Source of the DNA: Macrostomum hystrix
Taxonomy: Eukaryota > Animalia > Platyhelminthes
DNA: 64,000 nucleotides
NCBI GenBank assembly: GCA_950097015.1
Contig: CATNEN010000025.1
Span: 1,860,001 to 1,924,000, forward strand
Direction of reading: 5' to 3'
Part shown: positions 1 to 64,000 of the stretch, piece by piece
Layout of the letters: the number at the start of each line of letters is the position of its first letter
Position numbering within the stretch: the first letter of the stretch is position 1
The notes under the pieces: generated by a model
What the model was told of the DNA's origin: nothing
Databases searched by the model: none
The model's input: only the letters and a program-made list of their open reading frames with translations
Made by a program: the position numbers and the translations under genes

Positions 1-3000
1 CTCGTCTGTCGCAGGGAAGATTATGACCTTAACAGATACTATGGGGGAGCGTCTCTGTCCGTCAGTTGCTTGCAGTTTGAAAGTATCATTGTTGTGTTCA
101 ACTCCACAATGGCGACTTTGAATCAGGAACACCAGACCATCGGCCAGCTGACGCTTCGTGAATTCTCGAACTGAAATTTCCCTTCCGCTTCTAAAAAATT
201 TAGAAAGTCAAGAAATAAAAATAGCTTCAATCGGAGTACAGGCAAATTTTGAAAAAAGTCAACTGAAGCTAAAATATTATTGCTATGTAGTAAGTATAAC
301 AGCAGGCAAATAAAAATAGGCTTACGGCAGCTTCAGTCGAATTTCTCCGTGCCGAGGTTGTTCCACTACAATTAGACGCAGGTCGTCCGCTTTTGTATCC
401 GGGTCAACTACGCGGATCAAGCTAACTGTGAGCGCCGTTCGACCGCCCTCCCTGACCAGCACCCGAGAGCCCTCCGACACCGCTGGCCCCTTGTTATCTA
501 CTGGGCGGATGGAAAACTCTAAACGGTGCGTCAGCCATTCCGCGCCATTGTAGATGTATAGCTGGCAAGTGTCTGTCACCGGATCGGCCCCGATTTCGCT
601 TCCAGTGTGCCGATACAGGACACGACCGGCGCTGAGATCCTCGTGACTGAACTGACTGACACTACTGCTGCTGGAAGAGGCAGCACTAGCACCCACAGAA
701 ACAAGAGCGATTTCACCTCGTATCGGGCGAGTCCCAACCAGGTAGGCTGTTTGTCTGACGCTGCTGGATTCGCTTCGAACCCTCGGCAGCATGAGGGGAG
801 ATAAACGGACGTTACCACCCTCCGGTACGAATACTGTATTGTTGATGAACTCGGCGGGCAAGTGCTCAGTTCGGGCCGTTGGGCCGGCCTCTTCCCCCTG
901 CGGCTGTTCTTGCTGTCGCTGTCGCTGATGCTGAGAGACAGCAGTGCCTTGTCCCGGCGTCGGCTGCAGTGGCTCGTTGATGTCAATGTTTATGGAGCAC
1001 TCGGGACCCATATTGCTTCCGTCAGTAGCGCGCACAATGAAGGAATCGTGATCGCTGAGTGAACCGTCGTGTTGGTATCTGGTTATTAAAAAAACATTTT
1101 TATATGTTTCGAACTATTTAGCGTCACAGCATCACAGCTTGGCATCCGATTTTGCTAACCTGACCCACGCTGAAAGCATACACGCGACGTTGATCTTGAG
1201 CTGTTGCATGTTTCTTTTCATTTTTTACGAGTAATGCATGCAGCTTGCGAACTAGTAGCCAGCTAAACTTAGCAAACAGGGTCATTTTGGGCTTAGTAAT
1301 ATTGCATTTTGACCACGCCCCAGGCATGCCAGACCGGGCCGCGTGTGCTAGTCAGTGAGTGTCTGCATGAAGTGGCGACTCTCAAGAGCTCTATAGCTAC
1401 CGCTTTAATTTTTTCTTTCCCACTGTCTACCGTGGATGGCTGCAGTTGTTGACTGATAGCTGGGACCGCCGAAGAGACTTGTGAGCTTCAAGCCTCACTT
1501 GGCTCGAGACTGCAGGTGATCTCTTCTCTTATAGTAATCATCTATATAGCCCAGAAGCAGTCTATTTAGATAGCCAAAGGAATATTTCTAAGGAGACACT
1601 GTACCAGTTGGATTGCTCAACGAGCAGTGAAAGGAGTTCTCATAATGGTTCTCATAGTGTATGCTTGCATGGGAAACTATGGAGTAACGAGTTTTCAATT
1701 CCGCACTGCCTCTGTATAACGGTCGTGACTGCTATTTTCATTTAAATTTACACTGCACAACATGCGCAATTTAGAACGGAAGGCGAGTTTGATGTGTTTT
1801 TTCTAATATACGCAGTTACTAGCTTTTTTCTCCGTGTCATTTTCATTTTAACTTGTAATAATTTGTCTTTGCCTTCCTCTGTACGTGAGACAAATTAATG
1901 CTAAAGCTTCTTTTTCAGGACATATGAGGTGCATGTGAGCCAACTAGAGTCTTAAAAATAAAACAGAAGTTATGATAAAAAATCACTAGACTGCGCAATA
2001 GTAACCCCAAACAAAAGCTACACAAAAAATAAAAGTGCTTTCCGGTTTGAGTGGGGTGCACTTACCTAACATCTCTGCGTCGTATCTGGTCCATATTGAG
2101 TCGCTCGCCGATCTCTATCGTTGTGTCCGCACGCATTAGTCGGCCAGAACTTGGAGCTCTGATTAGCATTAGCTCTAGCCGCTCCTGTCCTGTGTCCCCA
2201 TCCGATATCGTCAAATGACGAGCATCCAATGTCCGATGGCCACCCCGCACCAAGGAGAAAGCAGCTGCGGAAGCTTGACTTGTCTTGCAGGACTGTAGCT
2301 GAGGTCTTAGGTTATCAACGGGCTGCACAAAGAATGACAGTTTCAGTTGTCGAGCACGATTATGCAAAGCGTCAAACGGCTGCAAAATAACGTCCACCGC
2401 GCGTCCTATCTGACCGACGTCATTTAACGGAGGTACATATCTCATGTAGCCATTGTCAACGTCCTCCTGTGTGAACTGAGTCAGAGTAGAAATGTCTCGA
2501 GACACTGCCGATTGTGAAATTAAGCGTCTTGAGTCGATCAGGCGCCCAGCGTCTAAACTTATGTTGCCCCCAAATGAAGTAAAATATGGCTGCAAGAGTA
2601 CTTCGTATCCGACTAGCTTCGGTGGCAATCCTGCAGTGGCGTATTGAAGAATATCTCTTCCGATCTGCAGACCCTGTCGATGCGTCTCGAGCACTGAAGT
2701 AACGGTATGAAGGCGAGTCGATTTATTCTCTAGGGTGACATTTCTTAAAGGCTGTACACGGACTCGAATCACTAACTCTGTGAGATCTGGTCTTCCGTAC
2801 TGACGGAGCTTAATAAAATCCCACTGACTCGCTGGGCTATGAAAGTTTTGATAACATAATGTGCGCAAAAATAAGTCGGCAAGGGTTAGCGAGTCGACTG
2901 AGCGAGTTCTCTGCGCATTCTCTTCTGGTCCGTTCGATCTAGTAAGAACACCAGCAAGCGGTGCTTGTGTCACGTTGTATTTAAGCTGAACGCCGTCCGC

Positions 3001-4767
3001 TACTAAGTACTTCAGCGCACTTTCGTTAATTATTTCCTTTCCAATGCAGAATTTTCCAAGAGCTGAAACTCGGTAAGACACTTGCGATTTGAGCGACGAC
3101 ACCGCGTCCCAGTTTCGAATGACATGAATTGGCAGTTGCAAAGAGACGCGAACACCGCGAAACACGGCGCGCAGACCAATGCTATCGTATCTAGGCAGGT
3201 TTCCGTTGTGAATGTAAGCGATGCGAAACTTCCAGAAACGGACCAGTTTCCGGGAACTAAATGATCGAAAAGGTGCGCCATTCAGGGCCAAGCGGCCGCT
3301 GTAAGGGTCGCGCTTAACTCGGAAGCGAATGTTCTCCGCCCAACTGGCACTTTGCAAATTGTGCGGTCGCAACAGTGCTGTACCCCCAGTGCAAACTAGC
3401 ATGGGGCTGGTGAATAGCTGCAATCGTTTGTGCTGAACTGTACTGACTAGCCGCAAAGAAACCTCGGGACCTGCGCGCAGCATGGCGTCCAAGGGCCTAA
3501 GGCGTAGACGGAACTCAATTCTATCGGTCGTGGCGACACCCAAGACCTGCAGAGCTATATGACCTGAGCGAAGGTCAGAAAGTTCAAATGCTCCTAAAGC
3601 CATGGATCCCGGCTCTCTGATGTCCACCAGGGATGCATTGAGGCCTGGTGCTGCAACAATTGACAGCTCAAGAACTTCTACAACCAGATCAACGTCTCCA
3701 GCTCCGACCAGGTTTTTAGGCAGAGGGGCTGGCAGGCCGCCAGAGTGAGACATCTCAGAATATCGTCTGGAATCTCCTATTTGCAACTTGGGAAGTGGTA
3801 GCGGCGCACTAGCAGCAGAATTCGCTCGTTCTAACCTCACACTTAAGTAGAAATTCTCAAATTGTGTTTCAGTTCCGCTCGAACCGAATGGTAAGACTTG
3901 CACAGCAATCGGTAGATAGTCGAACTCCAGTCCCGTTTGGGTGCTGGTCTTTTCGTATTTGAACGCAGTCAGAAGGAACAGATGACAGTCGAGTCGAAAC
4001 TCTCTTGCCAGCTGCCCGCGATCATTCAACAAGCGACCGAACAGAGGCCAGCGCCGGAAGGTGCCGTGTCCCCTTCGGTGCTCAACTGTGCAGCGCTCAG
4101 ATAACGGATTATAAGCGAAGCGGATTGAATTAGAATCAATTGGCAGGGTGCGGCTTCCTGAGCCTTCCACGGCAAGCGGCGCGGGTCCGGCCAGAATGAG
4201 GCGACGTCCAGGAAATGCACCATCGGACAGATTGATTCGAACTTCCAGACGCAGTGGCACAACGAGCGTATTATTCTTTCCAAAGAAGTAATGCACCTGA
4301 AGGTGCACAGAATCCCGACGGCCAAACGGTGATCCTTCGTGCTCGTAGATGACATCGCCATCGCGGAAAAAACAGTCGAAAGTCTAGAATGCATCAAATT
4401 TTACATTATAAAGAGTTTCGATTCCTATGAGCGTTAGCAGTTACGAGTAGAAAGTATACTTTAGCATTTGTAATGTAAAGTATATGAAAAATCAAAGCCG
4501 AACCTTAGGCTTCAGCTGACCAACTGTTTGGCTGAGGCTGTCAGACCCGTCCACTTCAACTTTGCAAGTGCCGTCCAGAGCAGCCTGGTTGACGCCTAGA
4601 TGTCTCCAGCGGCTTAAATTAGCGCGTCTGCCCCGTGCAACATCGATTGGCTGCCGCGGGCCGTCAGCCAGAACGCGCGGCAGACGGTGACTGTCTTCTC
4701 CGGCGCCGACAGCAAGTAGCATCGACCAACACAGATAGAGCGCGACAAGTCCCGGACGCCTTGTCAT
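1..4767 (-). CDS. FREM1: FRAS1-related extracellular matrix protein (FREM1/2-like, CSPG/cadherin-like repeats), 5' part; runs off the left edge
   Basis: Exons reconstructed on the minus strand with GT-AG boundaries and consistent phase: 4767-4504 (signal peptide MTRRPGLVALYLCWSMLLAVGAG), 4383-2066, 1078-326, 190-<1. Translated joins (CKVEV..VGQLKPK|TFDCFF..YEHEGSP; VR|YQHDGS..DSFIVRATDG; YRHTGSEIG..DT; PVDNKGP..DPDTKADDL; QSRHCGVE..DTFKLQATDG) follow the FREM1 N-terminal/CSPG repeat order as recalled. The FREM1 versus FREM2 assignment is uncertain. Confidence 0.85.
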
Positions 4768-5383
4768 CTCGCCTGCAACGACAGTATTGTTAGGACCTGA
4801 TTGTGCAAACTTAAATTGACTTTGTACTGGTCGCTATGTTCTGCCAATAAATTGCTTTCTATGATATCCGAGGTAAAAAGTTTTTAAACTTTAAACATAT
4901 AGAGTCCATTACGGTCCTTACTATGGCGATGGCTCGAGATTGGTCGGGTTAGTTCCAGCCAATGGCCTGAGTTAAGAGCAAACTGCACATTTTTACTAGC
5001 TTTTTTACAATATTGCTACTTACAAGTTGAAAACTGCGAAAAAACTAAATCAGACATCGAATGTTAAAGCAAAAAAGTAGAGCGTAAGAGTTGGCTAAGT
5101 TGCTAACGAAATTAATAAATCAATTAAGAAATTTATTTTTAATTAGCCGATCAATAATATTTTGACAATGACAAGATTCGTGTCCAAGCCCTAAATACGC
5201 TACTGATGGCGGTAGCAATTGAATTCAAAGGTTTAAATTTATGTTTCGAAACTAATGTGTACTCAAAACACTACTTTGAAAGGAAATGTAAAGATTTCAT
5301 TATGAATGTTTATGAATCATTCGAAAGAAACAAACTAAATTTATTCAAGCAATTCTTGGAAATATATCTATCTATAGATAGAG

Positions 5384-5655
5384 AGGTTGTAGCCTAGTGG
5401 TTAGGGCGTCGGACTCACGACTTGAAGGTCGGGGGTTCGATTCCAGACTCCACTGCAACTATTTGTGTCCTTTAGCAAGACACTTAACTCTACATTGCTT
5501 CAGTTCTCTCAGCTGTTAATAATTAATGTGGATGTGGCGTCTCCCCAGTCCATGGACTGAACAGCCGTACGCAGCCTTCAGATGCGCCGCGCAATAGCTG
5601 CGGCTGTGCTGTCGGCTGCACATCTGGCCCAATTGGGGCAGGTGTAATCCATTAT
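5384..5655 (+). mobile_element. tRNA-derived SINE family 1 (CORE-like central block), near full length
   Basis: A-box (tagcctagtggtta) and B-box (ggttcgattcc) tRNA-like head, then tgtgtcctttagcaagacacttaactc...gcttcagttc (CORE-like), then a conserved 3' block gtccatggactgaacagccgtacgcagcc...ggctgcacatctggccc that recurs elsewhere in the window. Confidence 0.85.
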
Positions 5656-6355
5656 AATTTATTTATTTATTAATCAAAAAATGGTTTATCCAGGAAAATA
5701 TTTGAGTAGTTGTAACATTTTTAGCAAAAAGTTACTCAAAAAGTAAAGAAGGAGCTCTTTAGACGGCTTTAGACGGCCTGACAAAATTTAAATCTCTGTC
5801 ATTCCGGTTCGTAGAAATTCAAGTTTTCTCGCATTTTCTACCAATTATCCAACTGGGAACGAGCGTAGAATGGCTAAATTGTCATTGACGCGTTCGAAAA
5901 CATTGTCCAGTATGGTTTAATGATAATAGCTCGAAAGTGATAGATACTCACCTAGTCTCGCAGCGAAGATCTACAGTTGCTCTGATGCAGAACTAGATGT
6001 CGGATAAAACCGTAAATGAATCGATTCAAGTCGGCAAAATTGTGCTCGCCACCGTTTGCGCGTTTTTTTATTCTCCGTGGTCCGCACACATGCAGCTTGA
6101 CCCCAACGGCAGCCTCGGGCTAGAGCTGTCAATATTTGGCGTAAATCTTGCTGAGTCAACAAACCAGGCTTTGTTGAGCAGGGGCAAAGTATGCTGTTCG
6201 AAGTGACTTCCAGAGTGCTCAAGCTTAAACACTCTCTGGATATAAGAATAGGAGAGTCACATCAGCAGGTAACTGACATTCTAAATTATATGCTCATGTT
6301 TCTCGGCTTCTAAAGCGTGTGTTTTCTTATAACCCGTACATTAGAGTTTTGGACT

Positions 6356-6584
<229 letters not shown>

Positions 6585-6983
6585 TTTTATTTGTCGTTAG
6601 GTTTATGAAAAAGTTTAGAATCTTCCTCGCCTTTTTTGGTGCAGATCATTGCGGGTTCATGGCTCCGCCCATGTCTCGCCCACGTGGCACCACCAACCCC
6701 ATTCAGCCCTGATCCTGAGCATGACGTGAGTCCTGACTGATCTGTGGGCGTCAGTGACAGCATAGCTGGCTCCAAGCTGGGGCTGTAAATACTGGCACCC
6801 GCATTCCAAGTCGTTGACGAGCAGCAGCGGCAGCAGCAACGGCACCGGATCTGAGACGAGCTCACTTAGAAGGCCGCGCCCACGCGTTTGGCCTCGAGAT
6901 TAGTCTGGGATGCTGGCTGATTGAGAGATGATGACCGGGGCTGACGCCTGATTCTGCAGTTCCTCTCCTGCTGGCGCGGAGTT

Positions 6984-7020
6984 TATAAATACGAGCGGTA
7001 TCGAGGATGCGCTTTCAATT
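6984..7020 (+). promoter_or_regulatory. TATA box (TATAAATA, 6984-6991) and initiator-like TCAATT about 30 bp downstream, upstream of the small secreted-peptide gene
   Basis: Canonical TATA-Inr spacing about 100 bp before ATG 7088. Confidence 0.55.
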
Positions 7021-7087
7021 CCCAGAGCCAGTAGTTGACTAACCGTTTCAGCGCTGTTGAGTCTAGGTAACAGAGCAGGTAACAGGC

Positions 7088-7466
7088 ATGAATGCCCTAT
7101 TTATTGCCACACTTTGCCTACTTGGGGTGGTTGCTACCTCTGCCGCCGGTGTTCTGCCCCTGGAGGGTTCCGTCCTGGTAGCCCCAGATGACGCCAAAGA
7201 CATCTCGGTATTCAAGCGTCTGGCTGGTACAACAAGGTGTAAGGCTTACACTAGCGTACTTGTTTGTGAATGCAATCTGTCTGTTAATCTGCGTGATTTG
7301 TTTTTTTATTTACTGAATACATTCGCTGCTTTCAGACAACGTGGAGAAAAGCTGGAATGTAATCTGCACCCTCTACTGCCGGCTGCAGGGCCGTCTCTAC
7401 TCGCATCGCTGCATCAGGAACTACTCAAGCCAGCGCCTAGCCGAGCGCTGCCCGTGTTTCTGCTAG
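7088..7466 (+). CDS. Secreted cysteine-rich cationic prepropeptide, defensin-like (93 aa, two exons)
   Basis: join(7088..7238,7336..7466), with a phase-1 intron GTAAGG...TTTCAG. Protein: MNALFIATLCLLGVVATSAAGVLPLEGSVLVAPDDAKDISVFKR-LAGTTRYNVEKSWNVICTLYCRLQGRLYSHRCIRNYSSQRLAERCPCFC*. It has a signal peptide, an acidic pro-piece, a KR site and six cysteines. Confidence 0.75.
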
Positions 7467-8022
7467 AAAATTGTTCCGACAAAAGACTGACGCCTTGACC
7501 TTTGGTTCAGCAATCCATAAATTTAGGCTTCTATGTCGTAACTCCTATAACAACTGATGGAGACAAGCTCGAATTAACTAAATTTAGGAGTTGCGATTGT
7601 TGGAGTTCACAACAATATATATATTTGGCACTTAAGTGGCACTAATACTTGAAACTACTTCCCAGTAGTACGAGCCGACAACTCCTTGTTTATGGATAAG
7701 ATCAATTTATAGAGAATCATAAATATTTATTTATATGTACATCTTCATGACATCGGGTCTATGAGAGCTGTAGCTTTTTTCTTTTTTCGATCCTACTGAT
7801 GGCAAGTCAAAAAGCAGATAATAAATATGCATGTACACCCTTTCGAAAAAAGCGAAAATAACTTTGAGAAATAGCTTTTCTCTCGTTTGTTCTTTCTTAT
7901 TGCAATGCAAACATAACATTCCGACGGACCTAGATGTGTATGCAAGAGGGTTTCAATTTTAAAAGCATATTCACTGCAGTTATTACAGTAAAACAAAGAA
8001 GAAACAATTGTCAAGAAAAGGG

Positions 8023-8340
8023 GCTCGGTGGCAGAGCGGCTAACGCGTTTGCCTCTCGCACCAAGGTCCCTAAGTTCGATTCCGCGGCGAGGCCACATTC
8101 ATTTTGGGCGCAGCCGCGGAGAGAAGGCTTGGGGGCTTGTCGTGCAATTTATGCCCTTGAGGGTCAACCACCAAGGCGCAGTGACTCTCACTGTCAGGGC
8201 AGAGAGGTCAGGGCAGATTTCACCTGTGTGAGCTCGTGCCTGTTTACGGTATCTGTGTGCATATGTGCTCAGGAGTCAGCGAAACGGGCAGAATGGCCTC
8301 CTTGCTGGCTGCAGGTATAGTGTCACCAAATAATGTCACT
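8023..8340 (+). mobile_element. tRNA-derived SINE family 2
   Basis: Head ggctcggtggcagagcggctaacgcg...aagttcgattccgcggcgagg. A reverse-complement copy lies at about 30740-31052 and a fragment at about 36720-36810. Confidence 0.75.
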
Positions 8341-8476
8341 GTATGCAGCCCTCATTATTATACCAAGTATTATTTTTATTATTGTCAAGAACAAGCCTTT
8401 ATCTACAATATCCTCCAGGTATCCTCCAAGCATTAACAGCAAGACAAGCAAGCCATATTGCCGCCCGTTTTTATAC

Positions 8477-9020
8477 CAAGGGGGAACCCAAAGTAATTTT
8501 TTGGCAGCGCCTGAATGCTAACAGCGTTGGGTGGTGACTGATTGGTTGACAGACTAGGCGATAGTGTACTGTGGTTGAGCTGCGCCTAATATTCTGGGTT
8601 GAGAAGTGAATCGGGAAAATTTGCGTCAGGGTGTCCATAGTGGCCTATCTGCACCTGTTGTAGCCCTTGAAGGCCAAGCAGTCCGTCTAGGTAAAGGTAG
8701 GTGACCACCGAAGACGGAGATGATGCAGGCACATTTGAGTGACAATGCTCATCAATTTTGAAGGCCTGGCAAGGCCTCACTGAGGCGCAGTGCTAATTCG
8801 TGTTATTGGGGTGATCAAGTACACTAGTGCCTATGGCAAAAATCTGACCTTCTGCCAGAACCATTGAATATCTCGACGGTCTGAAGAGCTGGCGACAATT
8901 AATTCTTGTTTCAAAAGTTGCGCAACAGAAATTTGACCCGTGTTCTTGAGTTTCGTGTGCTTGAGTTGCTCCGTTCGGGTGCAGCACAAAAAACTGTCAG
9001 GGGTAGGGGGAAGAATTCCC
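8477..9020 (-). mobile_element. MITE, copy of the TA-flanked CCAAGGGGGG family
   Basis: Reverse-complement similarity along its length to 19584-20046 and 49279-49770; one end is degraded. Confidence 0.75.
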
Positions 9021-12000
9021 TCTTTAAGGCTCCTGAGCACATACGAAAACCCCCTTCGTTTTTCTACTGTTAAAGAGATGCACCAAGGGGATACTCTACT
9101 GTATTAATCTTTTTGTTTGACTAAAGATTCCGAGATATACTTGCAACTACACAGAATTATAGGAGTAATGAACTCTTGACACGCCTGCGAAAGAATTATC
9201 TTTAAAAATGTTACGGTTCAGAATTTATGGGATTCTTCGTGCATGTAGGAGCAAGCTAGCCTCCTATAAAAAATACATGGCCATAGACTATAGCGTCCTA
9301 TTCTTAACTATAGATTAAGTTGTCCGCCAAGGACTACGAAACAGCACATTACCCTAGCATTTTGTGTACATTTTTTAAAAGGCTGGCAAAATTATGTGTC
9401 TATGGCTGATTCCACACAACCTCAATATATAAGTCTTTCATTTTTTAAGTGTCCTTAGCTTTTTATTTGCTTCATTATTATATTTACATGGTGTTTAGTA
9501 TAGTCCTTGCATATAATGCAAGTTAATGGGCTTGAAAATTGCGAGAAAAATTGAGATGCAAAATCAGCCTTCTGTGTTTAAGAAAAAAGGTGCAAAATGG
9601 ACGCGAGATATATATGCTACCGTATGTATACGGTATTCAGTGTTCGCTAAACATCTATAGCGCTTCGAGTTTTATGTCTCTTCTTAACTTGTAGTTTTCC
9701 TATAATAATTGTCTAGCGGTTTATTGCAGTCTAAAAGTCTTGAAGGCTATAACTCCTAACGACTATCGATACTCAGTATACCGGCTGGCGGTTGTGATCT
9801 CTCTGGATCGTTGTCTCAGATTCTGCTTAAGAAAGAACGCAAACACAATGATTTTCTAGCAAGTTTATCTAAACGGAGCTCAAAAATTAAGTGAGTCTCT
9901 AACTAACTCGCGCGGCGGATCTTTTTCCGCACTCCGCACCGATATATATCTTTAAAAACCCCTCGATCCGAGGGGAGGCAATACCGTAGCAACAGTACGC
10001 ATGAGAATTTGGGGTGAGTGAGGTCGCAGCCTCGAGTCTAGTACAGTTATTGTCATTAAACTACGAGTTGGTTGGCAGGCACGCCAACCCCTTTTCTATG
10101 GAGGGTGGGGAAAAGTCCTGAAAATACCTTAGTTGAGTTAGCATTCGTTCCCCTTTCTACTGAGATCTCTTTCCTACTGTTAATTATCCCCTTTCCTTTC
10201 ATCGATCCAGTCTTCTTGTGCGGTCCCGGCCTCCTCCAGATCTCGTTCCCGATCGGGTCCGGGCGGCTCCGGCCAGTTTCGGCTGGGTTGGGTTGATGCA
10301 GGCAGCTGCAGGTCGGGACAGGCCGAGTTGATTCCGGCAGCTCCACGTCAGCGCAGCTGCGGGTCCGGTCTCGGGCCGTTCCACGGCAGCACAGCTGCGG
10401 GTCCGGTCTCAGGCAGTTCCACGTCAGCACAGCTGCTGTCGATCATGCCGAACCGGGTTTGTGCTGAAATGATTAAGTGATCTCGGGGCGGATTTTGTCT
10501 AATCATTCTCCTTTCAGTTGCTCGCCCTCTCTGCTCTTGCTATTTTTAGTTTAGTTTCCTACTAGCGCTTACTTGAATTCCCTTCAGATTTCTGAGTCTT
10601 ATATCATCGATCGAACAAAGACACGACAAACGTAAATTTGATGTCACCGAATGCCCTGAAAGAAATAAAAGAGTTTTGAATTTTTTTTACCAGTTTTATT
10701 TTAATATAAATGACCAGAATATAATATAAATTTTATTTACATTTATATAAATTAAAAAAACTTACGTTTATTTATTATATTTTTATAAGACAATCGTGTG
10801 ATTTTGAATTTTGTAGTATATGCAATTAAATTATTTTTGCACACAGCACACAGGCCACGAGTAGCCCGACCCTAAAAGCCCAATAAGCACGAAATTAAAG
10901 ATGATCAGTTTAGGCTCTCTAAAAGGTATAATATCATAAAGTTTATTAGCGTAGTGTTTAGCGTAGGTTTTACTGGACTACAAGCACAACTTTTATCTTG
11001 ATGAAGCAGTACGAGTAACTAGCAAAATAATTAGTTATTTATTACATATATCAAGTTCATAATTTTGGCTAGCTTAGTAATAGATAAAAATATTTTAATT
11101 CACAAAAGACACATTGCATTAGAAACCTATTTATTTGTCAAGCTTATTTACTTTGTGACTAAATTCACGAAGTTAATAATCAATAATTAACACTTCTCGT
11201 CATAAGATTAAGCCTACAAGATGTGTTAAGACTTCATCTGTACCGAAGGCAAAAGTTCTAAATTGACATGATTCTTAAAAATAATTACTGCAGTCTTGAC
11301 AATTCACTATATCATATCGTCATTGACTAGGCCTATTATCATTCACTTTGAAGGGAACTAGACCCTAGTTTTGTCTGATATTTGATTGCAAATTATGTAG
11401 CTGTTGGGCTAGGCCTAATTAAAGACTTTTAGCATTCAATTCAACCTTGTACCTAATCTTTAAAATTATATTATTTACAAGTCTTACTTATTTAAGTATT
11501 TAACACATTTAAGTATACTGTTGTAGCTAGGGCCTAGGGGCCTATTGAAGTGTAATATTTTATTGTGTGTAATAATATCTGTAAATAAAGACTTAGGCCT
11601 AACACTCTGCAATGTGACTATGCCCCTATTGCCACTGTTTTCCTGTATTGTACTATGCCATTAACTTTCAGACTACAGCTTTGGTACTATGAGAGTAGCT
11701 AAGCCTTATTGAAAGTTTTGCACAAAGTTCATGGATATGCACCAAAATCTATAAAATTTTGGCTCTAAAGAGTGCCACACCAAGCTAACAACAGCTTTTG
11801 CCTATGCATCCCTATAGGAAAAAGTGATATTGTGGTGCTGTGCCAAGCCATGCTACCCAACCCTATTGGAATAAATGTTGGAAACCCATGGACACACACT
11901 TTATAATTAAGAAAGATTGAGAAAGGTGTGCTTTTGCCTAGCGCCACCCTATGGTCAAGAAGGTGCACTGTTTATACCATTGTGTTAAACTGTTTGTGCC

Positions 12001-13611
12001 TGTCTTTGTGGCCAGTCCATGCCTCTTTCTACTGGATGCTCAAGTCTTTTGAGTAGCAGTTAAGTAGGAAAAGTGTGCATAGCACCTACATGTGTGCTAC
12101 GCTTTAGAATAATCTGAAAAGTGTGGTAGATGCCATCCACGGATTGTCAATTTTTTCCAATAGGGCTACCCAATCATGTGTCAAGCTAACCAGAATTTTC
12201 TTTAAATTGTTGGACATGAGTACTTAAATATATCACTTTTTCCTATCAGGCAGCTAAGGCCTGATCATTGGCACAGAAGATTAGATGCATAGGCTCTGTA
12301 TCTTACAGGGATAGTCATAATTTTACTAGGCCTAACTACTAAGTATATGTTTGTACAAAACAATTTACAACCAGTGACTACTTGACTACTTGAACACTAT
12401 ATTTCAAATGAATTTGTAATGTGTCTATGGCAACAAATATGAATCAGAAGGCCTAAATTATAAGTACATACATTATGGTTGAGATTTTTTTGAAGTTTGG
12501 CCCTACACATTATTTAAAACATATGTACAAAATGAATAACAATGTATAGTTAGTTTCAAATTAGATCATTATTAGAAATGTTAAAAGAAATATATATAAA
12601 TAGATTGTTAAATAATGTGCATAGAAATTTGAAGTATTCACAAAATTGATATACTTATTTTGATGAAAATGGCGTTAACAAAAAATATAAATGCTAATAT
12701 TTTATTACTTATAATCACAATTTGCTAGTATTTTTTGTGACTACATGCTATAGTTTATAATATGTATATATTATTTCTTATTTGTTGTCACTTACATTTA
12801 GTGAAACTTAAGTAGGTCTAGTAAATTAGGTTTAAAACATTTTTCTAAGCATATTCCCTATTAATCTGACTGTTCAACCTTCATTGTCTTTTCATTATTG
12901 TAGGATTTTCCTGTCTCAGCTTATCTTTGCTAATTATTATTCTTTTTACTTTATATACAGGAGTATAAATAGGATCTTATCATACCTTTAACATGATACC
13001 TTTAAAATGAATAAAAAATAAAATGCTTTATAATATAAATTTTTAAATGCTGTTAATAGCTAATAAGTAGAATACGTGAAACATTTGGATAGATACATGC
13101 ATTACAATAATAACACATCAAATTTTTTTTGTTAATTTAACAGTTTGGGCCTTTGTGCTTACTGATGAATGGCTATTGCTAGAAACAAAATATTCAGTAA
13201 CCTACAGAAGGACCTACTCATTTCTACTGAAAAAATATGCTAATTAGATGATAGAAGAAATAATGCATTAAAGTAGCTATTAAGTTTGCATAGTTTTTCA
13301 GCAGTAAAACTTTTTTCTATTTAGATAAAATTTTCTTTCAAATTTATTTAGTTTCTTTTTTTTTCACCAGTCAGTTAGGACTGGAATTATTATTTGTACT
13401 TTTAAAAGTTTTTTTTAGTTTTTGGATGTCTTGGGTTAACCTGTTCTTCGCCCTGCCCAATTTTCTAGTATTTTGATTTTTAAGCAAGTCACTTTCACAA
13501 CGCACTTTCAACACACTTTGCTTCATTCAGTCCAGGCAGTTCGCGCCACTGAGTCAGTCAGTCAGGCAGGCATTCGATTCGCTCTACTAAAATCTGCAAT
13601 CCGTTAAGCAA

Positions 13612-16388
13612 ATGCGCAACAATTCAAAGCGTCCTCGCCGCGGCGGCTCCCCGCGTTTCTTGGAGCCTTCCAAGGTTGTCTTCGTTCGCGGCATCCTGTC
13701 AAACACCAGCGAACTCGAGGTGCAGCGAGTCTTCGAACAATTCGGCGACGTGAAGTTTGTCTTCCTCATTCCGAAGCAGCACCAGGCTCTGGTTGAATAT
13801 GGCACGATAGCCGATGCCGAGAATATCGTTCGTCGTCACGAGGCCGGCGAGGCCATTACAGTCCGGGACCAACCAGTCGGTCTGAGCTTCTCCAAGCAGG
13901 CGCGCATTACGGATCCAAACAAATTGTACCTGTCCCACGATCCAACTCGCATCCTGCTGTTTACACTGTTCCACATCGAGGTGCAAATCGATTGCGACAC
14001 ATTTCGTCAGATCTGCGGCCGATACGGTCGGTTAATGCGCGTCTGCTTGACTAAGAACGGCATTGACACGCAGGCCATTGTGGAATTCAGCCGGGTTGAA
14101 GAGGCTGCTGAGGCTAAGCCTAATCTTAACGGAGCCGACATCTATGAAAATTGCAACACCCTGCGCGTTGAATACGCCACTGAGATGGTTTTCGATGTAC
14201 TTGCGAGGTTTGTTGCCTTTGCCGCGGATCGGAGCCAACCGAGCACAGACTGGAATCATTTAATTGCACAGTTAACTTTACTTAAATGACGGCCGATGCG
14301 GAATACTTTCTACTTTGCAATGCTTTGGTATTTCTTCAAAATCCATTTTAGGATATTCTTCCCTTATTGGTGACGAACGAAATGGAGATCAAATCGTGTC
14401 CTCCAATCCTCCCACTTACTTAAATGCTTTTCCTAATCTCTTCCCGTATTTTCTAAGGCTGAAAGTTTGGTCGCGACTCTTCGCTAGCAATCATAACTGT
14501 CACCTTTAGTTGACAGCTGGTGGCACAGCAGGATGGAATAAAAGGACACCTCCAATCAGCTGCTGGTCAATCTCTCTCTTCTATCTTCAAAAAGAATTTC
14601 CTTCTAGGTCCCAATATCAACCAATGATTTTCAAAATCACCATAGTCATTATTGCCAAAGCTAGTTTATAGTGTTGTGTAAGTCGCCCTACCACTAGTTC
14701 TTCTTAATCACTGCCAGAGATCCTCGCTCAGTGCTGGACGAATGGCCGATTCGCCGTTCGGATGCCATTGGTAGCGGCGTTGGCGGCGGCGGCGCCGGTT
14801 CCGCCGGTCGCCGTGAACCAATCGGTGCTCGCGGTCGCGCCGGCAGCGGCAGTCATCGGTCTCGAGATCGATCCCGATCGAGGTCGCCGCGATCTCGCTT
14901 TAACCAGCCGGCATTGCCGGGAAATTCTTCCACGATTCGACGTCGGCATTCTCGCTCGCCGCCGCCTCGCGACTCATCCGGAGGCGGCAATCGCGAAGTT
15001 GTGTCGAACCTGATTGGCCTGGCTAGTCAGCTGTCAGATTTGCGAGTGCCCGGCTTGGACACGCGCGGCATTATGCAGTACCTCCAGGCGGCTGCCGCAG
15101 CGGCCGCCGTAGCTGACCAACGCGGTGACATTCGCGGCCGCGGCGCCAGCGGTAGTCATCGGCGAAACAGTCGCAGTCCATCGCGCAGTCGCGACCGTGC
15201 CGGACGTGGCGGTGGCGGCGGCGACTCCGCTGCCAGTCGGGAGCATCACCACGGAATCGGGCATCAGCCAGCGACGGCTGGAGCTATTCTGTTCTTGTGC
15301 GGCCTGAGCGACAGGATGAACTGTGACCGCCTGTTTAACCTGCTCTGCATGTACGGCAATGTGCGTCTTGTAAAGTTCTTTGCCAGCAATACTAACCAGG
15401 CAATGGTCGAGATGTCTGACAGGTAATTGGCCGCTATTCATATTTTGAATCATAGATTTACTCAAATTGCTTCAAAATTAGTGTAAAAAATATATTTCCT
15501 AACGTCCCACCTTACACTGTACTCTCCTCACACCTGTCCATCAGTTGATTCCCTCTCCTCACACCTGTCCATCAGTTGATTCCCTCTCCTCACACCTGTC
15601 CACCAGTTGATTCCCTCTCCTCACACCTGTCCATCAGTTGATTCTCTCTCCTCACACCTGTCCATCAGTTGATTCCCTCTCCTCACACCTGTCCACCAGT
15701 TGATTCTCTCTCCTCACACCTGTCCATCAGTTGATTCCCTCTCCTCACACCTGTCCATCAGTTGATTCCCTCTCCTCACACCTGTCCATCAGTTGATTCC
15801 CTCTCCTCACACCTGTCCATCAGTTGATTCCCTCTCCTCCTATCCGTACCAAACAGGGCCTCAGCGGACCTGTGTGTTCGGTATTTGCACAATCGCAAAG
15901 TGCTTGGCCGTCGCATGATAGTAGACTACGCTAGGCAGGACTTTCTAAAAAGCACCGAGAACCTCACCAACCTGGCTGACGGTACGCCCAGCGTTAAAGA
16001 CTATTTCGCCAGGGAGCGCAGCCTAAATCGCTTCCTAACACCTGAGAAGGCCAGAAAGAATCACCCAATGGAGCCGTGCACCACCGTGTACTTCTGGGGC
16101 GTGCCGCCAGACTCATCGGACAAGGATCTGTTCGGCGTGCTTGAGAGATTCGACGCGCCCCTACCAAAGGAAATAACTTACTTTAATAATCAGGGCATTC
16201 GCAGCGGCCTTATGATGTTCGAGACTGTTCACGAAGCTCTAGACGTTATCTGTCTGGCTAATCACGCCGATATGACTGTTGGCGGCCGGACCTGCATGTT
16301 GAAGCTGACCTTCTCTGAGACTAGGCGTGCTCAGCACTCTGGCGCCGACCGGAACGGCGGCGGTCGCGGCGGAAAGCGTCGACCCTGA
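13612..16388 (+). CDS. HNRNPL: Heterogeneous nuclear ribonucleoprotein L-like (4 RRMs; RS/RG-rich linker)
   Basis: join(13612..14207,14718..15422,15857..16388), both introns phase 2 and GT-AG. RRM1 PSKVVFVRGI; RRM2 ILLFT..QAIVEF..LNGADIYENCNTLRVEYA; RRM3 MNCDRLFNLLCMYGNVRLVKF..QAMVEMSD; RRM4 PCTTVYFWGVP. These match the hnRNP L family pattern. Confidence 0.88.
15522..15840 (+). repeat. 31-bp minisatellite (ctctcctcacacctgtccatcagttgattcc) x10 in hnRNP L intron 2
   Basis: Period 31 measured directly (CAG at 15542, 15573 ... 15821). It ends 16 bp before the true acceptor at 15855-15856. Confidence 0.97.
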
Positions 16389-17133
16389 ACTTGACTCGGG
16401 TCCGTCTGTCCGTGCAAATACTCCTTTGTCTAATAATTTTAGACGAGTTTTAGACTATTGTAGACTAATTGTAATAAAACAGCAGTTAATTGTTGTCTGT
16501 TAGTTTTCGTCAGATTCTGCCGATGTTAGAAACTATCAGGAGGTATATAGCAACCAGTAGCTTAACTGGTCATGAACCGGGTTGAGAATAGGAGGCTTAC
16601 TGTTTAGAAAGTTGTAGTGCGGGCTTGTTTAAATCGTCCTGCTAATCAATTATTATGCATATGATTCAATTCGCTGAAGCTTCTTAATAAGTTTATATTT
16701 AGTTTTCTATAAGTATGTTACGTCACATTTTTTCCTTGCATCCTAATGGAATAATTAGGATTGAAAAAAATACGGAATAATATACATTGTTGTGCGAATG
16801 TATGTTTAAGCAAAACTAAAATTCAAATTATCCGTGTTAAAATCACTAACTTTGTTTCGTTATACGAAAAATAAATTAATTTATATTTTTAACGTTATAA
16901 TAATTATTCCTTGCTTTTAAATTTATCTTTTAGCAGTAGCAGCATAATGAAAACTATAAACAAAATAATAATAATACTGTTTCATGTCTAACAGCTTGTT
17001 TATCGCTGCATTCTCAAGTTTGTTCTGAATTAGTTTTTTGTCATTTCATTTTAATGAATATAAATAATTTCTAGTACAATCTTTTTGGCTCTTTCAGGCA
17101 GGTTGGCATATTTGACTTCCTCTCTAGGCAGTG

Positions 17134-17368
17134 GGGTTGTAGCCTACTTGGTAAAGCGTCGGACTCACGAATATTACAAGGTCGGGGGTTCGATTCCTGA
17201 CTCCACTGGAGCAATTTGTATGTCTTAGCAAGACTCTCCAACTCTGCATTGCTTCAGTTTACACAGGTAGTTGAGGTTGGGTGTGACGTCCAACCAGTCC
17301 ATGGATTGAACAGCCATACGTAGCCTTAAGATCCACAGTAGATTCGGCTGTGCTGTCGGCTGCACATA
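17134..17368 (+). mobile_element. SINE family 1 copy
   Basis: Same head (gttgtagcc...ggttcgattcc), central block and 3' block as 5384-5655, more diverged. Confidence 0.8.
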
Positions 17369-17392
17369 TTATTATTATTGTAATCCTCAATT

Positions 17393-17995
17393 TCTAGGGC
17401 AGGGTGACATTTTTATGACTTGCATCACAGCCTTCTAGGGCGGGGTGACATTTTTATGACTTCCATTCTAGGGCAGGGTGACATCTTTATGACTTCCTAT
17501 CTAGGGCAGGGTGACATTCATATGACTTCCCTTCTTGGGCAGGGTGACATCTTTATGACTTTCTATCTAGGGCAGGGTGACATCTTTATGACTCCCCTTC
17601 TTGGGCAGGGTGACATCTTTATGACTTCCCTTCTAGGGCAGGGTGACATTTTTATGACTTCCTATCTAGGGCAGGGTGACATCTTTATGACTTCCCTTCT
17701 AGGGCAGGGTGACATCTTTATGACTTCCTATCTAGGGCAGGGTGACATCTTTATGACTTCCTATCTAGGGCAGGGTGACATCTTTATGAATTCCCTTCTA
17801 GGGCAGGGTGACATTTGTATGACTTCCCTTCTAGGGCAGGGTGACATCTTTATGACTTCCCTTCTAGGGCAGGGTGAAATCTTTATGAATTCCCTTCTAG
17901 GGCAGGGTGACATCTTTATGACTTCCCTTCTAGGGCAGGGTGAAATCTTTATGACTTCCTTTCTAGGGCAGGGTGACATTTTTATGACTTTCCTT
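17393..17995. repeat. 33-bp minisatellite (ctagggcagggtgacatctttatgacttccctt) x~18
   Basis: Directly visible; the 11-aa periodicity of ORF 17420-18004 is a consequence of it. Confidence 0.97.
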
Positions 17996-18013
17996 ATTAT
18001 CTAGTGTATATAG

Positions 18014-21352
<3,339 letters not shown>

Positions 21353-21993
21353 AAGTGCATCGGAAATAGCTAGGCGACAAAAACAGCACTCGCATTGGCG
21401 AGATCAACAATTACTGTAATTATTTTTTAATATAAAAGTGCATATAAAACTTCCTACTAATCAGTACGAGTATTATTACTACTCTGTTGTTGCCTCCTTT
21501 GCACCTCTAGTTAACCCGTCTGCTTCCAAATTAACTTTGTCTGTTCAAAATTTACTCAACAAAGCTTGCTAAAGCACTTCTACTTCTACTAATAATAATA
21601 AACTTATATATCATTAATATGATCTCAGCCTTCTATTTAAATAAAATCTTGTCAAACATGCTTGATTTTTTCTTGACTCAAATATGTTTTAATCTCAGAG
21701 CTTTTCTCAAATCCTCAACAATTATTTATACATAAATGGCACCTTTTTGCCAGTGTTTTAATTGCGCCATGAAGCAATCGCATTGACATATCAATCTTGC
21801 TTTATTTGACTCTGCATCAACCTCGTGCTAGCACACTTTTGGCTTCAAATTGACAAACTTTTTTTCTAGATTTTTTCTAATTTTCGCTTTTTATAGTCCC
21901 AAAGTAGTTTGAATTGCATGCAACATACTACTGGTTGTGATTTGATATTATTTAACTTTTTACTGTGTTCATTTTTAGATTTATACTATACGA

Positions 21994-22236
21994 CAGGGGT
22001 AGGCAAACTTATTTGCTGGCGGGCCAAAGAGAGAACCTAAAAGACGACAGCGGGCCGCATTGACTGTATAAATAAGAGATAGGGGAGAGATGAGACACGG
22101 GAGAGATTAGACACGAGAGCTATGAGACACGGGAGAGATGAAACAGGACACTGTATATGTCAGAAGGGGCAACGGGCCGGATTTGGGAGCCTCGATGGCC
22201 GCATCTAGCCCGCGGGCCGGAGTTTGCTGACCCCTG
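21994..22236 (-). mobile_element. 243-bp hAT-type MITE
   Basis: TIR CAGGGGTAGGCAAACT / AGTTTGCTGACCCCTG; perfect 8-bp TSD CTATACGA (21986-21993 and 22237-22244). Confidence 0.93.
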
Positions 22237-22301
22237 CTATACGAGCTAGAGGAATATTTTTGTTACAACTCTCTTCCACGTGTATGTGCATCAGACAGCA
22301 C

Positions 22302-22480
22302 AGCCGCAACTATTGCGCGGCGCATCTGAAGGCTGCGTACGGCTGTTCAGTCCATGGACTGGACAGTAAAAAGCAGTAATTACTTTCTGATGGGCCAGAT
22401 TATTATTTATACTAAAGGACCAAATTTGTTGCCGTTGAGTCAGGAATCGAACATCTGACCTTAAAGTAACAGCATCAGCC
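22302..22480 (-). mobile_element. SINE family 1 copy (3' block well conserved, head degraded)
   Basis: Reverse complement of the gtccatggactgaacagccgtacgcagcc...ctgtc block. Confidence 0.75.
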
Positions 22481-22791
22481 ATTAACTTGATATTAATTTT
22501 TAAACGTGCCTGTTTTTCTGAAATTAGTCACTTTCAACAGCACATCACCAAACATCACAAACCTTTTATAGTGTTTTTATATCCATGATCAACAGTTGGC
22601 TAATTAATCAGTAAATTTTCTCCTTTGAACACAAATATATTCGTATTTTATTTCTCGATTTATGTGTGCAATTTTTTAGTTGAAACACAGTTTGTTCTTG
22701 TTGTTACTATATCATTTAAGCAAAATTAAAATAAACTTTAAAACAAACAAACAACTTAAGTTTTTATGGATACTATTTCAGGTTTTATCCA

Positions 22792-24256
22792 ATGTACGGT
22801 GGTGGTGGCTTTCACTATGGCTCAATGGGCTATCACCATCCTCTGCAACAGCAGCATCAGCAGCAGCGCCAGCATCATCAGCAGCAGCGCCAGCATCATC
22901 GAAGCCCGGCAAATCATATTAGTGGTGTTAGCAATGGCGGTGTGAATCGTTACCATAGCAACCAGCGTGGCCATCGGCAAAATCAATTTGTAAATCACCG
23001 AGCTGCCAATGCCAAGTCTTCCCATGACAGGCGTCGCTTCATTCAACAGGTTGCTGTAACAGCAGCTAACAATGCTTATCAGCAGCAGCGGCAGCAGCAG
23101 CTCAGCCCGCACATGTTGACACCAGCGGAGGCCGCCGCTACAGCCTATGCCGACTTCAACTCCGGCCGCATCTGGCAGCTGTTTGTTGAGAAGCGCCAGA
23201 CTGATGCAACCTACGAGCGGAAGCTGCGGCTTAGAGATGCCCTGCTGTCCATTGTGTCATCCGCCTTTCCGTCTGCCGGCATTTACATTGTGGGCTCCTC
23301 TATGAACGGCTTTGGTACGGATACCACCGACTTAGACCTGTGCCTCATGTTAACTAGCGAAGAGCTGCACCAGAAGCATGAGGCCACAGCGGTGCTGACT
23401 GCTATGCTCAAACCGCTGAGAATGTGCCGCTTTCTTAGCAATGTCATGCTGATTAATGCTAAAGTGAGCATACGCCACTTATTTAATACTTGTTCATTGT
23501 TTGCGCTCCAATTCACCTAATGACTATTTTATTAGCTAACTAACTATGCATATCACAATAACAATAACAATACAGGTGCCTATCATCAAGTTTCGCGATA
23601 GTATTAGCGAATTCGAATGCGACCTTAATGTTAACAACAAGATTGGCATCTACAATACGCACCTGATGGCTGCCTACGCAAAATGCGACTGGCGCGTCCG
23701 GCCCCTGGTGATGTTCGTGAAGCTGTGGGCGCAGTCTCTGAGGGTGCATGACGCAAGCCAGGGCCGACTGTCCAGCTACAGTCTGGCCCTGATGACAGTG
23801 CATTACCTGCAGGCCGGCTGCAATCCGCCAGTGCTGCCAAGTCTGCAGGCTGTGTATCCGCAGCTGTTTGACTACAACAGGCCTTACACTGAGATTGACA
23901 TGCGGGTGCAGCTGCCCTGGGAGGAGCTGAGGTCGCAGAACTATCAGAATCTAGGCCAGCTGTTTGCCGGATTCATTCAGTACTACTCAGAGTTCGACTG
24001 GCGCAGCTTCAGTGTCAGCGTTCGGCTGGGCAAGCCGCTGCCAATTCAGCTAGCACTGAAGCTCATATCGCCTCAGGAGCAGCGTGCCGCTTCCAGCTAC
24101 AAGATCTACGTCGAGGAGCCGTTCTCCCTAACCAATGCCGCCAGGTCTGCCTATCGCGACGACATTCTCGCCCAGATCCAGCGAGCCTTTCGAGTCACCG
24201 CCCAGTCGTTGCGCAGTCAGCGAAGCCTGACAGACATCATGAACAATCCGGCCTAA
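22792..24256 (+). CDS. TENT2: GLD-2/TENT2-like non-canonical poly(A) polymerase, copy 1 (Q/H-rich N-terminus)
   Basis: join(22792..23463,23576..24256). Nucleotidyltransferase motif VGSSMNGFGTDTTDLDLC; AKVPIIKF..CDLNVNN; GRLSSYSLALM.HYLQ..PVLPSLQ; PAP-associated VEEPF..NAARS. Confidence 0.88.
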
Positions 24257-24626
24257 TCAGTGCAGGCCGTGGCCAACTCTCTGATCTCTAAAGCCCATTA
24301 TCTTGCTACGCTTCCGTGCCCTTTCGATTGCATTTTTGAGGCCGCTTCACCGCTATCCACATGTCTTTGTGCGTTCCTCTCAGTCTGTGTGTACAGTCAA
24401 TTACAGTATGAATGCATGAAAATCCTGTTGTGATTGTTGCTGTGTATTAACATTCTCTTTTGTTGAATTTTATTGTTTGCAGAACTCTGCCTTGTAAATG
24501 TAAATGTAGAACGGTTGGAATATAATTCTGAATTTGTTTAACCTGCTTCTTTGCTAGTGTTGAGCTTTATTCTACTGTGTTTTTTATTACGTAAGGTTAG
24601 GGCATTTCATATAGACTAAATGATGG

Positions 24627-25062
24627 CGTCCATTGAACATACTGAGGATAGCGTCCATTAAACATACTGAGGATAGCGTCCATTAAACATACTGAGGATA
24701 GCGTCCATTAAACATACTGAGGATAGCGTCCATTAAACATACTGAGGATAGCGTCCATTAAACATACTAAGGATAGCGTCCATTAAACATACTGAGGATA
24801 GCGTCCATTAAACATACTGAGGATAGCGTCCATTAAACATACTAAGGATAGCGTCCATTAAACATACTAAGGATAGCGTCCATTAAACATACTGAGGATA
24901 GCGTCCATTGAACATACTGAGGATAGCGTCCATTGAGCATACTGAGGATAGCGTCCATTGAACATACTGAGGATAGCGTCCATTGAGCATACTGAGGATA
25001 GCGTCCATTGAGCATACTGAGGATAGCGTCCATTGAGCATACTGAGGATAGCGTCCATTGAG
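24627..25062. repeat. 25-bp minisatellite (gcgtccattaaacatactgaggata) x~17
   Basis: Directly visible, with polarised variants (attaaac to attgaac to attgagc). Confidence 0.97.
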
Positions 25063-25180
25063 CCAAGAAAATAGCAGCTAGGTGTCCTTTAGACCTCAGA
25101 GTGGTCTAGCAGTCATGATTTATCGAAATCCGCGCAGTTAATTTACCTAGTCGCACATTTTCAGCTCGAGCGGGGTGGAT

Positions 25181-26648
25181 ATGCAGAGCTACGAGCAGAT
25201 GGCCCTGAGCCAGTATTACGCCTGGAACTCGCTGGCTGATCTCCTGGCCCGGCCGCCGCTCGCTCAAGGCGGCAGCGCCAGCGGCGGAGGAAACTTTAGC
25301 AATTACGGCGGCTTCGGTGGCAGCCGTCAAAGAACCGGCCGGGCCTCGTTAGGGCGCCTCTACGGCGGTGGAACGAAGCGTGGCGGCATCGGACCGGCCT
25401 ACGGAGGCCGCGGCGGCGGCCGTGTGACGCCTAGACCACAGACTATGGACATGTCGCATCCTCCTCCGCCGCCGCCACCTCCACTTCCGCCGCCTCCGTC
25501 GTCTCAGCAACCGTTGCCGCAGCAACAGCAGCCAATAGCAATAACATCTTCGCCTATAGATTCCAATGCAGCTTATGCCGAGTGGAACTCCGGCCGCATC
25601 TGGCAGCTGTTTGTTGAGAAGCGCCAGACTGATGCAACCTACGAAAGGAAGCTGATGCTCAGGGACGCCCTGCTGTCCGTCGTGTCGTCTTCGTTTCAGT
25701 CGGCCGGCCTCTTTATTGTAGGCTCCTCAATGAACGGATTCGGCACAGACTGGGCTGATCTAGACCTCTGCTTGACTATTAACGATCGTGAGTTGGATCA
25801 GAAACGGGACCAGGTGCTCAATCATCTGCAGCGGCCGCTTTGCCAGTGTCGCTTTATTAAACATGTGGAGCTTATTCGCGCTAAGGTAAGTTAACTTTAC
25901 AGACATTCTAGTAGTCAGGTGTTTGTTAAAGCCCCTTTTAAGTAAAATAAAAACCACATTTCAGGTGTCAATCTTAAAGTTTCACGACACCAAAACCGGT
26001 TTAGACTGCGATTTAAACATTAATAATCCCATTGGAATCTACAATACGCACCTGATGGCTGCCTACGCAAAATGCGACTGGCGCGTCCGGCCCCTGGTGA
26101 TGTTCGTGAAGCTGTGGGCGCAGTCTCTGAGGGTGCATGACGCAAGCCAGGGCCGACTGTCCAGCTACAGTCTGGCCCTGATGACAGTGCATTACCTGCA
26201 GGCCGGCTGCAATCCGCCAGTGCTGCCAAGTCTGCAGGCTGTGTATCCGCAGCTGTTTGACTACAACAGGCCTTACACTGAGATTGACATGCGGGTGCAG
26301 CTGCCCTGGGAGGAGCTGAGGTCGCAGAACTATCAGAATCTGGGCCAGCTGTTTGCCGGATTCATTCAGTACTACTCAGAGTTCGACTGGCGCAGCTTCA
26401 GTGTCAGCGTTCGGCTGGGCAAGCCGCTGCCAATTCAGCTGGCTTTGAAGCTTATCCCAGCGCACGAGCAGCGACTGACTGCCAACACTTACAAGATCTA
26501 CGTCGAGGAGCCGTTTTCCCTCGCCAACGCTGCCAGGTCAGTTCACAGCGACGAAGTTTTCGCCCAGATCCAACAAGCCTTCCGCATCACCGTCCAGTCG
26601 TTGGTCAGTCAGCGAAGCCTGACAGACATCATGAACAACGCTGGCTGA
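25181..26648 (+). CDS. TENT2: GLD-2/TENT2-like non-canonical poly(A) polymerase, copy 2 (RGG- and Pro-rich N-terminus)
   Basis: join(25181..25885,25965..26648); same intron position as copy 1; VGSSMNGFGTDWADLDLC; a TTTTCAG acceptor at 25164 precedes the ATG. Confidence 0.88.
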
Positions 26649-28219
26649 ACACTGACACTGTTTGTTATGATTTACTATTGCCTTCATATCCTATGTGTCA
26701 TTCTCTCGCCAACATCCGAGCTTGATTGCCGAGTCTGCTTCACGTTTTGATGCATTGAACTGTTTTGGAACTGTCTCTATTAGTGTCCTTGCGATCTGCG
26801 TTACATTTTTGGTTCCTGACACCTGTCTGGCAGTTTTTTTGCTTTTTACCCGCTAAAAAATAGGGATGTTTCTTTGGGTGATTCCAGTTGGAATCTGCGG
26901 TGTTTCCAGAAAAAGAAACAGCCGAACGCTGGAAACATACCAATCGGATGATTCCATGCTTAGAATCTACCCAACTGGGCGTTTTCTCTGTGCTTCTTAG
27001 TGGCGAAATGGAATCACCCAAAGAATCCTCCAGTTCGGAAGATTCCATGCTCAGAAACCGCCGAGGAATCGCCCGTAAATAATTCTCTGGTTGTCCCATG
27101 GGCCACTGGTTCGGGTGATTCTTCGGCGGTTTCCGCACAATTTACGGTTACATCGGCTGCTTCCTGGGTGGTTTCTTTAACTCTTGCGAGATAGGGGGGA
27201 TTTTGGTAGATTCCACTCCTATTTTGCACAAAAACCCGCCGAAGAAGCAGCCGAAATTTTTACAGGGTATTTTTGTGTTTTCACGCGCTTTCATTTCAGC
27301 TTTATCTTGTTTTACTTTTTTTGCCAATTAATTTAGCCCTTGGAGGGGCAGAATTATCCGTTTTAAACTTGTCTACTTCATCCAGTACGGGTATCCGCCA
27401 TTTTATTTTGCCGAGCGCATTTATTGGTTTTTCAGTTTGCATTTTGTTAGGTCAATTGGCGCATCTTTGTGTTTATTACGAATGACTGGGTACATTTGAA
27501 AGTTTGTAGCGCCAGCAAGATATGTACTAGATTCGGTGTGCAATTTCATCTTGTGTAGTCCGAATCGGCATTTTTTCATTTGTTTTACTAATTAGAATCT
27601 TACTTTTCTTTTTTTAGTGTTCTTATCGGCTTTCTTTTATTCATTTTTTCTAGCCAATATTGATCCTGGCTTAACACACTTTTAATGCCTGCTTCCCTTG
27701 TCTGTAGTCTTTTAAAAACAAAAAACACAAAAACAATGCCTAGAAACAGCTAAACAAAAGAAAAAAAATAAACAAAACCCAACAAAACGGTTTTTCGTCC
27801 TTTCAAGATGCGTGCGACAAGCTAACTGGCATATATATTTTGCCGCGAACTAAATCTGTACCGCTGATCGTCGTCCATTCTTACATGCACCTGTACCACA
27901 TTCAGAACATTGTTTCCTAATCTATCATTTTTTAGAGAAGCATATATCCTTTTCCCATTTCGAAGTCAGCTTACAATGAGACTTGTCATTCTGAAATAAA
28001 GAAAAATGTGTATTATGCACACCTCATCTGCCTCCCTGCCTCAGTGGCCCGCACAATTATTTTTCTGTTTTAAAAAGTGACAGCAAACAAAACATACAAC
28101 AACCAATCTGCCACCAACAGTTTTCAACTACCAAAGTTTGTTATTTGTGTCTTATTCTGTTACTTCTTTTGGAACGAGTCTACTGCTGTGGATAGGCGAT
28201 AGATTCTGTTTAGATTATC

Positions 28220-28683
28220 CTCCTTCAGGGATAATCTGTTTAAAACTCCTTCAGGGATAATCTGTTTAGAACTCCTTCAGGGATAATCTGTTTAGAACTC
28301 CTCCTTCGGGGTATAATCTGTTTAGAACTCCTTCAGGGATAATCTGTTTAGAACTCCTTCAGGGATAATCTGTTTAGAACTCCTCCTTCGGGGATAATCT
28401 GTTTAGAACTCCTTCAGGGATAATCTGTTTAGAACTCCTCCTTCAGGGATAATCTGTTTAGAACTCCTCCTTCAGGGATAATCTGTTTAGAACTCCTCCT
28501 TCGGGGGATAATTTGTTTAGAACTCCTCCTTCGGGGGATAATCTGTTTAGAACTCCTCCTTCAGGGATAATCTGTTTAGAACTCCTCCTTCAGGGATAAT
28601 CTGTTTAGAACTCCTCCTTCAGGGATAATCTGTTTAGAACTCCTCCTTCGGGGGATAATTTGTTTAGAACTCCTCCTTCGGGG
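28220..28683. repeat. 26-30-bp minisatellite ((ctc)ctccttcagggataatctgtttagaa) x~17
   Basis: Directly visible; it ends about 40 bp before the acceptor upstream of PRPF38A. Confidence 0.97.
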
Positions 28684-28733
28684 GTTTCGGAGAATTTCAA
28701 TCAGGTAATTTATTTGTTAATTTCAGTCCTCGC

Positions 28734-30438
28734 ATGGCCAATCGAACTGTAAAGGACGCTCACACTGTGCACGGCACAAATCCCCAGTACCTAGTCGAGA
28801 AGATTATTCGGTCGCGCATCTATGAATGCCGCTACTGGAAGGAGGAGTGCTTCGCCGTCAATGAGGAGCTGCTGGTTGAACGCGCCGTTGCACTAAAGTA
28901 CATCGGCGGTGTGCACAGCGGCAACATCAAGCCGACGCCGTTTCTTTGCCTTATATTGAAGATGCTGCAAATCCAGCCAGCCAAAGATATCATTATTGAG
29001 TTCATCCGGCAGAAGGATCACAAATACGCGCGTGCCCTGGGCATGTTCTACCTGCGTCTAACCCAGGACTCGCTAGAGTGCTACCGCTACCTGGAACCGC
29101 TCTACAACGACTATCGCAAACTGAAGCGCATCGACCGGCAGGGCGCCTTCTCTGTCATCCACATGGACGAGTTTGTTGACGAACTGCTGCGCGAGGAGCG
29201 CTCCTGCGATGTCATCCTGCCGCGTCTGCAAAAGCGTCAAGTACTCGAAGAGGAAAGCGACCTGGAGCCGCGCGTCTCGCTGTTGGACGAAGAGCTGCAA
29301 GATGTTCGCCTAGATGATGCTGCCGCTGCGGTAGCCGGCGTTGACAGTGACGAAAGCGATGATGACGATAACCGGGACCGTAGATCGCATTCTGATAGTC
29401 CGCCGAGGCGTCGTAGCAGCGTTTCTCCGCCTGCCCCGCTGCCGTCCTCGGCGTCGCGTCATCCGAATCGGCACCGGCGGAGGTCCCGGACTCGAAGTCG
29501 GTCCCGATCTAGGTCGCCGCCGCCGCCGCATCAGCAACAGCGCGATAGGCGGCGCAGGTCAAGGTGAGAGAAATTCGGTTCGGGTTTTGGTTTGGTTTGC
29601 AGTATGTGTGTGTGTGTGCGTATCGCGGCACCAGGTAAGAGCGCTTCAATGAAACGGATGACGTCGGTTGGAGCCCAGAGGTCGCGGATGGTGAGGGGAA
29701 GCCGGCCTCGTGGGGCGATCAAAGAGGTGGTGTGTGGACTCACCATAGGCAGAGCACAAGGCAGGAACGTTTGAGTCGAGCTTGTGCCGGTACCTCGCGA
29801 GGAGACGGCAGTGGCCAGACCGGAGCTGTGCAGGCGTGGTGCGTTGCCAGCGATTGAGGACTTGTTACGACAGACGGATGGCAGGCGGCGTACTGCCGAG
29901 GACAGGGTTGGGCGGAATGAGAGCGAGGTGATGACGGACGCATGCAGTATGAATGGCTGTGAGGTGCTGGCGCAAGGAGCTCTGTATGGTCTATGGGGTT
30001 TGAGGAGAGGAGGTGTCTAACAATGGGCAGAATTTCCTTTTGTAAATCATTAGAGTTATGTAAGTGATGTTTTTTTCTACCTGTGTGCCAATTTCCACCA
30101 GTCGCTGAATCGCGCATTCCAGGTCGCGCTCCAAGTCCAAGTCCAGGTCGCGATCGCCAGCTGAACGACGTCGTAGAACTGGCGGCGGTACCGGCGACAG
30201 CGAGGCGAAGAAGAAGCGCAAGAAGGACAAGAAGGACCGCTCCGCCAAGGCTGAGCAGCGCAGCAAGGACAGGGACAAGCAGCGGGACAAGGATCGCAGC
30301 GAGAGAAAGCGGCCCCGTCAGGATCCAGACGATCGCGGTCGGGATCGGGAGCAGAGGAATCGCAACAGGGAAGAGGAGGAGATCCGGGAGGCCAACAAGC
30401 TGCGCGCCGAGCTGGGCATTCCGCTGCTCAAGCCGTGA
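28734..30438 (+). CDS. PRPF38A: Pre-mRNA splicing factor 38A (Prp38) with RS-rich tail
   Basis: join(28734..29563,30123..30438), phase 2. N-terminus MANRTVKDAHTVHGTNPQYLVEKIIRSRIYECRYWKEECF; C-terminus EIREANKLRAELGIPLLKP*. Confidence 0.93.
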
Positions 30439-30739
30439 CAAAATGCTTTTAGACACAAATTTTGCCTAGTAACTAATCAATTTGTGCTCCGGCTTCTTGC
30501 GTTTAAAATGTCGCTATAAATTTATCTAAGTTATGTGCTTGCGTGTAAAAACTAATAAAATATCTGTGCATTTCAACTTGGGCGACCAAATATTAACTTT
30601 CAGATATTTTCAAGTGTTCCATGGTTCTTTCATTATCATCGTCGATAAATCAAAGCCGTTTTTAGAGACAATGTCAATTGTCAATCGCCTAGCCTTGAAA
30701 ATATTTAGTCTGCGCAGAAAGTAAAAGAACCGTACCGTT

Positions 30740-31052
30740 GCAGGAGGGCTGCGGGCAGTGGAACATCATTTGGTGACACTAGATCCGCAGCCAGCGAGGA
30801 GGCAGTTCTGCCAATTTCGCTGATTCCTGAGCACACACGCACACAGTTACCGTACGCAGGCATACGCTCACACAGGTGTGTACATCTGCAATGGAGGTTC
30901 AAGGGCGTAAATTGCACGACAAGCCCCAAGCCTTCTCTCCGCGGCTGCGCCCCAATTCAATGTGGCCTCGCCGTGGAATCGGCGAGAACTTAGGGACCTT
31001 GGTGCGAGAGGCAAACGCGTTAACCGCTCTGCCACCGACCCCCAAGCTCGAA
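30740..31052 (-). mobile_element. SINE family 2 copy
   Basis: Reverse complement of 8023-8340. Confidence 0.78.
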
Positions 31053-31565
31053 CCTAACCAACGGTTCTACTTGAATCGTGCTAATTATGAATTGTAGCTC
31101 GTATTATGATCGTGCTAATGTAAAAAAACAATTGAACTCGACTTAAAATCTACTTTAACAACAAAAAGCATGGCAGCGTCCATAGATACTCTTGTTTGAG
31201 ATTGGCTAGTAAACTGGCATTGGCTTCTCTGACAGTTATTCAGTGAATTCAATCGACTGATGAGGAGACAGCTTCCATCCTGATTGGCAGACCATATACT
31301 TATTTAGACATGTAAGAATCCACTGCAAAGCTATCTGACATCAGCCTCCCACCTTAGGCGATAGCGAATCAAATTCCATTCATCAGAGCCAGGAAGACAG
31401 TTTATTGTTTGGTTCGCAGCGCGTTTACACAAACAAGACTACATAAGCCGTGACAACATTTATCACATCTTGAGAAGTCTGGCCTGCACAAATCGCGATA
31501 TTCTAAAACGCAATTTATTGTCAAAATTAAAAATGAGTCGTATTCAAAAACGGATTACGCATTAC

Positions 31566-32360
31566 ATGTTCCTGCTGCTTCCCAATTTTCTACTCGGTTA
31601 TCATGGTGCCTTTACACAGAGACGTTTCTCCGCTGACTCCAACTGCAGAGTCTCATTCCACCCGGTGACCGCTCTGAGCTGTGTGAGAAGCGACTTCGTG
31701 CGAACTCACTCTCAGGCTGCGTCTCTGTTGGAGTGCTCGCTGCTGTGTGCAAAGACTGCTCACTGCCAGGCTCTCAGCATGTCCGATGGTCCGTGCAAGC
31801 TGTTCGTGTTCCACAGGTGCAGCAAGAACGTGAGAGACTGCAGCTGCACTCGCACAGCTCAGGTGTTTGTGAGACAGCAGTCGGGACTGCCACCCGGAGC
31901 TCTGTGTCCTGCTGGCTACGCTGACGACCTGTGCGGCACCAAGTACAAGTTCATGAGCTGTGCGAAAAACTGGACAAAGTGCAAGGAAATGTGCGATGCG
32001 GAGTCAGGACTCGTCATCATGGCTGACGTGATGGACAGCACCGAGCTGGTCAGAGTGGGACAGCTGGTTGACAGCAAGTTGTCAAGCATGTCTGGCTCCG
32101 GCTTTGCTTCGATTTACGTTGGCGGTCGGCAGCTTCCGGGCAGTCAGGAGCCATCGGGAGGCTGGCAGTGGGCCAGCTGCGGTCTGAACATCTCTGCCAG
32201 CCTGTGGGGCAGCGATGAGCCCAACAACGGTGGAAGTGCAACAGCTGGAGTTGAAGACGCAGCAGCTGTTGACAAAAGCAATAAATTACTTGACGTACCC
32301 GTTAAAAACTACAATTTGGCAGGTGGAGGCTACTGCGAGTGCGTGTCACCGTTTGATTGA
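31566..32360 (+). CDS. Secreted PAN/apple-like + C-type lectin domain protein, copy A (intact, intronless)
   Basis: Hydrophobic leader MFLLLPNFLLGYHGA (an alternative ATG at 31533 is in frame); PAN-like SCVRSDF..ECSLLCAKTAHCQAL...CKLF; CTLD CPAGY..C..KYKF..W..CKEMC..L..IYVGG..WQW..W..EPNN..ED..YCEC. Confidence 0.82.
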   Translation: MFLLLPNFLLGYHGAFTQRRFSADSNCRVSFHPVTALSCVRSDFVRTHSQAASLLECSLLCAKTAHCQALSMSDGPCKLFVFHRCSKNVRDCSCTRTAQVFVRQQSGLPPGALCPAGYADDLCGTKYKFMSCAKNWTKCKEMCDAESGLVIMADVMDSTELVRVGQLVDSKLSSMSGSGFASIYVGGRQLPGSQEPSGGWQWASCGLNISASLWGSDEPNNGGSATAGVEDAAAVDKSNKLLDVPVKNYNLAGGGYCECVSPFD

Positions 32361-33645
32361 CGTTGTCATTTCTGCATTTGTGCATGCAGGTCCAATCTTA
32401 AGACTGCTGGAGTGTTAGCAGTTGAATAAATAAATACACACTCTGTTGCCCCTATGCCCACTTATTAGCTTCTTTTACTTTCCAACATACCTTTTAAAAA
32501 AACTCGCTTTGAGATGCACTCAGGCACAGTTGCTGCATATTTTTTGTTGCTTCTCGAATCTTGTCAGTTTTCCTGCTACATTCATGCTGTATGTTCTTCA
32601 CTGCAATAATTTACTGAACATACCTGTTATTAGGTTGCCTTAAATTAAAAATGCTGGTTTAGTAGCTCGTAGTTTTCACAGAACTTGTATTAAAAATGTA
32701 ACAGTTTTTCAAATAAAGCTTCTTATCAACTGCTGGCGATAATTTTATCAAAACTAATTGCTTTTTCACTCGTAGAATCTTTTGGAAAACCAAGATTTTC
32801 AAATGCAGTCTTTGTTCTCAGCTGTAGACGTCTTTTATTTTAAATTTAAATAAACGAAATATTCTTAGCAACAGTCAAGTGACACCCCTGTCGCGAGGCG
32901 AAAACTTCTATGTCACTTGAGTCAGTCATCTCACCTGCTGCTTATCGGAGAGTATAGAACTGCTTGAAATTCAGCTTTTTTTGTAAATTGTCATGGGCGA
33001 CTCAAGTCATGGAAATTTTCACCCATTTTTGCTCGGTGCACACACTATAGGTAGTAGTCTACCTATAATTACGAGTGTGTTTTTCATTTCATATTTATTT
33101 GGTGTGATTCAACCCTTCATGGAAAATGAATCACTGCACGTGCGTTGAGTGTACATAAACCATAGTTTGGCCTTTCAAATTCAAGAGCAATTGCCTCTAA
33201 GAAAGAGACAATTGCGTCAAAATTGTATCGTTTAAACGACTCTAGTGTTGAACGAGTGCATAGAATGTACTTTTCGTAGAATCACATTTTTCATTTTGTT
33301 CACCAGCTGCACACAAAATATTGAGTAGAGGGCTCTGCAAAACAGACCTGCGATATCAGTGAATCCATCAGCCTGAAGCTCGCAATTAAAGACTCGGACC
33401 TGCAAAGTGCTGTCAACGTGCCATTCACCTGGAGTACCATCGTGTCTTTCAATAGCTGTAAGCTAGCCTGGTTACAAGCTATCTAAGGTAGTTTCTATTC
33501 TGAATTACCTATGTAGACTAAATGACAGGTAAAAATTCCGTTTTTTATATGAAACTGAAAACGGAGTGGACAGTTGAAAAAAAATATGGACGCCGCGGCT
33601 GTCTGCCTGCTGTCAGCTGTCAAGCATTAATAATAAAAAAGCCAC

Positions 33646-34670
33646 GGGGTTATTTCAAACACTCATATTTTTCTGTATCTAACAACATTTTCAATCGATC
33701 GCCATAAAAATCCTTGATAAAATATTTCGCTCTGTGCAATGAAACAACTTCCGGAATCACGAAACATCGGCATCGTCGATACATTCAAGGATATATACTC
33801 AGCAACAGCTAAAACCCCCCAACTCACGCTGTCACACGGCCCAAAAGTTTTGTATGCCATCGGTGACTCAGAAATGTGTTACACTTCACGCCTGGGTTGG
33901 CATCGCACTGAATGGCAAAACAGAGCTTGTAATGTAACTGGGCAGACCTATGCAGAGCTGCTACAGCAGCAGTTTCTGCCATTTGCTACGAGAACCTTTG
34001 GCAGCCCGCAGAACTGCATGCTTCAAGACGACAACGCTGCGCCACATCGAGCAGCACACGTGCAGCTGCTGAATGAGCAGCTCGGCATTCGCACATTGAA
34101 CTGGCCGTCAAAGTCTCCAGACATGAACCCCATCGAGCATGTCTGGGACTTTGTAAAGCGAAGAGTTCAGCAGGATGCCCCACAGAATGCTGAACAGTTG
34201 CGACTGGCGGTGCTGAATGCCTGGCAGCAGCTGCCCCAAGAGTTCATCAACCGGCTGGTGATCAGGATGCCACGACGAGTCACGGCACTTTGGCATGCTC
34301 GTGGTTCCTACACATGATACTGAGACTAGAATTAAAGACATTGCTTAACTTTTGTGCCCGTGTGACAGCGTGAGTTTTGGGGGGGGGGGTTTAGCTGTTG
34401 CTGAGTATATTCAATTATTCGTAGGGGTGTCTGGTGGCAAAGCGACCAACAGATGTTTTCTGCTCACAAAAATCGCCATAGATGTTGATACAGAGCAATG
34501 CTAGTTGTCCTTGTCATCAGGGTCTCCGACAAGAATCGTTGAATATCTCGACGATGCTGACGTCGGACGGCATTGAAAGTTAGTTCATCGTCAAGGGGGG
34601 AAATGTTAATCCATTTAGGAAAATCAGTCATTCAGTTTGTGAGCTATCATGAAGTTGAGGGGAAAAATGG
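33646..34670 (-). mobile_element. GGGG(T)ATTTCAAA-family MITE split by a Tc1 insertion
   Basis: 33646-33795 and 34408-34670 match, in reverse complement, consecutive parts of 40052-40566. Confidence 0.7.
33796..34407 (+). mobile_element. Internally deleted Tc1-like (DD34E) transposon with TIRs
   Basis: About 65-bp TIRs (tactcagcaacagctaaaacccccc..ctcacgctgtcacacgg and its reverse complement), TA on both sides, and the transposase C-terminus QDDNAAPH...WPSKSPDMNPIEHVW with 34 residues between D and E. Confidence 0.9.
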
Positions 34671-35420
34671 CGTCGAAAAGACTGTGAGTAGCTAGTAGAC
34701 AATATCTGGTTATGATTAGATTCACTCGCCTTTTTTAATTATCTACCTCCTTTTGCAGAAATTAAGTTACAATTTTTAGGACTAGTGACCTGCTGTTATC
34801 AACGTGCTCAGAAAGTATTTCATTGTCGACCCGCAAGGTTCGTTTCATGTATAGTAGACTGCCAGTGAGATAGATACGAGTAGATAGCCGGCCTTGAGTT
34901 CCTGAGAAGAAAATTTACTACCAAAATCTTTTTTTCATATCGCCGCAGGTAGTAAAATAGCAAGTTTTCGAGCGTTAAAATTCTGCAGAGAGCCAACCTG
35001 ATAAGAAATTCTAGTGAGTTCTAGCCTTTAGGGCACTCAAGGTCGATCAGCGCGCCAATGCGTGACAATCAGGCACTGAGCGACTGCTATTGATTAGCCT
35101 CATGCACCTGGCATAGCTTCTGTGACCTAGATAAGGGCTTGGCAATCGCTGCTTTACTCTATCAAACTCCAAGGCGTTTGAGCAGGTGGATGTGATAGAG
35201 TTTCTCCGATTCCGAGTCACGTGCCCTCAGGTTGGTCTCCTTACGAGTGAAAAATGCAGCCAAGGCAGTTCGATAAGACTTGTCACAGACTTGTCCACCC
35301 ACCACCCCCTCCTTCGACTGTCTACTTCTCTGTCCCTGCCTCCGTTTCGCAGGGTTGTTCCGCGCGTCTCACACAGCGCTTCTTCCGCCTCTAGCGCCGC
35401 GGTGCCCGCAGAACAGCCCG

Positions 35421-37591
35421 ATGTCCGACAGCAACAGCGAGAAGGCCCCCATCGTGGGTCCCAGCACCTGCGTCAGCTACACGCAAACCGAAGAGAGCTC
35501 GTTCGTCATCAATGACGCTGGCGCGGGCCCCAGCGGCCGCGGACGCGCCGGCACCGGGCCCTATCTGACCACGGTGCGCGAGGACGAAGAGCTGATGGAG
35601 GTCTCCAGCGAGCAGTTCAGCGGCAGCGGCGCACAAGGAACTAGACATCACAGGACGCCATCGTCAGCTGCTGGGCTGCGGCCGCGCACGCGAACAATGT
35701 CCAACCGGTTCATGTCCAGCGTCCAGAAGATTCGCAGCTGTACTCAGCAGTCGATCCACGAGGTGCCCTGCGAGGATCGCAATAATTCCGCCTTCGCCGC
35801 TGGATTCAATGTCACCAACCTCGTGCAGGGCATCGGTATCATGGGCGTGCCCTACGCGGTGAGTCGCGGCAGCTGGGCTTCTATTGGTGTCATCTGCGTG
35901 GTAGCTGCGCTGTGCTGCTACACCGGTTGTCTGCTAGTGGACTGCCTCTACACCGGGTGTCCACGCACCGGTCGCAGGGTCCGCTACCTGAAATCCTATC
36001 CCGACGTTGGCGCGATGGTGTGGCCTCGATTCGGGCGTCGAGCCGTCACCATCGTCTCCGTAGTAGAGATGTTTGGCGGCATGTGCCTGTACATCATCCT
36101 GCTGGCCAGCACTAGCTCCGCTCTGATGAAAGATCGAGTACCGTCACTCAACATATACCACTGGAGCTGCATCAGCACTTACGCAACCCTACCGCTTACG
36201 TTCATCTCGCGGATGTCGTTCATCTCGTGGTTCAGTATGCTAGCCGTGGTTAGCCTAATGTCAAGCATCGCGTCGGTTATCGTCTTCTGCTTTCTGCACT
36301 TTGATCAGCTCGCGCTGGCCAACATGCCGGGCTTCGATCCCACCAGCTTTCCTGTGAGCTTCGGCATCATCGTGTTCTCCTACTGCGCCCACGCCGTGTT
36401 TCCTGGAATCGAAGAGTGCATGCGGCGGCCGTCTAGCTACCCGGCCATGCTCAGCGTGGCCTTCAGTGTGGCCGCCATTGTCAAGACTGTCATGGGTGTC
36501 ATGGCGGTGCTCATCTTCGGCCTGGGAACTGAGCAGGAGTTTGGGCGCAACCTGGAGATCGACGAGAATTTCAGCTTCATCTCGAATTCGCTCATCTTTG
36601 TCAACGTCTTCTTTAGGTTTGTTGACCTCTCCGAAATTCTATAATAGTAATATTGATGTCCTTGGCAATCAGTTGGGGTCAACTGTCTTGTTGAGTCTGT
36701 CCTCTGCCTCTCATTCTCAATGTGGCCCTAAGGTGTGTAAATTGCGCGACAAGCCCCCAAGCAGCAGTTTCGAGCTCAGGACCTCAGTGCGAGAGACAGA
36801 CGCGAGAGACAAAATAAGGGATGAACGAATAATTTTACAATAGTTGATTACACCTGCCCCAGGTGTAATCGGGCCAGATGTGCAGCCGACAGCACAGCCG
36901 CAGCTATTGCGCAGCGCATCTGAAGGCTGCGTACGGCTGTTCAGTCCATGGACTGGGGGGACGCCACACCCGCCCTCAACTAACCCAGCTAATGCTGGTA
37001 CCGATTTAATAGCTGGGTGAACTGAAACAATGCAGAGTTAAGTATCTTGCTGAAGGACACAAATAGTTCCAGTGGAGTCGGGAATCGAACCCCCGACATT
37101 CAAGTCGTGAGTCCAACGCTCTAACCACAAGGCTACAACCTCCTGCTTATATGAAGCAGGTTTTCAAACGAATAAATGATAATATTTATTGCACCCACCC
37201 ACTTGCCTGACCCAGCATGCCTCTCGTCATCTACGTGGTAGTCGAGCGCTTCGATGCGACTTTTCTTGGCGCCTTCCACCCAGCCTTCCACCGCAATGGC
37301 AGCCTGCACTGGCTGTGGATATTCCTAACCCGGTCCCTGGTGATGACCGCCGGCCTGTTCGTGTCCATGTTGGTGCCGCACTTCGCCCTTCTCATGGGCC
37401 TAGTTGGCTCCTTCACTGGCACATGTCTCTGTTTCGTCTTCCCGGCTTGGTTCCACCTAGTGCTGAAGCGGAAACAGCTCAACGGCTTCGGCGTGTTTGT
37501 GCGCGTCTGCATCATCGTGTTCGGAGCTGCTAGCGGCGCCATCGGCATCTTCTTCTCGGCGACAGAGCTCAAGAGGAAACTGGTGAAGTGA
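35421..37591 (+). CDS. SLC32A1: Vesicular inhibitory amino acid transporter-like (VIAAT/VGAT, SLC32 / Aa_trans family)
   Basis: join(35421..36616,37216..37591), phase 2. AGFNVTNLVQGIGIMGVPYA..CCYTGCLLVDCLY; FPVSFGIIVFSYCAH.VFP.IE..M..PS; VPHFALLMGLVGSFTGT.LCFVFPA.FHL. Confidence 0.85.
36850..37142 (-). mobile_element. SINE family 1, full-length copy in the VIAAT intron
   Basis: Reverse complement of head, central block and 3' block. Confidence 0.88.
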
Positions 37592-38214
37592 GAACTGCTG
37601 CCTCGACTTCTAGTAGATTGTGAACTAGTTCTTATCGGACAAATTCAGGTGTAAAAATTGGACCTATCTAGATTCGCTGGAAGGGCAGTCAGAAGTTCAT
37701 TGAATAAAAGACACTTCTAAATATCTTCCAGAAAATATTATTCAACATTAAATGACTCCAATTTTAACCATGCAATTCATTATTATTGAAGTCTTGCTTT
37801 GTCAGACTTTTTAGCATTCACTAGTACAGCGTATTGCTAACTAAATATACTCAGAATATCCTTGTGTGACTCTTATCAAAATTGTCCGAAACTGAAAAAT
37901 ATCATTTAAACGGCATTTTCAACTAATAATACAAGTTTTCTACATTATACGGTAATAAAAAATACTTAAAAGCGATACGCTAAATAATTAAATAGATAGA
38001 CGAATAAAGGAATGACACATTTTTTTATATGTGCGTATATAAACCTACCAAGGGCTGTACACTGCTGTTCAGTCCATGGACAGGGGAGGACGCCACACCC
38101 AGCCTAAATAGTGTTGAACCATTCAAGAATCAGAAGTAGTCAAATGCTTGAACAGTAGAATGACAACGGCCGGTGTTTCAAATGCACACATTTTTATTTC
38201 TTCTGTTCAGTGCC

Positions 38215-38641
38215 CCCAGTATGAAAACCCGGGCTAGACTTTTCCACTCTATCCGATGAAACAACTTCCAGATCACAAAACATCGGCATCGTCAAGATAT
38301 TCAACAGTTCTTGTACGGCGTGTCTGGTGGCAAGAACAATGTAGGCATGATTTTTCTGCTTAAACATTTCATCATGTAACCATGTCGGCCATGAATGCTG
38401 ATTGTATTTTATTAGTATGGATTCGCCATACGGTTCATACAGAGCAATGCTGGCTGTCCTTGTCATCAGAGTCTTCGACAAGAATCGCTGAATATCTCGA
38501 CGATGCTGACATCGGCTGGCTTCGAAAATAAGTTCATCGTAAAGGGCGGAAAATTTGATCCAATCGGTGGACTTTCACGGAATTCGGTCATTCGCTTTGG
38601 AGCTATCGTGAAGTGGGCTTTGGGTATTTGAAACAGCCCCC
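38215..38641 (-). mobile_element. GGGG(T)ATTTCAAA-family MITE copy
   Basis: Reverse-complement similarity to 40052-40566. Confidence 0.75.
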
Positions 38642-38887
38642 TATCCCCCAGGGGAGAAAATAGCCTGCTCTTTCTACTGTAAAAGGCTCATTTTCACTGC
38701 CACCAAGCGAGTCCGGAACACACAATTGAACATTGTTTTATTCATTTTTGTTCGAACATCCTCAAAGAAATGTCCACATCTATGAGACATGCTGAATCGT
38801 AGAACAGCTAGCTGTTAACCGATGAACTTAAGCCGCTCTTATGTCCGAGGTTAAGCCGATAAAGCGAAAGAAATGATCTTTGCAGCT

Positions 38888-39652
38888 TCAAGCGAAAGGC
38901 GACAGGCACTCGCACAAGCCTCCCGCTGCCAAAGGGTTGTCAAGAGAAACGTCCATGAACTCGCTGGTGCGTGACACAACGAGTCGATCCTCGGAACCTC
39001 CTGAGTTGTTGGGCTCTCGGCTGCTCCACAGGCTGGCAGAGATGTTCAGACCGCAGCTGGCCCACTGCCAGCCTCCCGATGGCTCCTGACTGCCCGGAAG
39101 CTGCCAGCCATCCACAAAAGCTGAGTTGACGTAGGCTAAGTATGAGATCTGCCTGACAATCAACTCTTTCACATGGTTGAACTCGGTGCTGTCCATCACG
39201 TCAGCCATGATGACGAGTCCTGACTCCGCATCGCACATTTCCTTGCACTTTGTCCAGTTTCCCACACAGCTCATGAACTTGTACTTGGTGCCGCACAGGT
39301 CGTCAGCGTAGCCAGCAGGACACAGAGCTCCGGGCGGCAGTCCCGACTGCTGTCTCACAAACACCTGAGCTGTGCGAGTGCAGCTGCAGTCTCTCACGTT
39401 CTTGCTGCACCTGTGGAACACGAACAGCTTGCACGGACCATCGGACATGCTGAGAGCCTGGCAGTGAGCAGTCTTTGCACACAGCAGTGAGCACTCCAGC
39501 AGAGACGCAGCCTGAGAGTGAGTTCGCACGAAGTCACTTCTCACACAGCTCAGAGCGGTCACCGGGTGGAATGAGACCCTATTGCTGCAGCCACTGCTGC
39601 CATCGAGTCCAGTCGCAGTCAGTGCGAAAAGCAGGAAACTGCAGAGCTTCAT
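38888..39652 (-). CDS. Secreted PAN/apple-like + C-type lectin domain protein, copy B (intact, intronless)
   Basis: 254-aa ORF with leader MKLCSFLLFALTATG. The core is near-identical to copy A; the CTLD C-terminal half is divergent (REPNNSGGSEDRLVV..FMD). Confidence 0.85.
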   Translation of the reverse strand: MKLCSFLLFALTATGLDGSSGCSNRVSFHPVTALSCVRSDFVRTHSQAASLLECSLLCAKTAHCQALSMSDGPCKLFVFHRCSKNVRDCSCTRTAQVFVRQQSGLPPGALCPAGYADDLCGTKYKFMSCVGNWTKCKEMCDAESGLVIMADVMDSTEFNHVKELIVRQISYLAYVNSAFVDGWQLPGSQEPSGGWQWASCGLNISASLWSSREPNNSGGSEDRLVVSRTSEFMDVSLDNPLAAGGLCECLSPFA

Positions 39653-40051
39653 CTTTCTTAGCTACTTCAGGCCTGCGAGATTTGGAAAATAGCAGCAGTG
39701 TTTGTTGGCAGAAGAGCTTCCCTATCGATGCGCGATTTGAAATCTGCTTTTACTAAGCCAATCGATCGCTGTCTGTTAGCTGCCACCAATCGCTTACCAT
39801 GGCATTCAATGTTCATAACGATACCAGTCAACAGTTTTCATCCGGAGAAACGGTTTTATAAGTGTCTCTTGAGTTTCTTATTGCGAATGCCTGTCATCCT
39901 TATTTTTTGTTTGCTCACTACTCCAATTTGTTAAGCGCAACTCGTCATCTTGAGCCATCGCTAAGCAAAGTCTCTATAATCAAGAACTCGTATCAAGCTT
40001 TAGCAGTAGAAAGGCCTGCTATTTTTCCTCCTGGGCTCGACAGACCTGCAC

Positions 40052-40566
40052 GGGGATATTTCAAATACCAATTGCCTACATCACGATAGAATTTCGTGAA
40101 AGTACACAATTTCGATTAACATTTTCCGCCCTTTACGATGACCTAATTTTCGAAGCCGGCCGATGTCAGCATCGTCGAGATATTCAGCGAATTCTTGTTG
40201 AATTCCCTGGTGACAAGGACAACTAAGATTGCTCGGTAATAAACGTATGGCGAATTCATATTGGTTCAAAAATGAAAAAAGTTATAATTAAATCAATCCA
40301 AAATATAAACAATGATAGCCGACATGGTTACATGAGGAAATTTTGGGAGCAGAAAATATATACCTAGGTGGTCGGTGGTTTTTGCCACCAGACACTCCGA
40401 CAATAATCGTTGAATATCTCGACGATGCCGATGTTTCGTGATTCTGGAAGTTGCTTCATCGGACAGAGTGAAAAAATAAATCCCATTTTGTGGAGTTTCA
40501 TGGCGATTGGTTGAATATTTTGGTAGTTAGTGGAAAAAGGAAAAATGTTGCTATTTGAAATACCCC
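40052..40566 (+). mobile_element. About 515-bp unclassified MITE, TIR GGGG(A)TATTTCAAATA, with an internal inverted repeat
   Basis: ggggatatttcaaata ... tatttgaaatacccc; internal arms catcgtcgagatattca / tgaatatctcgacgatg; several further copies in the window. No TSD could be established. Confidence 0.75.
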
Positions 40567-40749
40567 TTACCCACTAGCAACTTACAAGTACATGAGAATA
40601 AGATAAGCCAACTAGTCGGGACGTACATTGGGGTAGAGAGTGAAAGGAGAGAGGGTGGTTCGCCAGCCAATAGCAAGAGAGGGGGAGAGAGACGGTTTAC
40701 CTAATATGAGCAATTCAACTTATTGTCAAGTTAGTGCCCTGGCACCATA

Positions 40750-40860
40750 GGAATTAAGTGTCTTGCTCGAGGACCCAAAATCCTACTCCTGGGCTGCAAT
40801 TCGAACTAGCGACCTCTCGTTCAAAAGTCCAAAGCTCTAACCACTTCATGGACTACAAGC
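40750..40860 (-). mobile_element. Degenerate SINE 5' half (tRNA head + central block)
   Basis: ttaagtgtcttgctcgaggac...ttcgaactagcgacc...ctctaaccact. Confidence 0.6.
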
Positions 40861-41613
40861 TCGCTTTTAAAATGGTAGTTTTTTGTGTAGACAACAAAAA
40901 ATGAAAAAGAATTGCACGGCATCAGGTGATTATCACAAAACTGACGCACCTTCTTTAGAGAAAACTAAAGAAAGTAGATAACTCAACATTGAAAAAACTG
41001 TTTTTGAGCCTGTCTCGTTTTATTTCATGTGTCTGTCAATGCGATTTTTCAATGCTAAAGCGGCTTTTGACTGGTTGACAGTGATGAGAGCTGCGACAGC
41101 GGGTTTGAGAGCAGCATGATACTAGATTAAAAAAAACAGAGCTACATGAAACACTGAAGTGTGGCTTATACAAGAAATTCGTTGAATTCTGTGCGTATGT
41201 TTACTAAATGTAAAAGAAAAGTATTTTTTAATACTTGCGCATGACTTTGGATTTACGTTCAGGCAGTCTAGAGGTGGCAAAATTTGGGCAATACCTTGAT
41301 ATGCTATGCAATGTACTGTATGCGGGATCTGGGGCTGTGCCACAAGCCATACTTCTGGCCACACTAACTTGGGTTTAATTTCTATCTGTCGATGTTGAAA
41401 GCATGCACAGTTAAACTAACCGAAAGCTTAAGGTTCTGAGCGTAGATATATAATTAATATGGCGCCCAAGTGCTTACAAGCTAAGGATTTACACTTTGCA
41501 ATGTGAAATTAAGCTGAAGATTCCATAAGCTTTTTAGAACCCCAAAAAGTGAACTCTGCATTGCTTCAGTTCACTCAGCTGTTAACGTGGATCCTTTAAC
41601 AGTGGAAAGGAAA

Positions 41614-41880
41614 TGGGGTATTTCAAATACTTCCCGATAGCTGCCAAACCGAATGACCTATTTTCTCTACGAAAGTCCGCCATTGAATCCAAATTTTCCG
41701 CACTTGACGATGAAATAATTTTCGAAGCCAGCATTCGATGTCAGCATTGTCGGAGATGCTGGTGGCAAGGTCAACTAACATTGCTCTATATAAACTCTAT
41801 GACGAATTTATATTGGTTCAAAAGTATAATACAACAAATAAATGATACAATAATTAACAATATTAGCCGTCTAACAATAA
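41614..41880 (+). mobile_element. GGGG(T)ATTTCAAA-family MITE, left part only
   Basis: Starts ggggtatttcaaatac and follows 40052 onward with deletions. Confidence 0.7.
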
Positions 41881-41889
41881 AAGCCACAA

Positions 41890-42750
41890 TGTGCCTGGTT
41901 GATGGCGCCTGCCCGAAATTCTGTCGCGCCCCCCGTCCCAGTCGCCATGGAAGCGGCTGTCAATGCCGAATTGGAAAAATGGCAGACATTAGGAGTCATT
42001 ACGCCTGTCGATGGCCCGGTGAGTAACGCGTCACCGGTTGTATGGGTCAAAAAGAAGGATGGCTCACTAAGAATGTGTGCCGATTACAGCGTTCACGTCA
42101 ACTCTCAAATCAAGTCCGACGCGTACCCGATCCCGAACATTGAGTGTCTCTTTGCTAAGCTAAAAAACGCTAAGACGTTCGCTTCCGTTGATCTCCGCTC
42201 TGCTTATTGGCAGATCGAACTCGATGAGGCCGCGAAGGATCTGTCTACCATCAACACCTCGAAAGGTCTCTTCCGGGTAAACCGACTCCAGATGGGTATG
42301 AAAAACTTGTCATTCATCTTTCAACGCGTGATGGAGAACATCCTCGAGGATGTCAAAGGCGTTTTGGTTTATCAGGACGACGTGCTTGTATTTGCTGAAA
42401 ATTCATCTTCCCTGCAAAAGAGGCTTCGAGCTGTAAAAACGCGGCTTTCTGAGAAAAACGTCACAGTCAATGAGGGCAAATGTATCGAAGAATTTGATGA
42501 GATATCATTCCTAGGCTTTCGGATCTCAGCGGCTGGCATTCGACCAGATGACCGACTGGTGCAAAAGATCATGGGCATCGCAACTCCAGCCAACAAGAAA
42601 GAACTGGAGCAATTTCTCGGCCTCGTAAACTTTTTCGGTCGACTAATCCCAAATTTCGCTAGAAAAACCAGGAGTCTTCACGGTCTTCGACGAGATGACG
42701 CTCCTTTCGCATGGACCACTGAATGCGAGGAGGCTTTTGTGTAGCTCAAA
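41890..42750 (+). mobile_element. Ty3/gypsy reverse transcriptase fragment
   Basis: ASPVVWVKKKDGSLRMCADY..YPIP..VDLRSAYWQI..TINTSKGLF..RL.MG..YQDDVLV..FLGF..FLGLVNFF; no LTR, gag or integrase seen nearby. Confidence 0.92.
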
Positions 42751-43332
42751 AGGTAAATCTCTAGTCTATGGCCAAGGGCGCGAGGGCTATTAAGACTGAG
42801 GCTATGTCAGAATGTTCACAATTAATTAATGTCCATTATCTTTTCTTCACCTCAGGAGTAGTGTCTATGGTTTTATATTTCGGCATTCGATTTGGAAGCT
42901 GATTGAGCATTCTGGTGTATTCTGTGGTAAACCCCTTTACTGTGTTTTGCTCATCCACTCTACCACACACTTCATTCCGAAATTTCTACTAAAGCAATTC
43001 CTATCTGATGTAACTTATTGGGACACAAGTTCTTCTTGGATTCGCTAAACAATTTCACATTGTGAAATTCATTAATTTTCTGTATTTTTAGATTGAGACC
43101 CTGGATCTTAAACGAACGATTTGCGATGCAGCATATGTAAGAAATATTTCAATGATAATCTTGCCCAGCTCAGAGATATGCACTTTATCAACTGAAACAA
43201 CTACGACAAACAGACAGTACGAATGCGATCTAATTTTATTGCGAAAATTACGAAAGCTCTTTCTCCTATCAGAAGGAAATTCTCTCAACCAAACGGTGAC
43301 ACCCACTCGCAGTAGCCTCCAGCTGCGTACTT

Positions 43333-44069
43333 TTAGTTTTTAACGGGTACGTCAAGTAATTTATTGCTTTTGTCAACTGCTGCTGCGTCTTCAACTCCAG
43401 CTGTTGCACTTCTACCGTTGTTGGGCTCTTCGCTGCTCCACAGGCTGGCAGAGATGTTCAGACCGCAGCTGGCCCACTGCCAGCCTCCCGATGGCTCCTG
43501 ACTGCCCGGAAGCTGCTGACCACCAACGTAAATCGAGTAGTAGCCAGACATGCTTGACAACTTGCTGTCAACCACCTGTCCCACTCTGACCAGCTCGGTG
43601 CTGTCCATCACGTCAGCCATGATGACGAGTCCTGACTCCGCATCGCACATTTCCTTGCACTTTGTCCAGTTTCCCACACAGCTCATGAACTTGTACTTGG
43701 TGCCGCACAGGTCGTCAGCGTAGCCAGCAGGACACAGAGCTCCGGGTGGCAGTCCCGACTGCTGTCTCACAAACACCTGAGCTGTGCGAGTGCAGCTGCA
43801 GTCTCTCACGTTCTTGCTGCACCTGTGGAACACGAACAGCTTGCACGGACCATCGGACATGCTGAGAGCCTGGCAGTGAGCAGTCTTTGCACACAGCAGC
43901 GAGCACTCCAGTAGAGACGCAGCCTGAGAGTGAGTTCGCACGAAGTGGCTTCTCACGCAGCTCAGATCGGTCCCCGGATGGAATGAGAGCTATTGCTGCA
44001 GTCAACTCTGGTTGCTTCGAGAAGCTCGAAGACTGTCAGAAGCCAAACTAGAAAATGCAGAACCTGCAT
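43333..44069 (-). pseudogene. PAN + C-type lectin copy C: 1-nt deletion after the signal peptide and truncated 3' end
   Basis: ATG 44069 gives leader MQVLHFLVWLLTVFELLEA. TGCAGCAATAGC-TCTCATTC has lost one base versus copies B and D, giving an early stop. Similarity ends at PVKN* (43333), without the terminal YCEC. Confidence 0.8.
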
Positions 44070-45399
44070 TATGAGTCGAGGGCTGTACAATGTTCCAAAT
44101 ATATTTTCTGAGACGCTGAGATTGCATGTGAATTTCGCTGTGTTTTCTTCAACTCTAGGAAAATTGAGTAGGAGGAGGCCGATGCTGTATTATACCTTTT
44201 TGTACCGTTCTGCCTTTTAATGTTTTATCTGAAAAACTCTGGCGATATAACCCATGGCATTTAATGCATTCTTCCTCGCTGGCAACTGAGCTGTTTCCTT
44301 TTAGCTCGACTTGCCAATGCTAGGGCCCGCTTAACTTGCCGCTGCCTGATCGTTGGCAGCCAATAAACCATGATTGTTGTCTTGGTAACAGTGAGTGGGG
44401 CGCTGAGCTGTCTTCATCCTAAAGCAACCTAATGCTTGCACGGGCAGGAATGATTGTCAAGGCACTCAACACATCGAACTCATCGAATCGTGCATCTTGT
44501 CGGAAAAAAACTCTAAAATCGCCGAAAGGAGCTCATGACCTCTCTCTAGTTGTATTGGAAATCTATCGAATCGCGAGAGAAGTGAAACGAATTTGGCACG
44601 GTTCGTCGAGGATCTAAGCCAAGATTTTTCAGTATCAACAATCGTCACAGTCCAATCTTAGAATCAGCAGCGTGGGTGTTTGAGTAGACAAATAAGTCAG
44701 AAATCTTGCAGAACTCATGCCAATCAAAAGCTTTTAACCAGCCTAATTTTGACTGCCATCGAAGAGCATTAAACGCTTTTCGTGGATTCTAAAGCAACTG
44801 CTTTTTTAAATAGCAAAATGGGTTGAACGCCTTAGCTGCTGCAGTGTCAGGCAGACGGGCAGACAGTATTAGCATCCGGTATCGCTAACATGCGGTCCTA
44901 CTCCAGAGAGAGCAGAGCGCGAGTGTCGGTTCTTTCTGAGCTCATCCAGAAAGCCAGCTATTTAGCAGTTTTTATAAAAAGGCTTGGGGTTGACAACCAT
45001 CGTGGCTTCCAAGATCTAAGTATATAACAATGTGTTGTTAAAAAAAAAAAATAATATATAAAAAAAAAAATCAGCACCCATAGATGGCGTGCGCGTTTTA
45101 ATAATAATAATAATAATAATAATATAACCGAGTAGTATTGCAGAGCAGGCCAGGGAACCTCTTGTTTTGAACAGTTCCGTGGAGGAAGGCCGGGGGTAAA
45201 TTGTCAGATGCTGGCAAATAGAAAGACGAGATTGAATTTGCAGCCACTCAGAGTCAGTCTTTTTAGCCTAGGAGCAGTGCAGTCCATGACTTAAGAAAGC
45301 GGTTAACATTTTTGGAACAACATTTTATAGTTTAAATATACGCCATCTTACTCATACTCATATCATACATTATACAAAACACACAAGGGGTTTGGTCAG

Positions 45400-46697
45400 A
45401 ACGCGCGGTTTGACGGTGTGACTCCCGGTTTTAAGGTCAGGGGTTCGATTACCAACTCCACTGAAATACGGGGGGTGTCCCAGAAATAGCGGGAAAATCG
45501 ATGCACAGGCAAACTGGTGAAACATAGTTTATTGAAACTCACGTCACTGATAAATAAACATTCAGCAGTTCTAACGCTTTTTTAATCAAGTAAAAATGTC
45601 AATTCATTAAAAAGTTATGGCTAAAATAAGAACAAGGGGTAAGGGGTAGAGTTTCACCAAGTCAAGACCCCAACCTAAGTTTGTCCTTAAAACAAAATTT
45701 TTGCGACAAAAGAAAATGAGCAGAAGCATCAGTGAACAGAAGCAGAAAAAGGCAACAGACGAGCAGAGAAGCGTGAGCACCAGAATCAAAATAAGCCCAA
45801 GCTGACGCAAGAAATACCCGTGGCACCAACGACAGCAAGCACGAGACTTCGCGAATATCGACATTTTGTGCGCCTCGACAAGACGCCGCTGTTGAGTTTG
45901 GATTTTTTCATTTTCCCTTGTTCAATCCTTCAATGCTTAGCGCTTCGTCCAAAGAAGGTCAGCTCCAGTTCGTGTACTCCCAATGGAAATCGGGCAAGCG
46001 AGGCAGTGAAATTGTAAGCCAGCTGACTGAAATCCACGGAGTGAGTGCCATCTCGAAGAGTGCCTGTCTATCGCTGGCTTGAAGAGTTCAGTCATGGGCG
46101 AACAGACGTTGCCGATGACACAGCCAACCGTGGCCGTCCGATCTCTCCATCAACAAAGGCACAGATTCAAAGGGTGAATGCAGATGCCATCAATGCGCTT
46201 CTCACGCGATGGACTATGTGCTGCGAGCTAAGGGGGGGACTTCGTCGAAAAGTCGTCAGTCGCCGGCGATGGCGATGCTGCGTGACCGATTCCGCTGGCC
46301 TTGACTTGGTGTAACTCTACCCCTTACCCCTTGCTCTAATTTTAGCCATAACTTTTTAATGAATTGACATTTTTACTTGATTAAAAAAGCGTTAGAACTG
46401 CTGAATGTTTATTTATCAGTGACGTGAGTTTAAATAAACTATGTTTCACCAGTTTGCCTGTACATCGATTTTCCCCGCTATTTCTGAGACCCCGCTAACC
46501 CTACGTAATTCGTGTCCCTTAGAATGATTTTAACTCTGTATTGATTCAGTTCACCCAGTTAAATGGGTACCAGCATCAGCTGGTGTAATTGAAGGTGGGT
46601 GTGGCGTCCCCCAGTCCATGGACTGAACAGCCGTACGCAGCCTTCAGATGCACCGCGCAATAGCTGCGGCTGTGCTGTCGGCTGCACATCTGGCCCT
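45400..46697 (+). mobile_element. SINE family 1 copy split by the mariner insertion
   Basis: Head at about 45400-45466 (ggttcgattaccaactccactg); central and 3' blocks resume at 46508-46697. Confidence 0.75.
45469..46505 (+). mobile_element. Internally deleted mariner-like transposon with about 190-bp TIRs
   Basis: Long inverted repeats (about 45480-45667 and 46303-46492), TA on both sides, a frameshifted HTH remnant (..EIHGVSAISKS / VYRWLEEFSHGRTDVADD..RGRP) joined to a C-terminal remnant (AINALLTRWTMCCELRG). Confidence 0.85.
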
Positions 46698-46939
46698 AAG
46701 GTTTCGCGTTTCATAAAATGGAGGGCAAATAGAATTATTAAAGAGTAGCCAAAGCTAGTTTTACTCAGAGTAGTAACGACTGTATTTTGTCAATAATACT
46801 CTCACGAAAAATGAACTGTTATATCTTTTTGGTAAAATCTGCAAATTGAATGAACCAAAGAGTTATTTTTAGTGATAAATGCGATCAAGAGCCGACAATA
46901 GGTTATAATTTTCCTGTGATTTGTATATTCCAATTAAAG

Positions 46940-47045
46940 ACAGCTGGGTGAGCTGAATAAATGCAGAAATAAGTCTCTTCGAGTCCGGAATCGAACCCCC
47001 TACCTCCAGGCCGTGAATCCGACGCTCTAATCACTAGGCTACAAA
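46940..47045 (-). mobile_element. SINE family 1, 3'-truncated copy
   Basis: Reverse complement reads ttgtagcctagtgattagagcgtcgga...ggttcgattccggactc...cagctcacccagctgt. Confidence 0.75.
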
Positions 47046-47909
47046 CGCTACTTGACTACAACAATGTGGCAGCAACGCCAAACCTCACCATCCGCCCTCC
47101 AATCAGCTGAACGCTTAATATGCGCTACTAAAGTACATGTGAAACAGCACCCAGCAACGCATCCGATCTGATGTTCTATCATGATAGCTTCCATTGTGAT
47201 ATGGGGATAGAATTCTGATAGCAAACGATTATCAAACTCCCTGCGTGCATTGTATAGATTCTACATGTGAGATACTTGCGTGTTTTGTTCTACTCATTTT
47301 GGACTCTCAAATAAAAAGCGTTGGCAGCCGTTATTGTAAAATAGACATCAACAGGCAAAATTTCCGCGGAAGATTGTAAAACTTTTTTTGGCGCTTGTCA
47401 AAATTAATGCTGGTTATAAAAATTAACTCCGAAGTGGCATTGAAAAACGGAAACATTGTAAGTTTTTAGCCAGGGTCCGGGTCTGCCTTTGGTAGATTAG
47501 TGCTTAGCAATACCCGGAGCGTAAATGACATGGCAAATACGCTCGTACGATGATTACGCTAGTATATGAAGTTAATGGTGAAGAATAATTAATAAAATTA
47601 AAATCGAATTGTGAATACACGGTTCATGTTTTCCAATGTAAGCTATTGTTCCAGAAAATGCGAAGCATAAAATCGCGTGTCCGACAGCATATTTAATATG
47701 GCAGGCTGATTGCAGCCTAGCTCAATTCCTGTCTGTCCGATTGGGAAGGCCTACAGATGGCAGTCGATTGGCTGCCGGCTTAAGTATAAAAAGCTTATCC
47801 CAAATCGAAATCATAAATAGACCGAGGAGCCAAGTACGATCGTATTTAAAGTAGCTAGCATTTGAAATCCAGTCATCAATTACGTCTCATCCGTTCCTGG
47901 TTTAGAAAG

Positions 47910-48869
47910 ATGAAGCTTTGCAGTTTCCTGCTTTTCGCACTGACTGCGACTCGACTCGAGGGCAGCAGCGGCTGCAGCAATAGGGTCTCATTACACCCGG
48001 TGACCGCTCTGAGCTGTGTGAGAAGTGACTTCGTGCAAACTCACTCTGAGGCTGCGTCTCTGCTGGAGTGCTCGCTGCTGTGTGCAAAGACTGCTCACTG
48101 CCAGGCTCTCAGCATGTCCGATGGTCCGTGCAAGCTGTTCGTGTTCCACAGGTGCAGCAAGAACGTGAGAGACTGCAGCTGCACTCGCACAGCTCAGGTG
48201 TTTGTGAGACAGCAGTCGGGACTGCCGCCCGGAGCTCTGTGTCCTGCTGGCTACGCTGACGACCTGTGCGGCACCAAGTACAAGTTCATGAGCTGTGCGA
48301 AAAACTGGACAAAGTGCAAGGAAATGTGCGATGCGGAGTCAGGACTCGTCATCATGGCTGACGTGATGGACAGCACCGAGCTGGTCAGAGTGGGACAGCT
48401 GGTTGACAGCAAGTTATCAAGCATGTCTGGCTACTACTCAATTTACGTTGGCGGTCAGCAGCTTCCGGGCAGTCAGGAGCCATCGGGAGGCTGGCAGTGG
48501 GCCAGCTGCGGTCTGAAGCTCACCCAGCTGTCTTTAATTGGAATATACAAATCACAGGAAAATTATAACCTATTGTCGGCTCTTGATCGCATTTATCACT
48601 AAAAATAACTCTTTGGTTCATTCAATTTGCAGATTTTACCAAAAAGATATAACAGTTCATTTTTCGTGAGAGTATTATTGACAAAATACAGTCGTTACTA
48701 CTCTGCCAGCCTGTGGGGCAGCCGAGAGCCCAACAATGGTGGAAGTGCAACAGCTGGAGTTGAAGACGCAGCAGGAGTTGCCAGATTAAACCAGTTCATT
48801 GACTTACCCATTGAAAACTACAATTTGGCAGGTGGAGGCTACTGCGAGTGCGTGTCACCGTTTGATTGA
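47910..48869 (+). pseudogene. PAN + C-type lectin copy D, interrupted by a 189-bp insertion (48517-48705)
   Basis: Leader MKLCSFLLFALTATR. The lectin sequence stops at WQWASCGL, the insert introduces a stop at 48602, and the lectin resumes at SASLWGSREPNN..YCECVSPFD*. Confidence 0.85.
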
Positions 48870-49021
48870 CGTCGTCATTTCTGCAGCCTGGGATGCAGCA
48901 TTATTCTCAAAACAGCCTAAGATTGTCTAAATAAAAACTTGTTTTCGCTGAGACCAACAACGGTGGCAGTGGCGGGGAAAGAAGTGTAATTTTCCTAATT
49001 TTTCTTTAAACGCTTGTGACC

Positions 49022-49175
49022 TGGATGCCATGTGCGATGGTCTATGCACCGCCTGTGCCCACCATGTGCGATGGTCCAAGCACCGCCTGTGCCCACCATG
49101 TGCGATGGTCCATGTACCGCCTGTGCTGCCCACCATGTGCGATGGTCCATGCACCGCCTGTGCCCACCATGTGCC
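49022..49175. repeat. About 34-bp tandem repeat (ccatgtgcgatggtccatgcaccgcctgtgccca) x~4.5
   Basis: Directly visible. Confidence 0.9.
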
Positions 49176-49278
49176 AGCTCTCTGATAAATGTACTAGTTT
49201 CGGACCTTTGCTATTCTTTGTTTTTGCTCTCTGGATAGAACTGGCCGCTGCAATGTTCTGCTTAACAGTAGAACTACC

Positions 49279-49770
49279 TAGGGGGGAATCCCCCCTGACA
49301 ATTTTTTTGCAGCACCCGAACGGAACAATGCAAGCAGGTGAAACTCAAGAACACGGGCCAAATTTTTGTTGCGCATCTTCTGAAACAAGAAACAAGTCAT
49401 ATATTCAATGTTTTTGGCCGAAGGTCCGACTTTTCCCATAAGAGCTAGTGTATTTCATACACCCCTATACACGAATTTGCACTGCGCCTCAGTGCGGCCT
49501 TGCCAGGCCTTCAAAATTGATCAGCATGTCACCCGACTGTGCCTGCATCATCTCCGTCTTCGGTGGTCACCTACCTTTATCTAGACAGACTGCTGGACCT
49601 TCAAGGGCTACAACAGGTGGAACTAAGCTACTATGGACACCCTGACGCGAATTTCTCAAATTTCAATGCTCAAGCCAAAATATTAGGCGCAGCTCAACCA
49701 CAGGACACCATCGCCTAGTCTGTCAACCAATCAGTCACCACCCAACGCTGTTAGCATTCGGGCGCTGCCA
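49279..49770 (+). mobile_element. CCAAGGGGGG-family MITE copy
   Basis: Collinear similarity to 19584-20046. Confidence 0.78.
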
Positions 49771-50294
49771 ATCAACCCACATTTTCCTACATGCAAGCTG
49801 CTCCAAAGACCCCTCTTAAGTATCTGGTCGGCTGACCTAAACTTGCTATTTTATCTTTTTTTATATTTTCCAATTTACACTTTCCGCATGGCAACCAGCA
49901 TCGATTTAGGCAAGGACTAAAAGTGCTGGTTGATATCTCCCAGGAGAAATATTTTTGCAGCTGCCTATTTTATTACTTCAATGTAACGACTGCGAAAAAT
50001 ATTACAAGCTATAACATAAGCGTAACTAGATACAATAAGAGCTCCTAGGCATTGTTGTGCGCCTATCTTTCTCTCTCCCAGAGTTGCGATTGGCTGGTCA
50101 TGACTGGGAAGAAAAAATAATCTGATAATCTATAAATAATAATAAGAATAAAATAATAATAAAATACATTACATTCAAATGTATTGTATAATTTTTAATT
50201 GTTTTAACTAGACAATCCGACAACAATGGATGCCGCATCTGATTCAATAAAAAATGCTTATATTCTATATAGGCGCAGCAATTGACTACAGTTA

Positions 50295-50375
50295 AATATT
50301 TATTGACTTACCTATTGAAAACTAAAATTTTGCAGCTGGAGGCTATTGCGAGTGCGTGTCACCGTTTGATTGACG
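50295..50375 (+). pseudogene. Lectin relic E: isolated 3' end
   Basis: attgacttacctattgaaaacta...ggaggctattgcgagtgcgtgtcaccgtttgattgacgt matches the last ~80 nt of copy D. Confidence 0.8.
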
Positions 50376-50844
50376 TTTGACCCGTCCAACCACACTTGTA
50401 AGCTGCACTCAAGCATGGCTCAGTGAGCAGAGCTCACAATTCTGCTACTTCTTTAGACAAAGCCAGCGAGCATCTTAGTGAGGCCGACAGAGAGTTTTCC
50501 TGTGCAGCTTTTGATGGCAGAAGCAATCGATTTGCATAGAGAAAATTGCCAATACGTGTCACCCATTGAATGAGGCCCAGGCTTTGTATGCGTAAAATTT
50601 CCTTATTTTTTAAGCTGACTCGTAAAATCCTGCCTTTAAGAAAGATGAAAAAACCTGAGTATATGCTTTTTTGTAAAGCTTTTAGAATTGTTTCTCTCCA
50701 TTCATCCGGATACTTCATGGCTCTAGGCTGGCACAATGCAGAAGGTTAGAAGTAGACGCATTCCGTTTAACCTCTCTGGAATTCAATGCTTTGCAACTTT
50801 TTTATCTTATTGTAAGAGAATATTGTCATTTTACTATAACAGTC

Positions 50845-50930
50845 AGCTTAGAATAACGAAGATAACGAGTCCTGATCGCACATTTCCTTGTACCAAGTCG
50901 CTTCTCACGCAGTTCAGAGCGTTCACAGCT
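50845..50930 (-). pseudogene. Lectin relic F: internally deleted fragment
   Basis: Reverse complement reads gctctgaactgcgtgagaagcgactt (PAN start) joined to caaggaaatgtgcgat-caggactcgttatc (CTLD helix 1 region). Confidence 0.55.
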
Positions 50931-51054
50931 ACTTTTGAATTTAATCCCCAGCTTGGCCCGGCCTATTGGCTATTAATTCTGTGCATTTATTACTAATCGG
51001 CCTAGGCCTTTAAATCATTTAACGGCCTAGGCCGATTAAACATATAGTCTATGG

Positions 51055-52471
51055 CAGGGGTCGGCAAACTCCGGCCCGCGGGCCAGATCCGGCCCTCGAA
51101 GCTCCCAAATCCGGCCCGTTGCCCCTTCCGACACTTATAGTATCTTGTTTCATCTCTCCTGTGTCGCATCTCTCCCGTGTCTCATCTCTCCTGTGTCGCA
51201 TCTCTCCTGTGTCTCATCTCTCCTGTGTCGCATCTCTCCTGTGTCTCTTCTCTCCTGTGTCTCATCTCTCCTGTGTCTCTTCTCTCATGTGTCTCATCTC
51301 TCCTGTGCCTCTTCTCTCCTGTGTCTCATCTCTCCTGTGTCTCTTCTTTCCGAGTGTCTCATCTCTCCTGTGTCGCATCTCTCCTGTGCCGCATCTCTCC
51401 TGTGTCGCATCTCTTCTGTGTGTCTTCTTTCCGAGTGTCTCATCTCTCCTGTGCCTCTTCTCTCCTGTGTCTCATCTCTCCAGTGTCTCTTCTTTCCGAG
51501 TGTCTCATCTCTCCTGTGTCGCATCTCTCCTGTGTCTCTTCTCTCCTGTGTCTCATCTCTCCTGTGTCTCTTCTCTCCTGTGTCTCATCTCTCCTGTGCC
51601 TCTTCTCTCCTGTGTCTCATCTCTCCTGTGTCGCATCTCTCCTGTGTCTCTTCTCTCCTGTGTCTCATCTCTCCTGTGTCTCTTCTCTCCTGTGTCTCAT
51701 CTCTCCTGTGCCTCTTCTCTCCTGTGTCTCATCTCTCCTGTGTCTCTTCTTTCCGAGTGTCTCATCTCTCCTGTGTCGCATCTCTCCTGTGTCTCTTCTC
51801 TCCTGTGTCTCATCTCTCCTGTGTCTCTTCTCTCCTGTGTCTCATCTCTCCTGTGCCTCTTCTCTCCTGTGTCTCATCTCTCCTGTGTCTCTTCTTTCCG
51901 AGTGTCTCATCTCTCCTGTGTCGCATCTCTCCTGTGTCTCTTCTCTCCTGTGTCTCTTCTCTCCTGTGTCTCATCTCTCCTGTGCCTCTTCTCTCCTATG
52001 TCTCATCTCTCCTGTGTCTCTTCTTTCCGAGTGTCTCATCTCTCCTGTGTCGCATCTCTCCTGTGCCGCATCTCTCCTGTGTCTCTTCTCTCCTGTGTCT
52101 CATCTCTCCTGTGCCTCTTCTCTCCTATGTCTCATCTCTCCTGTGTGTCTTCTTTCCGAGTGTCTCATCTCTCCTGTGCCTCTTCTCTCCTGTGTCTCAT
52201 CTCTCCTGTGTCTCTTCTTTCCGAGTGTCTCATCTCTCCTGTGTCTTTTCTCTCCTGTGTCTCATCTCTCCTGTGTCTCATCTCTCCTGTGTCTCTTCTC
52301 TCCTGTGTCTCATCTCTCCTGTGTCTCTTCTCTCCTGTGTCTCATCTCTCCTGTGTCTCTTCTCTCCTGTCTCATCTCTCCCCTATCTCACATTTCTACA
52401 ATCAATGCGGCCCGCTGTAGTATTTTACGTTTTCTCTTTGGCCCGCTAGCTAATAAGTTTGCCGAACCCTG
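51055..52471 (+). mobile_element. hAT-type MITE (same family as 21994-22236) carrying a ~1.25-kb internal minisatellite
   Basis: TIR CAGGGGTCGGCAAACT / AGTTTGCCGAACCCTG; 8-bp TSD GTCTATGG (51047-51054 and 52472-52479); unique ends match the 243-bp copy in reverse complement. Confidence 0.93.
51145..52382. repeat. 16-bp minisatellite (ctcatctctcctgtgt / ctcttctctcctgtgt, with recurring tctttccgagtgt variants), about 75-80 units
   Basis: Directly visible; it produces stop-free frames with 16-aa periodicity. Confidence 0.97.
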
Positions 52472-53437
52472 GTCTATGGTCACAGTTGCTGTAAACAGTT
52501 TTAGGTTTGCAATCTCGTGAGCCGGGCCAAGCTTTAGGATTAATTACTATAATACCCCCCCTGAAATCGTTGTCTATGGCCTTGGAACGGCTTCGGACTG
52601 CGCTTCTGGGCCTCGGCTTCGCCGATTAATATTAAGCATCATCCTCTGGCTTTTTCGATCTATATTGTCCTGTTTGCTCTACGAAACACTCTTTATTTTC
52701 AGGACATTGCGTGCCAGAACATCAATAAAAAGTTATGAAATGTCCAACATGCTTCAGGTTAGTTAGACTATCGGTTGAAAGCAGATCTTGACCAATATGG
52801 ATTTCGATTATCAATTGGACGAGTAATTATAAACAATATTTTATGTACATGAGTTAAAAGAGCATACAGGAACATTGTGAATCAAGGCTGAGGTCTGCTA
52901 AGGCTTTGTGTGTCATTTGAACTACTAGGATCGTAATTAACAAATAAAAAATATACTAGGATCAAAATTAACAAATAAAAAAAGAAGTAATTTTTACTGG
53001 ATAAAGGATTTTGGCTACTTGTGCCCTATGTCCGTAAGGAAGTTTGTCCATAAAATACCTGGGCAAAAGTAAAAAAGCAGTGTGTATTAGGTTAGAACAA
53101 AATGCGATTATGAAAGCGTTCGAAATAATAAAAAAATAGTGCACATTTTAGACAAGGCAGATTTCAAGGTGAGTAAAAACGACGTTAACTTAATTGTTTC
53201 TAACTGCTATTTCTCGTCGTCACCAGGTCTGGTCACGTAAGCAGCATTCCTAAAGCATACTGTACAGTAGTTTAGCAAAATGAGGTGATTCGGTTAATAT
53301 TTTACTCAAAGGGTGGTGTTCTAATATAGGATAATATACAGTTAGGACATTGACTGTAAGATTATCCCAAAAAAGTATTAACACCAACAGGTTCAAACTG
53401 CAACACACTGACAAACAGTTGGAATCGATGCTTATAG

Positions 53438-54499
53438 TTAATTCCTAGGCCATCGCCCTACGTAGGGCGAGTTGTTGTTGCCGATCGTGAAGGTGGCGGG
53501 TCTGGCGTAGCCCGGCGGTGACACGCTGGCTCCGCTGCCTCGACCGCTCCTTGGCTGCCAGTAGAGCGGCGAGATCTTGCCTGAACTGGTGGATCTCACT
53601 CCCAGGCTGCTGCTGCTCATTGGCCTGTATCGGCCGGCAGGTACAATTCGCTTCTTTAACAGGTAGGCCGACAGGAATAGAGAGAGACTGTGCACGACAA
53701 GCATGACAATGCTGGCCGCTAGGATCACGCAAAAGTACACGTAGACGTACTTCTTCAAGGAATCCTGGCAACTGTTGCTATGGTAATTAACACCGGTGAC
53801 TGGGCACTGCTTGTCGCCAACATAGTTCTCGTAGTTGCTGAAGTCCTGCTTCGATGTAATGCTCTTGTCGGAGAAGATGCAGCAACTGACTGGGAACATG
53901 TAACTCATGCCTGAATAAGTAACCCCGTTTGCCTTGTAGAAGCGATACTGATTGTTCCAAAGCGACGCGTAGATGCTGTAGCTGGTTGTGAAATCCGAGG
54001 GGCCATTGTAGCCGCAGCATTCCAGCTGGATCTGCATCACGTCCCAGATGATGCTGTTGGGATACGGGGCGCCCTGCGTCATGTCCCTGTACTCATTCTG
54101 CAGCGTTGATTTCATGTAGTTCGGCAACTCAGTCTCCACGCTGCTCCACATGCCCATTGGGACAATGGCTAACACGATTTCGAGCACAATGGCAATCGCC
54201 GTAATGACCATGTAAGCAATGAGCAGAGCTTTGCCGCCTCGCAGCACGTGGAGAAGACCAATGGCGAAGCTGACAGTGGCCACCAGGCCGAGCCCGATGG
54301 GCAGGTAGGAGGAAACACGCAGAGTGACAGTCAGGGCGCCGTAGTCTGTGATGACAATCTTGTTGAGCCAATAGGACAACAGCGACGCGTCTGCCAGGAT
54401 CCAGATGCCAAGACTGATGACACCGACGCTGAAGATCAGGGAGGCCGCCAGAGCTCCGATGAAGACGAACCGAATGGCCTCATAGTCTATGGCCCCCAT
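53438..54499 (-). CDS. Tetraspanin, intronless, with an extended Ser/Arg/Pro-rich C-terminal tail
   Basis: Four hydrophobic segments; large extracellular loop with LECCGYNGPSDF, PVSCC and later Cys residues; likely start MGAIDY (54499) after a TTTTCAG acceptor at 54521-54520. Confidence 0.88.
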   Translation of the reverse strand: MGAIDYEAIRFVFIGALAASLIFSVGVISLGIWILADASLLSYWLNKIVITDYGALTVTLRVSSYLPIGLGLVATVSFAIGLLHVLRGGKALLIAYMVITAIAIVLEIVLAIVPMGMWSSVETELPNYMKSTLQNEYRDMTQGAPYPNSIIWDVMQIQLECCGYNGPSDFTTSYSIYASLWNNQYRFYKANGVTYSGMSYMFPVSCCIFSDKSITSKQDFSNYENYVGDKQCPVTGVNYHSNSCQDSLKKYVYVYFCVILAASIVMLVVHSLSLFLSAYLLKKRIVPAGRYRPMSSSSLGVRSTSSGKISPLYWQPRSGRGSGASVSPPGYARPATFTIGNNNSPYVGRWPRN

Positions 54500-57400
54500 A
54501 GCGATGGATGACTTTGTGGCTGAAAATGATTGAATAGCAATCATATTTGAGTCTCATTGAGGAGCACCAACTTTTGTGTTAGAATTACGTCAAGAATTAC
54601 ATAAATATGTCTATGAACTAAATCAATGACGGATTCAGGATTTTGAAATTCGATGGCTGATTTTGTAGCAATAAAGAATCGTATAACCTCGCATGCAAAA
54701 AAGGTGACAAAATAATTATCCTAATTGGTACTCGTACTCAAATGGCAAAGCTCCTCAATCTACGTTGCAGGAGGCCATTTGGTTCCTTCCATCACAACTC
54801 CCCGTGGCTTTTCTCTTCCTTACGTCTGATGTCTGCACTATTTATATCTCCCCGTCTTATCTCTACGCTATCTCACCTCTCCTCCCACATGTTTTTAAAA
54901 CGATGGCTTCTCAAAGCTACTCAAACTGAAGTATTCGATTTATGAGAATAGATGACACCCCAAAGTGTACTAAATAGTATTAAAATCGCAGCTTTCAAAT
55001 TGAAAGGCTTCATACCTGTTCTTAGCTTCGAAGTTCTGCTGTTTCTAATTGTTTTACTGGCTTCCAAAGAGATTCGCTAATTGTTTTGAGCTTGCAACAC
55101 TTGGATGCGAAATTCTCTGTCCCGGGCTGCTTCCAGTGTGTTAGTAAGCTCTTATAACCAAGCTCCTGGCCGCTCATAGGCAGACTTGGCAGCCATGGCG
55201 CAACCTGTTGATTGCAATGAGTTGCATGCCCTGTGTTGCTATTTATTTACCCTCGCTCCCATTGTGCGCCGCAAGAATTTCTGCTTGAGAATACGGCCAT
55301 GCATCAGCCAGCCTCGGTGCCACTGAAATTCAATATACCACCTAACTGTATAGAAGCATGCAGCCTGAGGTTTTTTAATAAGCCAGAAAATTGCATTCAA
55401 CCAGTTTCTTTATAAAAGTTATGAAAAGTGTGACAATTGCACTTTGCGCGCTGCTAATGGTCATATCGGGGCCAGTTTAAATAGAATTCAGACCAAAGGT
55501 GTGAGAAACGGCTTGAGAGCCACTTTTGACGCCTTGCTGTGCTTTTAAGCTGCATGGCTTGTCGCTTTAGAGCTGTGCACTAGCTCGAACCCCATTAGCG
55601 ATGCGCATTAGTTACTGCGCATTTCATTGCTCTCCTTTTTAATTTGAGCTTATCCACTCGAGAGTGTAGACATTTTTTACTGCTCTGTGCGTCATTCAAT
55701 GTCACCTTCCTGCCTGCAAACTGGTTGGTCACTCCACCATTGTGTCAAAAAGCCGTTTGACAATTTTCTTTAGAATTTAGATGGAATTTAGATAACTAAG
55801 TTGACCACGGCTTAGGACTGCCGCTAATTGCCAGTCGTCTGCAACAGCCTCTTTAGAGAATGTGTCAACTGTTTCATTTGTAGAGCCTCTTCGTGTAGGC
55901 CAACCAACCAACAGTGACGAATTTGTCAGACACGGCTACTTAATCCGTGTGTTAGCGCGAAAAGTTGCATTTTTGTGTTATTGTGCAGCTTCAGTTAGTC
56001 AATTTTGTGAAGCGCTTTGCTTATTTGTTATTAGTTGCAACTTGACGGTATCAACTTTTACGGTTCCAAACTTTTTTGAAAATTTCATTGACATCTGAAT
56101 ATTTTAAAGATAATGAGAGGTCCTTAACAACAATATTTAATTGTGGAGTGCAGTTGATGATATTATTAAGCAATAACAGAGAAGGGGGGCATATTCAGAT
56201 GGCAGAAAATCAGTGCACACCGTTGGCAGTACAGTCCAAGTATCTCCAGGTGTGAGCCTAACCCTCGATGGGCACCAGACCGTCGAGGTCGGTAAGCTTC
56301 TGGGAGCGAGCGAGCTTGGAATCTAGAACAAATTCTATAATTTAAAGTAACCACGTTTAATTATCTCAATTCTAAATAAACAAAAAAACGCTTTTTTTCT
56401 CGCTAGACACTGCTCTCAAAGTAAAGTAGTATGCCAAGATTTTATTTTCACGAAGTTCCGATGTTTAAAATTTTGTTCGCATGTTCAGTCGTTTCTGAGA
56501 TAAAGTCGCTAATTATGTGTCAAGATTAGTCAAGAGAAAGAATTCTAAAACATTTTTAAAAATAATATAACGTGTTCGTCTATGGCATTCACGAGCCAAT
56601 AGGAAGGAACGGGGAGACAAGGATGCTAAAAGTGAAATTTAAGCGAAACAAAAATAGCTGGCTCAGAATAGCACTCCATTCCTTTCCTCCATGGAAAATT
56701 AGTTTTTTTCTTTTAGACCCTGCCAATCGTATATCGAAGTATGCGATTCGAGATTAGACCATAGACAATAGAAATTCGGTGACTTGCTGGGCGAAAATAA
56801 AAGCCACGTTAAGTGCTGTCTTTGAAGTTAGAGACCAATTAGCAGCTTATAATTACTTAGTTTGTTTTTGTGAGTGCGCTCGAAATAACATTAATTGCTA
56901 ATAAAACAGCCACCTATGAGCACTTTTCACTCGGCACTCGCAAGGCTTTCAGATTCGAGCCGGTAAGCTTTTGAAACTGTGACTTTTGCTGCGAGGATAC
57001 GCTCGTATTAAACATTTTAGGAACAATGTACGCCCGCATCGCGGAGTTGCCGAAATACCGATACTCTAGAATACGCTCCTATAGATAATATACCTATAGA
57101 TCCTATAGAATACGCTCCTATAGATAATGTACCTATAGATCCTATAGAATACGCGTCCGTGAACTGGGGAGCCACCACAGCAATGCGAATTAACGCCCAG
57201 CATTGAATAAGTTTCTTAATATCACAAAGCAATTTATTAGCGTTCCGATATTCGAGCTCCGAACCTCTCGGTCAGAAATCCCTAGGGGTATAACCCCCAT
57301 CATCTAAATCACAGTTAAAACTAACTTAGATATAGTTTTGACAGATTTTGACTTAGATTTGACAAAATTTTCACCAACAGATTCTGTGAGGCGATAAATA

Positions 57401-59034
57401 AATATTTTATGAAAATGGAAAGTAATGTAGAGTTTTCCCTAAAAAGTGATTTATCAATTCTACTGCCAGCTGGTTTGCCGATGATAGTTCCGCGCGTTGC
57501 TTTCCAAAATGCCCCCTCTTAATTTCCGATGCAATTTTTGCCTATAAGTACTGTTGCTTTAAGCTTTCTAGTTAGGCCAGAAATCACGCCATATATGGCC
57601 GGTTTGTGGGGATAAGGCAAATCGATAGATTCTCATGCACTCAATCAGCTTGTACGATCCCTGCGGGACACACAAGGTGGTACTCTGTATAGTATTTGTC
57701 AGAGCCAAGTCGCATTAAAATCGGTACCCAAAAACACAGGCGATTTTTAAAGAATGTCTGATCAAACATTCATTCTTTCTATGCCTACTTCAAGGCACAC
57801 GCTGCGTGCATTGTCTAGATATGAATCGTGTGTGCAGGCAGTTTGAGGGTGGGTCTACGAGGGTTGGGATTGAAATTGTTTAGTCAATGTTTTCTTGCTT
57901 TTCTTTGCTTTCACTTAGCTCTGTCCTCTGCGTCTCTTACTCCTCCCCATTTTTTCGTTACCAAAACTCGACTGAATTCAAAAGGAGCCTTTGTGCTGAG
58001 TCCACTACTCGCACAATCCCGAGCTCTATGCACTATGGAGGCCGGCAGTTATTATGATGAGCTGAGCGGAGCACAATGAGCTAGGGTTTTTAGCTATTCT
58101 TCTCTTCCGGACCTGTGTGCTTGAGTCCAGGCCTGGCAGTGCTCAAATGGGCAGCTCAGTTGTAAGTTATGGGGTTGGCGAGGCTAGAGTTTTGGGGTTA
58201 GTTGTGCCATGTTATGAGCGTGTGTACTCATTTGCAAACTGCTCAAAATAAACTCACTAGTCGCGTATTTGAGAGTCAGAATTAAGCGACTCGGCATTCC
58301 GACGCATTCGACGCACTTTCCTGCTGCATGTGTGTTGATCAACTAACAAGTGTAAATTCTGCATTCTTTATGTGGTGAGCTTTTATAACGCTTTTTAAAT
58401 AAGTGTCTCGGTTTGTTTATCACAAGACCTATACGTGAAGCATGGTTAGATTAATTATTAGCAAAGCAAAGGGCAATAAAGACACAATTGATATCGATTT
58501 GGCTGACTTTGTAACAGCTTGCTGTCAGTTAGTCGAGTGGGTACTTGTTTTAATTCGGGATTTTAAGTAGAGAATGCACTGCAAGTTTGTTAGCTTCCGC
58601 AGTTTAGACTGTACTTTGCTTGCGTTTTGAGTCCTCTCTCTTTTTCTCACTAGCGCGGTCTCTCTCTAGATCTCTGGCTCTCTGAAGCGCGTGAGAGAAA
58701 GAGTGGGAGTGAAAAAAAATGGTTGAAAATATTTCGTTCCCTAATCCGGACCAATCCTCGTTCATAGCTGGCAGTATTTTATGATCTGCAACACCCTGTT
58801 GTCTAAGCTCTTTGCTTCCTGTGTTTAAAGTTCTCTGAGGAACTCATCTAGTCAGATAAATTGAGCTGTCTTGAGCTAACTAACATTAAAAAAGGGCTCA
58901 TTAATTTTTTTCCTGACACTGCTGCTGGGTTGACGGCGAAAAGGTAAAAATGGAATCAGCATGATCGCGTTTATTCAGATTCGTAATGGTCCGATTTCCT
59001 ACTCAAAGCACTGCGGAATAGTCTCAGTGCTTAA

Positions 59035-59735
59035 TTTTACTCATTGAAGGGTCATAGCTTAACTCATTGAAGGGTCATAGCTTAACTCATTGAAGGGTCA
59101 TAGCTTAACTCATTGAAGGGTCATAGCTTAACTCATTGAAGGGTCATAGTTTAACTCATTGAAGGGTCATAGCTTAACTCATTGAAGGGTCATAGCTTAA
59201 CTCATTGAAGGGTCATAGCTTAACTCATTGAAGGGTCATAGCTTAACTCATTGAAGGGTCATAGCTTAACTCATTGAAGGGTCATAGTTTAACTCATTGA
59301 AGGGTCATAGCTTAACTCATTGAAGGGTCATAGCTTAACTCATTGAAGGGTCATAGTTTAACTCATTGAAGGGTCATAGCTTAACTCATTGAAGGGTCAT
59401 AGCTTAACTCATTGAAGGGTCATAGTTTAACTCATTGAAGGGTCATAGTTTAACTCATTGAAGGGTCATAGCTTAACTCATTGAAGGGTCATAGCTTAAC
59501 TCATTGAAGGGTCATAGTTTAACTCATTGAAGGGTCATAGCTTAACTCATTGAAGGGTCATAGCTTAACTCATTGAAGGGTCATAGCTTAACTCATCGAA
59601 GGGCCATAGGTAAACTCATCGAAGGGCCATAGGTAAACTCATCGAAGGGCCATAGGTAAACTCATCGAAGGGCCATAGGTAAACTCATCGAAGGGCCATA
59701 GGTAAACTCATCGAAGGGCCATAGTTTAACTCATT
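59035..59735. repeat. 23-bp minisatellite (cttaactcattgaagggtcatag) x~30 with a variant block at the 3' end
   Basis: Period 23 measured directly; the last ~5 units read gtaaactcatcgaagggccatag. Confidence 0.97.
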
Positions 59736-60020
59736 GAAGAGTGATAGTTCAATTGATTGAATGGCGAATGAGTAGACTATGAGAGGACCAAAAGGAGCGC
59801 TCACTAAACCATCAAATGACTCACTGAAGTACCCTTGAGTAGCGATATTAAGTAGATGATTCGTTATCTCACTAAAAGCCAGTCTACAATATTTGTTTTT
59901 TCTTTATTTTCTTTCAGGCAATCGTCCAGCATAACATCGAATCTTTAACACGTCAGTTCATTCAGCAGCTAATTGCCAATCAGATTGCAAAAGCAGCTCG
60001 GCCAGTCGCACACTGTCGCG

Positions 60021-63000
60021 ATGCCGATTCCGCCAGTTTTAACGCGGTTTTGCAACGCCATTAGGCGCACAAAGACCGTAGACCACAATATCATGAAAAC
60101 ACCTTTAAACCGCTGCCTGAACACATTCGACCTGATACTAATTGGCGTCGGAAATATGTCCGGAGCCGGAATCTACGTCCTGACCGGCACGGTGGTGCGT
60201 AGGAAGGCCGGCCCGGCAACCTGCATCGCTTATTTCATAGCCGGAATAACAGCCTTCCTAAACGGCCTGTGCTACTCTGAGCTTGGCGCTCGAGTCCCGC
60301 GAGCTGGCAGTGCCTACAGCTATACCTATGTAGCCCTGGGTGAACTGTTAGGTGAGTGCTTTCAATATTCAAAATGCTTTACTAACTTGAGTCACATGTA
60401 AGTTGACTCAAAATGTCCGTTTGAGTTGCTAGGCTGTGGGTTAAGTTTCTGATTTGAGTATCAGTGGCGTAGCCCAGTATTTTTTCTAGGGGGGGGGGGC
60501 GCGTCTTTGGGGGCGCCACTACAATGGGGGAGCGCCACTACCAGGCGGCGCCAATACCAGGGGGCACCACTTCCTGGGGGCACCACTTCCAGGGGGCGCC
60601 ACTACCAGGGGGCGCCACTACCAGGGGGCGCCACTACCAGGGGGCGCCACTACCAGGGGGCGCCACTACCAGGGGGCGCCACATACTACCAGGAGGCGCC
60701 ACTACGAGGGGGACACCACTTCCAGGGGGCGGCAATTCCAGGGGGCGGGAATTCCAGGGGGCGCCACTTCCAGGGGTGGGCGCCACTTCCAGGGGTGGGT
60801 GCCACTACCAGAGGGCGGCAATTCCAGGGGCGACATTTCTAGGGGGCGCCACAATTAGAGGGGTTCGTCAGCCAATTGGGGGTGGGGCCGCGGCTCCCCT
60901 TGCCGCCCATGGCTACGCACCTGTTGAGTATTTCTAATAAAGCGTATTTCTCAGTCGCGTTGACAACTGAACTATTTCTATGAACTTAAAAAGCTTTTGT
61001 AGCTATGAGTTTGACATTTTTCGAGCTTTGGACTGTCAAAATGTTTTTGCTGGCGGGATCTTTATAGCGTTCTAAAAGCAAATTTTCTGAAAAAATATGC
61101 AGATTTAAAAAATATATCATATCTTGCCTGCTCCAAATAAAAGATTGAGTGGGGACCTTACAGTCACACTACAACAGTTCGTGAGTTCTAATCCACTCTA
61201 AAACTAATATACTAAAAGATAGACTGTAATTAATCGATTATACTTACTCTGTTTGGACTGTAGCAATCCAGATTTAAGTTAGTACTCGTAGTACTGGGCT
61301 AGTGATTTCACAATATACTTTTGATACCCGATTTTCCGCCTACTCGAGCTAACACTCCACTGGTTTTAAACTGGTTTTGTCTAGATCGCTTTCGAGATCG
61401 CTTAGTGTCTGGTTTACCCACAGTAAAGTGTGGCGTCATGTTCAAGTTTGTTGGGCAATGGTAAGGACTAGGGGTACGATACTGGCACTATTTTGAAACG
61501 TCAACTGTTTCTACTGATCTCCTTTCAGGGTATTATTTTCTGCTTTAAAATAGGCCTTTAGTTGCAGTTAGAAATATCCAAGAGTGCTCAACATTGCATG
61601 AGTTGGTTCTCACGAAAACTAAGTGTTAGATGCACCGTGAGTGCGCGACACAGGCTGACAATGAAAAAATTTCAGGGCGCAGATTTATACTCACCTGTGC
61701 GAGATGACCTGTGAATCGATTCTAAGTAAAGCTGCTTTTCAAAGCATGCAGTGCATCTTCAATCAAAACAACGATGTACTTTTTGTGGTTATAGAATATA
61801 AAAAAACGATTAAAGCTAATAGAGACTATGCGTTTTACGTTACATTCTCGGCCTGCATTTCCAGCCTTCATAATCGGCTGGAGCATTGTGCTAGAGTACA
61901 TTCTGTCCGCGTCCAGCATTGCGCGCGGCTTCAGCGGCACCCTCGACGCGCTGACATCGGATGCCATCTCGAACTGGACTGTTAGCCACGTTGGCACATT
62001 TTACACAACATCACCAAACGAGACTACAACAATCAAGCACATTATCTCACACTATCCGGATTTGGTTGCCGTACTGCTAATTATCATACTAGCTGTCATT
62101 CTCAGCATTGGCGCCAACTTGTCCAAGCACTTCAACACGGTGACAACGTCCATCAATGTTGTAGTGCTGCTGTTTGCCACCGGGGTGATGTTTGCCCTGG
62201 CAGATCTGGCTAACTGGAAGAACCAGCCGTTCATGCCGTTCGGCTTCACCGGTGTGCTCTCAGGGGCCGCCACCTGCTTCTACGCGTTCATCGGCTTCGA
62301 CGCAATCAGCGTCTCGATGGAGGAAGCAATGACGCCGCAAAAGTCGCTACCAATAGCCACAGGCGTGTCAGTATTCGCGACAGGCGTCCTGCTTGTGTTA
62401 TCAAGCATGGCTGTGACAATGTTCGAGCCATGGTACCTCATCGACGTTCGAGCTGCGTTCACATCCGCATTTTCAGCGCACAATATGCGCTGGGCCGAGA
62501 TCATCACCGGAATCGGTTCCATCACCGGCATTGTGGCTGCGCTCTATTGCAACAACTACGCCATGCCGCGAGTAGTCTACGCGATGGCATCAGACGGACT
62601 GATATTCCGCATCCTAGCCTACGTGACGCCTCTAACCCAGGTACCAATCGTTGCTATAATTTTCTCCAGCTTTATTGCCGCCGTGCTGGCACTGCTGTTG
62701 GACATTGAAGCCCTGGCCGACTTTCTGTCCATCGGTACGCTGATTGCTTACAGCATAGTAGCTTGCAATGTTGTAATCCTGCGATACATCCGGCCAGTCG
62801 GCATCGCCCAGCTCACTCTGTCGCTTGAGTCTGAAACAGAGTCGACAACTTCTTCAAAGCCGCTGTCGTCACCCGTGAAGCCGATGCCAGCCGAGGCTGT
62901 CGGCCGGCTAAAGGAGCCGTTCCGCAATGTCCCTCTATTGCGTTCTCTGAAGCCTGGACTTGGCGCTATCCTGGGTCTGCTGATCTTCATCGGCGGTTTA

Positions 63001-63510
63001 GTCGGCGTTAGCCTCGTTCTAAAGCTCGGCTTGGGACCGCTGAAAGCTTCCAATCCGATTGTGATCATTGTGATGATATTGTTCTGCATTATTTGCCTAT
63101 CGGCATTTGTTGCTATGATGATGCACGACCAAGATACGGAGATTCACACCTTCAGGGTACGTACAAGTACATGAAATATACATGTGCGCCATTTTTTTAA
63201 CACGCGCGCACTGGCTCGCAACATCCCGCAGATGCCCGGCGTGCCCCTGATCCCATGCGTGGCCATCGCGCTGAACATCCTGCTAATCATGCAGCTGCAG
63301 CCAATCACGTGGATCCGTTTCACCATCTGGCTGCTGATTGGCCTGGTGATTTACTTCGCCTACGGCATTCACAACAGCAACGAGAATCCGGAGCGTCAGC
63401 AGGAGGCCTCCGAGAAGGTGCCACTGGCCAGCGCCATGAGCTATCAGAAGATGCCAGACGCCGCGGCCGGCGAAGCACTCGCAAAGGACGAGGCCGACAA
63501 GGCCGACTAG
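60021..63510 (+). CDS. Cationic amino acid transporter (SLC7A1-4/SLC7A14-like, APC family)
   Basis: join(60021..60351,61865..63156,63232..63510). LNRCLNTFDLILIGVGNMSGAGIYVLTG..AGPA..LCYSELGARVPRAGSAYSYTY..LGEL|AFIIGW; FMPFGFTGVLSGAATCFYAFIGFDAI; LSIGTLIAY; FR|MPGVPLIP..N..L..QL..TWIRF.IW..IG..IYF.YGI.NS. Confidence 0.93.
60462..60923 (+). mobile_element. 462-bp hAT-type MITE with an internal G-rich 16-bp minisatellite, in SLC7 intron 1
   Basis: TIR CAGTGGCGTAGCC / GGCTACGCACCTG; 8-bp TSD TTGAGTAT (60454-60461 and 60924-60931); internal unit ccagggggcgccacta. Confidence 0.9.
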
Positions 63511-64000
63511 TTTACTGAACACGCCTTTCTATGGAATCTTTGGAAATACTGCAAGCAATCAGACTTTCATAATAGATGTTTATATAACCGTTTTTTTATA
63601 GTCGAGGCAGTCCTCAGCTGTGAAAAGTTGATTAAAGGAGTTCTACATATGGTGCCTTGAAATTTGCATTAATCTAATGAACTCGAATTTAGTCCAATGT
63701 GAATTGTACTCGTAGTCACAATTTATAATATATATTTAAACAGTTCATGGACAACTCAAAAAGATTAGGTTTCACTTTAATGAAGCTCTGCAACTTTTAA
63801 TATAAAAATCTGCTTTTGCAACGCATCATTAGTGAAGAGTGGTCGCGTGGTTTCATTTTAGGTTGTTTTTTGTTGTAGTCAGAAGTGTTTTTTCAGTTTT
63901 CCGTATTAAAAGTGGCGCTGCTGGTAAAAAGAACAGTTGTTTTGTCACAATTTTAATTATGCTATAGACTTTTACCAAGTTGGCTATTTAAATTATGTAT

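What the first reader, a model, noticed from the sequence alone, without database searches (positions are those of the whole stretch)
31566..50930. Cluster of PAN + C-type lectin genes with a homogenised core and a recombinant, hypervariable ligand-binding region
Six copies or relics lie in about 19 kb in both orientations. About 380 nt (PAN domain to CTLD helix 2) are near-identical across A-D, whereas the second half of the CTLD varies in blocks. The variants do not fit one tree: AKN/VGN and WGS/WSS split {A,D}|{B,C}, but the codon just before EPN, 6 nt from the WGS/WSS site, splits {A,C} (GAT/GAA) | {B,D} (CGA). SGYYSIYVGGQQ is shared by C and D, DKSNKLLDVPVKN by A and C, and FIDLPIEN by D and relic E. 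The variable blocks fall on the EPN loop and the beta3-beta4/WND-equivalent region, which form the sugar site in CTLDs. This looks like segmental gene conversion among intact genes and pseudogene donors generating a recognition repertoire, analogous in principle to other invertebrate diversified lectin systems, and may be an undescribed innate-immune or mucus-recognition family.
Basis: partly seen in the sequence, partly recalled or inferred. Interest (0 to 1): 0.8.

Follow-up and report, generated by a model that had tools for sequence, protein, structure and literature searches.

The report
Flatworm lectin genes shuffled by recombination
This flatworm genome holds at least 150 small secreted lectin-like genes whose variable parts are swapped between copies at two conserved stretches; the cluster in this window is a mostly decayed example, and nothing shows that the swapping is a purpose-built immune diversity system.

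Summary
Six copies or relics lie at 31.5-50.9 kb in both orientations. About 396 nt are nearly identical in A-D, and the rest differs in blocks that do not fit one tree.

The domain call holds at family level. A family profile and a confident model (pLDDT 93) give a C-type lectin fold, with codakine as best match (Z 18.2). Weak but repeated matches support PAN/apple. Single genes get no Pfam hit.

The cluster is not special. The genome, whose size and contig count equal the published Macrostomum hystrix assembly, has at least 150 intronless copies. Uncharacterised relatives exist in M. lignano.

- **Core:** synonymous divergence is 0-0.06 in the core and 0.9-1.2 between types in the C-terminal block. 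The core is therefore homogenised by gene conversion, and the variable blocks are old lineages, not hypermutated.
- **Chimeras:** across the family, the N-terminal and C-terminal blocks have almost unrelated genealogies. 28 of 100 genes are one-breakpoint chimeras.
- **Selection:** pN/pS stays below 1 everywhere, and is 0.42 at the EPN loop.
- **This cluster:** only B is clearly intact and A possibly. C, D, E and F are dead.

The "pseudogene-donor repertoire" reading is not supported. The scan noted the same family before, in another cluster (s1-258398).

The parts
31533..32360 (+). Copy A. The reading frame is open through the PAN and lectin domains. Upstream of 31650 it is unrelated to the family's signal peptide, so it may be intact with a weak replacement leader (MFLLLPNFLLGY...).
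31650..32045 (+). The near-identical stretch as seen in A: the PAN domain through to the start of lectin helix alpha-2. The same stretch is B 39575-39182, C 43985-43594 and D 47985-48380 (approximate).
   Evidence: core dS 0-0.06
38888..39652 (-). Copy B. The only clearly intact gene: 254 aa with signal peptide, PAN domain and C-type lectin-like domain (EPN at residues 213-215).
43288..44010 (-). Copy C, a pseudogene. It has no signal-peptide region, a 1-nt deletion near its 5' end, and an in-frame TAA at 43333-43335 that removes the last ~20 residues.
   Evidence: (3 stops)
47910..48869 (+). Copy D, a chimera. It is B-like in the 5' leader and signal peptide, and A/C-like from the core onward. 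A 183-nt insertion with stop codons breaks it.
48518..48700 (+). The insertion inside D. It has no GT-AG ends. It is 100% identical to 46771-46953 on the other strand, and these are the only two copies in the genome.
46771..46953 (-). Twin, and probable template, of the insertion in D. It is not a lectin relic.
50302..50377 (+). Relic E, the last ~75 nt of a gene copy, 93% identical to D. It shares IDLPIEN with D. It shares the TAC-to-TAA stop and the CAGCTGG variant with C.
50875..50926 (-). Relic F. A 32-nt piece of the PAN N-terminal part (about 90% identical) is joined to a 16-nt piece of the lectin alpha-1 region. The core between them is deleted.
35280..37591 (+). An unrelated amino-acid transporter gene (Aa_trans, two ORF pieces) lying between A and B. 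It shows that the cluster is interrupted by other genes.

Best explanation
These are germline members of a large multigene family restricted to Macrostomum, as far as searched. [quoted passage not shown]

Each gene has three variable modules: the PAN N-terminal half, the helix alpha-2 region (V1), and the EPN-to-beta-5 loops (V2). Two conserved blocks separate them. The first is the core, residues about 69-152, which covers the PAN C-terminal half, the linker and the start of the lectin domain. The second is the LPGSxEPxGGWxW block.

Purifying selection keeps the two blocks alike at protein level. Because they are alike, they are where non-allelic homologous recombination can start. Gene conversion then homogenises them further. 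Conversion tracts or unequal crossovers that end within or next to them join variable modules of different ancestry into chimeric genes.

The window shows one cluster late in a birth-and-death cycle: one intact gene (B), one possibly intact (A), two recent pseudogenes (C, D) and two relics (E, F), all still exchanging sequence.

Shown here: the domain folds, the family size, the homogenised core, the old variable lineages and the chimeras. Inferred: secretion, ligand binding and any biological role. An extracellular recognition role, immune or otherwise, is the most likely.
For: Fold and domains:
- Family profile against solved structures: codakine E = 7e-8. PAN-type matches: Eimeria MIC5 3e-4 and HGF N-domain 3e-3.
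- AF2 model: pLDDT 93.3, pTM 0.85.
- Structure search: codakine Z 18.2, rmsd 2.1 over 127 residues.
- Pfam hits among 81 family members: Lectin_C in 5, PAN_4 in 4, PAN_1 in 4.

Family size: at least 150 matches, about 140 without stops, on many contigs.

Conversion:
- Core dS is 0-0.06 for all 15 pairs of A, B, C, D, P and Q. V2 dS is 0.9-1.2 between types.
- Q shares the core and V1 with the window copies, but differs at 70-73 of 127-128 nt in the PAN N-terminal part.
- In 24 independent close pairs, pS is 0.03-0.08 in the core, against 0.29-0.51 at the 5' end and 0.20-0.34 at the 3' end.
- Between clusters, core pS is 0.21-0.29 among C25, C1 and C7, against 0.57-0.59 to relatives from other sequencing runs.

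Chimeras:
- D is B-like over 35 consecutive informative sites, then A-like.
- L024 = L027 (N part) + L014 (C part): 235 of 242 sites fit one breakpoint at aa 103-112.
- 28 of 100 genes are significant one-breakpoint chimeras.
- Distances in the N segment and in V2 are almost uncorrelated (Spearman 0.12).
Against: - There are no expression, protein or ligand data, so function is inferred from folds only.
- A-D lack the Asn of the WND-type calcium and sugar site (they have MD, LD or ID). Only about 20 of 100 family members have N-D there, so classical calcium-dependent sugar binding is uncertain.
- Parents in the chimera scan were chosen by the end segments, which inflates its p-values.
- Single-SNP incompatibilities inside otherwise identical blocks, such as WGS/WSS lying 6 nt from the pre-EPN codon, could come from read mis-mapping during polishing of a long-read assembly.
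- Conversion cannot be told from unequal crossing-over with one genome.
Confidence: 0.8

Rival explanations
1. An adaptive combinatorial repertoire. Selection for diverse recognition (immune, mucus, microbiota or mating-related) maintains many module combinations, and the conserved blocks serve as shuffling points.
For: - The family is large and mostly intact.
- Three variable modules recombine almost freely.
- The sugar-specificity motif varies: EPN 58, EPD 13, QPD 8, QPS 6 of 100.
- V1 between types has dN/dS 1.1-1.7, though over only 28 codons.
Against: - No 12-codon window has pN/pS above 1 in 24 independent pairs, and the EPN loop is 0.42.
- Shuffling at conserved blocks is what neutral homologous recombination produces anyway.
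- The window cluster itself is mostly dead.
- There are no expression or population data.
Confidence: 0.2
2. Assembly or polishing artefact. The identical core and the mosaics arise because reads from paralogues were mixed, or because haplotypes were not collapsed.
For: - The matching published assembly was built from PacBio reads with canu. Haplotigs were purged and it went through several polishing rounds.
- Short identical blocks next to variable ones are where short reads mis-map.
- The 183-nt insertion in D is 100% identical to its twin 1.6 kb away.
Against: - The copies lie on one contig in different orientations, with unrelated flanks and other genes and transposon relics between them.
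- Variable blocks differ at dS about 1, which is far beyond allelic divergence.
- The sequenced line has an inbreeding coefficient of about 0.998.
- The same core pattern recurs in clusters on many contigs, with long clean chimeras of hundreds of nt.
- Polishing can only blur sequences that are already nearly identical.
Confidence: 0.05
3. Somatic or programmed diversification. Pseudogene-templated conversion into an expressed gene occurs within an individual, as in chicken immunoglobulin genes.
For: Pseudogenes and relics that share short patches with intact copies lie next to B and A.
Against: - Nothing in a single germline assembly can show somatic change.
- There is no single acceptor gene, since more than 100 intact paralogues exist.
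- The shared patches are fixed in the germline.
Confidence: 0.02
4. The core is kept identical by a constraint on the nucleotide sequence itself, such as an RNA element or small-RNA target, and not by conversion.
For: Core pS is also somewhat lower than flank pS in comparisons with relatives from other runs: 0.57-0.59 against 0.65-0.82.
Against: - Core pS is 0.21-0.29 among some clusters but 0.46-0.58 among others in the same genome. That fits exchange among subsets, not a universal constraint.
- Identity tracts have different ends in different pairs. For example, Q shares the core plus V1.
Confidence: 0.05

Closest known systems
Soluble invertebrate C-type lectins (codakine of the clam Codakia; CEL-I of a sea cucumber; mosquito mosGCTL-1)
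   Same: - The lectin fold matches: Z 17.6-18.2 and rmsd 2.1-2.6.
- The N-terminal hairpin cysteines of the long form are present.
- An EPN-type motif is followed six residues later by Glu in B.
   Different: - An N-terminal PAN/apple domain is fused rigidly to the lectin domain (pTM 0.85).
- The canonical beta-3/loop cysteine pair seems to be replaced by C200-C249.
- The Asn of WND is absent in A-D and in about 80% of the family.
- Sequences are too divergent for a Pfam hit on single window genes.
Macrostomum lignano uncharacterised proteins A0A1I8HTM9, A0A1I8H311 and A0A267EP21 (PAA63283.1)
   Same: - Same two-domain layout and length.
- Full-length matches at E = 1e-38 to 1e-88.
- Same conserved core and the same CECxSPF end.
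   Different: - At most 47-48% identical to B.
- A0A267EP21 has one intron of about 600 nt at residue 150, at the end of the core. All copies sampled in this genome are intronless.
Sea urchin Sp185/333 (SpTransformer) genes
   Same: Both are clustered, largely intronless coding regions built as mosaics of shared sequence blocks. In both, recombination and gene conversion among neighbours are thought to create diversity (PMC1988830 and PMC5103432, found).
   Different: - No homology, and the proteins are not lectins.
- Sp185/333 is shown to respond to immune challenge. Nothing is known here.
- The blocks here are three modules around two conserved hinges, not element patterns with gaps.
Region-limited concerted evolution in multigene families (general model of interlocus gene conversion plus birth-and-death)
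   Same: - Low dS inside tracts and high dS outside them.
- Segment trees conflict.
- Pseudogenes take part.
   Different: Nothing essential differs. The scale is notable: at least 150 genes and 28% detectable chimeras.
Chicken immunoglobulin pseudogene-templated gene conversion
   Same: Pseudogenes that share short patches with functional copies lie nearby.
   Different: That system is somatic and directional and acts on one rearranged acceptor gene. Here there are many intact germline genes, the exchanges are fixed in the germline, and no direction is known.

Membership tests
[quoted passage not shown] | CTLD double-loop alpha/beta fold | tested here: met
   Model residues 108-254 have pLDDT above 94. 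Codakine matches at Z 18.2, rmsd 2.1 over 127 of 129 residues, and 66 chains reach Z >= 8, the listed ones nearly all CTLDs. Foldseek gives TM 0.80.
[quoted passage not shown] | Sequence match to the family model (Pfam Lectin_C) | tested here: inconclusive
   A-D individually get no hit at E <= 0.1. Five of 81 family members hit Lectin_C, best 1.3e-9. The family profile hits solved CTLDs at 7e-8.
[quoted passage not shown] | Conserved disulfide cysteines (C1-C4, C2-C3, and C0-C0' in long-form domains) | tested here: inconclusive
   C111 and C120 (the hairpin pair) are invariant. C140 and C247 are present in 75-76% of genes. C200 and C249 are invariant but lie in non-canonical positions. Pairing was not read from the model.
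Calcium-dependent carbohydrate-binding C-type lectins | Complete site-2 ligand set: EPN or QPD, Glu about six residues later, and N-D of WND | tested here: not met
   B has EPN and E221 but FMD in place of WND. A, C and D have a 4-residue insertion after EPN and have LD or ID. Across the family, EPN occurs in 58 of 100 genes and N-D in about 20. Some members may qualify; the window copies do not in full.
PAN/apple domain | Sequence match to PAN models or to solved PAN domains | tested here: met
   The matches are weak but repeated. Eimeria MIC5 apple domain 3.1e-4 and HGF N-domain 3e-3. PAN_4 and PAN_1 each hit 4 of 81 members. UniProt names one M. lignano relative 'Apple domain-containing'.
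PAN/apple domain | PAN fold (beta sheet packed on one helix, disulfide core) | not tested
   Model residues 28-100 have pLDDT 97-98 with strands, one helix, then strands.
Interlocus gene conversion / concerted evolution | Synonymous divergence much lower inside the tract than in flanking coding sequence of the same genes | tested here: met
   Core dS is 0-0.06 against V2 dS 0.9-1.2. Across the family, pS is 0.03-0.08 in the core against 0.2-0.5 at the ends.
Interlocus gene conversion / concerted evolution | Conflicting genealogies along the gene | tested here: met
Pseudogene-templated diversifying conversion (chicken Ig type) | One expressed acceptor gene, with one-way transfer from pseudogene donors | tested here: not met
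   More than 100 intact paralogues exist. Direction cannot be read from one genome. Somatic change is not testable with these tools.

The most novel reading that the evidence does not exclude
The family is a germline combinatorial recognition repertoire. Two conserved hinge blocks are kept partly because they let three variable surface modules (PAN N-terminal half, helix alpha-2 region, sugar-site loops) be reshuffled among more than 150 genes. Selection for diverse ligand recognition in immunity, microbiota handling or mating keeps the combinations. That would make it a flatworm counterpart of Sp185/333 or of parasite var-type families.
Probability: 0.2. Interest if true: 0.7.

Novelty: new member of a known kind. 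Interest (0 to 1): 0.45.

Why it matters
Macrostomum species are laboratory models with RNA interference and, in M. lignano, transgenesis. Almost nothing is known about how free-living flatworms recognise microbes or self.

A family of at least 150 secreted PAN-lectin genes, with a high-confidence structure and a clear modular recombination pattern, is a concrete candidate set for such recognition. It is also a clean natural example of how conserved blocks steer homologous recombination in a multigene family.

The evolutionary mechanism itself (gene conversion plus birth-and-death) is textbook, and no function is shown. The value is a documented new family and a testable hypothesis, not a new principle.

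Tried and rejected
- **Pfam on A-D alone:** no hit. The domain call had to come from family profiles and structure.
- **Word-index protein search with B:** no hit. This was a false negative, because the exhaustive profile search found M. lignano relatives.
- **Intron in D:** I considered that the 183-nt interruption is an intron. Rejected, because it has no GT-AG ends and has an identical twin 1.6 kb upstream.
- **Seventh lectin relic at 46767-47003:** rejected for the same reason. Only the inserted stretch matches.
- **Transposon carriage:** I considered that the genes ride on a transposon, since they are intronless and dispersed. Rejected, because flanks are not shared between copies, apart from about 100 nt of 5' leader in B, D and P.
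- **Hypermutation of the variable blocks:** rejected. Synonymous change is as high as non-synonymous, and whole blocks are shared in discordant combinations.
- **First structure model (16 sequences):** it left the PAN part at pLDDT about 50. Only the 81-sequence alignment resolved it.
- **Literature searches:** no paper on this family was found.


Full report
**What is in the window**

The region holds four long copies of one intronless gene and two short relics.
- A, 31533-32360 (+): the reading frame is open. Upstream of 31650 it has no similarity to the family's signal peptide.
- B, 39652-38888 (-): a complete 254-aa gene with a signal peptide.
- C, about 44010-43288 (-): no leader, a 1-nt deletion near the 5' end, and an in-frame TAA at 43333-43335.
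- D, 47910-48869 (+): cut by 183 nt at 48518-48700 that carry stop codons and have no GT-AG ends.
- E, 50302-50377 (+): the last ~75 nt of a copy.
- F, 50926-50875 (-): 32 nt of the PAN start joined to 16 nt of the lectin alpha-1 region.

An amino-acid transporter gene, a DDE transposase relic and a reverse-transcriptase fragment lie between the copies.

A further tblastn hit at 46767-47003 is not a lectin relic. It is the 100% identical twin, on the other strand, of the insertion in D. These are the only two copies of that stretch in the genome.

**Checking the observation**

In a nucleotide alignment, A-D are nearly identical over about 396 nt (A 31650-32045). They differ at 4-11 of 128 positions in the first part and 1-4 of 270 in the second. 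Beyond that they differ in blocks.
- V1 (79 nt) splits {A,C,D}|{B}, with 38-39 differences between types and 4-6 within.
- V2 (122-137 nt) pairs A with C (9 differences). D is 16 from A, and B is 44-51 from all three.
- The 5' leader pairs B with D (12/89).

Seventy-eight informative sites give 15 different splits, and 862 of 3003 site pairs fail the four-gamete test. Incompatibility is lower between neighbouring sites than in permutations (p = 0.002).

D is B-like over 35 consecutive informative sites and then A-like. It has small B-like patches at the codon before EPN and inside V2.

**Domain identity**

Single window proteins get no Pfam hit, even at E = 0.1. Family-level evidence is clear.
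- A profile of 81 family members hits solved C-type lectin domains, with codakine at 7e-8. Its N-terminal part hits two PAN-type structures: Eimeria MIC5 at 3e-4 and the HGF N-domain at 3e-3.
- Among those members, 5 hit Lectin_C and 4 each hit PAN_4 and PAN_1 on their own.
- With that alignment AlphaFold2 gives pLDDT 93.3 and pTM 0.85, with the PAN part at 97-98. This suggests one rigid two-domain unit.
- Residues 108-254 superpose on codakine at Z 18.2, rmsd 2.1 Å over 127 residues.

The PAN fold itself was not searched separately.

The canonical calcium and sugar site is incomplete in the window copies. B has EPN and the Glu six residues later, but FMD where WND is expected. A, C and D also carry a four-residue insertion after EPN.

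**Genome and family**

The window is C25:1860001-1924000 of a 220,453,370-base, 42-contig genome. These figures equal the published Macrostomum hystrix assembly of the SR1 inbred line, described as about 220 Mb in 42 contigs with inbreeding coefficient about 0.998 (PMC10468722). Earlier scan notes also call the genome Macrostomum.

A six-frame search with B finds 150 matches, the ceiling of what was scored. Ten of them contain stops. They lie in clusters on many contigs.

The word-index search of public proteins was blank. The exhaustive profile search found full-length relatives (E = 1e-38 to 1e-136). The named ones are all uncharacterised M. lignano entries, labelled automatically as C-type lectin or Apple domain proteins. 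One of them has an intron at residue 150, the end of the core.

No paper describing the family was found.

**Why the core is identical**

I added the two closest genes elsewhere on the contig. P lies 830 kb away and Q lies 500 kb away.
- Core dS is 0-0.06 for all 15 pairs. V2 dS is 0.9-1.2 between the types {A,C,D}, {B,P} and {Q}.
- Q shares the core and V1 with the window copies, yet differs at 70-73 of 127-128 nt just upstream.

So the variable blocks are old lineages and the core has been homogenised. This is gene conversion, not hypermutation of the variable parts.

The pattern is family-wide.
- In 24 phylogenetically independent close pairs drawn from 100 intact genes, pS is 0.03-0.08 across residues 69-152. 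It is 0.29-0.51 at the 5' end and 0.20-0.34 at the 3' end.
- Even between clusters on contigs C25, C1 and C7, core pS is only 0.21-0.29. It is 0.46-0.58 for other clusters and 0.57-0.59 against relatives from other sequencing runs.

This uneven pattern fits exchange among subsets of genes better than a universal nucleotide constraint.

**Shuffling**

Distances in the N segment and in V2 are almost uncorrelated across the 100 genes (Spearman 0.12). Of 26 genes with close neighbours in both segments, 17 have discordant ones.

Several genes are clean one-breakpoint chimeras.
- L024 equals L027 in the N part and L014 in the C part. 235 of 242 informative sites fit a breakpoint at aa 103-112.
- L048, L050, L047 and L054 behave likewise, with breakpoints at aa 93-130, 155, 202 and 183-186.

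In a scan of all 100 genes, 28 show a significant single breakpoint. The parents were chosen by the end segments, so those p-values are optimistic.

In the clean examples the breakpoints lie in or beside the two conserved blocks. Across the 28-gene scan the midpoints are spread from aa 45 to 210.

The family therefore consists of three variable modules joined by two recombination-prone conserved blocks.

**Is it a diversity generator?**

- In the six close genes, V2 dN/dS between types is 0.25-0.45. V1 is 1.1-1.7, but over only 28 codons in helix alpha-2.
- In the 24 independent pairs, no 12-codon window exceeds 1. The EPN loop is 0.42, residues 225-248 are 0.62-0.80, and the maximum of 0.93 is at residues 165-176.
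- Variation is not confined to the sugar site. The PAN N-terminal half is equally variable.
- The specificity motif does vary across the family: EPN 58, EPD 13, QPD 8, QPS 6 of 100. Functional diversification therefore remains possible.

This cluster has one or two live genes among six copies, while the family at large is mostly intact. Nothing indicates one-way transfer from pseudogenes or any somatic process.

**Artefact check**

The copies sit in different orientations on one contig, with unrelated flanks and intervening genes. Their variable blocks differ far beyond allelic levels, and the sequenced line was highly inbred. Uncollapsed haplotypes are therefore excluded.

Polishing with mis-mapped reads could still scramble isolated SNPs inside identical blocks. 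I therefore trust the block-level mosaics more than incompatibilities a few bases apart.

**Verdict**

The mechanism, gene conversion and recombination at conserved blocks within a birth-and-death family, is well supported and ordinary in kind. The adaptive-repertoire and pseudogene-donor reading is not supported, though its germline form is not excluded.

An earlier follow-up in this scan (s1-258398) reached a similar reading on another cluster of the same family. I tested its claim independently, and I add the module shuffling, the structure and the family census.

The broken copies C and D were searched only as their separate open pieces.

Noticed in passing
window 48518-48700 (+) and 46771-46953 (-): The 183-nt stretch that breaks copy D is a 100% identical inverted copy of sequence 1.6 kb upstream, and the genome holds only these two copies. 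The right junction shares a few bases (ACnnCTCTG) with the lectin sequence. It looks like a templated insertion made during break repair or template switching, or else a local assembly error.
   Followed up: partly
window 51146-52381: An array of about 77 copies of a 16-nt unit (TGTCTCATCTCTCCTG). It has strong strand skew and gives long spurious ORFs in three frames.
   Followed up: partly
window 49028-49174: A short tandem repeat with a 34/71-nt unit, about 4 copies, just downstream of copy D.
   Followed up: no
window 35280-36644 and 37217-37591 (+): An amino-acid transporter gene (Pfam Aa_trans) in two ORF pieces, presumably separated by an intron. It sits between lectin copies A and B.
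   Followed up: partly
window 33739-34317 (+) and 41899-42744 (+): A DDE_3 transposase relic and a reverse-transcriptase fragment lie between the lectin copies.
   Followed up: partly
L043:10001-11386 (M. lignano NIVC01001858.1): The M. lignano relative PAA63283.1 has one intron of about 600 nt at residue 150, exactly at the end of the conserved core. All sampled copies in this genome are intronless. The expanded family may descend from an intron-less derivative of a two-exon gene.
   Followed up: partly
protein P0001 (UniRef A0A1I8H3Z5, 3072 aa): An M. lignano 'Apple domain-containing protein' matches the family profile in four separate stretches. It is probably a gene model that fuses several tandem family members.
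   Followed up: no
family-wide (100 genes, loci L001-L125): The sugar-specificity tripeptide varies (EPN 58, EPD 13, QPD 8, QPS 6, others). Only about a fifth of members keep N-D at the WND position. The cysteines C140 and C247 are each present in about three quarters of the genes (76 and 75 of 100); whether they occur in the same genes was not checked.
   Followed up: partly
The word-index protein search returned nothing for B, although relatives 47% identical exist in the same collection. A blank from that tool was misleading here.
   Followed up: yes
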